Origin: Amphiscolops sp. MND2022
Lineage: Eukaryota
DNA length: 64,000 bases
NCBI GenBank assembly: GCA_964187785.1
Contig: OZ076409.1
Location: forward strand, 1,116,001-1,180,000
Reading direction: 5' to 3'
Shown here: positions 1-64,000 of the stretch, one piece after another
How positions within the stretch are numbered: the stretch's first letter is position 1
How the letters are laid out: each line of letters begins with the position of its first letter
Translations under genes and position numbers: made by a program
Notes under the pieces: model-generated
Databases searched by the model: none
What the model was told of the DNA's origin: nothing
What the model saw: the letters and a program-made list of their open reading frames with translations, nothing else

Positions 1-531
1 TTCCTTTCATGCCAGAGTTTTGACGCCGCTAATTAGCGATTTAGCAAATTTCAGCGATTTTTATTAGCGGAAACTAATAGATTGTTCCTCCAATTCAAAA
101 TTCCTTCGAATACACACGGAGTTTCAAAGAGAAAAATCTGGTCTTGAAGTTTTCCAGAAATAGTAGCATAGTGCCGAAAAAACTAAATACCGTTTTGAAT
201 AAGAATGAAAATGTTCTGAAATGGAAGGAAAGAATCTTTTGAAACATTCTGGCCCTTTTTAGATGTTAGGTGTATCGTGAATCTATTTTGGTTACTTCAG
301 GCAGCTGAAAACCTACGATAAGCCATTAAAATAGTCGCGTTCTATCCCATCAAACGCGGAACAAGAAAGCTGTCACAAAGAAGAAGCGTTCCATGCAAAA
401 AGACTACAAAGTACACTCTCAACTGTGCACAGAAAGATGGGGGCGCTTTGGCCTCTGCGGCGCTCATGACTTTTATGACTTAAAACAGGAAATTGTTGAT
501 TTTTTTAAATCAAGAATGCGTGACTTCATAG

Positions 532-963
532 CAGTGTAATGTACAAGATATACGATTATACGAAAAATTATACGAAATCCACAATTTGTTATACGAATTA
601 CATGGTATACGAAGATGCCATTATTATACGAGTTATACTAAGAATCGCTTTTCAGTCTTTTTACGTCGATTTTGCCGTAACGGGCTAAGGAAGTTTTTGG
701 AAATTATGAAATTTTTGTGATGAATTTCAAATCAAATGCATCCTAAAATGGAAATAGACTATACGGGATACGGAAAGGGGACTATTGGACTATTGCATTC
801 CCTTTTACTGAAGCAATCAACACTTTCCGATAGAAAAATTATCCAAAAATTGTACTCCATGTCTTTATACGATATAAGAGATTATACGAATAATACGATA
901 TACGAAACCTTCGATAATACGATTACACGTTATAAGAGGAACTCAGTATACGACAACACACTG
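532..963. mobile_element. hAT-like MITE (TATACGA-rich family); further copies ~5157-5590 and ~44480-44898
   Basis: Termini CAGTGTAATGT...ACAACACACTG; 8-bp TSD CTTCATAG at 524-531 and 964-971. Confidence 0.8.
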
Positions 964-1169
964 CTTCATAGGCAAAATAAGTGTAAAGAAAAAAGTTTGT
1001 ATCTCAATTCTAAACTGTCACCCTGGAAATCAATTTAAAACTGAAGGTTTCTGGTTTGTATTCAAGTCTTTCTGTTATCATATTTCCACTGAATTTCCCA
1101 AAAAAATTTGGCGGTGGTGGGGTTTTTTTTGGGGGGCAGAAAAGAGCCCACGAGAATGCATATGCTTAC

Positions 1170-2822
1170 CTTGTAGGTCTGAGGCCCGGCACAGCTGATC
1201 TTGCACACGTCGCAGTAGTGCAGGGGACCCCGGGGGATGTAAGCAGCGCCAGAGGAGTTCTTGTCGCCCCCACCTCCACCCCTGGGTCCCTGGATCTCTT
1301 CTGGAAGCCAACCACGTGCGAATGGCCGCCACTGCTGCTGTTGTTGTGACCACTCCTCTCTGCACTGCCACTCCTTCTATCTCTGCGTCAGTCGTCAGAG
1401 CTCAGTGTCGTGCAATTAACACTATACCAACATTGTTAATTAACAAGCCTGTTTAAACTGTTTTTAATAGGCATGTACCGGAATTCCGGTCCGGCCGGAT
1501 TTCAAAAAAGTTCCGGTTCTGGCCGGAATCATCATTGGTTCCGGCCGAAACAAAATTCTCTTAAAAACAGCATTGTTTCCAAAATGTTTTAAATTGTTTC
1601 ATAAATTGATACAATTGACTAAAACAATTTCAGATTATGGTGAAGAGATAAAAGTTTTTCGCCAGTTTGTGGAAGAAGTCTGCTTCTTTTTTCTTCATAT
1701 ATGTTTCCGAATTCGGAGAACAGCCTTTCTGAATAAACAGATGACAGAGGTGATGTCAGAAATTTCTTCGCAACTTTTTTCATAGAACGTAAATGTAGGA
1801 TAGCACAATCAAAGTTCCGGTCCGGTTCCGGCCGGAACTGAAAAACGCATTCCGGTACATCCCTAGCTTAACACCAGTTTTTTAACAAGGTTATCAGAAT
1901 GTTGAAAATTCCATGGGTTCTAGTCAAAAACTGAAGTGTTTCAGATGACGAGGGTCGTGGTGTACGAACTGCAAAAACGAAATGGTCAACAATGCTGGAA
2001 TGATGGAAAGCCATTTTATTGCTTGCTCTAAAAAACTGGTTTATGTACCGCCAAATGAACAAAAGGTGATGGAATTACTTTGCGATAACTTAATTCCATC
2101 ACTTTTTGTTCATTTGGCGGTACATAAACCAGTTTTTTTAGAGCAAGCATTTGTTTTTGATATTTTTAACATAATTTACATGTTTTTTATTTTAACTGTT
2201 AAAAATATTTTAAACTAACAACTTAACAGCCCTGCTAACTACTGCACTAAGTTTATTCTAACGTTATTTTAGTGTTAAGGGTGAATCGTTAACAAAGCAT
2301 TTCGTAATACGAGCGAGAGAAATATTTCTCTCAGCCTTTCTTTAGTCTAATTTCTCAGTCAAAAGATCAATTCACGCACGATTTGCAGAAATTTTGAATG
2401 TTTTCGTCGGCATGAATATGCACAAAGTTCAACTACTAATCGATTAGCACCTCAGCAAAGTTTTGAAACATATTTTCGGAAAAAAATGACAAAAATGAGC
2501 CGTAAAATTTTGACTTTTTTGGACAAGTTTCGAACCTTTCGCTGACATAAGTATATTGATAAAGGATTTTAGACATTTTATATGAATGATCGATGATGTA
2601 TTTTCGACCTACAGTAGTATTTTCTTTTTAGATGAAAGAGTAGTACGACACTGTCTGTGTCTGGAAGAGGCCGCCACAGGGATGCTGTTGGAAGCGGAGG
2701 CAGAGGAAGACGAGACAGCACTGTAGGTGCCAGAGGACGAGCCAGATGAGTTGGTGCCGGGGGCATCTGGACCAGGGGTCAAAGTCTTGTTGAAACTGGA
2801 TGCACTGGACGAAGAGCCACTT
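1170..2822 (-). pseudogene. ZFR: Duplicate of ZFR exons 5 (2822-2652) and 6 (1382-1170); exon 6 copy has a -1 frameshift
   Basis: Near-identical to 7463-7290 and 6020-5807. The exon 5 copy is 3 nt shorter (in frame). The exon 6 copy is 213 nt vs 214 nt (C4 vs C5 run near 1279-1282), which could be a homopolymer sequencing error. Confidence 0.65.
1468..1865. mobile_element. MITE with CCGG-rich subterminal repeats (second copy ~6106-6503)
   Basis: TIR TAGGCATGTACCGGAAT / ATTCCGGTACATCCCTA; no clean TSD seen. Confidence 0.65.
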
Positions 2823-2922
2823 CTGTGACCAGCAGCACCACACAAACATACCCAGTGGATCATCCACTCACAATTCTCTGAATTCTCTGTGTGTGTCTTG
2901 CTATTTTCATACGACACTTATA

Positions 2923-3100
2923 CAGTTTAACTTCAGTATTACACACCTCGTTGGGAGCAAACGGTCAAGTACGTTATTCTGAAGTGTGTGTTATAAGCGA
3001 AAAAGACCAAATGATGAAAACCAAACACGGGGGCACAAAATATGTGCGTTATTCTGAAGGTTACACTATAGTGCACGTGTGTGATACTGAAGTTAAACTG
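2923..3100. mobile_element. Tc1/mariner-type MITE, absent from the duplicated copy
   Basis: TIR CAGTTTAACTTCAGTAT / ATACTGAAGTTAAACTG with TA TSD; empty site at ~7562 (CTTATACACC). Confidence 0.85.
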
Positions 3101-5806
3101 TACACCGTTTCTCATTTAGATGAACAAAAATTCAAGTTGAATGAATTCACCAATAAGATGTAATCGTTCCACTTTTCTGTCATCGCTGATGACAGATGGT
3201 GTCAATTTAAATAAATTTCATTTTAGATGAATCTCCGAGTGGCGATAGAACTCAATACGCAACAAAATTTCAATTTAATTGACTGAAATTCCATTTTAGA
3301 TGAAATTTATTCAATCAAAATGACAATTTGGAATGACTGTTTTAATTGACTGCAGAGTTTTGTTAGCATTTTGTTTATTCAAATAAAATTAGCTTTCGTT
3401 CATCTAAATTGGAATTGTGATAGCATTGATTTATTTTAATTGTCATTGATGGAATCAAGAAGCACGACGTTCAACTAAATTGAAATTTTGTTCACCTAAA
3501 TTAGAAACGGTGTATTTCATACTTAAGGGAGACACATTGGAAAACTAATCCCATTTTTGCATGTTATAAATTTACACCCAATTTTTGCATGTTATAAAAT
3601 TTAAATCTCACGCTTATACTCACTGCCGAGCAAAATATCTGAATTTTTCAGTAGGTATTCGAATCGCGTACGAAAAGTTGACTGAAAAAAAGTTGCAAAG
3701 TTCAGATTTCAATATTATTCCTGCTATCGCAGACAGAATAAAAATGAAATAAACAAGTTCACTCATAAAAAACGGTGAAGTGTAAAGTTATTTGGTATAA
3801 ATGAAATAATTATAGTATAGAACTAACAAGCACAAAATAATCATTCAAAGTTATGAACACAACATACTAGGGATTCAATTAAAAACGGTAATCTTTCCAA
3901 CATTTCATTCTATGCACGGGATGTTCAGTCTTTTTTGATTTGAGAAATGAAGTGATGTTTCAGTTTTGTCTTGATACTCTCATAGTTTTTCTTTTCGAAA
4001 TGGATTCTGGTATGTTGTTCCACAGGACAATCATGAAACAGTTCTGTGAAAAGTGGCATTGCGTCAAAAATAACTTAGTTTGTTCTTTCAAAAAATTTAA
4101 TTTCAAGGAGATTCACTTCTTCATCCCAGTGATAGGCACAGAGATGATTTCATTCCTCGTTCAAGCCAGAGTTTTGACGCCGCTAAGTAGCGATTTTTTG
4201 GCTCTTTTCTGCCTCCCACCTCCAAAATGTTTTGAAAAAAATTTCGTTAAAAAGTTTAGACTAGCCTAATTAAATGTAAAACCGTCTTTCATAGCAGGAA
4301 GTTAACGTCTATAAGAGTAGTTTTTTGTTTGAACAAAACATCTTTCACGCACTTTTACTGTAATTATGTTCGAATTACCTGTTTTTTTGTTGATTTCTTT
4401 ACCAAGATAGCGTGACTTCATACGCAAAAACAGTGTGAACAAAGCTTGTATCTGAATTCTAAACTGTCACCATGGAAATAAAAAATTTGAAATTGAAGGC
4501 TTCTGGTTTGTATTCAAGTCTTTTTGTTGTGATATTTCCACTAATGTTCCAAAAAATAGCAGTGGGGGCAGAAAAGAGCCAAGGAGATTCACTCTTTGGA
4601 TCGCAGTGATAGATATGATTTCATTTTCCTTTCATGCCAGAGTTTTGACGCCGCTAATTAGCGATTTAGCAATTTTCAGCGATTTTTATTAGCGGAAACT
4701 AATAGATTGTTCCTCCAATTCAAAATTCCTTTGAGTACACACGGAGTTTCAAAGAGAAAAATCTGGTCTTGAAGTTTTCCAGAAATAGTAGCATAGTGCC
4801 GAAAAAACTAAATACCGTTTTGAATAAGAATGAAAATGTTCTGAAATGGAAGGAAAGAATCTTTTGAAACATTCTGGCCCTTTTTAGATGTTAGGTGTAT
4901 CGTGAATCTATTTTGGTTACTTCAGGCAGCTGAAAACCTACGATAAGCCATTAAAATAGTCGCGTTCTATCCCATCAAACGCGGAACAAGAAAGCTGTCA
5001 CAAAGAAGAAGCGTTCCATGCAAAAAGACTACAAAGTACACTCTCAACTGTGCACAGAAAGATGGGGGCGCTTTGGCCTCTGCGGCGCTCATGACTTTTA
5101 TGACTTAAAACAGGAAATTGTTGATTTTTTTAAATCAAGAATGCGTGACTTCATAGCAGTGTAATGTACAAGATATACGATTATACGAAAAATTATACGA
5201 AATCCACAATTTGTTATACGAATTACATGGTATACGAAGATGCCATTATTATACGAGTTATACTGAGAATCGCTTTTCAGTCTTTTTACGTCGATTTTGC
5301 CGTAACGGGCTAAGGAAGTTTTTGGAAATAATGAAATTTTTGTGATGAATTTCAAATCAAATGCATCCTAAAATGGAAATAGACTATACGGGATACGGAA
5401 AGGGGACTATTGGACTATTGCATTCCCTTTTACTGAAGCAATCAACACTTTCCGATAGAAAAATTATCCAAAAATTGTACTCCATGTCTTTATACGATAT
5501 AAGAGAAATTATACGGATAATACGATATACGAAACCTTCGATATTACGATTACACGTTATAAGAGGAACTCAGTATACGACAACACACTGCTTCATAGGC
5601 AAAATAAGTGTAAAGAAAAAAGTTTGTATCTCAATTCTAAACTGTCACCCTGGAAATCAATTTAAAACTGAAGGTTTCTGGTTTGTATTCAAGTCTTTCT
5701 GTTATCATATTTCCACTGAATTTCCCAAAAAAATTTGGCGGTGGTGGGGTTTTTTTTTTGGGGGGGGGGGGGGCAGAAAAGAGCCCACGAGAATGCATAT
5801 GCTTAC

Positions 5807-8800
5807 CTTGTAGGTCTGAGGCCCGGCACAGCTGATCTTGCACACGTCGCAGTAGTGCAGGGGACCCCGGGGGATGTAAGCAGCCCCGGAGGAGTTCTTG
5901 TCGCCCCCACCTCCACCCCCTGGGTCCCTGGATCTCTTCTGGAAGCCAACCACGTGCGAATGGCCGCCACTGCTGCTGTTGTTGTGACCACTCCTCTCTG
6001 CACTGCCACTCCTTCTATCTCTGCGTCAGTCGTCAGAGCTCAGTGTCGTGCAATTAACACTATACCAACATTGTTAATTAACAAGCCTGTTTAAACTGTT
6101 TTTAATAGGCATGTACCGGAATTCCGGTCCGGCCGGATTTCAAAAAAGTTCCGGTTCTGGCCGGAATCATCATTGGTTCCGGCCGAAACAAAATTCTCTT
6201 AAAAACAGCATTGTTTCCAAAATGTTTTAAATTGTTTCATAAATTGATACAATTGACTAAAACAATTTCAGATTATGGTGAAGAGATAAAAGTTTTTCGC
6301 CAGTTTGTGGAAGAAGTCTGCTTCTTTTTTCTTCATATATGTTTCCGAATTCGGAGAACAGCCTTTCTGAATAAACAGATGACAGAGGTGATGTCAGAAA
6401 TTTCTTCGCAACTTTTTTCATAGAACGTAAATGTAGGATAGCACAATCAAAGTTCCGGTCCGGTTCCGGCCGGAACTGAAAAACGCATTCCGGTACATCC
6501 CTAGCTTAACACCAGTTTTTTAACAAGGTTATCAGAATGTTGAAAATTCCATGGGTTCTAGTCAAAAACTGAAGTGTTTCAGATGACGAGGGTCGTGGTG
6601 TACGAACTGCAAAAACGAAATGGTCAACAATGCTGGAATGATGGAAAGCCATTTTATTGCTTGCTCTAAAAAACTGGTTTATGTACCGCCAAATGAACAA
6701 AAGGTGATGGAATTACTTTGCGATAACTTAATTCCATCACTTTTTGTTCATTTGGCGGTACATAAACCAGTTTTTTTAGAGCAAGCATTTGTTTTTGATA
6801 TTTTTAACATAATTTACATGTTTTTTATTTTAACTGTTAAAAATATTTTAAACTAACAACTTAACAGCCCTGCTAACTACTGCACTAAGTTTATTCTAAC
6901 GTTATTTTAGTGTTAAGGGTGAATCGTTAACAAAGCATTTCGTAATACGAGCGAGAGAAATATTTCTCTCAGCCTTTCTTTAGTCTAATTTCTCAGTCAA
7001 AAGATCAATTCACGCACGATTTGCAGAAATTTTGAATGTTTTCGTCGGCATGAATATGCACAAAGCTCAACTACTAATCGATTAGCACCTCAGCAAAGTT
7101 TTGAAACATATTTTCGGAAAAAAATGACAAAAATGAGCCGTAAAATTTTGACTTTTTTGGACAAGTTTCGAACCTTTCGCTGACATAAGTATATTGATAA
7201 AGGATTTTAGACATTTTATATGAATGATCGATGATGTATTTTCGACCTACAGTAGTATTTTCTTTTTAGATGAAAGAGTAGTACGACACTGTCTGTGTCT
7301 GGAAGAGGCCGCCACAGGGATGCTGTTGGAAGCGGAGGCAGAGGAAGACGAGACAGCACTGTAGGTGCCAGAGGACGAGCCAGATGAGTTGCTGCCGGCG
7401 GGGGCATCTGGACCAGGGGTCAAGGTCTTGTTGAAACTGGATGCACTGGACGAAGAGCCACTTCTGTGACCAGCAGCACCACACAAACATACCCAGTGGA
7501 TCATCCACTCACAATTCTCTGAATTCTGTGTGTGTGTCTTGCTATTTTCATACGACCCTTATACACCGTTTCCCATTTAGATGAACAAAATTTCAAGTTG
7601 AATGAATTCACCAATAAGATGTAATCGTTCCACTTTTCTGTCATCGCTGATTGGTGTCAATTTAAATAAATTTCATTTTAGATGAATCTGCGAGTGGCGA
7701 TAGAACTCAATACGCAACAAAATTTCAATTTAATTGACTGAAATTCCATTTTAGATGAAATAATCACCAATTCTCAATAACTCCTTCTTTCGCTGAGAGT
7801 AAGAATTTGCTGCGCTTACCTTAGGCAACTGCTGCTTAATTCTCTGGCTTTCATTTTATTCAATTAAAATGACAATTTGGAATGACTCTGTTTTAATTGG
7901 CTGCCGAGTTTTGTTAGCATTCTTGTTTATTCAAATAAAATTAGCTTTCGTTCATCTAAATTGGAATTGTGATAGCGGTTTAGTATCATTTCACCCCACG
8001 TTCATTTCACCCCATGTCATTTCACCCTAGGTTCATTTTACCCCAGGTTCATTTCACCCCAGGTTCATTTCACCCCACGTTCATTTCACCCCACTTTAAA
8101 TTATCAAATGCGTCTCAGATTAATTACTAAAGCCACCCAATTTCACCAATTTCAATCTTAGCGCTAATAGAAAAGCGTCTTGAATCTAATTACCAATTAG
8201 ATAAGCAAACGATGCTTTCTATGTGAACCACAAATTCGAAACCGAATAGTTTCATTTATCGGAATTGTAATACTTCTGAAAAAGGCGCTGAATAAAATCA
8301 TTTTTCTTCTGTCAATCGGATGTTGCGAATCTTCAGCGAAAAATTTCTTATTCGGTGTTTCTACGGCAAAAAAATCCTACAGGTCAGAAACTGACAATCA
8401 AATCAAAGCTGACTCAAAGACTGTAGGCATCAAAATTTAATTGCTAATTGGTTAATTAAGGCGAGACGTTTTTGTATAATTACAATATGGTGTGAAGTGA
8501 AAATGAGGTGAAATGAACGTGGGGTGAAATGATTGTGGGGTGAAATGAATGTGGGGTGAAATGAATGTGGGGTGAAATGAACGTGGGGTGAAATGAATGT
8601 GGGGTGAAATGAATGTGGGGTGAAATGAACGTGGGGTGAAATGAATGTGGGGTGAAATGAACGTGGGGTGAAATGAATGTGGGAGGAAATGATATGGGGT
8701 GAAGTGATATGGGTGAAATGATTTTGGGGTGAAATGAACGCACACTGTGATAGCATTGATTCATTTTAATTGTCATAGGTGGAATTAAGAAGCACGACGT

Positions 8801-11800
8801 TCAACTAAATCGAAATTTTGTTCACCTAAATTAGAAACGGTGTATTTCATACTTAAGGGGGACACATTGGAAAATTAATCCCATTTTTGCATGTTATAAA
8901 TTTCCACTCAAAAGGTAACACCGTCCAAAACATTCAACGATTAGGCACCAATTTTCATCTCATTGCCAACTGGCTGCAAGCTTTGTGCCGTAGCAAGGCC
9001 AAATCTGAATCAAATTGACCCAATTCGTCATGCGAGGCGCAAAATTTAATAAACGGTTGATTTCGTATTTGTGTTAGCTGAGAACTGCGAACTCTAAATT
9101 TTATGCTCATACCATTCAAAAGTTGTTCGATGGGATTTAAGACAAAAATAGGCCCCTCCGGGGCTCAGTACTATTTCTGCCTTAATCTTTTTTTTTGAAA
9201 CAAAAAAATCATTAATAAAAGAATCATATCTGGAATACCAATACACTCTTGTTTAATGATTATTTAGCGCACAATTACATGTAATCACTGTACAAGTTTA
9301 CACTGCCTTTAATTTTTCTCGGACTAAAGAAGATATAACTACTAAGCGTAGACGAAGTTTCGCATTCGCATTTGAATGCAGGCGAAGCTCTCAACGAACG
9401 AATAATTAACACTCATTCGCTTCATCTCAATAACTCGGAGCAACGAAAGCACAATTACGAACATTCGCTCGCTTCATCTCAATGACGTCAGCATACGAAT
9501 GGATAATTACCACTCGCTCGTTCCATCGCACTAGAATTGAATTGTCTTCGGCAGCTCTCTCGCTTACACTCACTGCCGAACAAAATATCTGAATTATTCA
9601 GATCGTCCGAAAAATTGTTCTGAAAAAAAAGTAGACGTTTCCAGATTTCAATAATATTCCTGCTAAAGCAGAAATATTAATAAAATGTTTCACTGGAGTT
9701 TCAAACAAGCCGGTAACGGCATAAGTCGGCGCCATATCTAAGGCTCAAAAATAGCAAAAGGACTTCAAAGTGTCAAGTATTCTCTTCTACAGTACCCGAA
9801 AAACTAAAAAGTTGGACCGAACTGGCGCGCTAAAAGGGGAGACCCTTTCGGATTTTTTACCATTCATTCTGTTGCAAAATATCAAAAAAATGAAGGGGGA
9901 CCCTTTGGCTAAAAAATTCAAAAAAATCTCACAATGCTGAAAAAACAGAGACCCTTTAGTCTCGCCCGGTATTGTATGTTGCGCTGATAAAAAGGGTCAA
10001 CTCCTTTGCTCCTTTGGTTAAGTTCCTTGGGCCAAATGGTTCAATTTGACACATAAAATTTCGTAGAACTTTGTAGAACTATTGTGGTCACTACAGGTGT
10101 ATCGAAAAAAAATACTGACGAAAAGCCATGACTATAGTCGACTCTTTATGAAGAAAAGCGCCGACTAAAAACGAAGGGCGGAAAGTTTGTTTTTTTTTTT
10201 GGGGGGGGGGGGTGTTGTTTGAGAACTGGTTGGGTTTTGAGTAGTGAATTAGGTGTGTGTGTGTGGTGCCTGTTGTAGCGATCGCCTCCTCCTGCTCGGG
10301 AGCCGGAGTTGCTGCCTCGGGAGAAAGAGGCAGTGCCACTGTGCTCTGACGACGACGACGACGACTTGTGATGGAAGCTGCGACTGGAGGAGCTGTTGTT
10401 GCCGCCAGAGCCACTGCCACTCGAGGACCCAGACCCAGTCGCCGTAATTGTCGCAATCGCATTCGCACTTTTGTATGCTGAAACCACCATCAAGTGTTAC
10501 TCACCATTCACGTTGACTCACTTGTCTGTTTGGAAACTACCAAAAAAGCATTCCAAAGCCGCCGCCGCCACTATTTTGCTGGATGATTTAATGTTATAAA
10601 TTGTGAAACAGAAGTCCTTGTATCATACTCCTTATAATCAATCCACTCTTTCATCGATGCACTCGTCCAACACAACAACATCATCCACTAGAAAGAGGCT
10701 ACACTGAGGATGTGACAATGAGACAACACACCCCATCATACAAAACAACTCAACAGTTTTGAGAAACCTAAACCACATAGTTTTTAATGAGGTTTCATTG
10801 CATGTGAAAGCATTCTAAAAATTCACTTGCAGTTGCAGGCAACTTTTATAGCAGTCGCAAGACTTCAACTTGAAGACTGTTTTTCGCTGCTGGTGATTCC
10901 AATGGCCTAAAAATCTTCACAAGAGAAGAGCAGAGAGGTTTATTTCCCCAATTCCGCGGGGTGGGCGACTCCGAATAAGCAGCACTTCTGATTTTCTAAG
11001 TCGGCGCTCTTTCGGATACTAAAAAGATTCTCCCCAAAAAGATTCTCACACAGTCAAAGCGAATAAGTACTTGTGTGAACAATCCAAGCAACAGTGAAAC
11101 ACAGAGGCGAAGCGGTGCTTCGCAACACATGACGAAGACAACGATTTTAATATGCGTATATATATTATTTTAATCGCATGCGTATATATTCAACAGTTCA
11201 ACTTTGTTCAATAACGTCCCTATGGCACAGTGGTCAACACTCATGCCGTGCAATCGGGAGGCTGCAGGTTCGAATCTCTCAGGGGTTTTGGCTTTTGTCT
11301 AAAAGGCGCTCATTATGAAGTTGACTATTGTGGAAAAAAAAACTTTCTTAGCTGGACTGCAATGCACATTGACTTCGTCATGTGCAAAAATAACTTTTGT
11401 GTTTTTCATTCATATCTGCACGAGCAAGCTAGCAGTAAAAAACGATGCTTTTTAGACAGTTACAGTCAAACTCGGGTAAAAGAAACTCAGAGGGTGGTAA
11501 GAAAAGTGTTCCTTTTATCCATAGTTTCTTTTATAAGTTGTCCTATTAGAATCGTAGAATGTTTGTCTTGTGTAAAAGCGGAGGAGTGAAAACGTCTCTT
11601 ATATCCAAATGTTTCTTTTATCCGAATTCGACTGTATTAAGTGTTATTGTCGTCAAGTGTGAACTTGTCAAAGGATAGGGTTTGAGAGCAAGACTAACAG
11701 GAAGAGGAGCCGCCACTTCTGGAACTGTTGTACTGGTCGCCTGGCTGGTAGCCCACAGTGCCCCCGCCCCCGTAGCCAGAAGAGGACCCCCCAGAGGAGG

Positions 11801-14800
11801 AGGTAGCACCCACAGTCGGCTGCTGAGTCATCCCTGCTGCAGCCAGGTTCGTGGCAGCCCTGTCACCACATTCACCGGGTTGGGGGAATTGATAATTGAT
11901 AATAAGATCGTTATACAGACAACTGCAGTTAATACAGTCAACAGCAGTTCTTTAAACAGTAGCAGTAACTTGATGCTGTTTTTATTCTACTTCCTTTTTT
12001 GTATTTGTATGATTGCTCACTTTTTCAAACAGGGTTCGCATGTTTGAAACATGCCTTGTTTTAAACGCGTTTTAAACATGTTTTAAACAGTGTTTTAAAC
12101 ATAACGAAAACCTTCATTCTGCTCAATTGTTTTTCTTTTTTTTCAGATTGGACATGAGTACTCCAGTCACAACCACTGGTCGATCTGGTTTTGATCCCAA
12201 GTTCGGCAGACTTAGAACGCATATTCAGTAGCTTGGGGTTCGTCCACGATGAGACACGAAATCGACTATCCATTGAAAAAGCCAACAAACTTGCATTCTG
12301 TCTTCGATTGTTGCAGTTCATGTACTTATGTCGTTTAGTGTTAGAAGTATTTATGTGATTTATTTAGAGTTTTAAACATGTTTTAAACAAAAAAATTTTA
12401 TGTTTTAAACGTTTTAAACACACGATTTTTTCCAAATCTTGTTTTTTTTCCGAACCCTGTTTTCAAATTGATTCCTCTTGATTGAAAAGGAGTTATAGCT
12501 TATCTATCAACCACTGCAGAAGTATGTCTCACATAAACTAAATAGTAAATGGACGGAAATGAAAACTTACCACAGTCAACTCCGGATAATTCGCATCTTC
12601 GGTTAATTCGTCTGTATCTGAGACCCTTATCTCGCGACGACCAAAGTATTATCATCCACTTATTTCGTATTTCTCATTATTCGTACCATTTCATCCGGTC
12701 CCTAACCATACGAATTAGCCGGATACGAATTATCCTGATACCAATTAACCGGAGTTGACTGTAGTAAGTTTTAATTTCCATTCATTTACCATTTAGTTTA
12801 TGTGAGATATACTTCTGCAATGGGTGGTCGATACAAAACCCGTGACTCCTTTTCAATCAAGAGGAATCAATTTGCGAAAGTGAGCAATCATAGAAAAAAG
12901 GAAGTAGAATAAGAACAGCATCAAATTACTGCTACACTTACCGTTTCGAGAACTTTGTTACCTGAAGGTTTTGGGAAACGCAAAAACTTAAAAGGTCAAA
13001 AATTTCCCCATACATGTCATCAGTGCTGAAATTTTGACGAAAACTGCAAAAAAGCTTGAATTTCATATTTCAGCGAAATTGGCAAATTGAAATAGCGGTT
13101 TAGCGATTAGCCGGAAAAAATTAGCGATGTCAAAACCCTGTTTAAGTATATTTGGAATGAAGTCAGTGCAGTTTCACATGATTAATAGCCAACCCACCAA
13201 CCCGGTGTAGGCAGCGGCATACTGAGCGGGGTAAGAAGCGAAGGGCATGAGGGGTGATGCGGTCATGAACCCGAAGGCGGCTGCGGGGGGCATGGGCATG
13301 GCAAAGGCGGCTTGTGGGGTGCCAAGACCACCCACGGCTGCACTTTGGGCACCGGTCGCTGTCTGCTGTTGGGGCTGAAGCACCTGCTGCAGCGTCCACG
13401 TACAGTGCATTGACCTGACCTGACCTGACCTGACTTGACCTTCCATCCAATCAATCTACCCACCCTCTCAACTCAACCAGGTAGCGACAGTCCGAAAAGA
13501 AGAGAGTTTGGAATAACCAACAATCAGAATTCTCGAACTGAAGATATCCAAATAGAGACACTGACCGTGAATTTCATATCAAACACCTCAACCACGAAAG
13601 AGTACACGAAGGAGAAACACACGCAGAAACGAAACCGCAAGTGAGATGTAACGCAAAGTGTCCAAGGAACGTTTTGCCTTGGAGTTCTAATCCGGAAGGA
13701 ACAGAGCCTCTGACACCAAAGATTTGATATTTGAACGCGGCATAGTCACGCCAATCAAACCCAGTGGATGCAGCGGTTGCAAATTACCAGAGAGCTCGGG
13801 CTTGGAACAATATTTGAATTTATTTCGAAAAATTGTTAGGGTATAACAGAATTGCGAATTTTCAATGCATTTGTTTGGTAATATACTTTATTTCACAAAG
13901 CGATGTATTAAAAGGATTATTTAACTACGAAATAATACACCGTGGAATTTCTTAGACATAAATACTGCATCGAGAACTGATGCATCGACATCATGGAACG
14001 CCGTGAGAATCTTTTCTGTAGCGGGATCTTTTCTGTTAACCCACCCCCCCCCCCACAGTAAGCGCGGAAATTTTAATTCCCCACCACTATCAGCGATGAT
14101 TTTCAGTTGCAGTTAGAGTTATAAAATACTGCAATTTGATTAATTTGATTGGTTGTTACTATTAATTCAATGATGATTTCATTTGACCGCTTACCTGGGG
14201 GGAATTAAATTGGTAGGGGAAAATATCAACAGAAAATTAACAGGAAATATCCCTGTAGCGTCCACCTTCACGTAGGTCAAACAATCCATTGTCAATTGCA
14301 TCGATCGAGTGATGTTGTAACCGTCTATATATAAGACCAGTTGTCGAACAGATCAGTCGTAAGGTATTTGCTGACAATGGATCTCTAATAACTGTTATAT
14401 GGTGTAGAATGAGTTAGAAACCTAACAGTTTTCAGTTCTAATTTTTTTCAGTTCTTTCAGGTTTGAGATTGGCTAACTTAAATGTGGCAAACCATAGTTT
14501 AACTAGTTTGCTGTCACAACATACAGTAACTTGAGCTGTGTATTTTATATATATCGTATTCGTGGTATTACGAACAAGGTATTGAACTTCAACTAGAAGT
14601 CATCAACGTAATGTCTTTCAGAAGGTTTTTTGGAAACAAATAGTCACAGAAATGGTCTAGAGCAACTCAACTGAAACATCGTCAAAAACAATGTCAATTT
14701 TTGTGCCGAATAATTTGTGTAATTATACACAAGTCTTCAGTGATGGATTCTATTTTTAGAGAGGAAACAAGCTTTTCTGGCACAAGAGCTAATAATCCGA

Positions 14801-17800
14801 ATCTACAATTACATCGATAACATGAAAGCTCATTACAGTAAACCCTCAATTATCCGCCACCATCGGTCCAGCACGAATTATGGCGGATAAGTGAGAGTGG
14901 CGGTTAATCAAGGGAGCTTAGACACGAGGGTTTTAGCGAAATGTCCCCGTAGATTTATGGCGGTTGACCAAAGGTGGCGGATAATCGAGTGGCGGATAAT
15001 CGAGGGTTTACTGTATTACCAAACTGTCGTATTGAGTATTGGAGGAAATGGTCTTGACGAGTGGAAGGGAATACGAACTTTAGCTGCAGACGAGGTTACT
15101 TTTTTGTAACTTACACATGCAACATTTTGTTACATGCAATCATTAAAACAGTCAACCAAAAGCTTTTTACATTCCTAGATCTTAAGGTCGGAATACTGTT
15201 GGGAACGTATTTCATCGCATAACGTGAGCAATTTTTCAAAGGATAAGATTGTTTCTAACAGTCAACATTTCTTCACGTAAAAGATGCAATGCCGAGGCAA
15301 CTATAAATCGTCAAAATGCAAAATGTTTTGTAACAAAGTGACTTGACCGTTTCAAGTAGACGATGTATATCAGTGTCATTTATTGACATCCTTTTTTGTT
15401 ATAGGTCGCTAATCACATTTTTAATTCAATAGCTATGTTCACTGATAAAACAAGCCATGTTCATGCAAAATGGGGTAATTATGCGTTGAAACAGTTCGTT
15501 CGACAGCATCAAGGCACTGAACAACATTTTGTCAGTCAATGCTACTAGTGCGAAAATGCCATTTGACTTTAATGTACTCGGAGTTACGAAAAGCTCCGAC
15601 AGAAATGTTAGTGATGATCAAGTGCACCTAACTAACAACGGAGTAACAAATTTCACATCTGTTCCACTCAGACATTATCGAAGTGTTTGTTTAAAAAAGA
15701 ATATGGAAATATTCATACATTATTTTCAATAAATTCGAAAGTCACCTTAATTTTGGTAAAAAGTGATTGTTTAGCTAGTACTGATCGAATGTAGAAAACC
15801 ATTTTTACTGGTTTTCATTCTTCCTGTTGTGACTAGCTTTGTCTTAAGGGAGAGCAACTTGTTTTCGTGAAATGAAACTAGTATTTTTGTAGATTTAGAG
15901 CAACTGGCTTGCGAACGCTTGTCCCTGACTACATCACTGTGACTTCCAAGGACCTTTTGGCAGTGAAGGGACCTTGGTTTACTGCTGTGCATAATGAGTC
16001 TACTGGAGGCAAGTATTGCAAGACTAGCATCCGGGCGCAAGCTTTGGATCATTTCCACTAATCTTCGCAATTCGTGTTGAATATTACAGACCTCAACAGC
16101 GTGTATTGTTTTTTAATGTTCCCTGAGAGCATGAATCGGAACGAATGGAAATTGTGTAGAGAGCTGCGTTATCATTTGGCCGAACCTGGTGATGTGCTAA
16201 TTTAGCCTCCTTTCCGATGGAATGTCAAGGTGGTCCCTTGTGCATGGATGGGAAGGCGTTGACATCAGCCAGCGATTTGAAAAGGGGGAGTGGAGTTTTT
16301 GGAAGATTTAGCTTGAGCTCAGGTCAGGAATATGTAGAGGAGTCGATACAAAGGTATGGATTGGACAAATTGATTGATCGCATCCGGCAGAGATTGGAAA
16401 CGAGCCTTGAAAAAATACAGAAGTCTCGCGTCAAGCTCCGCGTCTGGTGTCCAATCAGTTGATTCGCCAAACAATGCTGTGTCATCTACTCTGAAGTGGT
16501 TCTCTGAGAGTGTTGTATTAGATCATCTTGAAACATTCAAATTATTGGATATGACTTGTCAAGCAGCTTTGAAAATCGTAATAAACGTAACGAAAACCAT
16601 GTCGAAGAAAGAAGTCGCGGCTCTCTAACATTAAACGAGCAACGACTTCTTCAATCGTAGTTGCTCCTGAACTACCTTATCCCGACTCGGAAGACGAAGA
16701 TGTTTACTCTTCTCCTTTCCGGTAGTAAGAGCACTTCGATAAAGTATCCTAAATCAATAAAATTATTGATCGTTGAATAGCGGAAGATTCCCTTGTGTTA
16801 TTCGATGAGTGTCATTCAGCAGTGATATAATGAGGATAAGCGTCATTTATTGAATGATACCCAGCCTTCTGCTCAAGATTGTAAAATGATGAAATCCGGA
16901 GATGATAGTAACGGTGAATGAGTAACAAAAGCTGGTAAGTTGCATTTCAGAAATTGAAGAAGGATCAGATAGGGATTGCCTGCTCGTTCTGATCGAACCA
17001 AAGCATCAGAATTTCGAAATAACAAATAAAATAAACGCAAAAGCTGATAAATCTACTTCTGTTTCTCGTTTCTGTTCTATTAGTCTGTTTTTCTCTCAGA
17101 ATTGATTATAATTTTTTTATTGTCACTTTCGCTGTTCTGGTGGGCTTCAATTTCTACATCGGTAATCATGTGGGACAGGTAAGTGATTGCTTGAATGCAA
17201 TGACAGAGGAATCCAGGTAAGAAAATACACAATTGAAGAATTGAAGGAAAAAAAAAAGATTTCGGAGTCAAAAGGGGGTAAGTCCTTGAAATGTCGAAAT
17301 TTCGATAAATCCAAAAATTCGTTCAAACATTTTGTAGTCAAGCTTCTTTGGGTGTCGACAGAGACCATGCTAAAACTGTATTGAAACACAACGTAAATCG
17401 AGAAGTATTTTGTCGCCTACTGAGGAATTGTGCTACTTATGACACATGTGAACAACAAAAAACTAAAAAATCTCGAAAAAACTGTAGAAATCAAAAAATC
17501 CCGCTCAACCATTTTGTGTGTAAATCGATGAGTTTTGTTTCGTCAATTCTTGCTTTCCCGATAGGCTCAAGAAATTGTGAAATTTTATTTTTCTCGAATA
17601 ACGTTAGAAATTCAGAAATTGGCTTCAACCAATTGATGTAGGATCATAACAGGTATATGCACGCGCAATTTCATTGCTTTGGAGTAACTAGCGTGAAATC
17701 GAGAAAAAATCGACTTCCTGGAGATATCGGGCTTGGAAATTTATGATGAATTGGAAATTGCTGCTGGTTCAATTGGTTATTTGGCCATTGAATCGACTGC

Positions 17801-20800
17801 GATGCACCCACAGGAAGCTTTCTGAGCTTTACTATGGGACGTATGATATGACCAGATGCTGTTCCGAGTTTCGCAACTTTATTTTTATCGTCGTTTCCAG
17901 AGTACAACTGCTCGATTCTCGCCAATTTCCATCGCAAAGGGGGCATGTTGTCCTCTGCTGACAAAACCAGGTGGCCAGCTGGAAACTAGGACCCGATTGA
18001 AGCCATCAATTGCGTATTTGTAGGGTCACTATGTAATCACGATACCATGCCTTCCAAAAGTGACCTCCTCGATGCTTTAAGTAGTTTGAATCTTTGTCCG
18101 ATATCAAGTTTATCATCAGATTGACGAGCGTGCAGAGTTGCACAGAAGAAAATGAGCTAGAGTATTCGGCTAAAGGTCATTCGGTTCGCTGGACATGCTG
18201 ACAGTGGTCGAGAATTCAGAATTCCTTCTATTTGAATTACTCGTGTGTTGAGCTCTTCGAAAGTTTCTGCGCAAATGACGCTTCATGCGCTCCACTGCCG
18301 CTTCTCATAATCTTCCAAAATGCGGTGTCCTTCGAGGAATCATTTTTCATTCGATCATTTCTTGGGATATGTAACTTCCGATTGAATTCTGTTCTTTTCC
18401 AAAACCATGTCGAAGAAAGAAGTCGCGGCTAACATTAAACGAGCAACGACTTCTTCAATCGTAGTTGCTCCTGAACTACCTTATCCCGACTCGGAAGACG
18501 AAGATGTTTACTCTTCTCCTTTCCGGTAGTAAGAGCACTTCGATAAAGTATCCTAAATCAATAAAATTATTGATCGTTGAATAGCGGAAGATTCCCTTGT
18601 GTTATTCGATGAGTGTCATTCAGCAGTGATATAATGAGGATAAGCGTCATTTATTGAATGATACCCAGCCTTCTGCTCAAGATTGTAAAATGATGAAATC
18701 CGGAGATGATAGTAACGGTGAATGAGTAACAAAAGCTGGTAAGTTGCATTTCAGAAATTGAAGAAGGATCAGATAGGGATTGCCTGCTCGTTCTGATCGA
18801 ACCAAAGCATCAGAATTTCGAAATAACAAATAAAATAAACGCAAAAGCTGATAAATCTACTTCTGTTTCTCGTTTCTGTTCTATTAGTCTGTTTTTCTCT
18901 CAGAATTGATTATAATTTTTTTATTGTCACTTTCGCTGTTCTGGTGGGCTTCAATTTCTACATCGGTAATCATGTGGGACAGGTAAGTGATTGCTTGAAT
19001 GCAATGACAGAGGAATCCAGGTAAGAAAATACACAATTGAAGAATTGAAGGAAAAAAAAGATTTCGGAGTCAAAAGGGGGTAAGTCCTTGAAATGTCGAA
19101 ATTTCGATAAATCCAAAAATTCGTTCAAACATTTTGTAGTCAAGCTTCTTTGGGTGTCGACAGAGACCATGCTAAAACTGTATTGAAACACAACGTAAAT
19201 CGAGAAGTATTTTGTCGCCTACTGAGGAATTGTGCTACTTATGACACATGTGAACAACAAAAAACTAAAAATCTCGAAAAAACTGTAGAAATCAAAAAAT
19301 CCCGCTCAACCATTTTGTGTGTAAATCGATGATTTTTGTTTCGTCAATTCTTGCTTTCCCGATAGGCTCAAGAAATTGTGAAATTTTATTTTTCTCGAAT
19401 AACGTTAGAAATTCAGAAATTGGCTTCAACCAATTGATGTAGGATCATAACAGGTATATGCACGCGCAATTTCATTGCTTTGGAGTAACTAGCGTGAAAT
19501 CGAGAAAAAATCGACTTCCTGGAGATATCGGGCTTGGAAATTTATGATGAATTGGAAATTGCTGCTGGTTCAATTGGTTATTTGGCCATTGAATCGGCTG
19601 CGATGCACCCACAGGAAGCTTTCTGAGCTTTACTATGGGACGTATGATATGACCAGATGCTGTTCCGAGTTTCGCAACTTTATTTTTATCGTCGTTTCCA
19701 GAGTACAACTGCTCGATTCTCGCCAATTTCCATCGCAAAGGGGGCATGTTGTCCTCTGCTGACAAAACCAGGTGGCCAGCTGGAAACTAGGACCCGATTG
19801 AAGCCATCAATTGCGTATTTTAGGGTCACTATGTAATCACGATACCATGCCTTCGAAAAGTGACCTCTTCGATGCTTTAAGTAGTTTGAATCTTTGTCCG
19901 ATATCAAGTTTATCATCAGATTGACGAGCGTGCAGAGTTGCACAGAAGAAAATGAGCTAGAGTATTCGGCTAAAGGTCATTCGGTTCGCTGGACATGCTG
20001 ACAGTGGTCGAGAATTCAGAATTCCTTCTATTTGAATTACTCGTGTGTTGAGCTCTTCGAAAGTTTCTGCGCAAATGACGCTTCATGCGCTCCACTGCCG
20101 CTTCTCATAATCTTCCAAAATGCGGTGTCCTTCGAGGAATCATTTTTCATTCGATCATTTCTTGGGATATGTAACTTCCGATTGAATTCTGTTCTTTTCC
20201 AAAACCATGTCGAAGAAAGAAGTCGCGGCTAACATTAAACGAGCAACGACTTCTTCAATCGTAGTTGCTCCTGAACTACCTTATCCCGACTCGGAAGACG
20301 AAGATGTTTACTCTTCTCCTTTCCGGTAGTAAGAGCACTTCGATAAAGTATCCTAAATCAATAAAATTATTGATCGTTGAATAGCGGAAGATTCCCTTGT
20401 GTTATTCGATGAGTGTCATTCAGCAGTGATATAATGAGGATAAGCGTCATTTATTGAATGATACCCAGCCTTCTGCTCAAGATTGTAAAATGATGAAATC
20501 CGGAGATGATAGTAACGGTGAATGAGTAACAAAAGCTGGTAAGTTGCATTTCAGAAATTGAAGAAGGATCAGATAGGGATTGCCTGCTCGTTCTGATCGA
20601 ACCAAAGCATCAGAATTTCGAAATAACAAATAAAATAAACGCAAAAGCTGATAAATCTACTTCTGTTTCTCGTTTCTGTTCTATTAGTCTGTTTTTCTCT
20701 CAGAATTGATTATAATTTTTTTATTGTCACTTTCGCTGTTCTGGTGGGCTTCAATTTCTACATCGGTAATCATGTGGGACAGGTAAGTGATTGCTTGAAT

Positions 20801-23800
20801 GCAATGACAGAGGAATCCAGGTAAGAAAATACACAATTGAAGAATTGAAGGAAAAAAAAGATTTCGGAGTCAAAAGGGGGTAAGTCCTTGAAATGTCGAA
20901 ATTTCGATAAATCCAAAAATTCGTTCAAACATTTTGTAGTCAAGCTTCTTTGGGTGTCGACAGAGACCATGCTAAAACTGTATTGAAACACAACGTAAAT
21001 CGAGAAGTATTTTGTCGCCTACTGAGGAATTGTGCTACTTATGACACATGTGAACAACAAAAAACTAAAAATCTCGAAAAAACTGTAGAAATCAAAAAAT
21101 CCCGCTCAACCATTTTGTGTGTAAATCGATGATTTTTGTTTCGTCAATTCTTGCTTTCCCGATAGGCTCAAGAAATTGTGAAATTTTATTTTTCTCGAAT
21201 AACGTTAGAAATTCAGAAATTGGCTTCAACCAATTGATGTAGGATCATAACAGGTATATGCACGCGCAATTTCATTGCTTTGGAGTAACTAGCGTGAAAT
21301 CGAGAAAAAATCGACTTCCTGGAGATATCGGGCTTGGAAATTTATGATGAATTGGAAATTGCTGCTGGTTCAATTGGTTATTTGGCCATTGAATCGGCTG
21401 CGATGCACCCACAGGAAGCTTTCTGAGCTTTACTATGGGACGTATGATATGACCAGATGCTGTTCCGAGTTTCGCAACTTTATTTTTATCGTCGTTTCCA
21501 GAGTACAACTGCTCGATTCTCGCCAATTTCCATCGCAAAGGGGGCATGTTGTCCTCTGCTGACAAAACCAGGTGGCCAGCTGGAAACTAGGACCCGATTG
21601 AAGCCATCAATTGCGTATTTGTAGGGTCACTATGTAATCACGATACCATGCCTTCCAAAAGTGACCTCTTCGATGCTTTAAGTAGTTTGAATCTTTGTCC
21701 GATATCAAGTTTATCATCAGATTGACGAGCGTGCAGAGTTGCACAGAAGAAAATGGGCTAGAGTATTCGGCTAAAGGTCATTCGGTTCGCTGGACATGCT
21801 GACAGTGGTCGAGAATTCAGAATTCCTTCTATTTGAATTACTAGTGTGTTGAGCTCTTCGAAAGTTTCTGCGCAAATGACGCTTCATGCGCTCCACTGCC
21901 GCTTCTCAGAATCTTCCAAAATGCGGTGTCCTTCGAGGAATCATTTTTCATTCGATCATTTCTTGGGATATGTAACTTCCGATTGAATTCTGTTCGTTTC
22001 CAAGGCGAGAAGCTCTTTCACATTGATGTCATTGCTAGCTCCAATTAATTTTTTTTCGTTGTTGCTGATTATTTTTCTAGGTACACCGCGTCTGGAGATG
22101 AATCGTTTGATGACAGAAACGCATGATTCCTCCGTTAGATCTGTTACCGTTTCAAAGTGAAGAGCTTTATTCACAAATCAAACGAAAATGGCTATGTACG
22201 TTTTAACTCCAGGTTTAGTCAAATTGGTCCTGCCAAATCCAAGGCACATGTCTCGAAAGGGTTTGCAGGCGTTGTCCGTTCAGCTGGTAAATCAGCCATT
22301 ATTGATATGGTATTTTATTCTCGAAACGATTACATTTGATGCAGTGTTTGATCATCTTTTTCACAAAAACTTTGGCATTTGGAGTTCACAGTCAGCGTAG
22401 CTTTATGAAAGTGATGAAGTATGAGAACTGCCAGTAACGAAACTTGACTGACAAGCAATTGAAACTTTTGCAATTCTCTTAATTGTCCCCGAGATAATCG
22501 TCCACCCAGTCGACTGGTCTCGCTCTCGTCACCGAAGAATGGAGTCACGTTGAGAAATTTGTTCTGTTTTGACAGTTCTTTGGCCGATTTCAAGTTTTGA
22601 TATTCAACTGCATAGTATTCAAGTTGGTGTTCCTGAATTGTTTTCCGAGATGATCTAGCTCGAACTGTCGTCTGGATTCTGAATGCAACTTCTTGGTCAA
22701 AACATGAACCCAAACAAAGTCAGTTGAAGATATGTCTACCTCCAGAGCTTGAATTGCCATCGAATTCGCTTCGAAAGCGACAATGAGTTTCCGCAATTCT
22801 GACGCTGATTCACCTTGGAGTGGTTTCAAACTGAAAATCGCTGACAAATGAGTATTGACGATGAGTCTTTGGTTGTCATATTGAGCGATCAAAATCTTCA
22901 AGGCTATTTTGCAGTTTGTGTTTGACAAAGGTAAATACGAAATGAGTTGTGAAGCATCGTCCACAAGAGAGAACTTGAGATACTTGAATTTTTCTATATT
23001 CGGTAGTGTTGTGGAACCATTCACAGATGTCGTGAATTGTTCAAAAAATAGCGTCCAATTCTGATACTCTCCATCAAAACTTGCCAGATTGAATTTTGCA
23101 ATCTTGAGGTTACTTGAAGAATTGCTTACCATTGTAGAAGTAACATTTTCAAGACAGGGACCACAATTGTTGAATTGTTCCAAAAACTTGACTTTTCTAA
23201 AGCTCAAGTGATATTTTACAATTCGCAGTGATGAGCTCTTCTTGTACCTCTTCGTGTGTAATAGGGGTTTCCTCCAGAATTGCTGCATTCAGAAGTTTAG
23301 CGTCGCTTAGTTTTTTCTCAAACAAGTTTGACTTCCAAATCGGCTATTTCATGGTCTGACACTTTCTTGGTTGTTCATGATTGGTTGTATTATGGTTAAC
23401 ATCTTAGTTATTAATCCTGTGATTGCAGAACGAGATCGCCGCTTGAGTTGTGAAGTGTTTTTCCATCGTACATTTCCAAGACATTTCTGATTGTTCCCGG
23501 ATCGCTATGCACCAATATAAGTTGACTAGCTTTGTCTTAAGTGAGAGCAAATTGTTTTTGTGAAATGAAACGTATTATTTTTGTACATTCACAACAACTG
23601 ACTTGCGAAGAAAGAAGAGTGAAAATAAATACGTGAACAAGGTTATAATGTCAATGAATAGCACGTGTCTTTAACTAGTGCGATATAAAACTCAATGGAA
23701 AGAATATTACAAAGTTTGAATTCACAAGTGTTTTTGTATGCAATGCATCAACACTACCTCATTTATCCAGAAATGGGAGATGTTGCAAGCGTATTGGAGA

Positions 23801-26800
23801 GTTTATGCTAAAGATTGTTGTTAGTTCATGTTCACATTTTTTGCAGATTGTAACAGATGTCCAATGCTAACAGAAGGAACAAGAACTTCAAGAGAGTGAG
23901 ATGAGCAAAAACTCTTGCAATTGGTTTTGTTTTCCTCCAAATATTATTTATTTCGTTGAATTGTTCAACTACAATTTGGGTAACATCCTAATTACAATGT
24001 TGGGTACAAGATACAATTCTAAAATTTCACAGTTGCAATACAACACAACTTGCTCGTTTTGAAATTTTAATCTTGGAAGTAACAATACTAATCAAAGTCG
24101 TTCAACATTTCAAGCATATTCTAATAGTTGTGACAGTCGGTTTAAATCATGATGTAGGTCATGTGATCAAATCGATAGTCTCATGTTAAACGAACTAAAC
24201 AATTTCAATCAACCAAAAGTCACCTGCTCTAGCTCATTACAACGATGGAATTTTTGATAAGACACGATAAAATCGTGAATAACAGGTAACTTTCTCTTTT
24301 AGTTTCAGAAAAAAACTGCGCGAAATTTGGTCAAGCTCGGGTTTTGAAGACAATTTATCTAGTTTCAATCTTTTTTCAATGATTCAAGATCCCAAAAATC
24401 ACTGCCCAATTATTCCCCGCAATTCAATTATTCAGTCTTTGGATCGGATTGCGACCCAATTATTCTAAAACATCATCAATAATAAAGATTAGATTGAACT
24501 GCTGAATTTCTTATGAATAAAATTGAATGCATATGTAATGATGCAAAATTTTATAAGGTGGTAGTCTTAAAAATCTTTGAAAATGACCCAAGAACAATGG
24601 GTGATGGAAACGATAGCGAGACCACCCAAGCAGAGGATGTTACAGGTGTTACAAAACGAAGTGATTGTGTCTATATGCCATTTAAATACCATATACGGCT
24701 GTATCAAAGGTCTCGACAATAAAATAATATCTCAAAGAGGCCCTCGACAACCCTTTTATTGCCTTGACCTTTATTTCACTGTCGTGTAACTAATACAAAT
24801 AGTACATCATTGCAATTCAGATTGTTTAGCCACTGTGTGATGTCTTGCGTATTGATTTCAATCATTGAAACCACTGTCTTTATCATTTCTTGTTATTGTT
24901 AATGAAATTACATGATTGAACACTGTGAACATTGAATATCCATCGTGATTGGATTGCGTACTTTAAAAGAAACATGGAATTAAAAACAAACTTGAGATGG
25001 GGGGTTTCACATTCTTAAAGAGTCAACCAACCTTGAATGAGTGTCAACCAAAGTTTGATTAACTTTTTTTTCAATATTGGAAATAATCTAATTTTCAGCA
25101 ATTGAACGCCGAAATGTAGAGAAACCACAATGGCTCGTGTATCTGTTTTTTAAAAAAAATTTTGTCGTCCATGGCATGATAATTGGTGTTATTCACGAAA
25201 AATTACAATTGAGAAATGCGAATTTGATGTGTGAGACACCACCGCTAATACCCTTTATTCACAAAATCCACATACAGAACAGATTCTTTAGAAATAGCGG
25301 AAACCGTCCACGTGTAGGTTGATTTCAGACGGCATAGCGACAACTCATATCACGCGACAACTCGTATCAATTTGAAAAAGCGACAACTCATATCAAGCGA
25401 CATCTCATAACAGGCGACAACTCGTATCAATTTGAAAAAGCGACAACTCATATCAAGCGACATCTCATAACAGGCGACAACTCGTATCAATTTGAAAAAG
25501 CGACAACTCATATCAAGCGACATCTCATATCAGGCGACAACTCGTATCAATTTGAAAAAGCGACAACTCATACCAATTAGGAAAAAGCGACAACTCATAT
25601 CAGGTTTGCCAATAGATTACAATACTTGTATTTCAAGAAAAATTTAATAAATGCAATTAAAAATTCTAGTTTATTTATAATTATTTCGCCATTCAGGCAC
25701 TCTACCCACCACAACTATTTTCTCCAAAACCATTTGAACGAAGGTGTGATGAGGAAATGATTATCCATGACACTGATATTTACGATGAAAGCTTGTTACT
25801 ATTTCTAATAATTGCTTGTCAATTATGTAATTTTCTCTAATTATCTAATTAATAAAGATTTAAATTTTCTGATGAGTTTGATTGATATTGGTTATCGCTT
25901 GATATGAGTTGTCGCTTTTTCAAATTGATATGAGTTGTCGCCCGATATGAGATGTCGCTTGATATGAGTTGTCGCCGTACGATTTCAGACTATTGCGAAC
26001 TTAACGGATTACTTCACACAATTTGGAAAGTGTTCACCTAGATGCGGATCATGTGGATATAACGAAGAGACAGCGCAGCACCTTTAATACATGTCTGCAT
26101 ATAATATCTGCATTCTTTGCAAAGAATTGAGAGAAAATAGGAACGATGGAAGATCCCACTTGGAAGCGCATCAAAACAACAACATTGCCGAATATTATTT
26201 TCCGCCCCCACAAATTTTTCATAATCTTATCGCAATTATCATATTCTGTGTTGCGTTTTCTCCAAGTTTTGCAAATCTCCACTTTTTACTGCACTCATTT
26301 AATATCCTGGTGCTTAGAAAAAGAGCTGCCATTTGTACCAGCACGCTATATCCGAACTTTCAAGGTTGTATACGAAGTAATTGTGTTTTACTGAGGAGGA
26401 AGCGTAGGTTCGAAAATATTGCGCTATACAGTGATGACCAGTTTAATTCTTTTAACGGATAAAATAACGGATTTTGGTTTTTCAGAAATTTAACGGATCT
26501 GTTGAGCTGATCTACATGTCCAGAAAAAATTTTACCTGGTATAATAAATTGGTAAGATGACAACAAAAATAACAGGAACAATATTTATCAAAATCAAACA
26601 AGAATTAATTAAAAGAAAGTTATTCCGCCTAATTCCATTGTAAACTTTGTCGCAAATATTGCATTTATAATTGTCCGTAAATTGTAAATAAGTGAATTTC
26701 TTCTCAATGAGTTCTCGCTCAACTGTTTGTAAACGAGGCATCTTTAAAGATGCTGTTTTTGATTTAATCTAGGCCTGAATAGGCAGTAAGTAAATATATA

Positions 26801-27970
26801 AGGCAGCTACTAGACCGTTGGCTGTTATCAGATGTAGTGGTACAACGAATAACAGCAAGTTTACACAACTTATACTACTGTCACAGCTAGTTGTTTACAC
26901 AACTGTCAGTCGGTCCGATCCTACCATGCTCATGCATACGGATACCAGTCAGTCCAATCCTACCCCCTAGCAGATTACATTACTATCAGACCGACTATTA
27001 GATCCGACTATACAAACATACAAATATCCGAATTCATCTTTCAGACAACAATGACTACTGTATCAGATGTAATTTAGATGTATGCTGAATTAAATGTGAA
27101 GACTTATCCGTTGAACAAATAAAACGGAATTTATAACAGCATTACGTTAAACCCGTGAACTTTTAAATAATAGATAATATAACGTATCCGTTAATATTCC
27201 GTTAAACGTATTGCAAAAACTGGTCATCGCTGGCGCTATATCCGAATTTTGACGTTACATCCGAAGTGAATTGCGTTTTACAACGAGGTTAATTTTCGAT
27301 TAAGCTCATATTGTTAGCTCATTGAAGGCGGAAAATCTCCCGGTGCATAGAGGGCGGCTCGTATTTAGGAAATAGATTGCCTTACCAACTCGTTAGCAAG
27401 TGAAATTGAGCAAGTTGTCATTGTGGTCCAACGGAACAGGCCAGTAAGTAAGTAGAACACAGAATTCCATAAATTTATAAAGAAACTCGTCATGAAAGAT
27501 GGCAGTGTACCAATAAATTGAATCTTATACTAGGCAACCAAGACTTCTTCCCACATGGAGACTAGAATCTAAAATCCACCCAATTCAAATCGTAATCAAG
27601 TGCTGGGTCCATCCTATTTTAAAGTGATACACCACTTTTAATTTTGATTTGAATTGCTGATGTTTCGATTCAAGTTTCCTTGAGCAGTGAGTTCCAAACG
27701 GAAATGATGCGCTAGAAAATGGAAACTTTCATATTTAAGAAATGGCTAAGAAGTTGAAAAACAAATGTGCAACGAAATCCTCCTCAAAAATTATCCTTAT
27801 TACGTCATTCAAAGGTCAATGCACTGGACCTGTGACTGGGGCTGTTGGGCGACTCGGTACAAGTTGGCCATGTTGGCAGCAGCCACTGCAGCCGCCGCAG
27901 CAGCAGCCGAATTGGGGATGCCAGACATCTGGTTGGGGCCAGCGGCGAAGTTCATGTTGAAGAAGCTCAT
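5807..27970 (-). CDS. ZFR: ZFR/Zn72D-like zinc-finger RNA-binding protein, 5' part (exons 1-6; gene continues left of the window)
   Basis: Phase-consistent manual model: exons 27970-27830, 13386-13202, 11859-11699, 10477-10270, 7463-7290, 6020-5807. Q/A/Y/S/G-rich N-terminus (MSFFNMNF...YPAQYAAAY...) followed by LHYCDVCKISCAGPQTYK, which I recognise as the first U1/matrin-type finger of ZFR. Confidence 0.85.
7977..8745. mobile_element. Mutator/Foldback-like element with inverted arrays of a 15-bp TCATTTCACCCCACG-type unit
   Basis: 9-bp TSD TGTGATAGC at 7968-7976 and 8746-8754; empty site at ~3416-3424 in the other copy; the arrays at the two ends are in opposite orientation. Confidence 0.85.
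9703..10171 (-). mobile_element. Helentron/HINE-like non-autonomous element (dispersed family)
   Basis: On the minus strand: T-run, then AGTCGGCGC subterminal IR, later GCGCCGACT, a short GC hairpin (GCCGTTACCGGC) and TTT. Related copies ~31111-31590, 36315-36632, 39000-39570, 43156-43797, 46270-46545(+), 54526-55114(+). Confidence 0.6.
11216..11285 (+). other. tRNA-derived sequence (SINE head or tRNA pseudogene)
   Basis: A-box TGGCACAGTGG and B-box GGTTCGAATC at tRNA-like spacing; the cloverleaf stems are degenerate. Confidence 0.5.
11463..11634. mobile_element. Tc1/mariner/pogo-type MITE
   Basis: TA-CAGTCAAACTCGGGTAAAAGAAAC ... GTTTCTTTTATCCGAATTCGACTG-TA. Confidence 0.75.
11957..12935. 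mobile_element. Long-TIR palindromic element carrying a nested hAT MITE (12030-12459) and a Tc1-type MITE (~12573-12761)
   Basis: Arms 11957-12029 plus 12460-12550 are inverted relative to ~12780-12935. Nested CAGGGTTCG...CGAACCCTG has an 8-bp TSD TTTTCAAA. Central CAGTCAACTCCGG...CCGGAGTTGACTG. Confidence 0.75.
14836..15013. mobile_element. Tc1/mariner-type MITE
   Basis: TIR CAGTAAACCCTCAATTATCCGCCAC / GTGGCGGATAATCGAGGGTTTACTG; TA TSD. Confidence 0.85.
15826..23610 (-). mobile_element. Decayed BEL/Pao LTR retrotransposon inside ZFR intron 1
   Basis: Gag DUF1759-like segment (FDGEYQNWTLFFEQF...KFKYLK, 22590-23288); integrase core remnants (ALHFETVTDLT...FISRRGVP); DUF5641-like tail (PLRWKLARIEQLYSGND...RPIVKL). 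LTR-like homology 15826-15915 vs 23521-23610; PBS-like TGGTGCAT next to the 5' LTR; purine tract at ~16204-16215. No protease, RT or RNase H visible. Confidence 0.88.
16593..22000. repeat. Tandem array of three ~1.8 kb units (starts 16593, 18401, 20201)
   Basis: AAAACCATGTCGAAGAAAGAAGTCGCGG recurs at ~1800 bp spacing; near-identical ORFs are repeated three times. Confidence 0.97.
25331..25980. mobile_element. Mutator/Foldback-like element with GCGACAACTCATATCA subterminal repeats (60-bp higher-order unit)
   Basis: Flanking direct repeat GATTTCAGAC at 25321-25330 and 25981-25990; the arrays at the two ends are inverted. Confidence 0.85.
26429..27232 (-). mobile_element. Internally deleted hAT transposon retaining a BED-finger-like N-terminal fragment
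   Basis: TIR CAGTGATGACCAGTTT / AAACTGGTCATCGCTG; 8-bp TSD GCGCTATA; ORF 26532-26741 contains YKCNICDKVY. Confidence 0.8.
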
Positions 27971-30887
27971 CTTGCAAGGCAACTCACTCAATTAAACACT
28001 CCACTCTCTAGACCCCCTTCTTCTCTCCAAACAATGTCACAACAGCTTACACACAGGGTGGGTGGTTATCACAAAAGCAACCAACGATAGCAACGTTTGA
28101 GGTTCCTTGTACTCAACAACTGATTGAAAAAAACTTTTGAAAAACTTATAAAAGACAGTTAGTTATGCATTGATTTTGCACGAGAAACCACAAAAGTTTC
28201 CCAATTTCAGCACTCTTGTAAGTATGGCAGCAAAAGCAAAATTCGGAAAAGTGTGAAATTTTGAGCAGGAACAATGTTTTCCTGGTAAGATGTGAAAATG
28301 CCCACCCTGCTGAGGAAAAAGATAAGTTAGGAAGTGATTGAATCAATTGATAACTCTATTCAATTACAAGAGAACATTTGTCTCAAGGTAGAAAGTTAAG
28401 CAGGGTTGATTGAACAGGTACAAAATGGTATTGTCTGGCGTGCGAGCGATGGCGCTATTCTGCAGCAGCGATTTGCTTTGAGTTGAAAGCGTTTTAAAAA
28501 GCGGCGGTTTCAAATCAACTTGAAGCTTCAAATAGCGCCACGGTCACGATTAAAGAATGAAAGTGTCAGCACAGACAAACCAGAAGAAGTCCACAGAATC
28601 TGAAATTCACAAAAAGATCTGCATTAATCGGCCAGGCACTGGGTGCTGAAAACACAAAGGTGTCTGTCTGTAAATCATTAAAGGTCCGTCCATCCTCTAA
28701 AGATTAACGAATCTGCTGCAACTGATTCGATTAATGAGCCTGGAAAACATTTATGACGTACGTTATTAATGCTTCACACAGTGCCTGCGACAGTTTTTCA
28801 ATCTAAGAATTGCTTCATCTCGAGATTACAGTTGAGTTGAGTGACTTGAAACCCACGTTGTTAGGTCACAAGACGTGAATCTTGAAACTAAGAGAGAACG
28901 ATAAAGAAGCAAAGAATATTTGTGACCTCATTGGAATACAAAGTCAAGCCAAAGAAAAGTACTGCTGAAAAACTGTACTTATTTGTACACAATCCTCCAA
29001 AATTAATCTACAATTGTGAAAGTATCAGTATTCCAATGAGTCTCCGATAGAAATACTCTTTGACACAATCATTAGCATAAACACCTGGTCGTTTAATTAA
29101 CTCTAACCATTTATCTACCAATCATATCTTCGCTCGACTTCGGCAACCATTTTTGTTTCGTTTTCCTTTTCAATGAAGACATTGAAGACCTTCTTACTTA
29201 CTGGTGGCATAAGTGAAACCTACAGTTGGTAAAGGTGCTATGCGATGAGATGGAAAGAACAACAAAAAAACTCCAAATTAAAACATCAACAATTGAGCAA
29301 CTCTATTACCAAGTGGAGAGTTATTAGGGTACTATGCCCAGCAGGTATTTCAACTTAAGGTAGTATGTATAGGAAGAATTCACAGCAACACAGAAAATCT
29401 CCACTCAATAATAGCAAGCAAAAGTTGCCGCAACTAGGCCAAACTAATTGAAATCCGCGCTTCTTTTTGAACATTTTACAATTGAGATTCTTTTGGTCGA
29501 ACTTCAAAAACTGTCATACAGTTCCAATTTTTACAATACGCCAGCCTTTCCTCGAGGTTTCAAACATTGTCCGCCAGACAAATCTCCTCACAAAAAAGTA
29601 CCCATTTATTGAACGACCTCTGAGAAAGAACGCGGCGGCTAATGTTCTCTTGAAATTCACTGGTGTGTTCGCTTTCGCCACCGAAAACTGCTGACATTAG
29701 CAGAGGATTTGCGAAATTTGTCGGAATTCACGGTTCATTAACTGTAAGGTTAATCAGCAACAGGGACCGGAAAATTTACCTAAACCAAGGGGTTTCCCAA
29801 ATTATTTTTCACCAATATCGCCGCCGATAATATTTTGACTCAATTCACGTAAAAATTTCATTCATTGGCGACATGATGTATTCACAGATTTCCTTGATTG
29901 TTTTTCAGTTTCCCGACGCAGGGTTGAACCTTGAATGTGTTTTGACCTTTTTTACGTTCTTAATGACCTTTGAAGGCGCCTATTTGGCGTTTATAATGAC
30001 CTAAAATTCCGATCCCTGATGAGTAATCACAACAACAAATTTGGATTCCAGAAGTAACTCCGATTTGCATGAAGAGAAAGGGTTTGTTAACTTCATGTAA
30101 CTTCTAACGTAGGATTGAATTGACCCATTAACATGACATAATAAAAACTAGGCAAAAATGGACCATTACCTCATCTGTTTCATTTTTCTCACACTTCCAA
30201 AGACTTTTTCCAATAAACCCTGTCAGCTAAAGGAGCTTCCATGAAAAACACACACGTTATATATGTGTGACATCCAGTCAAATGATTTACAAGATTATAA
30301 TAAACTGTATCTGCAAAATTGGTCATATAGAAATAACAAATTAGACCAGGTTCTAGCTAAAAATATCACAATTCTACCAAAAAAAATGAACGAGCGGTCG
30401 TCATAAATAGTGAAGTATAATTATGAAATTAAAGTATATCTAAGTTTAGCAACAGTGATGATTTAATGATAACTATAGTACTTTCTCATAGAAAATATTG
30501 CTTCTTGTATATAATTTCTATAACTACAGATTGGGTATTAATGATTGCAAAATTCAATTGAAATGGCTTGAAATGTGACACTTATAAGGAGGTCAGGTCA
30601 ACTGAGAGGTGTAGTGTAGAATTGCACCAAATATTGCAGCTAGGTCAGGTGAGGTCATTGTGTGTCAAGATAGATAAAGCGCCGCATTGTGTGCCAAATA
30701 AAGCAATGATACAAAAAGTAAACTAACAGCATGGATGGTGCTCACACCTACATGAGCAAAATTGAAGCATTTAGTTAGCTCACAACAGAATTTATTTAGA
30801 AGCACAGATGAGTTAGCTTAACTACACCATCGATACATGCAAATGGTTTTTCAACACCGAAGTTAAAAAAGTTGGCAGCTGATTTTT

Positions 30888-33800
30888 TCATGCTTCAGAG
30901 AAGTTGAATCTCTTCGAGGTGCTTCCGCCGTCAGCCGCTCCTGCTGCTGAGTTCAAGTTGATCGTCTGCTGTAGAACAGTCGAGGTGGGTTTGCGGTACA
31001 AACTGAGGTTCTTGCCACCCCAAGAGGAGGAAGAGGAGGCCTTGTTTCTCTTCTTCATGCTCGCCTTGTTGGCAACAGCGCCACTCGCCTGTACAAACCA
31101 TCCATCAGAAAAACAAGCCGGGACCGGCCCAAGTCGGCGCCATATCTAAGGCTCAAAAATAGCAAAAGGCTTCAAAATGTCAAAGTATTGGTGAATTGGG
31201 GACCCTTTTATGAAAAAAAATTGAAAAAAAAGTCTCACAATGCCGAAAAAACTGAAAGGGGAGACCCTTAGTGATTTTTAAACATCCATTCTATCGCAAA
31301 ACTCAAAAAATTGAAGGGGACCCTTTGGTGGAAAAAAAATTCGAAAGTCCCACAATGCCGAAAAAATTAAAAGTCTCGGTCGGTAATGTCTGTTACGCGG
31401 AAAAAAAAGAAAAACATTTTTGGTTCAGTTCGCTAGGCTAAATGGTTCAATTTGACATAATAAAATTTTGTAGAACTTTTGGAAGAACTATTTTGGTCAT
31501 TTCAGGTGTATCGAAAAAAATTTAAATACTGACGAAAAGCCATGACTATAGCAGCAGAGTTTATTCCCTAGAAAAGCGCCGACTAAAAAACACAAGTTGC
31601 ACTTCCGGGTTACACCTCAAAATCTAAGCTCAAATGTCCCGAATGAAAATCTATATAAAATGGAGTCGAAACATTGGTTTTGCGCCACTCCAGGTCGGCC
31701 TTCGTCACAACCATTCGCTCGACTAGTAGTGGCGGCACGTCGCTCCGCTTCACTTCGCCCTTGCATTTGGGGCAGTATTTTTACTAGCGGTATTTGAACG
31801 CAGCTAAATACGATTCTCTAATTTAAGAGATTTTAACCTGGAAGAAATTAACTTTTGACCTGATACCGGACTTCCGACAACTTTTGAAAACCGGCCCAAT
31901 TTCACTGTTTCAAGCACACACGTTAGGTTTGAATAGTAAGTGTTGATTCACATGTAAGCCTTTTTGAATCTTTTCCATCTTTTGGCTCTTTTGTTTTCCC
32001 TCCCACCACCAATTTTTTCTGGGAAAATTGCGAAAATATTATAACAAAAAAACTTCAATACAAACCAGAAAGCTTCAATTTCAAATTTATTCTCAGGGTG
32101 ACAGTTTAGAATTGAGAAATGAACTTTGTTCACACTTTTACCTATGTAGTCACGTATTTTTGATGAAGAAATCAACAGCTTCCCGTTTTGAGTCATCAAT
32201 AAACATTTAATACGAACAATCATAGTCAAAATGTGCGAACAATGTTTTGTTCAAGCAAAAAACTGTTCTAATGACGTTAACTTCCCGTTATGAAAGACGG
32301 TTTTACTTTTAATTAAGCTAGTGTAAAGTTTTTATGCAAACTTGCTTTCATATTTTTGGTGGTGGGAGGTGGGGAGGAGGAGGTGAGACAGTTTGCAACA
32401 ATAATGCATTGCTTTGCAAGATCTTGCAAGATATTTTGAAGAATTACATTTTTTTTAAACCTAGGCAAGTCACCACTATCTATAGTCTGCCCTTCTACGA
32501 AAGCCTTCTCCGACTAAAAACGTGAAGAGGTACTACCTTTCTTCTGGCCTGTATGTGCGCAGAGCTAGAGATGGACGTCTTCTTGCTATTGGACGAGGAG
32601 ATGGACCAATTGGATCTGGACACGTAGAGACTTCTCCATATCTGGATCCACTGTTTCCTGGCGTCGGGCGGGGACACGCAGTATACCACGAAGACGTAGA
32701 GGCCTTGGCCCGCGACAGAGATGGTGTAGAGCACGTGGGAGAAGACTTCGAAGCTGGTGACTAGCGAGGGTCCCTTCGAGGTGTAGTTGATGATGCTGAA
32801 GCCGGAGGACACCGAAGACATCACCAGGATGGCGAACAGACCCCCACATGCCTGTACCACGCTTACTCACTTAACCTTAAATTGGCCAGGAAAGTTCTTG
32901 TTCCATCCAAAAATCGGGTGCTTCAACTTTAAACCGCAATATCTCCTGAACTATTCAAGTCCGAAAAACGATTTATACAGCGTTCGAAAGAGGAGCATCA
33001 AGGCTTTCGAATCAATTTTTAAACTGCTGGGTCCGGACTTTGCGCCAAAACTTTGCACGCATCGTGTCTCTGCTTGCTTTTCAGCATGTTTCAAAACATT
33101 CTGAGGCCGCTTTGACCCAATGTTGACACCAGTGGGTTAAAAGGGCCAGAAACAAAAACTGGGAAAATGGAAAATCTGCAGTTATTTTTTTTTGAATTTT
33201 TTGTCTCATTTTCTGAGTTTTGGAGACATCACGTCAATAATCCGTGAAAAGGCGCCGAATGCTATGCAATATTGTCTGAAAATCTTATTCAAGAGTTTGC
33301 TTTACCATACAATCAGCTGATGCGTTTAGAATTTGCAGAAAATAAATGTGCCAAATTTGGCACATTGGTCAAGTTAAGGTTAACCAACCAACACACTCAA
33401 CATTGGAACATTACAGCAGAGTAGTATAAGGAATCCCCATGCGGCTCAGTTACGATTTTCCGAGTCTTGCTACAAACATCAAAAATAGTATGTTTCAAAG
33501 CAAAAACATCAAAAGTTTGGGGTTTGTTTGATCTGAAGCGGCATTCCTCTTGCTACTCAAACATCAAAAATAAGTCCGCTCCAGATCAAGCAGACACTAA
33601 AAATAATCTGACCTTGAGGTGCATTTGACTGCACCAAAATTTTATTTTTCATTTTTCTCTATCGTGAATCGAAGAATATGTCTATGTCTGAAAAAATAAC
33701 AAATGAATTATCTATCATTCAAAGAATTTGTTCATATATATATGGATTGAAAGATGAAGCAACTTCTAATGTAAAAATGAGAAAAAACTTGAGCTTTATT

Positions 33801-36800
33801 TGCATCTGGAAACAACATTTTCAACATTCAACAGATTAGCTCAAACTTCATCGATTAATCCAAAATGAGTTACCAGATTTCTCATATTGGCAAACATTCT
33901 TTTTGGTGAACGTGGTCGAATTCTCATCCTAGGGGGTTCCCTAAGCCCAACTTTTCAGGGGCTGAAAAGTGTGGTTTCCAGGGTTACCCCGGCTAAGATG
34001 AAGCGCTTTATTCTCTTCGAAAATAACTGCTGATTGTTTAGTTTTTTTTGTTTTTTTCTCTTTTTACAATGATCACTGCCATACATGCCTGCGGTTTTAA
34101 GGTCTTAGACACAGGTCATGATATCGAGGTACATCGCCGTCGCTTTCCAACCTGAAAACAATTTTTCATTGAAAAATACCACCTCAATTACTAAATTACA
34201 CACAAGAAACCTGGAATAGTTTAAATTTTTTTTCTCATTTAGCCAGGGTCCGACTGGATTGGTATTGTTATGCTGTTCGGGCCCTCTTCAAACGTGATTG
34301 TTGCTACTGATTCGACGAATCAACTGTATGTTTTCCCATGTTTTGAAGAAACTATAATGATGATGATAATAATAGTAAGCGTGGTGTGTGGGTGTCGTTC
34401 CTTGATCTCGTTCCAGAGCAGGCGTCTGGGCTCGGAGATGTGCAGTTCGTGCTGGCTGAAGTAGAACTTGGCGGCCATGCAGTACAGAACGAGGTTCAGC
34501 AGGGCGGCCAGGGCGATCGGCAGCACGAACAGGTACAGGTGCGTGATCGAGGGAAACATGCACACCCAGTCACATCCTGGTCACACAGCACCGCACATCA
34601 CACTCCACAATCAACACAAAAAAATACATCGCTGAAAATTTATGTTTTGTCATTTTTTCGAGAAAGTCGCATAGTGCCGCCGAAAAGGAACTTTCAGTCC
34701 GCAAAACTACCTTTTCCCGAGCCGAAATGAGCCATGAAAGAGGGAGGGTACTCTTTGACCAAATTGAAAGTTTTGGAAAAAGACGCACAGAGCCGAGAAA
34801 CCAAGAAACGTATATCCGGTATATGTTATATGCGGTTTGCGTTAATCCGGCATGGGTTGTGCTATTGCCAGAGGGGACTCCTTTACAGCTTAACTGTATT
34901 ATGTGGATGGCCAAAAAGGACTTTGCCAAAATAGAAGAACTGTTGGTGGAACAATTTTGGAGAGTTCAGGTGTATCGAAAAAAACTGACAATCACTGTAC
35001 AAGTTTACATAGCCTTTATTTATTCTCGGACTAAAAAAACTACTGAGCTTATACGAAGTTTCGCATTTGAATGCAGGCGAAGCTATACAAACTTATAATT
35101 ACCACTAATTCGCGTCATCTCAATAAATTCGGCGTACGAATGCATAATTAGAACTCGCTCGTTCCATCACACGAGAATTGAAATGTTGTCGGCAGCTTGA
35201 GAAATTTAATTCTCACGCTTATAGTCACTGTCGAACAAAATATCTGAATTATTCAGTATCATGCGAAGAATTTTACTGAAAAAAAGTAGACATCTTCAGA
35301 TTTCAATCATATTCGTGCTATCGCAGAAATAATAAAAAAACAAAAAAATCGTGTATCCTGTCCAATTCACCGGTGTGGTGTGAAGTGGGGATGAAAGAGA
35401 CGAGACGGACCATGGAAGGTGCCGGTGAAGAGTTCGGGACTGACGGCCACGGGGATGAAGACGATGGCGGCGGGCAGCCCCAGCCCCACGATGAGCGCCT
35501 TGCGCATGAAGCCGTCCATGTGGGCGGGGAAGATGCCCAGCATGACCAGGTACAGGTTGAAGGCCTCGATGCTGCACCAGGTCAGGGTCACCAGGGTGAG
35601 GTACACCCGCATCACCAGCGCGAACTGACACCCCATCGAGGTGGACACGAAGAACATGGTGATGCACATGGTCAGGATGTACAGCGAGGAACACGTGCAC
35701 AGAGTCAGCAGAATCTTGGTCGGCGTCCGTTCTGATCGGATGATCCGCGCCCACAGATGATGCACATTTAACTAATTTTTAAATGTTGAAAAAAAATTGT
35801 TACCGAAACGAATTCTTTTCCATAACGTTTTCAACAAGTGTGTACGCTTGGCTCAGGGTTTTCACACCGCTAATTTGTTCCGTTAATCGCTAAACCGCTA
35901 CGAGTAATTTGAAAATCCGTTCCGCTGAAAAAAATTAATGTTTAACTTCAACTATATGTCAAAATTGAATGATAACCCAATTTAGTTTTGCAAGAAAAAC
36001 AGACTGGAAGTTTTCATACTCATGGGTAAGAGTTGGAAATTTTTTGAAATTCATGTTGAAACCCCTGTAAGATACTGCGGAAATTTTCATTTCGGATATT
36101 CTATTAACGCTAATTTTAGTCGCTAATGACATCGCTGAAAAAATCGCAAACTTGCTAACTAGCGAAGTCAAAACTCTGGCTTGGCACAGCAGTATATACA
36201 ATTTCGTCAAAACCTCTCTAGACTTGTTGGTCACTTTGCATTTTCCTTAGAGCAAATACAAGTATGGAAATTGTTCCGTAGCAACCGACGACTTCAGTCT
36301 TGAGGTAAACTGGGAACAAGACGGGAATTTCTAAATTCGGCGCTATATCTAAGGCTCAAAAAGCGCAGATTTGAAATATGCATAGGACGTTTTCATGAAA
36401 AACTCCTGTTTTCGGACCTCCGCCTCCTCCTTACAAAAACGCAAAATAGTTCGGATATAACTTCAAAAGTTCGGATATAGCGCTTAACTCCGGATATTAC
36501 GAGGGGTACTTCAAAAAATTGAAGGGGGGAGACCCTTTGGAGACAAAAAAAATCGCAGCGTGAAATCTTAAAGAAAAAAACGAGTGACTATGATAGTCGG
36601 GCTCTTTTATTGATAAAAGCGCCGACTAAAAATGTCAAGACTACTATAAAATAATATGTGTGCCATCATCCCTGTTCGCAGTTTGGGGAAGAGTCCGTAA
36701 GTAGCAAGAGTCGCAAGAAGACAAATGAGAGACAGAAGGTAAGACAGAAAATCCAGAGTAGCCAAAGAGGGGTAGAAGACGAGGGAAGATTCTTTCACAG

Positions 36801-39800
36801 GCTCCATTCTGTTGTAGTCTCTGTGCAATCTCAGAACTTCCGTTTTCAGACGACTATAAAGCGCGTCTTTGAATGACCCCTTGAAAACACTACTGCTGCT
36901 GCTGCTATGTTGGGTGTCAACGCTATTTGCACTAGAGATTCCGTCGCTAATCAACTTCATTTCGTTTCCCGCGTCAGAGAGCAAGACTACAAAAGACCTG
37001 CCGAAGTTTTCAGACAGATCGAAAACACAGCTTTGGTTGGCGGCAGCTACACTGAGAAGCTGTTTACTCAAGAGAAACTCACTGGTCGTGGTGAAATAAC
37101 ACTTCGAAGTTGAAACAGGCACTTTCAGTTTGAGCCACCCTGAGTGCGAAACGTTATCCCACGTTTGAGCAAGCAGAAGCTTGGTTAAACCCAATGACGC
37201 AACATTTCTATCAAAGGTGTAAACTCCAGAGAGCAAAGCGTCTACGCTGCAAGGTCCACTGCAGGCATTTATTGTGGCGCAGTTGATTTTATGACAAGCA
37301 TCGTGTTCTTTATCTACCACGCAGCAATTCTTGAAACCATCATTCTCGGCTGAGAAGTTCTCGACAACGTTCCAAAAACAATTGCTATCAGCCAAACCGG
37401 TCAGCGACAAAAGCAGTTCGCTGAAAAACTCGTCTTTCTGGTTCAAAACCTCGCAGCTGTTGATCATCCACTCCAGAAGTTTGAGCGACAGTTGCAGCGA
37501 ATAGGAGCAAACCTTGTTGCTGTAGCCGTAATCGAGAGTCGCGTTGCTCAGCAAGTTGAATTGCATCAAAGCATCGCGACACATTTCATTGGACAGTCTG
37601 AGATTGCTGCTGGGTTTGTGGGCGGCGGGCACGGCGGGAATTTGCTGGAGGAAGGTTGAGAATATTCTAGAATGACTCTGGCCCAACAGCGTGACTCGGT
37701 AGCGGACCTCGTTGAGAAACTGCATGTTGGGGTCCGAGAGGGCGCAAGAGTCTATCTTGATCTTGTCAGACTGGGCGGACCAAGAAGTGCGCGAACAGTC
37801 CACCTTGGGGTCATCTTCGTCCTCGCCGCCACACTGACCACAGAGCCAGTAGCCGTACGCAGTCATGCTCCTGTTCCACGCTGCCCCGTGTGGGCATCTG
37901 AACAAACAAACAAACATGCAAACGGTTGTTTTAGGTACAGAAACGTCCTGAAATATTGCATCTCCATTGCTCAAAATAGCAAATTTCAACCACAGATATC
38001 TTGAAGACTGCTAGGAATAAGGAAAACTGTCAAAAGTTTTCAAAAAGTGTTTCAAAAGTGTTTGAGTTAGAAATTGTAAATTTCGGCAAAATGTAGTCAA
38101 TTGTGCATTTTTTCTCAAATTTCAATATTTTTAATTTTGAGCTACTCAATTTTCAGGATAACTCGAATTTCAATTATACTTTCTTGAAATTAGCAAACAT
38201 CAAACCAAAATTTTTGTAAACTAGATGAAATTCTGAGAAACTTTTGCAGCAGGTAAATTCTGTATTTGTGAGTTTACGAGATAAACTGGTAGCCTAGCAC
38301 CAATTATGTCTTCATGAAAGTAAGCAGTGATGTGAATCAACCAATCAGCGCAGGGACGGAAATCAGAGTACCTGAAGACGGCGAATGCCGAGGTGGGTGC
38401 CGAGTAGATGGCCAGGGGTCCCAGCAGGCGGTGGGAGGCGTTGAAGCTGGCACACAGGTCCTGTCTGCAGGCGGGCGGCCGGTTCTCTGGCGTGTACAGG
38501 AACGCGCCCCAGTTCCAGTCGTGCCACCGCCCGTGCTCACTGTTCACATGACGTCATCAGTCAGTATTGTGCTTGCTTGCTTCTCAACCAATTCACAACA
38601 AATGCTCTTCTTCAAAACCAAATCACATTCAAAATCCAGACAAATTATGCAAATCACATGGTTATTATTTCGCACCATTTTGTGTCAAACAGAAGTGTTC
38701 GGATTAAAGTTGTGTACTCCTGTTTGTGCGAAAAGTTTTGGACAATGATTTTTCCAGAATTATCGGAAACCAGCAAAAATTCGGGGAAAATCTTTTAGGC
38801 AAAAGTTTCTTGAAATTCTTGCTAGAACCTTTTGGATGATCTTTTTTTTTCAAATTGAGAAATAGTAAGAGAGGTATCTTTGTCGGAAAGGTTTCACGTT
38901 TGCGGAGAAAAATCTCGAACATCTTAAGTCGGCGCCCCACTTTAGGCTGGAAAAGCACTGTCCATATGCCAAAAAGCTGTTTTTACGATAAGTTTGAACA
39001 AGTCGGGAACGTTCCAAGTCGGCGTCATATCCAAGGCTCAAAAATATTCAATGAACAACTATTGTGAAATTTTTCAATTATCACACAGTGCCGAAAAATA
39101 CCCGAAAGGGGTTCCCCGAAACTCGAAAAAGCTTTTTTTCTGTAATGAAAACATCAGAAAAAACTAACTTGCCTTTGAAAAAATTGGTTAAAAAAGTCGC
39201 ATATTGCCGAAAAACCCAAAGAAAGACCCTTTAGGCTCATAAAACGCTTTTTACAAACCGAAAGCCTCAAAAACAATTCAAGGGGTACCCTTTGAAAGAA
39301 TTCAAAAATTTTCCGAAAAAAGCCGCATAGTGCCAAAAAAACCCAAAGGGGGACCCTTTGGTCTTTCCTCTACTTTTGGAAGCATAACAAAATTTTGTGG
39401 TTTAGTACGAGACTCGAACCCACGCTCTCCTGCTTCTCAGACCCCAGAAAATTAGCCGGCCAAATAGTTGAACAAATGAACAAAAAAGTGGACGGAACGC
39501 GTTGAACTGACGAAAAAAACTAGCCATTGTAAGAGTCGTGCATTTTCTTCGAAAACGCCAACTTAAAATCTAAAGACTGCCGAAAAATAATCAAAGGGAC
39601 CGTTTGGACAAAAAAGACTAAAAATTTTCGAGACCAAAGAGGGAACCTTTTGGTCAATGATGTTTTATATTTTATTTTATATAATTAAAAATGTGAAAAA
39701 ACCAAGGGAGAGCCCCTTGGCTTATTCGGGAACCCTAGAGCGAAAAGTCAGTGAAATTGGACCACTTGTCAGTTAGTTAAAAGTCGGGCACACTTGTTGA

Positions 39801-41080
39801 AAAATGCGCAGACTAATGAACGTTCAAGCTATTTTTTGCTAATTTTTTCCTCGAAAAAATGTTTGCCAGTTCGAAACTATTTTCTGTTGACACAAATCCG
39901 TTGGGTTTTCCGCTTCGATTCTGTTTTCAAAAACGCCCAGGGCACACGAAATGCCGGAGCTCAAGTAGTTCTGCGGCGCCTTGTTATTGAATAGGTAGAA
40001 ATGAATCCATTTCTGCCGGTTACATTACATTTCGTCCAATACACTTTCAACCTATGCAATTTCAACCGCTCACAATTTCAACCTGTTGCATTTTCAACCG
40101 TCCGCCATTTCGACCTAAACTAATTTTGGCTTTTAGTCTTTTAGTTGAGCTATTTTTTAGTACGATCATTACTAATGAATCAAACAGCCTCAATTAATGG
40201 TAACTATTCATGAAGAAGCCAAAACGTATCAAAACTAGCGTAAGAATTCGCACAGTTGAATTTATAAATGTATGAAAGTTGGAACCACCAAAATAATTGT
40301 TAACTAATTAGGATTCATTAGCCAAAATTAGTTTAGATCGAAATGGCGGACAGTTGAAAATGCAATAGGTTGAAATTGCAGTGCATAGGATGAAATGTCC
40401 TGACACCATTTCTGCCATCCAACATTCACCCCAAGTGAAAACAAGACGCCCGCTAAGCACCGGGATACTTTCCGCCTTCTTAGTTGACTATTTTAGAAGA
40501 TTCTTCTCCAAATTCTTCTATTTTAGTTACCAGTGACTAAATGCGTCACTATGAGGAGTTTACTAGAATGAGCATATGCAGGGATGAGATTTTGAGCATA
40601 CGTCATTCTGGAGCGAGTATGCGTCAACAATAGTCAAGTAACTACAAAAATAGTCAAGTAACTAAAAATAGTCAAGTAACTATAAAAATAGTCAAGTAGT
40701 TTATGGAGATCGTGGAGATTTGGCAGAATTTGTAAAACCAAACGCAACATAGATTATGATTTTCCTGCTCCATTATATGTGGGCGGAAAATAGTACTATA
40801 GTCTTTCCATATACATGTATAAAGCAGCACAGCACTGGGCTAGGTGTTGGTTGTAGTGGATGGGGTCGGAGAAGTGCTTGGGACTCTTCTCTCCAGGGTA
40901 GTTGCGGGAGGCGTTCTTCATGCGGATGCTGCCCTGCATGGTGTAGACTATGACCACGTAGAGCAGCATGCCGGCCGCGATGAGGTTGACGCAGTTGACT
41001 GCCGCGTCTATCAGGTGGTTCCTCAGCATCTTGCTGTGGTACGACGAGTCCAGTTTCAGAAGCCCGAACTTCCACGGCAT
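30888..41080 (-). CDS. Adhesion/secretin-class (family B2-like) 7TM GPCR
   Basis: Phase-consistent exons 41080(ATG; may extend to 41103 and an exon at ~41628-41700)-40836, 38539-38372, 37897-36672, 35731-35411, 34576-34401, 32851-32537, 31088-30888. Cys-rich HRM-like segment; TM1-ICL1 YGLFPKLRTERTPTKILLTLC; TM3 YLTLVTLTWCSIEAFNLY; TM4 GLGLPAAIV; TM7 QGLYVFVVYC...RKQW. Confidence 0.85.
32875..33379. mobile_element. piggyBac-like MITE
   Basis: TTAA TSD at 32871-32874 and 33380-33383; imperfect TIR CCTTAAATTGGCCA / TGGTCAAGTTAAGG. Confidence 0.7.
40018..40407. mobile_element. Mutator-like MITE with TTTCAACC subterminal repeats
   Basis: GGT...ACC termini, inverted arms, 9-bp TSD ATTTCTGCC at 40009-40017 and 40408-40416. 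Confidence 0.8.
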
Positions 41081-41121
41081 CCTTCCGGTACCTCTCTTTA
41101 CTACTGTGCTGATGTTGTCTT

Positions 41122-41593
41122 CAGAGTTGGAACCAGAGGGTCATGATTTTCTACCCGAAGCCCGGTCCGAGACGGTTTCAAAAATCCTAACACGACCCGA
41201 TATTTTTGAACATTTTTAATACCCGTCGAAACTGCCCGAAAACGAATTTGGTACCCGAAAGTAAATTGTAAATGACGATCAGGTATAAGCATCATGAGAA
41301 TTCAAAAATCCCAGTTTTTACAACAGAATTCAAAAATTCAACATCAGACAGTTTTTGGCAGACATCTGGACTCTACGAGTTGTGCGAATAAGACCAGCTT
41401 GACTAAAATTTCGTTCACTTTGAGCAAATAAAAGGAATCAACGGCAGAATTTATATAGAACAGTTTAATGTATAAATTTTCGATTGATATTCCGAATTGT
41501 TATACCCGGCCCGAAAAAAATTAAGCTCGAAAAAGCCCGGCTATAAGCCCGCCCGGCAGGCAACATTTAATGACGTGCTTGGTTCCAACTCTG
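41122..41593. mobile_element. hAT-like MITE
   Basis: Perfect 14-bp TIR CAGAGTTGGAACCA / TGGTTCCAACTCTG; 8-bp TSD GTTGTCTT at 41114-41121 and 41594-41601. Confidence 0.9.
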
Positions 41594-44500
41594 GTTGTCT
41601 TCAAACACCCATCCACTCACAAACTACCTGCTGCCCAAACTACGGCCCCAACGAAGCCAAGCAAGGCAAAGGTAGACACCACTCAGGAAGCATGGCCTCT
41701 ATAAACACAAGTTGCACGAAAAATGTTCGCATATCAAATGGAAAAATTTGGTCACTTGCAAGCCACAAGAAATACTGATATATTGACGTCTAAAACAGGT
41801 TTAAGACTCAAAAATGCATAGATTCTTATAAATGCTTATAGGTTTTCGAAGTAAAATATCACAAAAATAAAAGTATGTAAAATACCCAAAGGGAGCCTTT
41901 CGTGCTCGGCAAACATCTGTTACAAAAAGCGCCGACTAAAAAGATACTGAAGTTTGACACACTAAATCGAAGCACGCTCTTTCTGACAAAAAATAGGACA
42001 ATTCGAATACAAGATATTTTAAAAATAGGATACGTAATCAATTCGGTTATAGCGCATTTTTATTCGAAATAGTCGTGATATCGGAAAACGGGGAGGGGCT
42101 CAAATGGTCAGAAACAATCTGGAAATAAGTCCGAAAGAAGAACCATCCAGGCTGAAACAAATTCAAAAAAGTCAAAGTCTGAAAAGGGTATTCTAAATTG
42201 GAAACATATAAGAGCCGAAGAGGAGACCCTCCGTGAATTGTTTTAGAAAAATTTACACAATACCGAAAAACCTAAGGGAGGGATACCTTGCGAACATGAA
42301 AAAAAATTAGCACTACGCAGGATTCGAATCCACAAACACCTGCCTTCCAGCGCCCGTCATCAATCCCAGAAACAAGCACAAACCGCTAGGCCAAGAGGAA
42401 AGTACTCTCTTGCCATACCGAAATGTATTTAGTAGTTTGGCCAAAACTGGGAAAAACTAGCCGGTAACAGCAAGTCGGCCCCCGTTCAACGTTCAAAACA
42501 ATGAAGTGTTATAACTATGCAAAGGGACACTATTGTGAAAATTTTTCATCAAAATTACGGTGCCAAAAAGACCCGTATGCATACCCAAAAGATAGGAAAA
42601 AAGCTTTTTTCCCTAGCTCGAAACATCAAAAAGCCCAATTTTCGAGAAAAAGTCTCATAGTGCCGAAAAACCCAAAAGGAGGCCCATTTAATTTACAAAA
42701 CGAAAACTTCTTAAAGAGTGAAGGGGGGAGAAAATCCCTCGACCAAATGAAATTCTTTTGAAAAATCGCACAGTGCCAAAAATCCGAAGGTCTTTTCCCC
42801 ACTCATAGAGACAACTCTCATCAGAGACCACCCTTAACAGAAAACATTAAAAAAAAAGTATGCAAAATTCATTGATAAGTAGCATAGTGCCTAAAACCCT
42901 TAAGAGACCCTCTATGCTGTCAAAACGCTATTTCTGCTAAAAATCGAAAGGAAGCTTCGTTTTGAAAATTAGAAAAGTCGCATAGTGCCAAAAAACCTTT
43001 GCAAGCATAAAAAATTTGGTCTGGCGGAACTCGAAACAACGAACTCCTGTTCATCCGGCGTGGAAATCCGCGTTAGTCTCTAGACCAGAAGACGGGGGAG
43101 TATATTAGCTAGTTACAACAATAAACTTGGGAAATTTGTCAGTTCGCTAGTCTTGAACAAGCCGGGATCGGCGGCATATCTAAGGCTCAAAAATCCAAAC
43201 GTCTTATAGTACTGAAACCCTGACCCCTAAGCATTACTTTGGAAGCAAATTATGTGACATTTTGGGACAAAAATTGATATTATACGAGAAATGAAAAAAC
43301 GTTATATCCGAACTTTAAAAGCGTTATATCCGAACTTTGAAAACGTTAGATTCGAACTTTCAAAATGTTACATGCGAACATTTAAAACGTTACATCTGAA
43401 CTCTGAAACGTTATATCCGAACTAGAATCCATGTTGACGTCTCGACATTGCCGAAAAAACGGAAAGGGGACCCTTTGGACACAAAAAGTGGCTTATGGTT
43501 ACAAAAAACATCAAAAAGGGGACACTTTGGTAACATTTGAAAATTTTCGAAAAAAGTCTCACGGAGCCGAAAATTCTGTAAGGGAGTACCCTTTGGTCCA
43601 GTTAAATTTCTTAGATGATGTAAAAAAAACGTTGTAAACTTTTGTGCAATTATTTATAAATTTGCTTGCTGAAATTCATGAATCATGAAAATTGTAAAAA
43701 GTGGACCATTCAGAGTGAGATTGTCAGCTGAAAAAGAAAAACTACCAACTGTAATAGTCGGGCTTTTTTCCTTAAGGGAAAAGGCGCCGACTAAAAACCA
43801 CTACACTAGTCGGGTTTTCTATAAAAGTGCCGACTAATAATGAAAAATTGCCACGAGGACTTAGATTTTTCGTCCCCTGAATAATGTTTGATTTTTCGAA
43901 AGCGTTCCCTTTGGAGTAGTTTCAATTTTCGAAATATATGCAGGCGGTGAGTTAAAAAGTTTTTACTTCTGCGTTGTTTGGTACATTGAAATGGGACTGA
44001 GCAAATTGAAGGAGATCTACGACAATTTGCACCTTGAGCAGGCAATTTCTGTCTCTTCCGCATTAGTGAAATGTAGCGTTTCAATCAAAAGCTTTTTCCT
44101 TGGAAAGATCACAAAAATATATAATTCGAACAAAAGAATAAATAAAAGGAAAATTGCAGTGATTTTAAATAATTTATTTCAAAATTACAAAACGTAACAC
44201 TAAAATAATTTATCTCAAACGAAATTTGAATACTCTATAGCTTTAACAATCTAAATAGATTCAACTAAATAATTTCAACAATAACTCAAATGGGGTTTTC
44301 GAAAAAGTATTAAACTGCACTGAGAAAAACAAAGTAAACAAAAAATGACCAGTGTAGTTTTTTATGTATTCAGTTTTGCGTGAAAACAGCCAACTAAGTC
44401 AATTTGAAAGATAGGTCAACTAAAAATATGAGGTAGCACAACAAATATTAAGACTTTGAATGAAACTACTGATCTCTACCAGTGTATTGTACACGATATA

Positions 44501-45982
44501 CGAAAAATTATACGAAATGCACAATTTGTTATACGAATTACATGTTATACGAAGGTGCCGCCATTATTATACGAGTTATACGGAGAATCGTTTTTCAGCC
44601 AATTTGCGTCGATTTCACCATAACTAAAAGACGTTTCAGGAAATTATGAACTTTTGGTGATGAATTTCAAATGAAATGCATCCTAAAATGGTAATAGGCT
44701 ATACGGTATTCGGAGAGGGGGGTATTGCAATCCCCTTTGTTGAAGCAATTAACACTTTCTGACAGAAAAATGATCCAAAATTGTGCTCCATGCCTTTATA
44801 CGACATAAGATGGGCCAATTATACGAATATACGATATACGAAACCTTGGATAATAGAATTACACGTTATAAGAGGAACTCAGTATACGACAATACACCGA
44901 TTAGGACTTCGAATGAAACTGACTTCTACTGAACAATAGAAAAACTAAGAGCTCGAAGGGCCGGCCCCAAATAGCTGCAGAATAAATAGTCTCAGAAAGA
45001 AATGGAAAGATATTTTCAACTTTCAAGCCAAGACAGTTTTTCTCGAGTTTGGAAAAAGCACATCTCGAAGACCACCATTTGGCAAATTCTGTTGGCTAAT
45101 CCAGTTAACGGGACACTATAGTATCATCTGTAAGAGTGAAATAGAAGTCGTTTTTGCTGTTAAGTATAAAGAGAGGTCTCTAAACAGGGTTGCAATGCCT
45201 AAAACACCTGAATGTACAAAACACCATTTCCATCTGTTTAAAATGTCCCATGAACAATAAATACAACAAACACCCTTAATAATTCGGCTTCAATTTTGAA
45301 TTCGGCTCATCTCCGAAAAATACGACAGAGGCTGCTGCTAAAATCTTTTCAAATTTCAGACACAATGTGGAATCTGTTGCAAGAGCTAGGACCCTTGTGT
45401 CTCTCACTTGTGGCTCAAAGATCAACAGCACTTAAGTGGAAATGGTCAGCACTTAGCGGTCATTTCAAAATCATCTCTGAGACCATGTTGAAGCGGCAAA
45501 ACTTGAAAAACTGATCTGAATGGAGATTTCTGCACTGTTTTTGATCGCTTCAAACGTGTGTTCTATTGATGTGTTTAAATCACGACATTTAACCAGAGCC
45601 GCATGTGCGGCAAAGGACTCGGAAACGGATTAAAAGATTGAAAAACAAATCACCTACTTTATTGTCATTTGCTCATTTTTCGAATAATTCTGCCTATATT
45701 TCTAAGATGCCAGTCATACGATTTTGATGCCATTGCGCACACAGGAGCACCTTTGGGTGTAGAATGACTGTGCTAAATTTTATAAAAATCGAATGAACAG
45801 TTTTTGAGAAGCTCTGGGAGAAACTTTTGGGAGAAAAAGGTACAGTTGCATAGGTAGTCGAACATTTTCCCGACTCCTAAAAAAAACACTTTTTGCAACC
45901 CTGAGTAGCAACTTCCAGAGACCTGTCCTGAGACGGGTTCCAAACTCGGATAGACCAACAATGGGGGGGGGGTTAGCACCTG

Positions 45983-48900
45983 TCATGATTTACTGCAGGA
46001 ACCCACGTGACGCGAGTGTTCGGCCTCATTCAAGCTCTTCCGACCGCAACTGGGGCACACGAAGCGTCTGTGGGTGGCGTGCAGGTGCTGCCAGAGGGAC
46101 CTTCGGCTGATGAAGTGCTCTGTGCAGAATCTGCAGCGAAACGCGAACCCTTCCAACGACTTCTTCTCGCAGTTCCTACACAAGTACCGTCCCGTCCCCG
46201 TCCAGCTAAACTAGTTCTTAGTCGACGAACTATCTACGTGCACCAACTGTCATGGTGCTGCTTTTTGTCTTTTTTAGTCGGCGCCTTTTCCCTTAAGGAA
46301 AAAAGTCCGACTATTACAGTGGATAGTTTTTTATTCTTCAGTTCACTCTGAATGGTTCACTTTTTTGTTCATTTGTTCAACTTTTTAGCCGAGATATTTT
46401 AGTTCGGATATAACGTTTTCAAAGTTAAAGTTCGGATGTAACGGTTTCAAAGTTCGGATATAACGTTTTCATTTTTTGCCCCAAAATTTCACAAAATATG
46501 TTGAGCCTTAGATATAGCGCCGACTTTAGACGTTCCCGTCTTAATTTTCAATCCGGTCGAATTGACCAAAATAGTTCTATCTACCGTCCAAGTTCCACAG
46601 AGGGCCGAAAGGTACAAACGTACCTTTTTGGTTTCTCGCTTTATTTTGATTGAAAAGATCTGAGACCAAAGGGTCCGCTTTGGGGTTTTCAGCACTGCAA
46701 CGTTGATCTATCTAGAAGTTTTTCAAATTCTCAAAAGAGCCACATTAGGTTTCTTCGATATTTTCATTGAGAAAGCCATTCTGAACATTTGGCGGCGCTG
46801 AGAATGAGAATTTCAAGAAAAAACCATCTGAGCATATTCAAGGCTTTTTATTTGCGTCATAGGTGGTATTGAATAATTTTAAAATACCTCCTAACCGACT
46901 ACAACTTGGAGCTGTGATTCAAGTTTACAGCATTCAGTACTTCAGATCTGAATCATGCTTTTTGGAAGCATTTTTTCTGAACTATTAGCAGCAAAGATTA
47001 AACAAGCCGGCGCCACGCTAGAAGCTCAAAAAGAGCAGTCTTCCGAACATGCTGAAGGATAACAATCGAGAGACTCTCGCCAACTTCAAAGTAGCGAAAG
47101 ATACCCGAAAGATTCGAAATACACCTTTCCCTAATTCAAAATATTTCAAAAAAAGCTTAAGAAATTCTTAGAGAAGTTTTTTTCGACAAAAGTAGCCCAG
47201 TGTCAAAAACCATAAATGGGGACCATTTGGTCTCCCCTCTACCTTTGTAAACGTAGAAAAACTGTTCAGATCAACGTGGCGAGACAACAAAGGAGAGAGC
47301 TTTAGATTTATAGAATCTGCCAGTTCGCTCGTCTTCAAAACGTCATTACTATAAATTGTGTTTTCTAACGTGAGCGCCGACTGTTTTTCAAGCGAACAAA
47401 CATTTAGGGAATTTTTAGCTTTTCAATTTTCCAAGAAAGTTCAGATGCTACAAACCTTATGTTTGCGTCGTTGACTTTTTGAAAGAGCTCCACCTTTTGA
47501 GTATAAAATTCGAGTATGGTAAATATTTAACAGAAAGACGCAGCTGATATATTCATTTACTGCTATACCACTTCATTTAAAAAAGGGCCCTGCGAGGCAC
47601 AGTATTATTTCTGCTTTTAAGCTTTCATGTTCAATAATCGAAGCATAGTTTAAGCATTAGTCATTTATATAGCGCACAATTAATCACTCTACAAGTTTAC
47701 ACCGCCTTTAATTCTTCTCGGAGTCAAGAAAACAAAACTATTAAGCGTAGACGAACTTCTCAAAATGACGCCAGCGTATGAATGCATAATTCACACTCGC
47801 TCGTTCCATCGCACGAGAAACGAATTTTTGTCGGCAGCTCGAGAAATTTAAATCTCACGCTTATACTCACTGTGGAACCAAACATCTGAATTTTTCAGTA
47901 GATACTCGATATCACGACAAGAATTGTTCTGAAAAAACTTGAATTCTTGAGATTTCAAAAATACTCCTGCTATCGCAAAAGTAATAACTAAAATTCAGAG
48001 CTAAGATTTTCTTCCGAAATGCGCCGCTTAAGCGTTTGCGCGGGCGTCATAAGCGCAACAAGCGATAAGCGCGTTTTTTGGTAAAACATAATTCACTTCA
48101 CATCGTTCTTATCAAAAATAGGCCCCTCCGGGGCTCAGTACTATTTCTGCTTTAATTTTTTTTTGAAACAAAAAAAATCATTGATAAAAGAATCATATCT
48201 GGAATACCAATACACTCTTGTTTAATCATTATTTAGCGCACAATTACATGTAATCACTGTACAAGTTTACACCGCCTTTAATTCTTCTCGGAGTCAAGAA
48301 AACAAAACTATTAAGCGTAGACGAACTTCTCAAAATGACGCCAGCGTATGAATGCATAATTCACACTCGCTCGTTCCATCGCACGAGAAACGAATTTTTG
48401 TCGGCAGCTCGAGAAATTTAAATCTCACGCTTATACTCACTGTCGAACCAAACATCTGAATTTTTCAGTAGGTACTCGAAATAACGACAAAAATTGAACT
48501 GAAAAAAGTTGAATAATTCAGATTTGAATATTATTCCTGCTATCGCAGAAATAATAAAAACATGGGAAAAATGACAAAGTACATGTACATTCGAATTGGC
48601 CTAAATCTATCGACTTTGTTTAACGCGGTCATCATATTAAACTGGACAGACGGAAGACGGTACCTGCAGCCCATCTTGACGTGCTGTCCTACTGACACCG
48701 AGTATCGGTTCTCGTCCTCGCTGACCAGTGACGTCAGAGCGAAAGAGTTGGTTTTATTCAAGTCTTCTGGCGTGTACTCTTGCACCGGGGATGGACTCCT
48801 TCTCTGTATAAGACAGCCTTTGTTTCTGCTCCCACTTTCCACTTTTTTCCCTGCCCTGTCCTTACTTTTCACTCCCATGCTTCTGCTTTTCTTTGCATTT

Positions 48901-51900
48901 GAATTGCACTTCGGAGTAGTTTTTGCTGCTGCAGCAGCTTTTGAGCGGCGGAATGTTTTTTGCCCCGGGCGTCTCTCACTTTGGACCCTTTTTCGCGTCT
49001 TCGAGATAAAACCATGGGAGTCAACTTGGACATTGGGAGATTCAGATTTACAGGCATCGTTATAATCCATCTCCACGACATTGACAAAAGAGCGCGTTAC
49101 CGGCTGACCGGTTGCCGAGGAACTCACACTGGAAACAGAAATGATTTTGGGAATCGAACAGCGTGGTTGGTCTGGGTTTGCCGCAACTGGAGATGACGAA
49201 ACGTGACCTTCCTCTGATGCGTTTTCGACAGAGCCGAGGTGAGAGCACGCAGTAATATCACCATTACTACTACTACTTTTACTGTCATCGTCATCATCAG
49301 GGCAACTTCTCAAAGGCAAAGTTGTGATGCGCTGAGTGACACTTTCCACGATGTACAATTCGGGGAACAATCCGTGACCGCTTTTGACGTTCTGCATATT
49401 CATCACAGCATTGCACGACTTGTCACCAGGAATGGGTATTTTGAACAAAGACTCCGTGGAACAGCTAGAAACATGCACGCAGTAAGTATACTGGCCAGGT
49501 TGTAAAAGAACCACGAAAAGGTAACTTTGATCGGCATTTCTTGCATCATCACGGGCACGCCTCACATACCTTCCTATTTCAAAGGAGTATGACGTCATAA
49601 CACCCTCGCGAAATACTTCAAAAACGGCTTTCATGCTTTTGACGGGGTCCAAAGACCACGCGTCCACCTTGGCAGCAGAGCTGACAAAAGAGCCTTCCGA
49701 AGATTGATTAACTTTAGAGAGAGATTCGGTACATTTGGCAACTGCATTGGCGGATACTGCACTACTGTTGTGGCTACTGTTTGGCAACGACACTTCGATG
49801 ATTTCATCTTCCTCGTCAGAGCTGCTATGGAGTTGTTCTCTCGACTCCAAGCAAGTGATGTTCACTTCATCGGCACTTGGACCTGTATCTGAATTCGGAT
49901 CCATGTCTTTCCCCGCCCCATCGACAACATTCGCAGGGGGACCTTTCCCGCCATAGCTTGAACATGCATCAGCCACAGAGTCTTGGATGTTGATGCTTGA
50001 AACCCGTTTAGGTGCTGATATGAAATCAAGACGATCCGCGAATGATATGGAAGAGCTGTCTTTGATCGCGGATTCCAAAACTGACAGGAAAGGGTTAGAT
50101 GAACTGTCTTTCGTTTGCTTTTCTACGTCGTCGACGAGATTAGATATTACATGGGAATCTGAATCTATTACGAAGCGACTTTGACACAAATTGCTTTGTT
50201 CCCGTGGTGAACATTCAAGGATGGCGACATCAGAATCGGTAGACTTGGTAGAATTCGAATCAGGTACTTCGCTTGGAGACCCTTGGTTTGTATTTATTTC
50301 AGTATTGGATATGTCCAGAACTGTCACATTCTGATTTAAATTGTCCTCATTCAGAGAAACTTCCATCTGAATAACTCCAGTTTTGACATCGCCTACTGCA
50401 AGTTTACTGTCTGTGTCTATTTCGAGCATTTCAGAGTCTGTAGATTGCGTTGACTTTTCAACAAACGAAGATTCCGACTCACTCCAAAAAATCTCACGAG
50501 TTTTACTGGAAGCAGTTTGTCTATTATCGCATACCACGTTCAATCCCTCTTCAAAAACAGCCGTTTCTGCTGAAATCTTGCATTCATCTTGTACGAAGTT
50601 CGCGCTGTTGAACGTACCCATATTTGTTTGAAATTGTCGCTTTTCTGAAAGAACTTCTTCACTCAAATCAAGGACCTCAATTTTAGATTCGTTGCTATTT
50701 TTCAGATCATTTTGTGACGCGCCGGTGGCTTCCTCGCCAAGTTTGTGCAACGTTAGCTCGTGAAGCGACGAAGCTTCTTCAAATTCGGTTTTGATGCTTG
50801 GCTGAGCGATCTCTTCATTCTCTGTCTGTGTAGCACAATGATCTGTTCTGGGCAGAACGAGATTGCAATCTACCAAAACTGACTTGTTCTTCATAGTCTT
50901 CAAACACCGTTCTTCAATCACGTGTCTCAGATGAAACAGTTCTGCCCTGACGTCAACCAGTTCAGAAGGATTTCGGGTCCAATTCGAAGCCAAGAAGTCA
51001 ATTATGTTCATCTCGTCAGTGGGGTATCGCTTGGCACATATACTGGGGAGTAGGATCTCATCTTTCGGGATAGGCCGGAAACAATTGAACATGGGTTTCA
51101 AAGCTAACGAAATAAATCATGCAACCAAGCTCGAGAAACATCAAGAGATGTTGCAAGTTGATTGCATGAGAATTAACAGTCAATTTATACAAAGAGCATG
51201 AGTGTTAAAAAAGGTACAGTCAAATCGGATCTCTAGGGATTCATGGTGATGAATATTATTGCTCTTTAGAAAGTGAAGGACTAATTTATAAAACAAAATA
51301 GCGAATCGCAAAATGAATAATTGTCTGTGAATAAGATATCGTAACTATGTTGCTCATAATGAAATTATTGAGAAATTGAGAGCCTTCCCTTTTCGACAAT
51401 TGTGCTCATAGAGGACGGGCTAGATCGAAGTAGACTGGCGTTTCAGAGATCTACAGTAGTGATTCTAGAAGAAGCAACATAGCACGCGGAAAAAAAGCAA
51501 ATAAACAAATATCATTGGCTGATCAAGGCCTCACGCGCTCATTTCATTGGTCGAGAGCGATTTCCAAAACATATTTTTTTAGTTTTCTGAATTTTTGACC
51601 CGCTTACAATTTTTTGATTTATAATTCAAATAACTTTGACAGAAAAATTCTCCCAAACATTCCGAATCTGACAATATAAATTTTTCTCGAGAATATTTTG
51701 AATGATGAAAACAAAAGATTTTACTTACATAAACGAGGGCAGCGTTGAAATCAACGAAAAAAACTTTCTTGATTAGAGATTTTGACAAACCGAAAACAAA
51801 AGTAATACGAGGACTTCAGCCTGTCCTCCTATAAGGCTATTTTTCGAAACAGGTTTTCTACGTTAGGATGAGCCCATGTCAATTTCTATAGTTTCAGACT

Positions 51901-54171
51901 CAGGGTGTGTGATGACGGTGTGGAAATCTAGGACAGCCTTCCCTCTTCAATGACGGAAGACCGCAGTTTCGACTTGGTTGTTGGTTCTTTTTAAAGATCT
52001 ACAGCCACGAATGCATAGAATGGAGCTGCGAAGTAGCGCAAAACTTACTTTCGTTCTAATGAACGTGATGGAATCAGCATAGCTTTCATTTCTTCGCTCA
52101 CATAGTTTTGCAGCAAAGCGTTTCATGACTTTGGTAGCCGTGGGTCCTGCACCGCCAGTACATGCAAAGATCAAGGGGTTGAAACTCGCGTTCTCCACTT
52201 CAACAATTCTCTGCTCATATTTGAGTTTTTTTGCGATTCATAGTGGGTATAGGCTTCTCCGATTGACTTGGAACAGCTTTTTACGAGAGGATTAAAAATT
52301 TTGACATCAAAAAACTTCTCGCTGAATCTTGTTTCCCATAGTCCGTTCGCTTTAATGTCCAGTCGGGCTTGATCTTCAGTGATCGTTGTTTTGAAATCAA
52401 AGGACTCGCCTTGTAGCGGCTAAAGATGCGGTTCGATCTCAACATCGTAGCAAACGTCATCCATAATTTTGGCAAAGGTGTCAAATTGCATCAGTATGAG
52501 TTTGTTTTGAGTTGTTAAACTTCGAAATCTATCTTAATACATGTATTTTCAAAAAAGTCTAATTTTACAGCTTTTTTACCATTTCAGGATGATTTCTAAA
52601 TCAAAACGTATCAAGGGCTTCAGTTAAATCAGGGGAGTCGATTGCACATAAAATTTCTCATAAAAAACTCAATTTTGATCTAAATTTGGTTAAAAATGGC
52701 CTATCGTAACTTGGACAATTTTCATCACATAACCTTCAAATAAACATATTTGTTAACTAGATAAAAATCTATGAAACTTTCACTTTTATCATTTTTCAAA
52801 AATCGCAGTTGTTTTAGAGATATTCGATTTTGAGATTTGCCTTTTGTTGCTTTTGGAAATATCTTTATTGTACATCTTCTAATACGCAGAATCGAACTCT
52901 TCAGAAGTGCCAAGCTAATCTTAGTCCTGACGTATCCTACAACATCGGCGAATGACTTATGACAGATGTTCTGGCTGAATTTGAGCGAAAGTATTGTGAT
53001 GATTTTTGACACGAAGGGGGCGGCTCCTCCTATAGTCGCAAAGACCAGAGGGCTGAAAGCTGTTTTAACTTTGGCTGAAGTTATAACCTGACTTGAAGCG
53101 AAAATTACCGAAAATGGTTTTAAAAGTTACTCCGACTTAATATAGCAATTAGCTATAGAAAAGATAAGCGTTGCACTTCTTTGAAGCTCCCTTCTCTGCC
53201 TTAGCTTATGTTGATCGACCCGCCGTTAACTAGCTACGGAAGAGCCCTCTATAAATGTCATAGTTCACGAGGGAGGGCTGTCTTAACCTTGCCAAACCAA
53301 CCATTCATGATAATCAAGAGAAAATCGTGGTACGACAACCTATTTTATAAACTCTCCTCCACTTTCCAATGTTTCAAAAATCTAATTCAATGGAACCGCT
53401 ACAGACACTGTAATGAGACTTTTACAACTTGTAGTGTAAGAACTAGCAGCGCTTTGAGAAGTAGCGTTTCGGATGAAATGTAAAGCAAAGAACTAAACTT
53501 AAAGCTCATCCATCGAGCGATTGCCAGCTTCGTTTAATCAAATTGCCTTCAAAACTGCACAAAAAAATTTGGATGTTTTGTTCGTATCAATTTTTCTTTT
53601 AAATTTATTTGATAGAAATGATCACCACTGGTGATGCGACAACTCGGACCACGCGCCAAATTCGGACCAAATATATCAATTCAGGCCAAATTATTACAGG
53701 GATTACAGGCTAATTACAGCGGTTATTCGGTCCGAATCTGCCTCTGTCCATCAGCACTACTTCAGTGGAAGCCGCTTATATGGGACGCCTCGGGACCGGG
53801 TATTCTTGTCTACTATATCCGTTGTCTCTTATATCAGTAGTACAATAATAAAGCTTTATTTCAGCGGGTACCGAAATATGCGTGCCAATTAAGCGTTCTC
53901 TTATACGCGTGTCCCATTTAAGGGGCTTCCCCTGTACTACGAAAGCTGAGGGGGGTCTACCTTGTGAATGGGTGTCATCGTATTCTTCCTTTGCCTTCTC
54001 CTCCCCCAGTCCTTCTTTGTGGGAAGTAGAGTGCTGCCCTGTGTCAGTGAGAATCCTCACTTCTATGTCCGCGTGTTTGTGTCCCGTCTGCGAGTTGAGG
54101 ATCACTGTGTGTTGAATGCCTCCCTTCAGCAGCTCCCAAAGAGGCGCTCGTGAACAAACAGCCGCACTCAT
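45983..54171 (-). CDS. ~947 aa protein with a long acidic/Ser-rich region and C-terminal C2H2-type zinc fingers
   Basis: Phase-consistent exons 54171-53961, 51103-48664, 46175-45983. The junction gives GCR/NCEK; the last exon has CRFCTEHFISRRSLWQHLHATH and CPSCGRKSLNEAEHSRHVGSC. Confidence 0.75.
51947..53060 (-). mobile_element. Two fragments of a non-LTR retrotransposon C-terminus (restriction-like endonuclease type)
   Basis: FNPLIFACTGGAG...FIRTKVSFALLRSSILCIRG, and a second degenerate copy (VRTKISLALLKSSILRIR); frameshifted. Confidence 0.7.
53763..53934. mobile_element. Tc1/mariner-type MITE
   Basis: Imperfect TIR CAGTGGAAGCCGCTTATATGGGAC / GTCCCATTTAAGGGGCTTCCCCTG followed by TA. Confidence 0.65.
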
Positions 54172-56946
54172 TTTGTGACGTCACGCTCATTGCTCTGCCA
54201 CAGCTGGGCCGAGAAAGCATGAAACTGCCGCATCTGCTGGTACCTGTTATGTGTGTGACATTGGATTGGGCGATCAACCACTTTCAGCTGACTACATCTG
54301 ATATCTGATCTGGAAAACATCCATCATTTGAGCTAATCGCTCTACTTTGCCAAAATACTTCTAAACAGCAGCCGGCAGAATTTGAGCAGAGTCATGTTTC
54401 GAAAGACCTTACATGAGCATGTTGCTTACAGTCACCATATCCGTGCATTTCACATTCCTTAAATGGTAGTTAGTGCCTTGATTTGCTTATCATCCAATTC
54501 AGTTTTATATAAATTTCAATTCTTATTTTTAGTCGGCGCTTTTCAAGTGAAAAGAGCCAGACGATTGCAGTGGCTAGTTTTTCTTTTTTTTTTCGTCAGA
54601 CCACAGACCTCGTGTATGAACCACTTTTTACAGAAACTACTAAAACTACTCAGGCCAAGTCCGGCCAATGCAAACTTAGTGCAAAGGGTCCCCCTTTTCA
54701 TTTTTTACGTAACCTACAAAACCGGACAGACCAAAGGGTCCCCCTTCCAATTTTTTTCGGCACTGTGCGAATTTTTTTTCGAAAATTTTTAATGTCTCAA
54801 AAGAGTCCCCCCTTCGAGTTTTTTAAATATTTTGCAACAGAATGTATGTTAATGAATCCCAAAGGGCCCCCTTTTCATTTTTCGGCACTATGCGACAGTT
54901 TTCGAAAGAAAAAGGTACAAGTCTTTTTTCAAAAACAATTTTTTGTTCCCAATCAGAGAAAAAGTGATTTCCCAGTCATATCGAGCATGAAAGGCACACT
55001 TTGGGTGTTTCGAAACTGTTTTCAAAGCTTTTCATGAATACGTCCTGGGCATATTTAAAACTTTGCGCTTTTTGAGCCTTAAATATAGGGCCGACTTTAG
55101 ACGTTCCCGTCTTTTGAATTTTTCAGGGAGTCTGACCAACCTCTATACAAAACTAATTCTTGAGTAATCATAAAATCTAACATCCGCTCCACTAAAATTA
55201 ATTCAAGGGTTCGAAAGATACAAATACCGACGAAATCGAGCGGTCAAATTTAGAAAACGATTTTGCGAACATGCTTTTTCTGCCAGAGGTAACATTTCCA
55301 ACTGGTCCCCACTCAATGGAGTATACGAGTCAAACATTTTTCGAAAGGAACTATTTCGAGGAATCTCATCTCGAAAGCCGAACAAAGTCTCGGAAATAGG
55401 CTCCACTTGAATCAATCTAAACGCTTTTAAAGAGGCAAGTATTTTGTAAGACCGCAGATCTCACACTGAATGGTCCACTTTTTACACACTTCACGCCTAA
55501 GTTCTACATAGAGGCGAAGCCGTGCTTCGCAAACACTTGCGAACTTTTGAAGAAAACCAAATAAGCAATATCATACGGAAAACCAAGGGTAAAAGGAGAT
55601 TAAAATTTCATCAATTTTACAGCGGCAAAAAATACCCGAAGGGATACGCGTAAGCCTCGAAAACCATTCTTCCCCAACTGAAAACAGCAAAAAACCCATT
55701 CTTTCTCAACGGAAAACCTTAAACAGAAAATAGAAAAAAAAATTTCAAAATTTTTCGAAAACATTTTTGATGGTCTCCGGTAAGTCGCAAAGCCTTGAGG
55801 AGTCCTCTCGCAAAACGTTTCGTTTCTTGTAAAAATTGAGCAGGGGCTTCGGTGAAAACAAATTTTAAAAAAGTCGCATAGAAAAAAGATCGGTCTTTAA
55901 AAAACGGTCTTTTAAAACTAAAAATTGAGAAAAAATTTTCCGAATTTTTTCGAATTTTTTTGAAGTTTCCGCTGAGTCGCATAGTGCCGAAAAATGTGAA
56001 AAAGGGACCCTTTAGGATTTTATAACATTCGTTCTGTTGCAAGATATCAAAAAATTGAAAGGAGGACGCTTTGGGGACATTAAAAAATTTTTGAAAAAAA
56101 ATAAGGGAGTCTAAAAAAATTTCGAAAAAAATTAGAATTTTGAACAGTCTCATAGTGCCGAAAATTTTGAAAAAAGGGACCCTTTGGGATTTTTTAACAT
56201 TCGTTCTCTTGCAAAATATCAAAAAATTGAAAGTACTCTTTGGGGACATTTAAAAAATTTCGAAAAAAAGTCTCACAAAGCCGAAAAAAAGTCTCATAGT
56301 GCCGAAAAAAGTCAGAACCTTCTGCTTCGGAATACTTGTAAAAAAATTAGCGCATACCCACGGGTTCGAACACGAAACCTCTGGGTTGAAAAGCAAGCAT
56401 CTTACCACTAGACAACGAACGCGTGAAACGTGCGAGTTGCCGCGTGAAATCAGAGAGTTGTCGCGCGGAAAAAAAAGCACCCGCACATTCCCATAACACT
56501 TGCTTATCGCAAGTGTAAAAAGGTCCCAAAGAAGCTAAATGGTACTTCCTTTTGAGTTTTTCATACTATTTACCGTGCCCTAGAAACTTTTGGAACCAAA
56601 GGGTCCCCTTAGGGTTTTTCGGCACTGTGCGACTTTTTTTCTCAAAAAATTACCGAAAATATTTGAGCGAATCGCACATCAATAATGAACCTATTTCTGA
56701 TACACGGAGAATCGAAAAAATACAACGGAATTAAAATTAATAAATTCAAGTTAAAATATTAATAGGATATGAGCTAAACAATTGAGCATTAATGTGATAA
56801 AAAATCAACCTGTAACTACATCAATTCTAATGCTAAACTGCTGCTACTACGGGTTTGATCTGATCTGCTGAACTAATTATGTCGTGAGTGAGAATGAAAA
56901 ACAAGCCAAATGGGGAGACATGATGGGAGGGTTGAATGAGATGGGA

Positions 56947-59469
56947 TTAGAGTATGCAAGTGTCAGTGGGTGGTTTTTCTAAAGGGGGCAATGGATCATC
57001 GAAGGTGTCTTCAAAGGTTCCCACAACCAAACGGGCCGTCACGGGAGCACCTCCTGCTTTTAGGTCATGAGCGGGGGTCGAGGTAGCTGACCCTGACCCA
57101 TCGGCGTCGCCGTCGTCGTTCAGCTGATACGGCTGCCCATTGTAGGACGACGATGAACTGCCCAAATGCACACTTCTAGAGGCATGGTTGTGATGGAACC
57201 GGTCATGCAGTTTCAGAACAGTCGCACTCATCTCTTGAGTAATGACGTCATTTGAGAGCATGTTTGCCATAGTTTCGCCAAACCCGGAGGCCGTGTTACT
57301 CAGAGAGGCCGCCAGTGATAGAGCAGAGTGCTGAGACACTACTTGATTGCCGTACGAGGACGTTTGGGTGAGATACATGCTAGCTGTTTCGTCTGAGGTT
57401 GCATTCACTTGATACAACGGGCCTGTTTTTGAGGCGATGCCTTTTCCCTTCAGAGGTACGTCTGTTTGCGCCCCCTGTTGCGATATAGGATGATTGTGAG
57501 GATGAATGATCGATCCCATGTTTTGGTGTTCAAATATGCTCTCTTTGATCACAGGCGGAATCGACAACGGCTGCAGAAACATGGAAGAGGTCTGCATCGA
57601 ATGAAGTATCCCAGTATGCTCTACGTTCCGCACACTTATCATCATACTGGCGTCTTTTCGCACCTGGCCTTTCAAGTTCGCCAAAAAGATTTCTGACGCT
57701 TGCCCGGGTTTCCAATCAGGATTGGTCAGTGCAAAATTCACCAGAGACAATTCCGTCTTTCCATCTTCAGATTGCATCGCTTGAGAAGGCAACGCCGCTC
57801 TTTCCTTCTCTTCAGCATCGCCAGAGGCTTTTCCATTGGCCATGACGTCATCTTCGTCCATCCAATGAGGATTTCCATGTTTATGCACATCCAGTTGTGC
57901 AAACGAACACACATCTCCAACTCCAGCAACGTCAATACTGAAGTTTCGCAGGAAATCCACCACCTCCAAACTTTTGTTGCGAAACGAGAAAATCAGGATC
58001 AAAGGGGTAATCAATGGACTCACCAACTCTTCGACGAAGAAAGTGACTTTGAGCTGGAAAAACTTGGAGAACTCATTGCGGACAGTTGATGTATGAGCTT
58101 TTGTGCGCCAGGTGGCAGGCATGTAGTGAATATGAGCCAAGACGCTCTTAAGGAGCAATTCAGGACAGAAAATAAAGTTTTCTTCGGGGATAAATACACG
58201 CGATAGTGCAGTCAACACTCCAGTGACCGTGAGAATAGTTATGACGTGTTCTACCTGAAGAACATCTTCGTCAATGACAGTCAACACCAAAATGACAGCA
58301 CAGATAGAACCGGAAAAGAAAGCGACATTGTGAGCGATGATTGAGGCGAAAGTGGACATGAAGCAGTTGAGGTACATACAAGCAGGTTTGTAGGCACGTG
58401 ACAATCGGGCACTGAACTCATGCTCAACTTCGTTGTAATGTCTGAGGTATAGGCGACTAAACAAAGACCACTTTCTCATTCCCAAACTGGACGGGTCGCG
58501 TTTGATGAGGTCGGCATAGCTAAAGAAAGATAGCAACAGTTGGTAGAAAAAAATGAAAGGTGACAATGCTAAATTGGCGAGACCAACGAGAAGAATCCTA
58601 TTTGACATCTCATTTGCCAGTTGATTGCGTGCCCCTTTTCTTTTGAATACTTCTCGTAAACTCCAATTATTAGAGAATGGAGCCCAAGGGCCCCAAAATA
58701 AGATGAAACCAAAATTGAACTTGAGACCTTGTGATAGAAAAGTGTAATCACCGAAGAAGGGTACGTAAAACTTCACGGGTAAAATTTCCTTATTGATTAG
58801 AGCTATTTCATAATTTTTAAAACGTAATATTCGAGAATATATGTCCAAAGATGTCAACTCTCGTTTATGGATACACATTTGCTGGTCGTATTGGACTTTT
58901 TTCAGTCGGTCAAGAACTTCAAACCAGGTGTAATTTTCAAGCTCTCTACTGGGTATAACCAATGCAGTTTCATAGAACATTCTGGTTTCCCAAAACCGCG
59001 TAAGAACAATTCCAGCTCTTGCGCAACGGAAGATCCAGAAAATTAAGGCCATAAGAAACAAAATTTGCATGGATAATGAAGTATCTGCTAAGCATTGATC
59101 CAAGGGAAGCACGACATCTTGTAACTTAACCTTGGGAGGCCAAGGTATTCGAATTGAAGAGTTGCCAAGTATAGGATAATCTTCAGTATCTCCGAACAAT
59201 ACAGGGTAATCAATACATTGTAGTAGTATGACTGATAATAATATAACGAAAATGAACTGACACAAGGTGAAAAGTTCAGTCGTCGCAATACATAAAAACC
59301 CATTTCGCTGATGATAGAGGTATACTCGACGAAAGAAATCATCAAGATTTTCAACATGATGCCACGACTTCGCAATATCTGCAAAATAGGTCATATGGTC
59401 GTCACCAGGTAGAGCCCCGGTGGTTTCATCCTCAGGGTAAGTGTCCAGCCGCTGATACTTGGTTCCCAT
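56947..59469 (-). CDS. ATG9: Autophagy-related protein 9 (lipid scramblase), intronless, 840 aa
   Basis: Hallmark motifs WHHVENLDDFFRRVYLYHQRNGFLCI, QMCIHKRELTSLDIYSRILRFKNY, VLAHIHYMP, FLRNFSIDVAGVGDVCSFAQLDV, DGKTELSLVNF. Confidence 0.97.
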   Translation of the reverse strand: MGTKYQRLDTYPEDETTGALPGDDHMTYFADIAKSWHHVENLDDFFRRVYLYHQRNGFLCIATTELFTLCQFIFVILLSVILLQCIDYPVLFGDTEDYPILGNSSIRIPWPPKVKLQDVVLPLDQCLADTSLSMQILFLMALIFWIFRCARAGIVLTRFWETRMFYETALVIPSRELENYTWFEVLDRLKKVQYDQQMCIHKRELTSLDIYSRILRFKNYEIALINKEILPVKFYVPFFGDYTFLSQGLKFNFGFILFWGPWAPFSNNWSLREVFKRKGARNQLANEMSNRILLVGLANLALSPFIFFYQLLLSFFSYADLIKRDPSSLGMRKWSLFSRLYLRHYNEVEHEFSARLSRAYKPACMYLNCFMSTFASIIAHNVAFFSGSICAVILVLTVIDEDVLQVEHVITILTVTGVLTALSRVFIPEENFIFCPELLLKSVLAHIHYMPATWRTKAHTSTVRNEFSKFFQLKVTFFVEELVSPLITPLILIFSFRNKSLEVVDFLRNFSIDVAGVGDVCSFAQLDVHKHGNPHWMDEDDVMANGKASGDAEEKERAALPSQAMQSEDGKTELSLVNFALTNPDWKPGQASEIFLANLKGQVRKDASMMISVRNVEHTGILHSMQTSSMFLQPLSIPPVIKESIFEHQNMGSIIHPHNHPISQQGAQTDVPLKGKGIASKTGPLYQVNATSDETASMYLTQTSSYGNQVVSQHSALSLAASLSNTASGFGETMANMLSNDVITQEMSATVLKLHDRFHHNHASRSVHLGSSSSSYNGQPYQLNDDGDADGSGSATSTPAHDLKAGGAPVTARLVVGTFEDTFDDPLPPLEKPPTDTCIL

Positions 59470-59666
59470 TTCGAAGAGGTATCAATGCAAACAATCACAT
59501 CCCCATTGCAATCTGAAACAGAACTATAGTTAAGAAGAAGAGATGTATTAACCTTCGGGATGTGGCAGTACAAATGACTTTCTATCATTGATTCCAGAAC
59601 AAAGTAAATAGTATTTAAAAAATTGACACAGAAGAAAGGCAAGTGAGGATTGCAGAGTTATAATAA

Positions 59667-59945
59667 TTAATCGATGCTTGCAATAAAGCCAGCCAACGCG
59701 TTTATAACATGCTTGTTTTCGCAATTTAGCAAACCAACTAGTGTTTCTTCAATGTTTTGATTTTGAAGCTCCTTAATGAAACTCCTTCGGTGTTCTTGGT
59801 ATGAGACACAGGAAAATAAGAAATGTGCAGTATCATAGACAACTTTACAATAGGGAACTTTCCTAGGATATGGTGCAAGCATTTTCATGATGCTGTTTCT
59901 TACTTTAAGCCCTGAGTAATTTGAGTACATAAGACCTTGCTTCAT
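59667..59945 (-). mobile_element. 3' fragment of a LINE ORF2 (CCHC-type C-terminal domain); duplicate at 62855-63133
   Basis: PYCKVVYDTAHFLFSCVSYQEHR resembles the CxxC-x7-HxxxxCxxY-xx-R tail of non-LTR RT proteins. Confidence 0.55.
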
Positions 59946-60778
59946 TTCTCGTTGCCATAAGTGGGTGGGCGGAAATAGGTCGGAAGAAAATCAGAGTTAG
60001 TCCTCAGGTCGACATACCAATTTTTGGAAGGGATCGAAACAACTTGGATCGAAATTTTTATAACGTAGTCAGATATGTTCACATACCCCTAGTGCCCTGA
60101 ATGCAGGAGCGAAGCGAAGCGGAGCGACGTGCCATATGGCCATGCCTCAATGTTGCTACTTGGCAAAGGGAGCAAAGCGACCGAGCCATACATCAAATAC
60201 GATAAAATTCGACCGCATGCCATTCGATCCCTGCAATTCGATCAAAAGGTTCGACCTCTGTCCTGTAACGTCCTCAATACGAAAACGTGGTTATAGAAGA
60301 ATTAATTCTATGTCCATATAGAAGAAATGTTCATTTGAATTTATGAATGTATTCAATGTGAGATATAGCTCTGGGAATTTCGACAATAGGCGAAAAGCAA
60401 ATGGCCAACATCTCATATCGCTTGAATACCCTTTATCTTTATGATAGTCTGGCGAAGTCCGCAGATATCTGAGGGTTTTTATATTTTCTCAATACAGTCC
60501 GTCGAAACCCGACGGTTTCTTACTTACTTTGGATACCTTACTGTCGAACCCCGACAGTTGGTTAACTTAGGATTGTCGATCCCCGACAACCCTTATTCGA
60601 ATATGTCTGATAACAATAATTTGTTTCTCATCGTAAATCTGTCCGAACGTTTGACTTTTATTCATTTTTAATTTTTCCAAAATTCTTTATATAGGTTTCC
60701 TATATTGCCCTCCTCTATAAGAGAGGTTATTCGCCGCTTAGAAGAAATAAACAAGCAAACATTAAAACACGCAAATCA

Positions 60779-61570
60779 TTAGTCTTTGCTGTTGTTTTTA
60801 AAACTGAGAAACTCCTCTGCCGCCTCACATCCCTCAGCTTCGTATCGGAGTCTTGCCTCGGGGTCACTTAGTATCCGATGTGCCCTCTGAAGCTGAACAA
60901 ACACGTCGTAGGAGCCTCCATGATCTGGGTTGCAGAACAGGCTGAGTTTTTTAAATCTTTTTGCAATGGTCTCGACTGAAGCATTGGATGACACCATAAG
61001 TTGGTCGTACAGCGTCAGCTTGTCGCCCATTTTGAAGGTTTCTCTGGTTTCCAGTTCCCTTTCGAGACCATTGATAGCTTCGCCCTGCAATTGCAGCTCC
61101 TCCACCAATATTTGTTCTTGACTGCGACTCTCCTCTATTGCAGTTATCTCTGCAGCATAGTCAGCTTCAATGCTGTCCACTTGTCGCCCCAATTTCTTCG
61201 ACGTTTCCTTGTACTCAGTCAAGGATTGTTGCCGCTGATTTGCTGCCTCCTTCCAGAGATGTAGTTGGCCGTCACTGATGTCTGCTTTCTTCTGCCAACT
61301 GAGGATCTCAGCTTTGAGAGCATCCAGTTGATAAACAACAGATTGCCGTTCCGTTATCAGTTCAGCATTTTTGTTTCGCAGTACTGACAGTCCTTCGTCG
61401 TCAATCTCAGCTCTTCTAACCAGCGTCACTGGATAGAGGGTGTCAACTGCCGCAACTTTCCGAGTTTTGCTGACAAGGCCTTCCACCCGGAACACTCCAG
61501 AAGGCATCTGAGACTTCACCACAAAAACCTCAGGCAGGTAGTAGACGATGTCCCCAGCTGAAGGATGCAT
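60779..61570 (-). CDS. Intronless coiled-coil protein with a C-terminal J-domain (HPD replaced by NPD); the 3' end of a second copy is at 63967-64000
   Basis: TLYDQLMVSSNASVETIAKRFKKLSLFCNPDHGG...LQRAHRILSDPEARLRYE is a DnaJ J-domain pattern; the middle region is heptad-rich. Confidence 0.75.
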   Translation of the reverse strand: MHPSAGDIVYYLPEVFVVKSQMPSGVFRVEGLVSKTRKVAAVDTLYPVTLVRRAEIDDEGLSVLRNKNAELITERQSVVYQLDALKAEILSWQKKADISDGQLHLWKEAANQRQQSLTEYKETSKKLGRQVDSIEADYAAEITAIEESRSQEQILVEELQLQGEAINGLERELETRETFKMGDKLTLYDQLMVSSNASVETIAKRFKKLSLFCNPDHGGSYDVFVQLQRAHRILSDPEARLRYEAEGCEAAEEFLSFKNNSKD

Positions 61571-61887
61571 GCTTAAACACCAAAATCAGCACCACAATTG
61601 AGTATAAATGTATAGTTACTGCACCTAAAACAATTGAGACGGTGCAGAGCGATGCCCGCTAGACATGGAATTTGTCGAAGTCGACATGTTCATTATCAAA
61701 TGATTCAATCAACAGGTGACTCTCACCTTGTCTCTTTTTTTTTTAAAGTGAACACACTTTAGTTACCCCCTTTTTAGGTAATTCCCACCTAGAGAACTTT
61801 GTGTCTCAGTTTTTTTTATTATGATGAATATTATTTTAAAAAAATCAAAAGTACGAAAAGAATTATAAAGTTAACAGTTCATTTCAG

Positions 61888-62173
61888 TTAGTCACTCCAA
61901 TTAGCTCTCCGGGTTAACTCTTCTTCTGCCCTCTCTAACCCGAATGTGTCGTATATGTTTCTTGCATTCTGGTTACTCACAATAAGATACGCCCTATGGA
62001 TTGTTTTGAAGTGTTCCTCACATCCGCCAGCATCAGGATGAGTTAAGGCAGCTAATTTTTTGTAATTACGCTTGATATCCTCAACGTCTGCGTCATCCTT
62101 TACGAGAAGAAATCTCATACGGTGTGAACGGACGTTGGATGAGTTTTTTTTTGTTTCAGCTCCCTAATAATTT
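61888..62173 (-). pseudogene. 3' fragment of a second J-domain gene (HPD intact)
   Basis: PFTPYEI, then a 1-nt shift, then LLVKDDADVEDIKRNYKKLAALTHPDAGG...HRAYLIVSNQNARNIYD. Confidence 0.7.
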
Positions 62174-62657
62174 TTTCCCAAAACAGCGTAAGAACAATTC
62201 CAGCTCTTGCGCAACGGAAGATCCAGAAAATTAAGGCCATAAGAAACAAAATTTGCATGGATAATGAAGTATCTGCTAAGCATTGATCCAAGGGAAGCAC
62301 GACATCTTGTAACTTAACCTTGGGAGGCCAAGGTATTCGAATTGAAGAGTTGCCAAGTATAGGATAATTTTCAGTATCTCCGAACAATACAGGGTAATCA
62401 ATACATTGTAGTAGTATGACTGATAATAATATAACGAAAATGAACTGACACAAGGTGAAAAGTTCAGTCGTCGCAATACATAAAAACCCATTTCGCTGAT
62501 GATAGAGGTATACTCGACGAAAGAAATCATCAAGATTTTCAACATGATGCCACGACTTCGCAATATCTGCAAAATAGGTCATATGGTCGTCACCAGGTAG
62601 AGCCCCGGTGGTTTCATCCTCAGGGTAAGTGTCCAGCCGCTGATACTTGGTTCCCAT
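62174..62657 (-). pseudogene. ATG9: Truncated 5' duplicate of ATG9 (first ~160 codons) fused to J-domain gene sequence
   Basis: Nearly identical to 58986-59469; diverges after ...VLTLFWE. Confidence 0.9.
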
Positions 62658-64000
62658 TTCGAAGAGGTATCAATGCAAACAATCACATCCCCATTGCAAT
62701 CTGAAACAGAACTATAGTTAAGAAGAAGAGATGCATTAACCTTCGGGATGTGGCAGTACAAATGACTTTCTATCATTGATTCCAGAACAAAGTAAATAGT
62801 ATTTAAAAAATTGACACAGAAGAAAGGCAAGTGAGGATTGCAGAGTTATAATAATTAATCGATGCTTGCAATAAAGCCAGCCAACGCGTTTATAACATGC
62901 TTGTTTTCGCAATTTAGCAAACCAACTAGCGTTTCTTCAATGTTTTGATTTTGAAGCTCCTTAATGAAACTCCTTCGGTGTTCTTGGTATGAGACACAGG
63001 AAAAAAAGAAATGTGCAGTATCATAGACAACTTTACAATAGGGAACTTTCCTAGGATATGGTGCAAGCATTTTCATGATGCTGTTTCTTACTTTAAGCCC
63101 TGAGTAATTTGAGTACATAAGACCTTGCTTCATTTCTCGTTGCCATAAGTGGGTGGGCGGAAATAGGTCGGAAGAAAATCAGAGTTAGTCCTCAGGTCGA
63201 CATACCAATTTTTGGAAGGGATCGAAACAACTTGGATCGAAATTTTTATAACGTAGTCAGATATGTTCACATACCCCTAGTGCCCTGAATGCAGGAGCGA
63301 AGCGAAGCGGAGCGACGTGCCATATGGCCATGCCTCAATGTTGCTACTTGGCAAAGGGAGCAAAGCGACCGAGCCATACATCAAATACGATAAAATTCGA
63401 CCGCATGCCATTCGATCCCTGCAATTCGATCAAAAGGTTCGACCTCTGTCCTGTAACGTCCTCAATACGAAAACGTGTTTATAGTAGAATTAATTCTATG
63501 TCCATATAGAAGAAATGTTTATTTGAATTTATGAATGTATTCAATGTGAGATATAGCTCTGGGAATTTCGACAATAGGCGAAAAGCAAATGACCAACTTC
63601 TCATATCGCTTGAATACCCTTTATCTTTATGATAGTCTGGCGAAGTCCGCAGATATCTGAAGGTTTTTATATTTTCTCAATACAGTCCGTCGAAACCCGA
63701 CGGTTTCTTACTTACTTTGGATACCTTACTGTCGAACCCCGACAGTTGGTTAACTTAGGATTGTCGATCCCCGACAACCCTTATTCGAATATGTCTGATA
63801 ACAATAATTTGTTTCTCATCGTAAATCTGTCCGAACGTGTGACGTTTATTCATTTTTAATTTTTCCAAAATTCTTTATATAGGTTTCCTATATTGCCCTC
63901 CTCTATAAGAGAGGTTATTCGCCGCTTAGAAGAAATAAACAAGCAAACATTAAAACACGCAAATCATTAGTCTTTGCTGTTGTTTTTAAAACTGAGAAAC

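Follow-up and report, generated by a model that had tools for sequence, protein, structure and literature searches.

Genes and introns of the window

The window, i.e., the whole 64,000-nt stretch of Amphiscolops sp. contig OZ076409.1 that was analysed, contains 13 introns, all on the minus strand, which belong to a ZFR-like gene (gene 1), a 7tm_2 receptor gene (gene 2) and a gene for a zinc-finger protein (gene 3). The first-pass annotation had described nine pairs of complementary arms, each linking the donor region of an intron to a tract near its own 3′ AG, and all nine were found on the minus strand at the coordinates given below (pairs 1–9). Each pair received two scores, the longest exact Watson–Crick run and a gapped score (SW), which were compared with a null of 2862 non-cognate combinations of donor and acceptor segments (60 nt each) from 54 introns.

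Intron 1 of gene 1 (13387..27829, 14,443 nt, GT-AG), the junction of which was placed from phase only, carries pair 1 (27813–27829/13400–13416). Its 5′ arm (27813–27836) takes in 7 exon nt, its 3′ arm (13394–13416) terminates 7 nt upstream of the AG, and the helix spans 24 positions with two mismatches and one gap, including an exact run of 14 nt. Pair 2 (13197–13207/11873–11883), in intron 2 (11860..13201, 1,342 nt, GT-AG), is a perfect 11-nt match across the 5′ junction, with 13 nt between the end of the 3′ arm and the AG; the repeats and a 65-nt inverted-repeat element of this intron lie in its interior, well away from the ends. Intron 3 (10478..11698, 1,221 nt, GTTAGT...TTTCAG) shows no end-to-end pairing (SW 15.5, p = 0.53). 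Intron 4 (7464..10269, 2,806 nt, GC-AG by frame) matches an AC-rich to a GT-rich tract over 18 positions, with a 10-nt exact run (pair 3, 10252–10269/7476–7493), and intron 5 (6021..7289, 1,269 nt, GT-AG) has a perfect, statistically marginal 9-nt match (pair 4, 7283–7291/6041–6049). A 99% identical duplicate copy is located within window positions 1–2924. All five joins of gene 1 are in phase and give an open reading of 289 codons, from an ATG to a zf-met-like finger, with the reading frame as the sole support for the junctions. The exons are GC-rich, of low complexity and open in two or three frames, and a homologue search with the second exon gave none. A DZF_N exon is found 21.5 kb downstream on the same strand.

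The junctions of seven introns of genes 2 and 3 were fixed by the transcript-like relatives P0001 and P0123. Intron A of gene 2 (38540..40835, 2,296 nt, CA/GTGCTG...CAG, where the slash marks the exon–intron boundary) contains pair 5 (40822–40837/38562–38578), with one bulge and one mismatch. Intron B (37898..38371, 474 nt), which runs from GTACTC through a T-rich tract to CAG, is unpaired. In intron C (35732..36671, 940 nt, apparently GG-AG), pair 6 (36659–36670/35756–35766) consists of 11 bp and a bulge and continues into the 5′ exon, with the 3′ arm terminating 13–24 nt upstream of the AG; the two junctions are similar at six of seven positions, the only such case among the nine pairs. The arms claimed for intron D (34577..35410, 834 nt, GT-AG; pair 7, 35374–35390/34591–34609) do not pair above chance, and the GT-rich 3′ region of this intron pairs promiscuously with other donors. 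Pair 8, in intron E (32852..34400, 1,549 nt, apparently GA-AG), is a perfect 12-nt match between 34374–34385 (+16..+27) and 32856–32867, which ends 4 nt upstream of the AG; a 515-bp piggyBac-like MITE (32871–33383) adjoins the 3′ arm without touching it. Intron F (31089..32536, 1,448 nt, GT-AG) shows no pairing above chance. Three donors of the first-pass annotation had to be revised by homology: that of intron D lies at 35410, which places the arm at +21..+37, that of intron E lies at 34400 and reads GA, and that of intron C reads GG. The inferred GG and GA donors are each followed by an in-phase GT donor, 27 and 51 nt further downstream, and these two calls therefore depend on the protein of the relative.

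Intron 1 of gene 3 (51104..53960, about 2,857 nt, GTAGAC...T-rich...TTAG), which lies beyond the range of the first-pass annotation, shows no end pairing (SW 13.5, p = 0.79). Intron 2 (46176..48663, 2,488 nt, GT-AG, junction confirmed by P0123) carries pair 9 (48642–48663/46184–46205), a helix of 8 + 6 bp with G-U pairs and a duplex energy of about −41 kcal/mol. Its 3′ arm terminates 3–8 nt upstream of the AG, and both arms lie outside repeats.

Pairing strength, partner specificity and geometry

The exact Watson–Crick runs of pairs 1–9 are, in order, 14, 11, 10, 9, 6, 7, 6, 12 and 8 nt. Tested against the non-cognate null, six of the nine pairs are individually unusual. The run p is < 0.0004 for pairs 1 and 8, 0.0014 for pair 2 and 0.0045 for pair 3, and the SW p is 0.0024 for pair 9, 0.0028 for pairs 1 and 3, 0.0073 for pair 2, 0.017 for pair 6 and 0.028 for pair 8. 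Pair 3 consists of low-complexity sequence of the AC/GT type. Pairs 4 (run p = 0.0175, SW p = 0.26) and 5 (SW p = 0.08) are marginal, and pair 7 (35374/34591) is at chance level (SW p = 0.22). End pairing was also sought in four other introns of the same genes (38371–37898, 32536–31089, 11698–10478 and 53960–51104) and found in none of them.

If the gene models, mainly that of gene 1, were partly wrong, some arms would lie off the real splice sites and the weak signals described below would be an artefact of misplaced junctions. The second exon of gene 1 with no homologue found and the exons open in several frames speak for such errors, whereas the five in-phase joins and the DZF_N exon on the same strand speak against them. 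In addition, the signal persists when only the seven introns fixed by homology in genes 2 and 3 are considered, with SW p = 0.0024, 0.017, 0.028 and 0.08 in four of them, and misplaced junctions are regarded as a quite improbable explanation.

The complementarity had been claimed to be private to each intron's own partner, and partner permutation among 11 window introns bears this out: the observed run sum was reached by 0 of 200,000 permutations (p = 5 × 10−6). A comparison of cognate with non-cognate donor–acceptor pairs gave Mann–Whitney p = 7 × 10−5 for SW and 1 × 10−5 for run (within the window, 11 introns), and the cognate partner was top-ranked within its column in 7 of the 11. Chance or base composition (AC-rich starts, GT-rich ends), amplified by the free choice of arms, might be invoked for pairs 3 and 7, which are of the AC/GT type, and for the acceptor region of intron D, which reaches SW 30.5–37 with foreign donors. 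This explanation is, however, largely refuted and very improbable, given the permutation result, the non-cognate SW scores, which are not higher for window introns than for controls (16.6 vs 16.06, p = 0.09), and the exact runs of 14, 12 and 11 nt, which lie in mixed sequence.

The arms are also placed as claimed, with the 3′ arm terminating 3–22 nt upstream of the AG. Eight of the nine best helices begin no later than +2 and also stop no more than 22 nt short of the AG, compared with 25% of 1200 non-cognate best alignments, and in eight of nine cases the helix covers the exon–intron junction. The inverted repeat continues into the 5′ exon in pairs 1, 2, 3, 6 and 9, and three 5′ arms start with CAGTG. 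The duplex energies of the arms differ between the test and control sets defined below (p = 2 × 10−4). When whole introns were folded by minimum energy, paired introns were not distinguished from controls: five paired introns had 14, 4, 18, 14 and 27 bridging pairs, and 4 of 14 PRP8 introns had at least 14.

Splice signals and origin of the paired ends

For comparison, 43 control introns (33 of PRP8 and 10 of myosin) were set against 15 test introns (13 of the window and 2 of a receptor gene on chromosome 10). Pairing did not prove to be a general property of introns in this genome, as the 33 PRP8 introns are not enriched (Mann–Whitney p = 0.66); SW of at least 24.5 was reached by 7 of the 15 test introns and by 3 of the 43 PRP8 and myosin introns (Fisher p = 0.0016). 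The suggestion that paired ends accompany weak signals agrees with these data. Compared with the 43 controls, window introns have a poorer donor-consensus match (4.45 vs 5.79 of 8, p about 2 × 10−4), a lower T content in the last 20 nt (0.31 vs 0.48, p about 5 × 10−4) and a lower pyrimidine content (p range 2 × 10−4 to 5 × 10−4). The pairing score falls with pyrimidine content (rho = −0.46, p = 2 × 10−4, n = 58) and, inside the 15 test introns, with T content (rho = −0.59, p = 0.02). Pairing is absent from introns with strong signals, and T-rich tracts are present in the unpaired introns of the same genes. The paired introns span 0.8–14.4 kb and are located where genes evolve fast or have low complexity, as opposed to PRP8 and myosin.

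A family search, rather than the first-pass annotation, yielded an independent case. The chromosome-10 intron C10:16627950-16628724 (775 nt, GC-AG) has a helix of 17 positions with one mismatch across the junction (SW p = 0.005), and its neighbour, with a GTGAGC donor and a T-rich tract, is unpaired, so that the tally outside the window is one of two introns. The donors of the paired introns read GTCCAG, GTTGGT, GCACCA, GTGTCG, GTGCTG, GGATGA, GAACGA, GTACCG and GCATGA; none of the nine shows RTATCCTT, the donor consensus of U12-type (minor) introns. Removal by a non-spliceosomal, euglenid-like process guided by the paired ends would account for the union of both junctions and for the non-GT starts, but is hardly credible: all 13 window and both chromosome-10 introns are G...AG, while euglenid nonconventional introns have, in the available part of the source, variable borders (PMC11282704).

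Alternatively, the helices could be regulatory masks: with the 5′ splice site buried, splicing would be delayed or prevented, so that introns are retained or other sites chosen. Coverage of the junction by the helix in eight of nine cases fits this, as do the in-phase alternative GT donors just downstream of two arms, and Drosophila stems are described, in the part of the report available, as able to mask as well as to bridge (PMC2724269). Masking is nevertheless distinctly unlikely, since pairing tracks weak acceptors too and not donors alone, the 3′ arm adjoins the 3′ splice site, a placement needless for a donor mask, and the use of the junctions is shown by the proteins of relatives.

The claim that the stems do not represent one transposon family was confirmed: the sequence of the arms is unique, and the repeats that genome searches detected are all interior. 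The arms with their adjoining 20–85 nt are single-copy wherever these searches took in an intron end or all of a window intron, and the chromosome-10 intron is unique across its whole 775 nt. A many-copy family of introns or intron ends was not found, arms and collars matching only themselves among the best candidates scored, a search that low-copy old families could escape; by inspection, no direct repeat indicative of target-site duplication flanks any of the nine pairs. These results bear on the view that each intron was born from an insert bounded by inverted repeats, such as a MITE, foldback element or piece of repair filler, and that the arms are functionless relics of this event; the signals would then be weak because the splice sites were improvised at the edges of the insert. 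Inverted repeats at the termini together with non-consensus borders mark transposon-derived introns, according to the accessible text of PMC11282704, and the shared CAGTG and the location of the paired introns away from PRP8 and myosin point the same way. Against an origin of this kind stand the missing target-site duplications, the single-copy arms and the extension of five inverted repeats into the exon; moreover, neutral arms of 9–17 nt would be expected to have decayed in introns old enough to hold several nested transposons. A relic origin is thus considered unlikely.

The best reading of the sequence, with a probability that falls just short of even, is that the helices bridge introns and help those spliceosomal introns whose signals are weak. 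A subset of spliceosomal introns would then bear an intron-specific helix of about 9–24 bp, joining the 5′ exon–intron junction to a tract that terminates 3–22 nt upstream of the 3′ AG. Such introns retain the spliceosomal hallmarks (+1 G, terminal YAG) and do without the GTRAGT donor consensus (some having GC or, apparently, GA or GG) and without a pyrimidine tract. The bridge, acting in cis, may hold the intron ends together over a transposon-filled interior of 0.8–14 kb and may support weak recognition by U1 and U2AF or take over part of it; the helix would have to be opened again before catalysis. Complementarity, partner specificity, geometry, the association with weak signals and the absence of pairing from strong-signal introns are observed, whereas formation of the helices in the pre-mRNA and a positive effect on splicing are inferred; the role as barcodes that replace U1/U2AF, put forward in the first-pass annotation, is conjectural. 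Most of them bury the 5′ splice site, which counts against bridging; in known cases, such burial usually inhibits U1 binding. A broader proposal has a modest chance of being right: a second, structure-defined class of spliceosomal introns, in which a private terminal helix assigns donor to acceptor and replaces U1/U2AF recognition, would comprise most evolutionarily young introns outside ancient housekeeping genes, so that the donor may decay to G-N, the pyrimidine tract vanish and the interior fill with transposons.

How donors and acceptors are matched in long introns full of repeats is a long-standing question, and structure-assisted pairing is thought to be rare in animals (<1% of fly introns, 0.09–2.3% in fish). 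If private helices are indeed required by roughly every second intron of ordinary genes in this species, and GA, GG and GC donors and missing pyrimidine tracts are tolerated, it would offer a natural system in which to study the extent to which RNA structure can replace U1/U2AF, the decay of splice signals once structure takes over, and the way in which annotation pipelines that expect GT-AG and a pyrimidine tract overlook such introns.

Comparison with known systems

In yeast, stems described in 1995 reportedly sit between a donor and a branch site that both follow the consensus. As proposed here, intramolecular pairing brings the reactive sites of a spliceosomal intron effectively closer to each other, but in the present case the donor itself lies within the helix and the signals are weak. 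Henriet et al. are said to have described, in 2019, non-canonical introns that derive from MITEs in Fritillaria borealis. The AG/AC or AG/AT termini and the YAY triplet at both junctions that characterize Fritillaria-type introns were not found, all introns here being G...AG. In the parts of the literature available, introners and the Fritillaria introns share with the present set the inverted-repeat ends, some non-GT starts and the location in lineage-specific gene parts (PMC11282704, PMC13326754). They differ in that, here, target-site duplications and a multi-copy family were not found and the arms enter the exon (PMC11282704; Soo et al. 2026, PMC13326754).

Euglenid nonconventional introns likewise have paired ends that unite the junctions, with sequences private to each intron; the CAG/CTG positions given for them in the accessible text were not seen here (PMC11282704). 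Whereas those introns are defined by the lack of conserved terminal dinucleotides and by their release as circles with no part played by the spliceosome, +1 G and terminal AG are invariant in the present set, and therefore the spliceosome is indicated.

According to the available portion of Lin et al. 2016 (PMC4691745), the (AC)m-(GT)n bridged introns of teleosts and lamprey do not need U2AF2 and make up 0.09–2.29% of introns. They resemble the present introns in a helix that joins opposite boundaries and in a poor pyrimidine tract, and pairs 3 and 7 match their polarity, with an AC-rich 5′ end and a GT-rich 3′ end. The fish helices are built from one generic dinucleotide repeat, whereas seven of the nine helices here are of unique mixed sequence; the (AC)m-(GT)n type, with AC dimers repeated beside the 5′ splice site and GT dimers beside the 3′ one, is represented only by pair 3 and, loosely, by pair 7, and the set does not fall into that class. 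To judge by its divergent PRP8, the present genome does not belong to a vertebrate.

The box pairs of Drosophila (Raker et al. 2009, PMC2724269) are, in the part of that article available, conserved, overrepresented among long introns and those with weak acceptors, and present in 202 introns genome-wide, at mean distances of 60 nt to the donor and 80 nt to the acceptor. The search left out the splice sites by design, donors were not observed to be weak, and the boxes were proposed, and in minigenes shown, to unite or mask sites (PMC2724269). Both systems have in common unique pairs of at least 9 nt per intron, near donor and acceptor and over long range. Complementary stretches of 9 nt or more, neither lying further than 150 nt from its splice site, were found in 8 of 13 window introns and in one of two chromosome-10 introns, and the association with long and weak-acceptor introns is also seen (rho = −0.46, n = 58; 0.8–14.4 kb); this likeness rests on one genome, the defining criterion of the Drosophila boxes being cross-species conservation. 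Unlike those boxes, as far as the available text describes them, the helices here cover the 5′ junction, reach to 3–22 nt from the AG and go with weak donors, and roughly every second intron of four genes is concerned. Thus, on the best reading, this is a kind of mechanism already published for yeast, Drosophila and fish, which would occur here in an unusually dense, junction-covering form.

Gene content and placement of splice junctions

The assembly comprises 1.07 Gb in 1929 contigs, and the three genes whose introns are considered here lie on the minus strand of the window. Gene 1 extends from 27970 down to below 5700 and has low-complexity, GC-rich exons; at the window end it carries half of a zf-met-type finger (below Pfam's cut-off), with a DZF_N exon 21.5 kb beyond it on the same strand, and from this combination we take the gene to be ZFR-like. 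Gene 2 (41080 to 30891) encodes a secretin/adhesion-type 7tm_2 receptor, for which no paralogues were found in the genome, and gene 3 (54165 to 45986) has a C2H2-like finger at its end. The gene content points to an animal. BEL/Pao-type retroelement domains (DUF1759 and DUF5641), DnaJ genes and a single-exon ATG9 gene are also present, and an Rfam scan of the window gave no match. ATG9 is one intron-free open frame of 844 codons (56947-59481, minus strand; Pfam, 1e-163); its first ~160 codons recur as a partial copy about 3.2 kb beyond it (62115-62669, minus strand), and its flanking frame is duplicated too (59667-59990 and 62855-63178). Outside the window, PRP8 and myosin genes are multi-exon, and the PRP8 sequence is too far diverged from its vertebrate counterpart to come from a vertebrate. 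A single-exon Frizzled gene of 571 codons (C3:87388485-87392018) and three full-length, single-exon SNF-family transporters (C7:28842917, C4:14040633 and C10:39343575) sit beside multi-exon paralogues; such genes are usually intron-bearing in animals, and the pattern suggests that these are retrocopies or that introns were lost extensively.

A search by gene 2's large exon retrieved a single protein, P0001 (874 aa, from a 3.3-kb contig), which is 81-95% identical to gene 2, exon by exon. Mapping of P0001 onto the window placed six minus-strand introns, four of them with GT-AG ends: A (40835-38540), B (38371-37898), D (35410-34577) and F (32536-31089). Intron C (36671-35732; P0001 residues KLRT/ERT) apparently has GG-AG ends and intron E (34400-32852; NEIK/ACGG) GA-AG ends. 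In-phase GT dinucleotides occur 27 nt (intron C) and 51 nt (intron E) past these apparent donors, and since their use would add 9 and 17 residues with no counterpart in P0001, the GG and GA donors were chosen; we infer both from the P0001 residues. Including these, apparent non-GT donors are GG at 36671, GA at 34400, GC at 10269 and GC at C10:16628724 (all on the minus strand). A report on larvacean tunicates describes G-N...AG introns (PMC13326754). No tie between the Amphiscolops genome and these tunicates was found.

Gene 3 has a relative of 45% identity (P0123, from a 3.1-kb contig). This protein reads ...KMGCR/NCEKKSL..., confirming the junction 48663/46176 proposed in the first-pass annotation, and exposes a further upstream intron at about 53960-51104. 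Another reference candidate, P0122, was discarded as the window's own unspliced open-frame call. A homologue search with the second exon of gene 1 returned no relative. Each of the gene's five joins keeps the phase, and together they yield an open 289-codon reading from ATG; as the exons are open in several frames, this frame-based evidence gives the gene 1 junctions moderate support. All 15 test introns (13 in the window and two of a receptor gene on contig C10) begin with G and end with AG.

Complementarity between intron ends

All nine arm pairs listed in the first-pass annotation were found in their places. For each intron, the donor region (-10 to +50) and the last 60 nt were compared both by their longest exact Watson-Crick run and by a gapped score of local complementarity giving half credit to G-U, against 2862 non-cognate pairs of such regions from 54 introns (11 window, 33 PRP8 and 10 myosin introns, three PRP8 junctions being approximate). 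Against this null, the pairs of gene 1 introns 1, 2 and 4, gene 2 intron E and gene 3 intron 2 reached p values from <0.0004 to 0.007 on at least one measure, and that of intron C p = 0.017. Taken singly, these six are unusual; the pairs of gene 1 intron 5 and intron A are marginal, and that of intron D is at chance. In introns B and F, gene 1 intron 3 and gene 3 intron 1, scoring revealed no end pairing.

Within the window, cognate ends were more complementary than non-cognate ones (Mann-Whitney p = 7e-5 for the score and 1e-5 for the run). When partners were permuted, the observed sum was reached once in 200,000 permutations for the score (p = 5e-6) and never in 200,000 for the run. The pairing is thus private to each intron and not a by-product of shared composition, with one exception. 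In intron D, the GT-rich 3' region (34591-34620, minus strand) scores 30.5-37 against the gene 1 donors at 27829, 10269 and 7289, and only 18.5 against its own donor. Its score against the donor of intron E, which comes next, is 23.5; the two lie on either side of exon 5, and their pairing might promote back-splicing.

Two other measures did not separate the groups. RNAduplex energies of the 60-nt regions were as low for non-cognate as for cognate pairs because of large interior loops, and minimum-energy folds of whole introns up to 1.6 kb did not distinguish paired introns from controls: five paired introns had 14, 4, 18, 14 and 27 bridging pairs and four unpaired window introns had 12, 5, 0 and 16, while 4 of 14 PRP8 introns reached at least 14.

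In eight of the nine best helices, the 5' arm starts between -9 and +2 and so spans the junction of exon and intron, and 3-22 nt separate the end of the 3' arm from the AG; among 1200 non-cognate best alignments, 25% are placed in this way. Candidate editing-complementary sequences were rejected as a reading of the arms, at most 9 exon nt being paired. Two 3' splice sites are preceded, at a distance of 19-44 nt, by strong donor-like GTGAGT motifs (32868-32876 and 10505-10530, minus strand). The one in intron E belongs to the 3' arm, so that the 5' arm is similar to the 5' end of U1; as a general feature, GTRAGT motifs near 3' ends were dismissed (3/13 window introns vs 3/43 controls, not significant).

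Control introns and splice-signal strength

On C4, a PRP8 gene of about 88 kb, mapped with partial PRP8 proteins identified by homology, provided 33 control introns, 31 of them GT-AG and the only two non-GT donors being GC, with no GG or GA; by inspection, their tracts are ordinary and T-rich. Cognate ends of these introns scored no higher than non-cognate ones (mean 15.8 vs 16.1, p = 0.66), the longest run being 9 nt, and in ten myosin introns cognate pairing was likewise not raised. End pairing is therefore not general among the introns of this genome.

Relative to the 43 controls, arm duplexes of the window introns are stronger (p = 2e-4), their donor consensus is poorer (4.45 vs 5.79 of 8), and their pyrimidine (0.47 vs 0.59) and T (0.31 vs 0.48) contents before the AG are lower. 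Pairing drops as pyrimidine content rises across all 58 introns, an opportunistic sample picked by accessibility (rho = -0.46, p = 2e-4), and as T content rises among the 15 test introns (rho = -0.59, p = 0.02). The window introns' 3' ends may also follow a distinct acceptor consensus: ACAG terminates 5 of 13 (2 of 43 controls), and a T[GC]AC motif lies at most 12 nt from the AG in 4 of 13 (0 of 43).

A family search with 7tm_2 returned only six exons, which gave one further usable gene, the receptor on contig C10. This gene supplies an independent instance of end pairing: intron 16628724-16627950 has a GC start and is without a good pyrimidine tract; there, CCAG/GCATGACCAAATA (slash, junction) pairs with a tract whose end lies 16 nt upstream of the AG, in a helix of 17 positions (about -30 kcal/mol) that includes one mismatch and one G-U and has a score p of 0.005. 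A search with this intron gave no other match in the genome. The next intron of the gene (GTGAGC, T-rich tract) shows no pairing. With the C10 intron counted, a score of 24.5 was reached by 7 of 15 test introns and 3 of 43 controls (Fisher p = 0.0016). Pfam analysis of 48 open frames around PRP8 identified one retroelement and one cyclophilin exon but no usable introns, that of 66 frames near other receptor loci yielded no exon other than that of the Frizzled gene, and tblastn of P0001 against those loci gave no usable match.

Origin of the arms and the proposed bridging helix

Terminal inverted repeats in repeat-rich introns could derive from introners or MITEs. Intron E does contain a 515-bp, TTAA-flanked MITE (32871-33383; ends TTAACCTTAACTTGG...CCAAGTTAAGGTTAA), presumably piggyBac-like by its TTAA ends, with thousands of candidate genomic copies that are 90-95% identical; it stops right at the 3' arm, 19 nt upstream of the 3' splice site, and excludes the arm. 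Intron C has a ~240-bp repeat element in its interior. Genome searches with one intron end and five whole introns confined abundant repeats to intron interiors, and among the best candidates, which alone were scored, the arms and their adjoining 20-85 nt match only themselves. No direct repeats were found flanking the arms, and in five cases the inverted repeat reaches into the 5' exon. On these sequence comparisons, an introner or MITE origin finds no support; an old low-copy family would be possible, as only best candidates were scored. Tc1/mariner-like or RAG/Transib-like ends, considered for three CAGTG arms, were rejected, TA or 5-bp duplications being absent.

Other repeats were also recorded. 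Three tandem ~1.8-kb units with DUF5641 fragments at 17080-23288, beside a DUF1759 gag-like frame, are BEL/Pao-type retroelement remains within the 14.4-kb intron. Gene 1 intron 2 holds a ~65-nt inverted repeat (11959-12029 and 12871-12935) around about 975 bp, and a 410-bp stretch (12464-12874) that is 71% its own reverse complement; these are foldback-type elements, separate from the terminal arms. Positions 1-2924 and 4626-7565 form a tandem segmental duplication of 99% identity (14 mismatches in 2940), which copies the last two window exons of gene 1 and the intervening intron with both arms of its pair; this duplication may be genuine or may result from misassembly.

The simplest explanation takes the paired introns to be spliceosomal (G...YAG), with an intron-specific helix that would hold the two ends together and would go along with decayed U1 and U2AF signals. 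The first-pass annotation had proposed such RNA clasps in place of weak signals; the statistics favour the association of pairing with weak signals, and the mechanism would follow from it by inference. A difficulty for bridging is that the helix would enclose the donor and would need to be unwound before catalysis.

According to the literature, helices of this kind are already known. The Drosophila report describes 202 conserved box pairs, enriched in long introns and in introns with weak acceptors, with an effect in minigenes (PMC2724269), and that on fish describes AC/GT bridges with which U2AF2 becomes dispensable (PMC4691745). Compared with the systems as described there, the putative Amphiscolops helices are locally denser, are of mixed, unique sequence, lie over the 5' junction and occur with GA, GG and GC donors; it is this local density, sequence uniqueness, junction coverage and link with non-GT donors that would be new.

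Follow-up and report, generated by a model that had tools for sequence, protein, structure and literature searches.

How can a spliceosome find an intron that opens with GC, closes with AG and has ends able to pair with each other? The question is raised by intron 4 of the ZFR gene (Z4), as modelled in the marine convolutid acoel Amphiscolops sp. MND2022 and described at first as a single case. Within the window, the 64,000 nucleotides of contig OZ076409.1 that make up the whole stretch analysed and to which all coordinates refer, Z4 is one instance of a window-wide pattern.

The modelled GC donor of ZFR intron 4

The features around the Z4 junction are the following.

10270..10477, minus strand: ZFR exon 4, Ser/Gly-rich, G+C 0.60
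7464..10269, minus strand: ZFR intron 4 (Z4), 2,806 nt, modelled as GC-AG, phase 2, with an inferred junction
10250..10269, minus strand: Z4 5' arm, +1..+20, CA-rich, covering the donor
7476..7495, minus strand: Z4 3' arm, -32..-13, TG-rich, occupying the place of the pyrimidine tract
7290..7463, minus strand: ZFR exon 5, with a possible tandem acceptor 3 nt downstream (7461)
5807..6020, minus strand: ZFR exon 6, first zinc finger

Read on the minus strand, exon 4 ends at 10270 (...TACAACAG) and Z4 begins at 10269 with GCACCACACACACACACC; the body of the intron is made of nested, transposon-like repeats. The donor so defined, CAG|GCACCA, matches MAG|GURAGU at five of nine positions (the entire exonic half, +1 and +3) and departs from it only at +2 and at +4 to +6. 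The preliminary description, which had seen no U1 consensus here, thus overstated the case, CAG|GCA by itself supplying all five matches. It had also held that ordinary GC-AG introns need a near-perfect donor context. In human GC donors the rest of the consensus does tend to be stronger, as far as the relevant passages of PMC3167603 go, and Z4 shares with ordinary U2-type GC-AG introns its GC...AG ends and a strong exonic MAG|G. It differs from them in leaving +4 to +6 unmatched and in having no pyrimidine tract, but its donor is not consensus-free and belongs to the AG|GNA class discussed below.

On grounds of frame and parsimony, the GC junction is probably as modelled. Position 10269 is the sole member of the five AG|G sites in the exon-4 open frame to be in phase with the acceptor at 7464, and it alone, among 12 candidate exon-4 donors tested, pairs with the acceptor region (score 13, versus 4 to 7). 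One could instead suppose that Z4 is mis-modelled, splicing taking place from another donor (a GT 27 or more codons upstream, or the GT at 10226 joined to a phase-0 acceptor), and that the match between its CA and TG tracts is low-complexity chance. Room for this is left by a GC donor predicted from genomic sequence, by reading frames of exons 4 and 5 that are both open past their proposed ends, by homopolymer-type assembly errors and by weak homology across the junction. In the comparison with the acoel orthologue P0003, nothing significant was found for exon 4 (best E 1.8), the start of exon 5 matches weakly (E 0.008) and the spacing differs by two residues. Yet the nearest in-phase GT donors, at least 27 codons upstream, match the consensus at two to four of nine positions, and the rival donors would alter the protein by at least 14 residues and offer no stem. 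G+C content, moreover, drops across the proposed donor, from 0.60 in exon 4 to 0.47 at +1..+60 and 0.40 beyond, and the gene next door has GG and GA donors of the AG|GNA class that are fixed by homologues. A mis-modelled Z4 is, in our judgement, improbable.

Exon 6 is followed by a textbook donor, AAG|GTAAGC, at a position common to P0001 and P0003. Protein searches returned no full-length acoel ZFR spanning the Z4 junction, and none of the eight matches examined, of the 36 in one listing, was informative. The Pfam search missed the ZFR fragment as well as fragments of the neighbouring 7-TM gene (three of 11 queries below 1e-10). Metagenome scans gave no match for the 7-TM protein; nine loci resembled the ZFR finger, each over no more than part of the query.

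Pairing between the ends of ZFR intron 4

The pairing first reported for Z4, 16 of 18 positions, was confirmed: +1..+18 pair with 7493-7476 by Watson-Crick rules, and the 3' partner does end 12 nt before the AG (7465-7464). The helix reaches further, to +20 and -32, with 18 of 20 positions in Watson-Crick or G-U pairs and a duplex energy of -26.2 kcal/mol, as against -4.5 for pairing of the donor to a stand-in U1 end; the minimum-energy fold of the whole intron includes the stem (26 pairs). The ungapped score of the Z4 stem, 13, recurs nowhere among the 2,701 internal nucleotides of Z4; when random windows were taken as partners, 0 of 400 reached it in one set and 1 of 400 in the other. Elsewhere on the minus strand of the 64 kb it is reached at one site, of identical sequence, in a duplicate copy of this region:

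1..3581, minus strand: second, near-identical copy (99%) of the Z4 3' part, exon 5, Z5 and exon 6

This strict uniqueness tells against a chance match. What favours chance is that, under G-U-permissive scoring, the TG-rich 3' end of another intron nearly equals the Z4 partner (17.0 versus 17.5); the CA/TG composition, with ACACAC from +6 onward and TGTGTG within the 3' arm, therefore carries part of the Z4 score. The likeness to fish intron bridges that had been drawn from this composition stands in one respect, since a weak GC donor with an end-to-end stem starting on the splice site does look bridge-like. The microsatellite character itself, however, is probably incidental, because eight other modelled introns have ordinary, mutually unrelated stem sequences.

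The duplicate lacks some of the transposon blocks and carries a 1-nt frameshift in a G run of exon 6. Homopolymer-type errors are present in the assembly.

Donors, stems and acceptors across the window

Twelve further introns were modelled, in ZFR, in the 7-TM gene that adjoins it and in a zinc-finger gene.

13387..27829, minus strand: ZFR intron 1 (Z1), 14.4 kb, GT-AG; perfect 14-bp stem between 27826-27813 and 13416-13403
11860..13201, minus strand: ZFR intron 2 (Z2), GT-AG; perfect 11-bp stem between 13207-13197, of which six bases are exonic, and 11883-11873
10478..11698, minus strand: ZFR intron 3 (Z3), GT-AG; stem not above chance, acceptor T-richer
6021..7289, minus strand: ZFR intron 5 (Z5), weak GT donor ACA|GTGTCG; perfect 9-bp stem, 7291-7283 with 6049-6041
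38540..40835, minus strand: 7-TM intron G1, weak GT donor; stem between 40837-40822 and 38578-38562
37898..38371, minus strand: 7-TM intron G2, CAG|GTA donor, T-rich acceptor; stem not above chance
35732..36671, minus strand: 7-TM intron G3, GG-AG, identical junction in four homologues; stem between 36670-36659 and 35766-35756
34577..35410, minus strand: 7-TM intron G4, GT-AG; modest stem between 35387-35379 and 34609-34601
32852..34400, minus strand: 7-TM intron G5, GA-AG, three homologues matching the junction; perfect 12-bp stem, 34385-34374 with 32867-32856
31089..32536, minus strand: 7-TM intron G6, AAG|GTA donor; stem not above chance
46176..48663, minus strand: zinc-finger gene intron F2, modelled as GT-AG from the frame only; long stem between 48666-48640 and 46207-46181
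53960-51062: intron F1, uncertain model, without stem

All six 7-TM junctions are indel-free against P0242; those of G1-G5 are so against P0244-P0245 as well, G6 falling in the poorly aligned tail of those alignments, and those of G1-G3 also against P0243. Indel-free alignment to four and three homologues, together with the shift analysis, forces the GG-AG borders of G3 and the GA-AG borders of G5. The non-GT donors, GC, GG and GA, are AG|GNA in all three cases. They amount to two GA/GG and one GC among 14 donors, a small sample comprising the 13 modelled introns and Z6, which was counted among donors only, its acceptor lying outside the window and being hence unscored. Sequencing error at +2 of these three donors is unlikely when weighed against the divergence of about 1% between the duplicate copies. 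Every one of the 13 models begins with G and finishes with AG; the acceptors end in YAG and are mostly G-rich upstream, without a pyrimidine tract.

Duplex energies proved too permissive with G-U pairs, cross-pairs reaching -36, and a stricter score was used instead. Under this score, nine of the 13 true end pairs reach at least 8 and seven at least 9, compared with 8 and 3 of the 156 cross-pairs between introns. No permutation in 200,000 reached the true score sum, with or without Z4, and each of 15 parameter settings gave at most 7 in 20,000; support was weaker for the six homologue-fixed introns alone (1/720 to 209/720). Selection bias is possible in the strongest stems (Z1, Z4, F2 and Z2), since their junctions were set by frame and GT/GC-AG borders with the stems already in view. 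The pairing is across introns and not exons, none of nine across-exon control pairs scoring above 7. Four of the 13 introns have no stem above chance, and the stem is missing from the minimum-energy fold in four of the nine introns folded whole (all but Z1, G1, F2 and F1), among them Z5. F1 was included in the cross-pair, stem-uniqueness and 15-setting tests and excluded from the 200,000 permutations, the across-exon controls and the tests of end repeats, direct repeats, euglenid code, donor match and T content.

Stems are found on GC, GG, GA and GT donors alike. The arms of different introns are unrelated to one another and mostly not microsatellite; no tandem AC/GT array was present at intron ends within the 64-kb window. 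In this small sample GC donors did not have the stronger stems expected of them in comparison with GT donors: strong stems occur on GT donors too, and the correlation between stem score and closeness of the donor to the consensus is not significant (rho -0.42, p 0.17, n 12). The three stemless introns among the 12 examined for T content have the three highest values at -20..-4, the relation of stem score to T content being significant at only two of five window sizes (p 0.02-0.11, post hoc).

Seven of the nine stems overlap the donor or start no more than 4 nt from it. This arrangement, and a Z4 duplex so much stronger than the pairing of its donor with the stand-in U1 end, would suit stems that work as regulatory masks, hiding the donor together with some of the branch region and thereby slowing or gating splicing, as in the control of intron retention. 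We find such a role very hard to credit: the pattern spans most introns of three unrelated genes whose proteins need every junction spliced, the donor could not be masked initially by a 3' arm that lies kilobases further along the transcript, and weak sites would gain little by extra masking.

Intron origin, a proposed mechanism and known systems

P0243-P0245, P0001 and P0003 read through the intron positions as one open frame on long contigs. Judging from these uninterrupted gene calls, the homologues appear to lack the introns, and most introns in the window look recently gained and lineage-specific. Recent gain is also what one would expect if the introns and their relaxed donors were real but the stems were decaying, non-functional relics of intron birth, either the TIRs of introner-like DNA transposons or inverted copies left by break repair. 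In Fritillaria, Amoebophrya and other cases of mass intron gain, TIRs and relaxed borders are found as well, according to the passages of PMC11282704 on these introns; the junctions studied here carry 0-5-nt direct repeats, and several arms start with CA and finish with TG. The arms themselves fit this origin poorly. A comparison of 24 intron ends with the 64-kb window revealed no multi-copy family, no end matching that of another intron and no arm having other copies, with the exception of one abundant internal repeat that recurs within the G3 and G6 ends. The longest direct repeat abutting the arms is 0-2 nt in all eight arm pairs, with no target-site duplication beside them; the stems differ greatly in register; exon bases are part of the arm in Z2, Z5 and G1; and near-perfect arms survive around introns packed with nested insertions, such as the 14.4-kb Z1. 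We regard relic stems as unlikely.

The introner or MITE introns of Fritillaria borealis, Amoebophrya, Polarella and Micromonas resemble those of the acoel in mass recent gain, relaxed borders and near-end inverted repeats, as presented in the pertinent passages of PMC11282704 and PMC13326754. The acoel introns differ in keeping G and AG ends, in measuring 0.5-14 kb and in having neither a shared TIR family nor a target-site duplication abutting the arms, both of which were rejected on the counts just given.

We favour, with moderate confidence, the reading that Z4 is a real U2-type GC-AG intron, one of many lineage-specific, structure-bridged introns with relaxed donors; it points to an acoel that uses RNA folding beside weak splice signals to find its introns. 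The spliceosome would ignore +2 wherever the donor reads AG|G-N-A, making GC, GG and GA usable, as homologues indicate for two introns and as we infer for Z4. Acceptors would be recognized with mostly G-rich instead of pyrimidine-rich sequence upstream of YAG. Signals this weak abound, with 165 occurrences of AG|GNA in the 64 kb, and that would be why most introns carry private complementary arms of 9-20 nt, one at or just after the donor and the other ending 4-24 nt before the AG. Their pairing would loop out kilobases of transposon filler, match each donor to its acceptor and replace the route through the pyrimidine tract and U2AF2, in the manner of the AC/GT bridges of zebrafish. U1 would ordinarily be expected to be hindered by a helix lying on the donor, which counts against bridging. 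Since a donor-covering arm must open for U6/U5, the stem would presumably serve as an early docking tether. Relaxed donors combined with bridging may in turn allow insertions into exons to be tolerated as introns.

One might go further and envisage an intron-private RNA code, in which the 3' arm captures the donor, delivers it to the branch and acceptor region and chooses the sites in place of U1 and U2AF2, leaving nearly every AG|GNA usable. Such a code would be the animal's default splicing route and not a minor class, and would have set off a recent wave of intron gain across the genome, without parallel in close relatives. This extension is speculative and rather unlikely. If the pattern is general, it would provide thousands of independent natural arm pairs together with intronless close relatives, and a direct test of splice-site pairing and of the tolerance of new introns. 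Annotation restricted to GT/GC donors would break genes in this lineage.

Fish bridging stems, copepod AG|GNA donors and the paired ends of Euglena introns and introners are each known separately. Their combination in most introns of an animal, with unique donor-covering arms, was not found in the searches made, nor did literature searches yield a published account of end-paired, relaxed-donor introns in acoels. Unusual splice sites are not mentioned in the intron and splice passages of the acoel genome papers PMC9911081, PMC6451197 and PMC10565955, whose supplements may bear on novelty, and the main text of PMC12130899 contains no acoel term. In the copepod Eurytemora affinis, GA/GG donors, used by about 10% of introns genome-wide, have an obligate exonic AG and A at +3 (Robertson 2017, PMC5714493). 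The acoel resembles it in non-GT AG|GNA donors (3 of 13, as against about 12% in the copepod), AG acceptors and recently acquired introns; the copepod belongs to another phylum, and the passages on its donor classes mention no pairing between intron ends and little difference in acceptors from class to class.

Euglenid nonconventional introns (Nomura et al. 2025, PMC12501133), as outlined in the passages on their structure, likewise have paired ends, no pyrimidine tract and CA/TG at several stem bases. The acoel introns differ in their G...AG borders and variable register, and the fixed euglenid code, N3CDG...CH'GN5-6|R, was rejected, both halves being found together in none of 12 introns. The (AC)m-(GT)n bridged introns of teleosts and lamprey (Lin et al. 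2016, PMC4691745) are presented in the main passages of that paper as an ancient class of shown function, accounting for 0.09-2.29% of fish introns. They too have complementary arms near both ends, across introns, with the 3' arm replacing the pyrimidine tract. The acoel arms, in contrast, are mostly non-repeat, intron-unique and usually donor-overlapping, and occur also with GC, GG and GA donors; the stems, in nine of 13 introns, are apparently recent and are known here as sequence. When AC and GT hexamers were counted in both phases, as in the fish study, Z4 was the only intron to have one of each, AC no more than 40 nt from the donor and GT no more than 40 nt from the acceptor, and this in a loose sense.

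The donor and stem of ZFR intron 4

The minus-strand gene at 27970-5807 is ZFR (zinc finger RNA-binding protein). In a protein search its exon 6 matches named ZFR proteins, and the six exons joined form a single open frame of 361 codons. Its fourth intron was modelled as follows.

10269-7464, minus strand: ZFR intron 4 (Z4), beginning CAG/GCACCACACACACACACC

The GC junction at donor 10269 is probably correct. The exon-4 open frame contains five AG/G sites, and this one alone has the phase of the acceptor at 7464; GT sites in phase with that acceptor lie at least 27 codons upstream and match the consensus at 2-4 of 9 positions, and the GT at 10226 requires a phase-0 acceptor, adding or removing many residues. 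Among 12 candidate donors tested, 10269 alone pairs with the Z4 acceptor region. Also bearing on the unlikely alternative that Z4 is mis-modelled are comparisons with P0003, an acoel orthologue fragment, which is continuous across the Z4 position (SGSR…NKTL aligned, with a two-residue difference). A search with exon 4 alone found no significant match to P0003 (E 1.8), and the start of exon 5 matches it weakly (E 0.008).

The pairing of this donor with the intron's 3' end, noticed in the preliminary description, holds: the 3' arm (7493-7476) pairs at 16 of 18 positions and ends 12 nt ahead of the AG. The helix joins +1..+20 to -13..-32 (-26.2 kcal/mol) and is present in the minimum-energy fold of 2.9 kb. 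Its score is equalled nowhere else within the intron and, in the 64 kb, only by a duplicated copy of the same sequence. Under lenient G-U scoring, the TG-rich end of another intron pairs with the Z4 donor arm nearly as well; composition therefore contributes to the score. The same description had denied the donor any U1 consensus, which overstated the case, as five of the nine positions of MAG/GURAGU (the consensus in the accessible text of PMC3167603) are matched, namely the exonic half, +1 and +3.

Complementary ends and a possible bridging role

We scored the donor region (-8..+35) of each modelled intron against the final 45 nt. Scores of at least 8 were obtained in 9 of 13 introns versus 8 of 156 cross-pairs (ends from different introns), and scores of at least 9 in 7 versus 3. 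Perfect helices reach 14 bp in ZFR intron Z1, spanning 14.4 kb, 12 bp in G5 of the neighbouring 7-TM gene, 11 bp in Z2 and 9 bp in Z5. For 12 introns, none of 200,000 permutations attained the true sum, with Z4 included or left out; for the six homologue-fixed introns alone, 2 of 720 did. Over 15 parameter settings the outcome was always at most 7 of 20,000 for 13 introns and from 1/720 to 209/720 for the six. The ZFR junctions and that of F2, in a zinc-finger gene, were set with stems in view, which may have inflated the result. Control pairings across exons scored 5-7 in 9/9.

Seven of the nine stems overlap the donor or begin no more than 4 nt from it, and the 3' arms end 4-24 nt upstream of the junction. 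Whole-intron folds kept the stem in 5/9; it was absent in Z5 and in three stemless introns. The stemless introns, three among 12 (Z3, G2 and G6), have GT donors that match the consensus at 6/9 positions, and no other intron of the 12 is as T-rich at -20..-4. Rank correlations for stem score were weak (p 0.02-0.17, post hoc). By eye, second, shorter donor complements are seen in the 3' ends of G3 (35744-35738, -13..-7, with donor +1..+7) and Z1 (13398-13394, -12..-8, with +1..+5), so that two pairing registers are possible there.

Relaxed donors, acceptors without a pyrimidine tract and intron-specific arms are present as sequence. We lean slightly towards the view that the arms bridge the introns, uniting a weak donor with a weak acceptor. 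The 3' end would have to be transcribed first; the arms would then pair, leaving the transposon filler as a loop and tying a single weak donor to a single weak acceptor. Where the donor lies under an arm, the helix would have to unwind before U6/U5 can engage. It is improbable that the stems instead act as inhibitory masks. For the bridging action a model is offered by the zebrafish AC/GT bridges, which, in the accessible text of PMC4691745, pair the intron ends and make U2AF2 dispensable.

Non-GT donors and the age of the introns

The 7-TM gene (41140-30888, minus strand) is secretin-family-like, PF00002 being present in homologues, and its six introns (G1-G6) were modelled by frame. The homologue P0242 (874 aa; 3,281-nt Logan contig) aligns free of indels over 6/6 junctions and P0243 over three; P0244 and P0245, two clusters that include C. 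macropyga and S. roscoffensis, align clearly at five of six, the sixth falling in a poorly aligned tail. Once junction repeats are allowed for, the solutions ending in AG come out as GG-AG for G3 and GA-AG for G5. In each of the three non-GT donors (CAG/GCA, CAG/GGA, AAG/GAA) the exon ends in AG and position +3 is A; this AG/GNA form is the rule given for Eurytemora GA/GG donors in the accessible text of Robertson (PMC5714493). AG/GNA occurs 165 times on the window's minus strand and six times inside 3.7 kb of exons, and therefore cannot pick the site alone. Acceptors end in YAG; at -20..-4 they are mostly G-rich, with 29-53% pyrimidine in 11/13, resembling the intron body.

P0243-P0245 run continuously over the 7-TM intron positions, on contigs of 122-264 kb. 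The ZFR homologues P0001 and P0003 extend into intron-like sequence at their ends and both give …TYK-V through the Z6 donor, an indication that introns were disregarded in their gene calls. We infer that G1-G6 (G1-G3 in the case of P0243) and Z5 are missing from the homologues, and Z4 also from P0003. Gain in the window's lineage would be the simpler history for these introns; loss in other lineages may have occurred instead. Z6, with the textbook donor AAG/GTAAGC, is the only position seen in common with homologues. P0001 and P0243 appear interrupted elsewhere (P0001 in mid exon 5 of ZFR, P0243 past …LIVGLG of the 7-TM protein), a hint that sister lineages gained introns independently.

The intron ends show no relatedness between introns, no target-site duplication was found abutting the arms, some arms include exon bases, and 0/12 introns fit the Euglena code as it appears in the accessible text of PMC12501133; within the 64 kb, therefore, the introns fall outside any visible introner family and the euglenid class. 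Bearing on the same evidence is the rather doubtful reading of the stems as relic repeats. The introns may derive from decayed or low-copy elements, the comparison being with those in the accessible text of an introner review (PMC11282704). An abundant small repeat (10171, 31589, 36632, 41942, 54525) often ends within 20-100 nt of a donor or acceptor, and its ends bound G6 almost entirely.

Taken as sequence, the acoel introns would pair fish-bridge-like action with the copepod donor rule and belong to neither class as defined; their arms are unique to each intron and located on the donor. Arm-paired introns seem to be the majority state here. We found no report of acoel non-canonical splicing, intron gain or introners in a literature search largely of open-access papers, and the accessible passages of acoelomorph genome papers mention no such introns.

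Repeats, duplicates and neighbouring genes

Positions 1-3581 carry a second version of ZFR exons 5-6 and the 3' part of intron 4, 99% identical to 4626-8911, with some transposon blocks missing. Its exon 5 differs by 3 nt without loss of frame, whereas in exon 6 a G run carries a 1-nt frameshift. This second version is probably an uncollapsed haplotype; a true duplicate would present two identical docking sites to the intron-4 donor arm. Missing from it are two oppositely oriented arrays of 16-nt units in intron 4 (7986-8094 and 8484-8738) that could form a long internal hairpin. ZFR intron 1 holds a 1.8-kb unit three times (16593-22003, >99% identity), adjoined by a DUF1759/Pao-type retrotransposon remnant (22590-23288), and at 14194, 800 nt upstream of exon 2, a textbook CAG/GTAAGC donor-like site, possibly marking an alternative first or cassette exon.

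ATG9 (56947-59481) lies in a single exon. Its identity is 69% to a cluster with Symsagittifera roscoffensis and 64% to Convolutriloba macropyga, but no more than 52% to any other animal among the matches listed, which places the window in a convolutid acoel distinct from those two species. The S. roscoffensis clusters homologous to ATG9 and to the 7-TM gene (30888-41140) lie on contigs of identical size (229,772; 263,908; 151,056), which suggests conserved linkage. The ATG9 5' region is duplicated at 58986-64000 (99%); this duplicate and the 1.8-kb triple repeat are possible assembly artefacts. Between the ATG9 copies, intronless DnaJ-domain open frames (60779-61585 and 61888-62163) may represent genes carried by a large DNA transposon.

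Follow-up and report, generated by a model that had tools for sequence, protein, structure and literature searches.

On the minus strand of the window, a 64,000-nt stretch of contig OZ076409.1 from the acoel Amphiscolops sp. MND2022 (positions 1,116,001 to 1,180,000), lies part of a ZFR-like gene (Table 1). The exons further downstream code for ZFR zinc fingers and for the beginning of the DZF region. A tblastn search with ZFR proteins located three zinc-finger exons and the DZF start, the remainder of that domain falling outside the DNA covered; U1-like C2H2 zinc fingers followed by a DZF domain, here represented by its start, are the arrangement of the ZFR family. The exon at L018:7146-7385 matched 1051 proteins at E ≤ 0.001, and the named ones among the matches listed were mostly ZFR. 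Exon 1 is provisionally assigned to the same gene by strand, position and composition only: the conserved NYFGF-type motif of the ZFR N-terminus was not detected in this exon or elsewhere in the window (top E value 1.9), and protein searches found neither a protein containing the exon 1 peptide nor any transcript-derived protein for the gene.

Table 1. Features of the first intron of the ZFR-like gene and its surroundings (window coordinates).
Feature	Position	Strand	Basis or remark
Putative first coding exon, ZFR-like gene	27830..27970	-	ATG at 27970-27968; 47 codons, MSFF...QPQSQ
Putative intron 1, 14,443 nt, GT...AG, phase 0	13387..27829	-	frames and codon usage
Exon 2, ZFR-like gene (QVLQPQ...AAAYTG)	13202..13386	-	ends at donor GTTGGT; codon test +16.2 bits
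Inferred acceptor AG (13388-13387) followed by CAG (13386-13384), a tandem CAGCAG	13384..13388	-	sequence
5' arm, CAG/GTCCAGTGCATTGACCT	27813..27832	-	17-mer part 27813-27829; putative donor GT at 27829-27828
3' arm, AGGTCAATGCACTGTACGTG	13397..13416	-	18/20 pairing with the 5' arm
Microsatellite, (TGACC)6.2 on the + strand	13411..13441	.	(GGTCA)n / TCAGG-type on the gene strand
Truncated, rearranged BEL/Pao-type LTR retroelement	15830..23754	-	Pfam matches and repeat structure
gag-like DUF1759 of the BEL/Pao relic	22590-23288	-	Pfam
1.8 kb unit with integrase C-terminus DUF5641, present three times	~16625-21918	-	Pfam and repeats
LTR remnants of the BEL/Pao relic	23523-23609 and 15830-15915	-	87-nt pair, 88.5% identity
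Foldback-type dispersed repeat; 17/26/60-nt tandem units, long inverted arms	25336..25976	.	copies elsewhere 88-94% identical
Young dispersed repeat, 5' part of the intron	26429..27233	.	copies elsewhere 92-94% identical

Joining the GT at 27829 to the AG at 13387 fuses the flanking frames in phase 0, and no other junction at the foot of the helix described below stays in frame. Between 28100 and 13100, the two flanking ORFs rank as the most coding-like of the gene strand (17.9 and 17.8 bits). Exon 1, which is single copy in the genome, scores +16.7 bits in its predicted frame and -18.5 and -10.8 bits in the other sense frames; the confirmed ZFR exons reach 16.2, 11.2 and 9.6 bits. Since the exon 1 frame stops six codons past the proposed donor, onward splicing is required. 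The 23 codons that precede the inferred AG are not coding-like (-5.3 bits). On the gene strand inside intron 1, a search for further GC-rich coding-like ORFs with 25 or more codons gave none; shorter exons are possible there. As far as sequence goes, the model of the exon 1-intron 1-exon 2 junction appears to hold.

The donor consensus complementary to U1 is MAG/GTRAGT (the slash marks the splice junction). The donor of intron 1, CAG/GTCCAG, agrees with it at -3 to +2 only, which bears out the earlier note's description of GTCCAG as a poor U1 match. No pyrimidine tract was found in the last 60 nt of the intron. The same note had described a (TCAGG)n run with decoy AGs at the 3' arm; it corresponds to the microsatellite of Table 1, which overlaps the inner 6 nt of the arm and provides several TCAG/G decoys on the gene strand just upstream of it.

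Intron 1 consists largely of repeats, and for the genome of this acoel as a whole we apply the reported figure of more than 60% repeats (PMC9911081). The intron had been thought to contain a whole LTR element, which proved to be a relic. We rejected a complete BEL/Pao element for this region, given that only DUF1759 and DUF5641 were matched among the 40 intron ORFs scanned, about 3 kb carried by other genomic copies of the element is missing, only an 87-nt pair of LTR remnants was found and the 1.8 kb unit is triplicated. No Pfam match to a protease, reverse transcriptase, RNase H or integrase core was obtained among the 40 intron ORFs of at least 60 aa that were selected from the ORF list for the scan, a subset of all intron ORFs. 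Towards the 5' end, a further repeat stops at about 27765, and positions 27766-27832 are unique.

The minus strand of intron 1 opens with the 17-mer GTCCAGTGCATTGACCT (27829-27813), and its partner AGGTCAATGCACTGTAC lies at 13416-13400 on the same strand; both were located where the earlier note had placed them, and they are complementary at 16 of 17 positions. A repeat search lengthened the arms to 20 nt (13397-13416 and 27813-27832), of which 18 pair, and the 5' arm thereby takes in CAG, the last three bases of exon 1. Relative to the inferred intron, the 17-mers occupy +1 to +17 and -29 to -13, and the extended arms -3 to +17 and -30 to -11, so that the 5' splice site itself is inside the helix. 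The distance of 13 nt previously given from the 3' arm to the AG is correct if the AG is counted; otherwise the gap is 11 nt. Of the two ORFs that score as most coding-like on the strand, each has a boundary 0-13 nt from an arm. The arms are embedded in unique sequence, with 64 nt and more than 150 nt of single-copy DNA adjoining them, and the 1.07 Gb genome has a single exact copy of the 17-mer. A genome-wide copy search revealed no paralogue or second haplotype of the locus in the assembly. The translation of the 3' arm is identical in ORF call P0241 of a second assembly.

The whole window was searched with the 17-mer at up to three mismatches. Only the two arms were recovered (n = 2; expected 0.09), and none of 100 shuffled windows contained two or more such sites. 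Over 14.8 kb the arms are each other's best partners (-29.6 and -28.6 kcal/mol), with the next non-self partners about 10 kcal/mol weaker (-19.5 and -19.3). The computed energy of the 20-nt duplex is -28 kcal/mol. When the first 30 nt of the intron were folded against its last 60 nt, -33.4 kcal/mol was obtained, compared with -14.6 ± 3.4 for shuffled sequences, none of which did as well (0/2000). The pairing is a discrete unit that ends sharply outside the 20 nt: complementarity of the outer flanks is no better than chance (equalled in 1448 of 5000 shuffles), and that of the inner flanks is marginal (331 of 5000 as good). The locus thus combines two attributes of intron-bridging helices, namely complementary segments near the 5' and 3' splice sites of one intron, and a duplex far more stable than chance that has no better competitor. 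As modelled, the helix is physically plausible and specific, and it may form in vivo. Neither intron 2 (donor GTTGGT) nor intron 3 (donor GTTAGT) of this gene has ends that pair, since 237 and 914 of 1000 shuffles, respectively, did as well. The clasp is therefore present in one of the three introns tested.

These figures bear on the simplest alternative, a chance match picked out of a long sequence. There were many places to look, and the acceptor was placed partly by the position of the arm. However, the partner found has a single mismatch where even three-mismatch matches are expected at 0.09 in 64 kb; by our own arithmetic, a match with at most one mismatch anywhere in the intron and on the right strand has a probability of about 4e-5; the duplex energy was reached in 0/2000 and 0/1000 shuffles; and the ORF and codon-usage limits on the exon ends are independent of the repeat. 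A chance match is effectively refuted by these controls, and we give it hardly any credence.

The arms bear a resemblance to transposon ends. Their core, TACAGTGCATTGAC, recurs as the terminal core of CATTACAGTGCAT(A/T)GACAAGC, an abundant TIR family with 2792 matches in the genome at up to three mismatches versus 4 in the control; this suggests a mutational origin, rather than selection, behind the complementarity. The 3' arm has 14 contiguous bases in common with the family TIR and the 5' arm 12, the complementarity starts with CA as in the family, and with 18 of 20 positions paired the arms form an inverted repeat, although they hold one base more than the family TIR. Family members include MITEs of 399-1196 bp and one element of 18.4 kb. 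A 2-bp target duplication was present in six of the seven complete copies examined (flanks TG/TG, AC/AC, TG/TG, GA/GA, GT/GT and TT/TT, with one GT/AT), whereas none surrounds the ZFR arms, which are flanked by TC and TG (+ strand). Neither blastn nor tblastx aligned the intron with the 18.4 kb element, what it shares with the family MITEs is limited to the 14-mer, and no second copy of the ZFR arm type was found elsewhere in the genome. In every empty site reconstructed by hand, the two exon frames end up 8, 10 or 17 nt apart, and none of these distances is a multiple of three; the position is thus not explained by plain insertion of a transposon into an uninterrupted exon. Membership in the TIR family was rejected on four counts: target duplication, internal similarity, copy number and frame restoration. 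In appearance the arms would pass for TIRs, yet they seem not to be TIRs by these tests. They differ at 2 of 20 positions and the LTR remnants within the intron by 11.5%; with such small numbers, the arm divergence would be the neutral expectation for a similar age and gives no sign of selective constraint.

The host resembles the acoel Symsagittifera. The published spliced leader of S. roscoffensis occurs 2107 times in the present genome at up to two mismatches and not at all in the control, and in S. roscoffensis 30.2% of genes are reported to be trans-spliced to it (PMC9911081). With about 30% of genes receiving a leader, exon 2 could take one instead of being joined to exon 1. The trans-splicing host, the TIR-like look of the arms and the coverage of the 5' splice site by the helix are aspects on which the earlier note was silent.

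We hypothesize that the arms zip together the weak splice sites of the 14.4 kb intron in the pre-mRNA; such a role in splicing seems to us quite possible, if short of probable. The arms most likely pair in the pre-mRNA once the 3' arm has been transcribed. U1 would occupy positions -3 to +6 of the weak donor CAG/GTCCAG, and the other 11 nt of the 5' arm would zip onto the 3' arm. The transposon-filled intron would thereby be closed into a loop, and about 11 nt would separate the donor from the first AG past the helix. Such a bridge could offset the weak donor and the absent pyrimidine tract, keep the upstream TCAG/G decoys from use, and tip the balance towards cis-splicing and away from use of the acceptor by the spliced leader. 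Because the helix includes the 5' splice site, its full form would compete with U1 and U6 pairing. To our knowledge, the bridging elements of yeast and zebrafish sit beside the splice site, never on it.

It is also conceivable, though we consider it rather unlikely, that the arms are a structural relic with no role in splicing: TIRs left by an ancient DNA transposon, or else a short segment duplicated in inverted orientation, akin to the CATTACAGTGCAT(A/T)GACAAGC family. The interior would later have been overrun by BEL/Pao and other repeats, splicing would be ordinary, and the helix would be neutral or mildly harmful. Such an origin agrees with the 14 contiguous bases in common with a family of 2792 matches (control 4) whose members range from MITEs of 399-1196 bp to an 18.4 kb element, with the CA at the opening and the sharp end after 20 nt, with the mostly repetitive intron, and with an arm divergence that fits neutral decay beside LTR remnants of 88.5% identity. 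It sits poorly with the flanks TC and TG where six of seven family copies have a target duplication, with the extra base, with similarity to MITEs confined to the 14-mer and none to the 18.4 kb element, and with a single arm type adjoined by 64 nt and more than 150 nt of genome-unique sequence. Removal of the element restores no reading frame in the registers tried, and a relic leaves without reason the position of both ends within 13 nt of exon boundaries.

The gene model may instead be wrong, which appears unlikely. In that event exon 1 would not be cis-spliced to 13386 and the repeat would not mark intron ends: exon 2 could receive the spliced leader at or near its acceptor, the upstream sequence being outron, or other sites or small exons could be used. 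The abundance of the leader and the reported frequency of trans-splicing in S. roscoffensis (PMC9911081) favour such a model, as do the very weak donor, the tandem CAGCAG acceptor with no pyrimidine tract, and the missing ZFR N-terminal motif and protein matches of exon 1. Against it, exon 1 is as coding-like in its predicted frame as the confirmed ZFR exons, begins with ATG and requires onward splicing. Exons 1 and 2 share a strand, and what separates them is repeats, with no further coding-like ORF in between; the in-frame stretch upstream of the acceptor scores negatively. Exons of fewer than 25 codons are possible within the intron.

Turning back to the proposed bridging of the splice sites, we regard the clasp as a single, well-defined and easily testable candidate mechanism, and as a candidate further member of the known intron-bridging helices. 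If the helix works, it would be a clear animal example outside vertebrates and flies of splice-site pairing by RNA structure across more than 10 kb, in a host where cis- and trans-splicing compete for acceptors. It would illustrate one way for an essential gene to keep its first intron spliceable after massive transposon invasion, and the TIR-like arms would connect transposon ends with splice-site pairing in a bilaterian. We think it very doubtful that the whole of a broader proposal holds: that, in an animal with a third of its genes trans-spliced, a TIR-like 18-bp clasp keeps a 14 kb transposon-swollen intron cis-spliced by tying a donor too weak for U1 to an acceptor that has no pyrimidine tract, replacing U2AF-type recognition and shielding the acceptor from the spliced leader, and that transposon-end clasps are a recurrent, so far undescribed acoel way to tolerate intron bloat.

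Conserved long-range pairings are known from human pre-mRNAs. In Drosophila Dscam, docking and selector sequences pair over kilobases to choose splice partners (cited in PMC4691745), as is proposed here. The Drosophila and human cases rest on conservation, covariation and mutagenesis and mostly regulate alternative exons, whereas the ZFR case is one constitutive-looking intron from a single genome. In the zebrafish introns of Lin et al., AC repeats near one end are complementary to GT repeats near the other, which imposes pairing of the splice sites and makes U2AF2 dispensable (PMC4691745, which also cites yeast cases of pairing between the 5' splice site and the branchpoint). As in the ZFR intron, complementary ends are predicted to form a stable helix pairing the correct sites, and the (AC)m-(GT)n class dispenses with U2AF2 much as the ZFR acceptor lacks a pyrimidine tract. 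In contrast to these introns, the ZFR arms are a unique 20-mer rather than simple repeats, are a single case (one intron in three), span 14.4 kb, overlap the splice site with the 5' arm, and are known here from sequence alone.

Transposon-derived introns, as described for introners and for the MITE-derived introns of Fritillaria borealis (PMC11282704; introners also in Gozashti et al. 2022, PMC9860276), likewise have inverted repeats at the intron ends that resemble TIRs of the same genome, with the GT inside the 5' repeat. Introners in these accounts are short and multi-copy, whereas the ZFR intron is 14.4 kb long and single, and has no target duplication, sister copies, internal family similarity or frame restoration. 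The nonconventional introns of euglenids, as presented in PMC11282704, share with the ZFR intron TIR-based pairing of the ends, the lack of a pyrimidine tract and a CAG at +4 to +6. The borders of those introns are not GT/AG, and their excision, as circles, follows conventional splicing, whereas in the ZFR gene, in an animal host, positions -8 to -6 do not hold the partner CTG and GT...AG is the only in-frame junction.

The two ends of the putative first intron of the ZFR-like gene are complementary to each other, an observation that is sound and lies far beyond chance. A 17-nt complementarity had been claimed, and 16 of the 17 positions do pair between the GTCCAGTGCATTGACCT end and AGGTCAATGCACTGTAC; a repeat search lengthened the arms to 20 nt (18/20 paired), including the last CAG of exon 1. 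Better partners of the 17-mer, which the earlier note had advised looking for, did not emerge, the entire window yielding only the two arm sites at up to three mismatches (0.09 expected; two or more sites in 0 of 100 shuffles). Among 25 listed of the 38 inverted pairs at 13000-28200, no other pair has its arms more than 7 kb apart. The exact 17-mer has a single occurrence in the 1.07 Gb genome. The 17-mer was rejected as a repeat-family member: the variant with one mismatch, GTCCAGTGCATTTACCT, lies inside an unrelated repeat, and the remaining near matches are satellite, tandem units or unrelated sequences. Next to the acceptor, the 3' arm lies where the note had put it, while its distance from the AG is 11 nt and not 13. 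The decoy AGs described at this arm are present as well, in the form of a (TGACC)6.2 microsatellite that overlaps its inner end and gives TCAG/G on the gene strand.

Coordinates of the arms, the gene model and associated features
Feature	Position	Strand	Description
Exon 1 ORF	starts at ATG 27970	minus	GC-rich, encodes MSFF...QPQSQ
5' arm	27813-27832	minus	20 nt
5' end of intron 1	from 27829	minus	reads GTCCAGTGCATTGACCT, directly after the exon 1 ORF
3' arm	13397-13416	minus	20 nt
3' 17-mer	13416-13400	minus	AGGTCAATGCACTGTAC, 14.4 kb downstream of GTCCAGTGCATTGACCT
After the 3' 17-mer	to 13387	minus	GTGGACGCTGC, AG (13388-13387), then CAGGTGCTTCAG... opening the frame QVLQPQ...
Microsatellite	13411-13441		(TGACC)6.2
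Intron 2 heptamers	13201-13188 and 11883-11877		GGGTTGG and CCAACCC
BEL/Pao relic	15830-23754		gag-like DUF1759 ORF; 1.8 kb unit with integrase C-terminus (DUF5641), three copies
1.8 kb unit array	16625-21918		
ZFR duplication	1-2924 and 4626-7565		ZFR exons at 1062-1376 and 5705-6025
Receptor-like gene	36607-38010 and 32495-35778	minus	multi-exon
858-aa ORF	48540-51116		
Atg9 5' segment	58986-60400 and 62174-63588		1.4 kb
Second Atg9 ORF	62115-62669		truncated, N-terminal
TIR family	genome loci L020-L034, L049-L054		e.g. L049+L050, positions 201-18623 (18.4 kb element)
Satellite array L041	G000:C12:10554810-10562761		unit of ~27 nt

The predicted energy is -28 kcal/mol for the 20-nt arms and -45.4 when the windows are widened to 66 by 81 nt. 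The first 30 nt against the last 60 nt of intron 1 gave -33.4, compared with -14.6 ± 3.4 for shuffles, a duplex energy reached in 0 of 2000 shuffles and 0 of 1000 on repeat. When the whole pre-mRNA (28100-13300) was scanned, each arm was the other's best partner (-29.6 and -28.6), with non-self alternatives reaching -19.5 and -19.3 at best. The complementarity of the arms is a discrete unit; that of the 18 nt inside them is marginal (331 of 5000 shuffles equal), that of the 18 nt outside is no better than chance (1448 of 5000), and beyond chance the helix extends neither into exon 1 nor into the final 10 nt of the intron. A local hairpin at the 5' arm, considered as another candidate, does not stand out (-9.2 kcal/mol, with 191 of 200 shuffles more stable). 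At their ends introns 2 and 3 do not pair, shuffles doing equally well in 237 and 914 of 1000 cases, respectively. Intron 2 does carry a GGGTTGG near its 5' end that is complementary to a CCAACCC about 20 nt before the acceptor, with an energy not beyond chance by the same 237 of 1000 shuffles.

An intron between these sites is the most economical reading. A codon-usage test was trained on 2437 codons from four long ORFs within the window. Read in the predicted frame, exon 1 scored +16.7 bits, as good as exons 2 to 4 (16.2, 11.2 and 9.6), and its two other sense frames gave -18.5 and -10.8; the 23 in-frame codons upstream of the acceptor AG scored -5.3. The training sequence included parts of the 858-aa ORF and of a multi-exon gene that by eye resembles an adhesion-type or methuselah-like receptor. 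The ORFs of exons 1 and 2 are the top two coding-like ORFs on the gene strand between 28100 and 13100, all remaining ones there being AT-rich transposon ORFs. Since the exon 1 frame closes six codons beyond the proposed donor, exon 1 must splice onward, and the frames meet in phase 0 at GT(27829)...AG(13387) or at the CAG immediately following (13384-13386). Zinc fingers of the ZFR type and the beginning of the DZF region are encoded by the exons downstream. When the window's 1637 ORFs were searched with an HMM of the conserved ZFR N-terminus (MAxNNYFGF...), built from 22 such N-termini, none was significant (best E 1.9), and among the matches listed the exon 1 ORF was not top-ranked; we therefore still infer exon 1 to be the ZFR start, from its position, strand, composition and codon usage. 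The exon 1 peptide had no match at E ≤ 0.01 among longer proteins, and the exon 2 peptide, searched exhaustively, returned one match, P0241, the only member of its cluster, which is a genomic ORF call (MEGQ...) and not a transcript product. A 41-nt exon 2 stretch found nothing in one scan of metagenome contigs, and the assembly contains no second haplotype or paralogue of exon 1 or exon 2 as an insertion-free allele.

A wrong junction, spliced-leader (SL) trans-splicing included, we consider quite unlikely. The donor is indeed a poor U1 match, as had been noted, CAG/GTCCAG agreeing with the consensus only at -3 to +2; the neighbouring introns have GTTGGT and GTTAGT, a U12-type donor does not fit GTCCAG, and no pyrimidine tract was found in the last 60 nt of intron 1. 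The 32-nt SL of Symsagittifera roscoffensis, published in PMC9911081, has 2107 matches in the genome (≤2 mismatches) against 0 in the control. These are scattered over all large contigs, an unusually high copy number of SL genes or pseudogenes. By these matches and the Atg9 identities given below, the genome belongs to S. roscoffensis or a very close relative. Passages of PMC9911081 report for S. roscoffensis a genome of 1.1 Gb, of which repeats, LTR elements for the most part, make up more than 60%; 30.2% of its genes are reported to be SL trans-spliced, and the annotation made use of RNA-seq from the species. Complementarity arising by chance has a probability near zero, given the shuffles. 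The arms as a relic without a role are a somewhat unlikely reading, on which their likeness to transposon ends bears. When the genome was searched with a 15-mer taken from the arm, many occurrences of TACAGTGCATTGACA emerged, located at the ends of an abundant family with the 21-nt TIR CATTACAGTGCAT(A/T)GACAAGC (2792 genome matches at ≤3 mismatches against 4 in the control). The family comprises an element of ~18.4 kb together with MITE-like copies that measure 399 to 1196 bp, with a 2-bp target duplication in six of seven complete copies. The large element has 11 ORFs of 150 aa or more, one of which has a Pfam match, a SET domain, and no transposase was recognised among them by Pfam. A long satellite array (...ACCATACAGTGCATGGACTCATGGTTG...) has a CAGTGCAT core in common with the family, by chance or common descent.

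Arms and family TIR have the same CA start and the same orientation, with 14 contiguous bases in common for the 3' arm and 12 for the 5' arm, and the chance of such a match to some TIR end, roughly estimated at 0.001-0.05, makes it a real lead. All further membership tests failed, so the intron 1 segment is not filed as a transposon: the arms have one extra base relative to the TIR, their flanks (TC and TG) form no target duplication, neither blastn nor tblastx matched intron 1 to the 18.4 kb element, the 14-mer is all that the intron has in common with the MITEs, the sequence adjoining each arm is single copy, and the genome contains no further copy of the arm type. In every register tried, taking out the element leaves a spacer of 8, 10 or 17 nt separating the exon frames, which excludes the introner route, a simple insertion into a continuous exon, since the frame is never restored; had the insertion hit an older intron, that intron would have measured only ~10-19 nt. 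Euglenid-type excision exactly at the repeat borders gave out-of-frame products in both registers tried. The arms could be diverged TIRs, a small inverted duplication or the outcome of stepwise selection. If they are at least as old as the LTR remnants in the intron (88.5% identity over 87 nt), the 2 differences seen in 20 positions compare with ~2.3 expected under neutrality, numbers too small to support or contradict selective maintenance.

We describe the arms as a candidate intron-bridging helix with a possible link to transposon ends. The helix, if formed, would close intron 1 and place the donor ~11 nt from the first AG beyond it, with the TCAG/G repeats staying on the loop side. Mechanistically, the chief objection is the reach of the 5' arm, which covers the splice site itself (-3 to +17). 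A plausible way round it is that U1, bound minutes before transcription reaches the 3' arm, would hold -3 to +6 and leave +7 to +17 alone to zip; such tethering may bias the acceptor towards cis-splicing in a trans-splicing animal. PMC4691745 describes bridging structures that enforce splice-site pairing and can replace U2AF2, and cites pairing of 5' splice site and branchpoint in yeast introns; the predicted helix would agree with the splice-site bridging principle described there. A functional reading is plausible, and that the helix forms and helps splicing we hold to be possible, slightly short of an even chance. The remaining probability across the readings is left unassigned. A limited acoel-specific literature search found no acoel case of an intron-bridging helix, although one may still be in print.

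The LTR element inside intron 1, taken earlier for a whole one, proved to be a BEL/Pao relic only, with ~3 kb of other copies missing. Protease, RT, RNase H and integrase core had no match among 40 selected ORFs scanned in intron 1. The three tandem copies of its 1.8 kb unit (integrase C-terminus plus flanks) are 99-100% identical, and their amplification is much younger than the relic itself. Elsewhere in the ZFR locus, a ~2.9 kb tandem duplication (99.0% identity, unit ~4.6 kb) holds two ZFR exons, the S/G-rich one and the one with the first zinc finger; it reflects either a genuine duplication of exons or an error of the assembly. The nearby single-exon Atg9 gene shares 72% identity with its counterpart in the acoel Convolutriloba macropyga, and 100%, 95% and 89% with other records, the last two (P0122, P0123) from relatives. 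A segment at its 5' end is duplicated ~3.2 kb upstream at 99.4% identity, which creates the second, truncated Atg9 ORF.

Follow-up and report, generated by a model that had tools for sequence, protein, structure and literature searches.

The nonconventional introns of euglenids have ends that pair and juxtapose the exons, and lack GT-AG borders; in yeast, "zipper" stems form between the 5' splice site and the branch point. According to Lin 2016 (PMC4691745), complementary AC/GT repeats at opposite ends of zebrafish introns enforce splice-site pairing without U2AF2. Introners are introns that derive from transposons, bounded by terminal inverted repeats and flanked by target-site duplications (Gozashti 2022, PMC9860276); copepods are among their hosts, and in some families the element brings the 5' splice site while the duplication provides the 3' AG. 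Introners of Fritillaria borealis are summarised in bioRxiv 10.1101/2025.08.15.670264, and most Fritillaria introns are non-canonical at their borders. The copepod Eurytemora affinis has introns with GA and GG donors and a burst of intron gain (Robertson 2017, PMC5714493), for which that study reports no nearby consensus sequence and does not mention end pairing.

Intron 1 of a zinc-finger (ZF) gene in Amphiscolops sp. MND2022 shares features with each of these systems. As in introners, an inverted repeat sits exactly at the intron termini with the donor inside the element end, the acceptor AG lies in a short stretch past the other end, and removal restores the frame exactly; like introner hosts, this lineage appears to have many recent intron gains. 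Unlike introners, which are small uniform elements, intron 1 is large and composite, its ends are unique in the genome and its target duplication is unproven, and unlike most Fritillaria introns it has canonical GT-AG borders. Complementary segments at opposite ends could join the splice sites, as in the teleost (AC)m-(GT)n and yeast zipper introns, and the pyrimidine tract is likewise weak or absent; unlike the teleost introns, the arms are unique and built of CCGTC- and GGAC-type units, and unlike both kinds of bridging stem the predicted helix includes the 5' splice site instead of lying interior to it. The ends can pair as do those of euglenid nonconventional introns, although the borders are canonical and the lineage is unrelated. 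The AG|GGA and AG|GAA donors of a neighbouring receptor gene are exactly of the Eurytemora affinis type, whereas the intron 1 donor is a canonical GT (CAG|GTACCG); these neighbouring donors place the locus in a genome context of modified donor recognition and recent intron gain.

The gene lies on the minus strand of the window, a stretch of 64,000 nucleotides of contig OZ076409.1 (assembly GCA_964187785.1), and its features, in window coordinates, are as follows.

53961..54171, minus strand: exon 0 of the ZF gene, start codon at 54171-54169, putative 3' boundary CACAAG|GTAGAC
51104..53960, minus strand: intron 0, GT..AG, about 2857 nt
48664..51103, minus strand: exon 1, the large exon (the ORF of the sequence-only reading up to the donor), 3' end ...GTC AAG ATG GGC TGC AG
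48668..48689, minus strand: predicted local partner of the 5' arm within exon 1 (exon -26 to -5); the resulting hairpin encloses the donor and is in competition with the end pairing
46176..48663, minus strand: intron 1, GT..AG, 2488 nt, junction placed through P0003, reading KMGCRNCEKKSL across the joint
48642..48663, minus strand: the 22 nt that open intron 1, GTACCGTCTTCCGTCTGTCCAG, making up the 5' arm of the inverted repeat and including the GT donor
46206..46224, minus strand: region with a putative branch site, GACTAAG (A at -43), upstream of two AGs (-37/-36 and -32/-31)
46184..46205, minus strand: G-rich 3' arm of the inverted repeat at intron positions -30 to -9, CTGGACGGGGACGGGACGGTAC
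46176..46183, minus strand: 8-nt spacer TTGTGTAG with the acceptor AG, between the 3' arm and exon 2
45983..46175, minus strand: exon 2, the C2H2 zinc-finger tail, 63 codons plus a split codon plus the stop (45983-45985)

Re-reading of the letters bore out the sequence and coordinates that the sequence-only reading had given for the intron ends: reading the minus strand, exon ...GGCTGCAG gives way to GTACCGTCTTCCGTCTGTCCAG (48663..48642), and at the 3' end CTGGACGGGGACGGGACGGTAC (46205..46184) is followed by TTGTGTAG (46183..46176) and then by exon GAACTGC. The borders are CAG|GTACCG ... TGTAG|G, and the join TGC AG|G AAC reads C-R-N in frame. The exact junction is given by homology. P0003, an 849-aa protein from a 3059-nt contig of a related organism and the sole homologue in two protein libraries (1.84 billion representatives), reads ...HVKMGCRNCEKKSL... 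uninterrupted over the predicted junction; the join of exons 1 and 2 corresponds to ...SIGQHVKMGCRNCEKKSLRGF... in P0003, and excision of intron 1 restores its continuous sequence with zero residues gained or lost. The CRNC motif that had been proposed to be rebuilt at the joint is present both in the join and in P0003, which shows nothing corresponding to the 41-codon read-through tail. Conservation within the gene is highest in exon 2 (72% identity to P0003 residues 784-848, compared with 39% for exon 1, residues 59-785 versus 51050-48663), which implies that the insert must be removed to make the protein. Taken together, these comparisons support intron 1 as a genuine spliceosomal GT-AG intron separating the large exon from the C2H2 exon. 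The 5' splice site of U12-type introns is of the RTATCCTT type, which the donor GTACCGTC does not fit, and a U12-type assignment was rejected; no Rfam match was found within 45800-48900.

A further upstream exon also belongs to the ZF gene. P0003 residues 2-73 align with 54165-53965 at 50% identity (tblastn), which is the basis for exon 0, but its 3' boundary is not pinned by P0003 because the region is poorly conserved. The ORF that includes the large exon, previously counted as 853 aa, in fact has 850 aa from the first ATG, or 858 aa from stop to stop, and a public ORF-style entry, P0001, has exactly 850 aa. No paralogues of the large exon were found in the genome and exon 2 has one distant paralogue, with its Pfam matches (zf-C2H2, zf-C2H2_4, and zf-Di19) all under their cut-offs. 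The ZF gene is fast-evolving and lineage-restricted.

The pairing between the ends of intron 1 (the "clasp") had been described as a helix of 20 or more base pairs in blocks of 8, 5 and 6; the length is real, and the blocks are instead 8, 6 (one G-U) and 6 pairs, with one UU bulge and one GG bulge. The rest of the described geometry holds. The 3' arm is followed by the 8-nt spacer, such that the helix ends 8 nt from the 3' splice junction; it spans exon -4 to intron +22/+29 and so takes in the 5' splice site, and its opposite strand is formed by intron -30 to -9/-5, where other introns of this genome have a T-rich tract. The predicted duplex energy is -31.5 kcal/mol for the terminal 22 and 30 nt and -35.7 kcal/mol for 30 and 40 nt, reaching -42.1 kcal/mol with 45-nt arms plus 5 exon nt because the helix can extend by four pairs (two of them G-U) into exon 1; the extended helix leaves 4 nt to the 3' splice site. 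Viewed as DNA, the arms form an imperfect 22-25-nt inverted repeat (CAGGTACCGTCTTCCGT--CTGTCCAG and CAAGTACCGTC--CCGTCCCCGTCCAG) with 21 matches in 27 aligned columns; the repeat is perfect over its outermost 8 bp (GTACCGTC/GACGGTAC) and does not continue inward past about 25 nt. Both substitutions between the arms are compatible with G-U pairing, not A-C (2/2, p = 0.25), and the arms are composed of short tandem units, CCGTC-type on one side and GGAC/GGGAC-type on the other.

The pairing is well beyond what composition predicts. None of 1000 dinucleotide shuffles of the intron 1 ends was as good (z = -4.6), nor were any of 500 shuffles in the DNA alignment of the arms, and among 1056 mismatched combinations of 5' and 3' ends from 33 introns none reached -42.1 (minimum -36.3). 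Random pairs at the same distance never reached -30 (0/6000; minimum -29.8), and 3 of 3000 GC-matched pairs did so. The window as a whole is rich in inverted repeats, with 453 pairs on the plus and 440 on the minus strand at -28 or below within 8 kb, and those bounded by GT..AG are not enriched in it (31 at -30 or below, versus 48.3 on average for the 60 dinucleotide combinations that were tallied, GT-AG being one of them). A generic window scan for GT..AG-bounded inverted repeats was thus rejected as a route to introns of this kind, and the repeat is remarkable only through sitting on the ends of a supported intron.

End pairing was compared across 54 introns, comprising 25 from chaperonin genes, 21 from myosin genes, and 8 from two fast-evolving genes in the window. 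The chaperonin and myosin junctions were assigned from Pfam exon matches; rows scoring below 5 were left out (2 of 27 for chaperonin, 1 of 22 for myosin), and two myosin pairs had no candidate. Pairing beyond composition is present in five of the 54 (22 or fewer of 1000 shuffles as good), two of them among the 8 window introns (ZF intron 1 and receptor intron E) and none among the 21 myosin introns, where the minimum z is -1.28. The proposition that such clasps are general in this genome was rejected for conserved genes, as the 25 chaperonin introns are indistinguishable from mismatched pairs (Mann-Whitney p 0.22) and the myosin introns give 0/21. The 8 window introns show a raw excess (mean -24.1 versus -14.6, p 7e-5), which is largely compositional as judged by dinucleotide shuffling. 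Receptor intron D, for example, is CA-rich at its 5' end and GT-rich at its 3' end; the two pair at -29.1 kcal/mol, and this pairing is compositional; its start resembles that of intron 1 (GTCCGTCTCG), and a family common to the two was rejected as there are no other copies in the window. Pairing of the intron 0 ends is at chance level, 312 of 1000 shuffles at least matching its duplex of -18.5 kcal/mol (z -0.40). The AG|GGA and AG|GAA donors of the receptor gene are confirmed by a homologue, P0004.

One of the five pairing introns is a multi-copy hAT-like transposon of 5.7 kb, located inside a chaperonin (Cpn60_TCP1) reading frame and present in 61 genome copies versus 2 control matches. It has terminal repeats CA[A/G]GGTGGCCAGTT, an 8-bp target duplication (GATAAAGG/GACAAAGG), and GC..AG ends whose removal would restore the chaperonin frame.

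The likeliest explanation for the ends of intron 1 is that they are terminal inverted repeats left by the insertion through which the intron arose, similar to an introner or a cut-and-paste transposon, a reading to which we assign a probability of about 0.45. An inserted piece of DNA would have created the intron, with the first bases of its left repeat supplying the GT donor and the 8-nt spacer past the right repeat, perhaps a decayed copy of the target site (TGCAG versus TGTAG), supplying the acceptor AG. Splicing would then remove the insert exactly and restore the reading frame, and subsequent transposon insertions would have enlarged the interior. The RNA helix would be a by-product, forming only once the whole intron has been transcribed and in competition with the local hairpin; it would be dispensable for splicing, yet could help to bring the two junctions together. 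We infer the origin, the order of events and the dispensability of the helix from several features. The repeat sits exactly on the intron termini, a layout that is that of transposon ends and is non-random; the same genome carries the in-frame hAT-like element with splice-like ends; and the neighbouring AG|GGA and AG|GAA donors match the signature of a copepod with a burst of intron gain. As pairing is limited to a minority of introns, young insertion-made introns fit better than a general splicing device. The interior contains nested interspersed repeats (at intron positions of about 86-1094, 2122-2163 and 2323-2402) and an internal 300-nt direct repeat, with a middle 1 kb that is mostly single-copy, and because the nested repeats (92-96% identity) lie inside it, intron 1 evidently tolerates insertions.

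A source family was sought in the 1.07-Gb genome. Both arms are single-copy; the 22-nt end has no relative there at three or fewer mismatches (ungapped) and two unrelated hits, and the terminal 111 and 121 nt of intron 1 match only themselves. A search with a 15-nt core gave 88 matches compared with 164 control matches, and its one recurrent variant is internal to an unrelated repeat. No multi-copy family for the intron 1 ends was therefore found by ungapped (three or fewer mismatches) and BLAST-type searches, which could miss old, decayed copies. The candidate target-site duplication, TGCAG/TGTAG, matches at four of five positions, of which the AG is fixed by splicing anyway, and an 8-bp reading matches at 4/8. 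The direct-repeat alignment is not significant, 71 of 500 shuffles being as good, and an origin by tandem duplication, in which the intron 3' end would copy the exon end, is unsupported by the same count. Reading the ends as hAT-type (CAG.../...TTG plus an 8-bp duplication) was rejected: inspection showed the flanks to match at 1/8, and the frame would be broken at the empty site. Two further observations count against the insertion reading: the G-U-compatible arm substitutions (2/2, p = 0.25) lean slightly towards selection on the RNA, and with the near-absent pyrimidine tract something else may be needed to find the acceptor.

The main rival, which we nevertheless think unlikely, is that a selected helix juxtaposes the splice junctions of a long, repeat-filled intron that has no pyrimidine tract. 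Pairing would bring the donor to within 8-9 nt of the acceptor, take over part of U2AF-dependent recognition, and direct the spliceosome to the correct AG beyond two nearer ones; before the 3' arm has been transcribed, the donor could be held in the local exon-intron hairpin. The acceptor region is indeed as G-rich as had been claimed: positions -25..-4 are 50% G, the highest of 33 introns, and 36% pyrimidine, the second lowest, and no usual pyrimidine tract lies upstream of the acceptor. By inspection, the only site resembling the branch-site consensus yUnAy is about 43 nt upstream, and the putative branch point is assigned on that consensus. Two AGs lie between this likeliest branch site and the 3' arm, one of which (-32/-31) would be an in-frame alternative acceptor 30 nt upstream, yet the conserved protein form (P0003) uses neither and has the distal AG. 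The helix is strong (-31.5 to -42.1 kcal/mol), both arm substitutions yield G-U, not A-C, and the ends are single-copy, as expected of a locus-specific element. There is precedent in the zebrafish AC/GT introns (PMC4691745), which the CA-rich and GT-rich ends of receptor intron D recall. The 5' arm also has a second, local partner, a hairpin of -21.7 kcal/mol (z -2.15, 5 of 200 shuffles as good), and when the whole pre-mRNA segment is folded neither state has a clear energetic lead (-687.9 with the clasp enforced and -688.1 free, ddG +0.2), the 5' arm pairing in the free fold with the last 26 nt of exon 1.

The same fold can be read the other way, since at full length the clasp gains no advantage. 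The 5' splice site itself is enclosed in the helix (-4 to +22), and to our knowledge known helper stems leave splice sites free. Some 2.4 kb of transcription separates the 5' splice site from the 3' arm, so U1 could occupy the donor before its pairing partner is made; the 3' arm is G-rich simply as the complement to a C/T-rich 5' arm; and the 46 conserved-gene introns make no general use of such helices. The sequence-only reading had proposed that a helix over the U1 site and the usual branch and pyrimidine-tract zone would make recognition helicase-dependent or altered; the tie in the fold, the late 3' arm and the lack of any general intron property weaken that proposal, and the end pairing may be a DNA-level relic and not a recognition device. 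As a working part, the clasp would bring the final 30 nt of the intron into pairing with the donor region, set the acceptor 8 nt from the donor, stand in for the pyrimidine tract and force use of the distal AG, with the local hairpin as the alternative state of a two-state switch. This would amount to splice-site pairing assisted by structure in an arthropod-like genome; we regard the mechanism as improbable.

It is also rather improbable that the repeat is neutral, arising as filler DNA, as a small inverted duplication at a repaired break, or by slippage of CCGTC/GACGG pentamers, with no function and no mobile-element history. Both arms do consist of short, slippage-prone tandem units (CCGTC; GGAC/GGGAC), there is neither a family nor a clear target duplication, and inverted repeats fill the window. 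Such an origin would leave unexplained why the repeat is placed with single-base precision on both intron termini and why the outer 8 bp are perfect and the interior is not, which is unexpected from a random internal duplication, and none of 1000 shuffles or 1056 mismatched pairs is as good. Least probable by far is that the intron is not spliced, such that a gene-breaking insertion leaves an 850-aa read-through product ending at 48540 and a zinc-finger ORF that is a dead remnant: the entry P0001 has exactly that length and P0003 could in principle derive from an intron-less gene, but the 63-codon exon is intact and the most conserved part although the intron is old enough for nested repeats, the GT and AG are present and in frame, and P0003, which lacks a counterpart of the read-through tail, looks like a transcript because it also spans a second intron position of the gene on its 3059-nt contig.

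The locus touches on two open questions, the origin of new introns and the recognition of introns with poor signals, and presents a clean case, with a supported junction, a perfect 8-bp terminal inverted repeat, little pyrimidine tract and two competing donor folds, in a genome that also has GA and GG donors and a reading-frame transposon with splice-like ends. If the repeat is a relic, intron 1 would be an animal example of an insertion-made intron whose source family has vanished. If it is functional, structure-dependent splice-site pairing would reach beyond yeast and fish, and offer a testable idea for weak-site recognition in a lineage whose spliceosome already accepts GA and GG donors. 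As a single locus read from its DNA, it is a good lead, not a discovery. Finally, the last codons of intron 1 itself (TTG TGT AG|G) spell L-C-R, as the join does for C-R, and the canonical finger begins further on, at FRCRFC.

A search with the zinc-finger exon (exon 2) recovered P0003, an 849-aa homologue encoded on a 3059-nt contig from a related organism; the large exon (exon 1) has no other homologue among 1.84 billion representatives or in a word-indexed library. Because the alignment of P0003 falls into three separate segments of the window, the zinc-finger gene is predicted to contain at least three exons, with the following features.

54165-53965, minus strand: match to P0003, 50% identity
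53960-51104, minus strand: intron 0, the first intron, putative boundary
51050-48663, minus strand: match to P0003, 39% identity
48634-48703, minus strand: predicted local hairpin enclosing the donor (last 26 nt of exon 1 and first 20 nt of the intron)
48664, minus strand: end of exon 1, reading ...GTC AAG ATG GGC TGC AG
48663-48642, minus strand: 5' arm of the inverted repeat, GTACCGTCTTCCGTCTGTCCAG, directly after exon 1
47676-47975 and 48246-48545: 300-nt direct repeat within the intron, 94% identity, 570-nt spacing
46205-46184, minus strand: 3' arm, CTGGACGGGGACGGGACGGTAC, about 2.4 kb beyond the 5' arm
46183-46176, minus strand: spacer, TTGTGTAG, directly after the 3' arm
46180-45986, minus strand: match to P0003, 72% identity
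46174-45986, minus strand: 63-codon frame, then a stop

Counted from its first ATG, the exon 1 frame on the minus strand is open for 850 aa, and between stops for 858 aa. The second joint in P0003 reads ...SIGQHVKMGCRNCEKKSLRGFAFRCRLC..., exactly as for exon 1 and exon 2 joined at 48664/46175, with zero residues gained or lost relative to the predicted join. The source contig of P0003 is most simply taken as a transcript, because its complete 849-codon frame on 3 kb spans two intron positions of an 8-kb locus. In this fast-evolving protein conservation is highest in the zinc-finger exon, which argues that the 2488 nt between exons 1 and 2 would be removed in Amphiscolops sp. too, and on this comparison of sequences an intron at 46176..48663 is supported. 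The CRNC motif that the sequence-only reading saw rebuilt by the joined exons is indeed present at the joint, and it exists without splicing as well, because the last codons of the intron (TTG TGT AG/G) likewise spell L-C-R; the canonical finger starts downstream, at FRCRFC. TTTAG, 30 nt upstream, is an alternative acceptor that keeps the frame; it is unused in the conserved form of the protein. In Pfam the 63-codon frame matches C2H2, zf-C2H2_4 and zf-Di19 weakly, in each case under the cut-off, and a single distant paralogue occurs elsewhere in the genome, at 35% identity.

The sequence-only reading had also proposed a clasp of 20 bp or more between the intron ends, stopping 8 nt from the 3' junction, and both folding and controls bear this out. 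The bulged three-block helix stands as well, although its blocks are of 8, 6 and 6 base pairs rather than 8, 5 and 6 (19 Watson-Crick and one G-U; the bulge is UU in one arm and GG in the opposite one). Folding gives -31.5 kcal/mol for arms of 22 + 30 nt, -35.7 kcal/mol for 30 + 40 nt, and -42.1 kcal/mol for 45-nt arms plus 5 exon nt, the last being lower because four extra pairs (two of them G-U) reach into exon 1; 4 nt are left before the acceptor. A value of -30 was reached by 0 of 6000 random pairs of the same spacing and by 3 of 3000 GC-matched pairs, and among 1056 mismatched pairings of 5' with 3' ends, drawn from 33 introns, none reached -42.1 (minimum -36.3). Dinucleotide shuffles of the clasp ends were never as good (0/1000, z -4.6), nor were shuffles when one arm was aligned as DNA with the reverse complement of the other (0/500); intron 0 showed no end pairing by dinucleotide shuffling (z -0.40). 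The acceptor region is, as first described, G-rich in place of a pyrimidine tract, positions -25 to -4 being extreme among the 33 introns with 36% pyrimidine (second lowest) and 50% G (highest). The G runs of the 3' arm (46184-46205, minus strand; GG, GGGG, GGG, GG) also make a putative two-layer RNA G-quadruplex possible in principle.

We tentatively favor, with a probability of about 0.45, an origin by insertion, in which the intron would be introner-like and its family no longer recognisable. The introner pattern is fitted in part: the repeat is restricted to the outermost ~25 nt with the terminal 8 bp perfect, the donor lies inside the left end of the repeat, the acceptor lies in the 8-nt spacer, which closes with TGTAG, similar to the TGCAG that ends the exon, and removal restores the reading frame. 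Against this, the intron ends are unique in the 1.07 Gb genome, the putative target-site duplication is statistically weak, and the middle kilobase is mostly single-copy. The interior holds nested common repeats (92-96% identity) and the 300-nt internal duplication, so that this is not a brand-new intron. The 300-nt repeat is part of an interspersed repeat that occurs many times in the genome, and most chromosomes carry copies, at about 95% identity, of a separate 215-nt element that occupies intron positions 336-549. The intron constitutes a well-defined test locus.

That the helix was selected to bridge the intron ends seems unlikely, although the geometry is suggestive, in that pairing places the donor 8-9 nt from the acceptor, the 3' arm starts directly after two nearer AGs, the acceptor is missing a pyrimidine tract, and both substitutions between the arms are G-U-compatible. 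Fish have bridging structures that take the place of U2AF2 (Lin et al. 2016, PMC4691745). However, the predicted helix buries the 5' splice site, in keeping with the earlier claim that it covers the U1 site, and in a fold of the whole segment the clasp has no advantage (-687.9 kcal/mol enforced versus -688.1 free). In the free fold the 5' arm instead joins the final 26 nt of exon 1 in the local hairpin (-21.7 kcal/mol, z -2.15). As transcription proceeds this hairpin would arise before the clasp; its exon 1 side codes for the conserved GQHVKMG. A neutral inverted repeat of another origin is slightly less probable. Inverted repeats are common in the window (some 450 pairs on each strand score -28 or lower when arms within 8 kb are paired), GT/AG-bounded pairs are not enriched in a scan of the window, and this repeat is notable only through its position on the ends of an independently supportable intron. 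That the interval is not spliced at all is very improbable, and nothing in the alignment with P0003 corresponds to the 41-codon read-through tail. An equally small share of the probability falls to none of these readings.

We compared end pairing across 54 introns, comprising those of the zinc-finger and receptor genes of the window plus 25 from chaperonin genes and 21 from myosin genes, the latter two sets being called on the basis of exon matches to Pfam, and scored pairing as beyond composition where at most 22 of 1000 shuffles were as good. Five introns qualified, namely the zinc-finger intron at 46176..48663, which is the extreme case, receptor intron E, and three from the chaperonin set; the 21 myosin introns all fell short, and clasps are therefore a minority feature in this genome. 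The receptor gene was modelled with P0004, a transcript-like homologue of 874 aa, which gives six introns.

30891-41080, minus strand: secretin-family (PF00002) receptor gene, seven exons
36671-35732, minus strand: non-canonical intron AG/GGA..AG (GG-AG)
35410-34577, minus strand: intron D
34400-32852, minus strand: intron E, non-canonical, AG/GAA..AG (GA-AG)

Intron E (z -2.4) has perfect 11-bp complementarity between ACCACGCTTAC, at +16..+26, and GTAAGCGTGGT, which stops 4 nt before the acceptor, with no evident target duplication. Intron D is CA-rich where it starts and GT-rich where it ends, recalling the AC/GT bridging introns of fish, and its pairing strength (-29.1 kcal/mol, z -0.5) is compositional only. 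The non-canonical donors in two of the six receptor introns are exactly of the AG/GGA and AG/GAA type of the copepod Eurytemora affinis, which shows a burst of intron gain (Robertson 2017, PMC5714493). GC donors ranked top in 4 of the 25 chaperonin introns (L047-L055), which is high for an animal, the junctions being our own calls from Pfam exon matches.

One of the three chaperonin cases with pairing beyond composition, a putative intron, is a 5.7-kb hAT-like element within a Cpn60_TCP1 reading frame (L052, G000:C3:83590200-83597800, about 465-6162). It has terminal repeats CA[A/G]GGTGGCCAGTT..., an 8-bp duplication (GATAAAGG/GACAAAGG) and GC..AG ends, its removal would restore the frame exactly, and its end has 61 genome copies versus 2 control matches. 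It matches the introner pattern as outlined by Gozashti et al. (2022, PMC9860276), which Soo et al. (bioRxiv 10.1101/2025.08.15.670264) also describe for Fritillaria.

Elsewhere in the window, a single-exon ATG9 gene (844 aa, 56947-59481, minus strand) is partly duplicated about 3 kb upstream (62115-62669, minus strand; roughly its first 180 codons), and the same 107-aa ORF follows both, in the manner of a local segmental duplication. Looked up in an atlas, this ATG9 points towards arthropods. A tandem duplication of a ~4.6-kb unit lies within 1-9200, with ORFs repeated at 724/5349, 1471/6109 and 2609/7247, and a 1.8-kb unit occurs three times within 17600-21600, each copy carrying an identical 104-aa ORF (17671, 19472, 21272).
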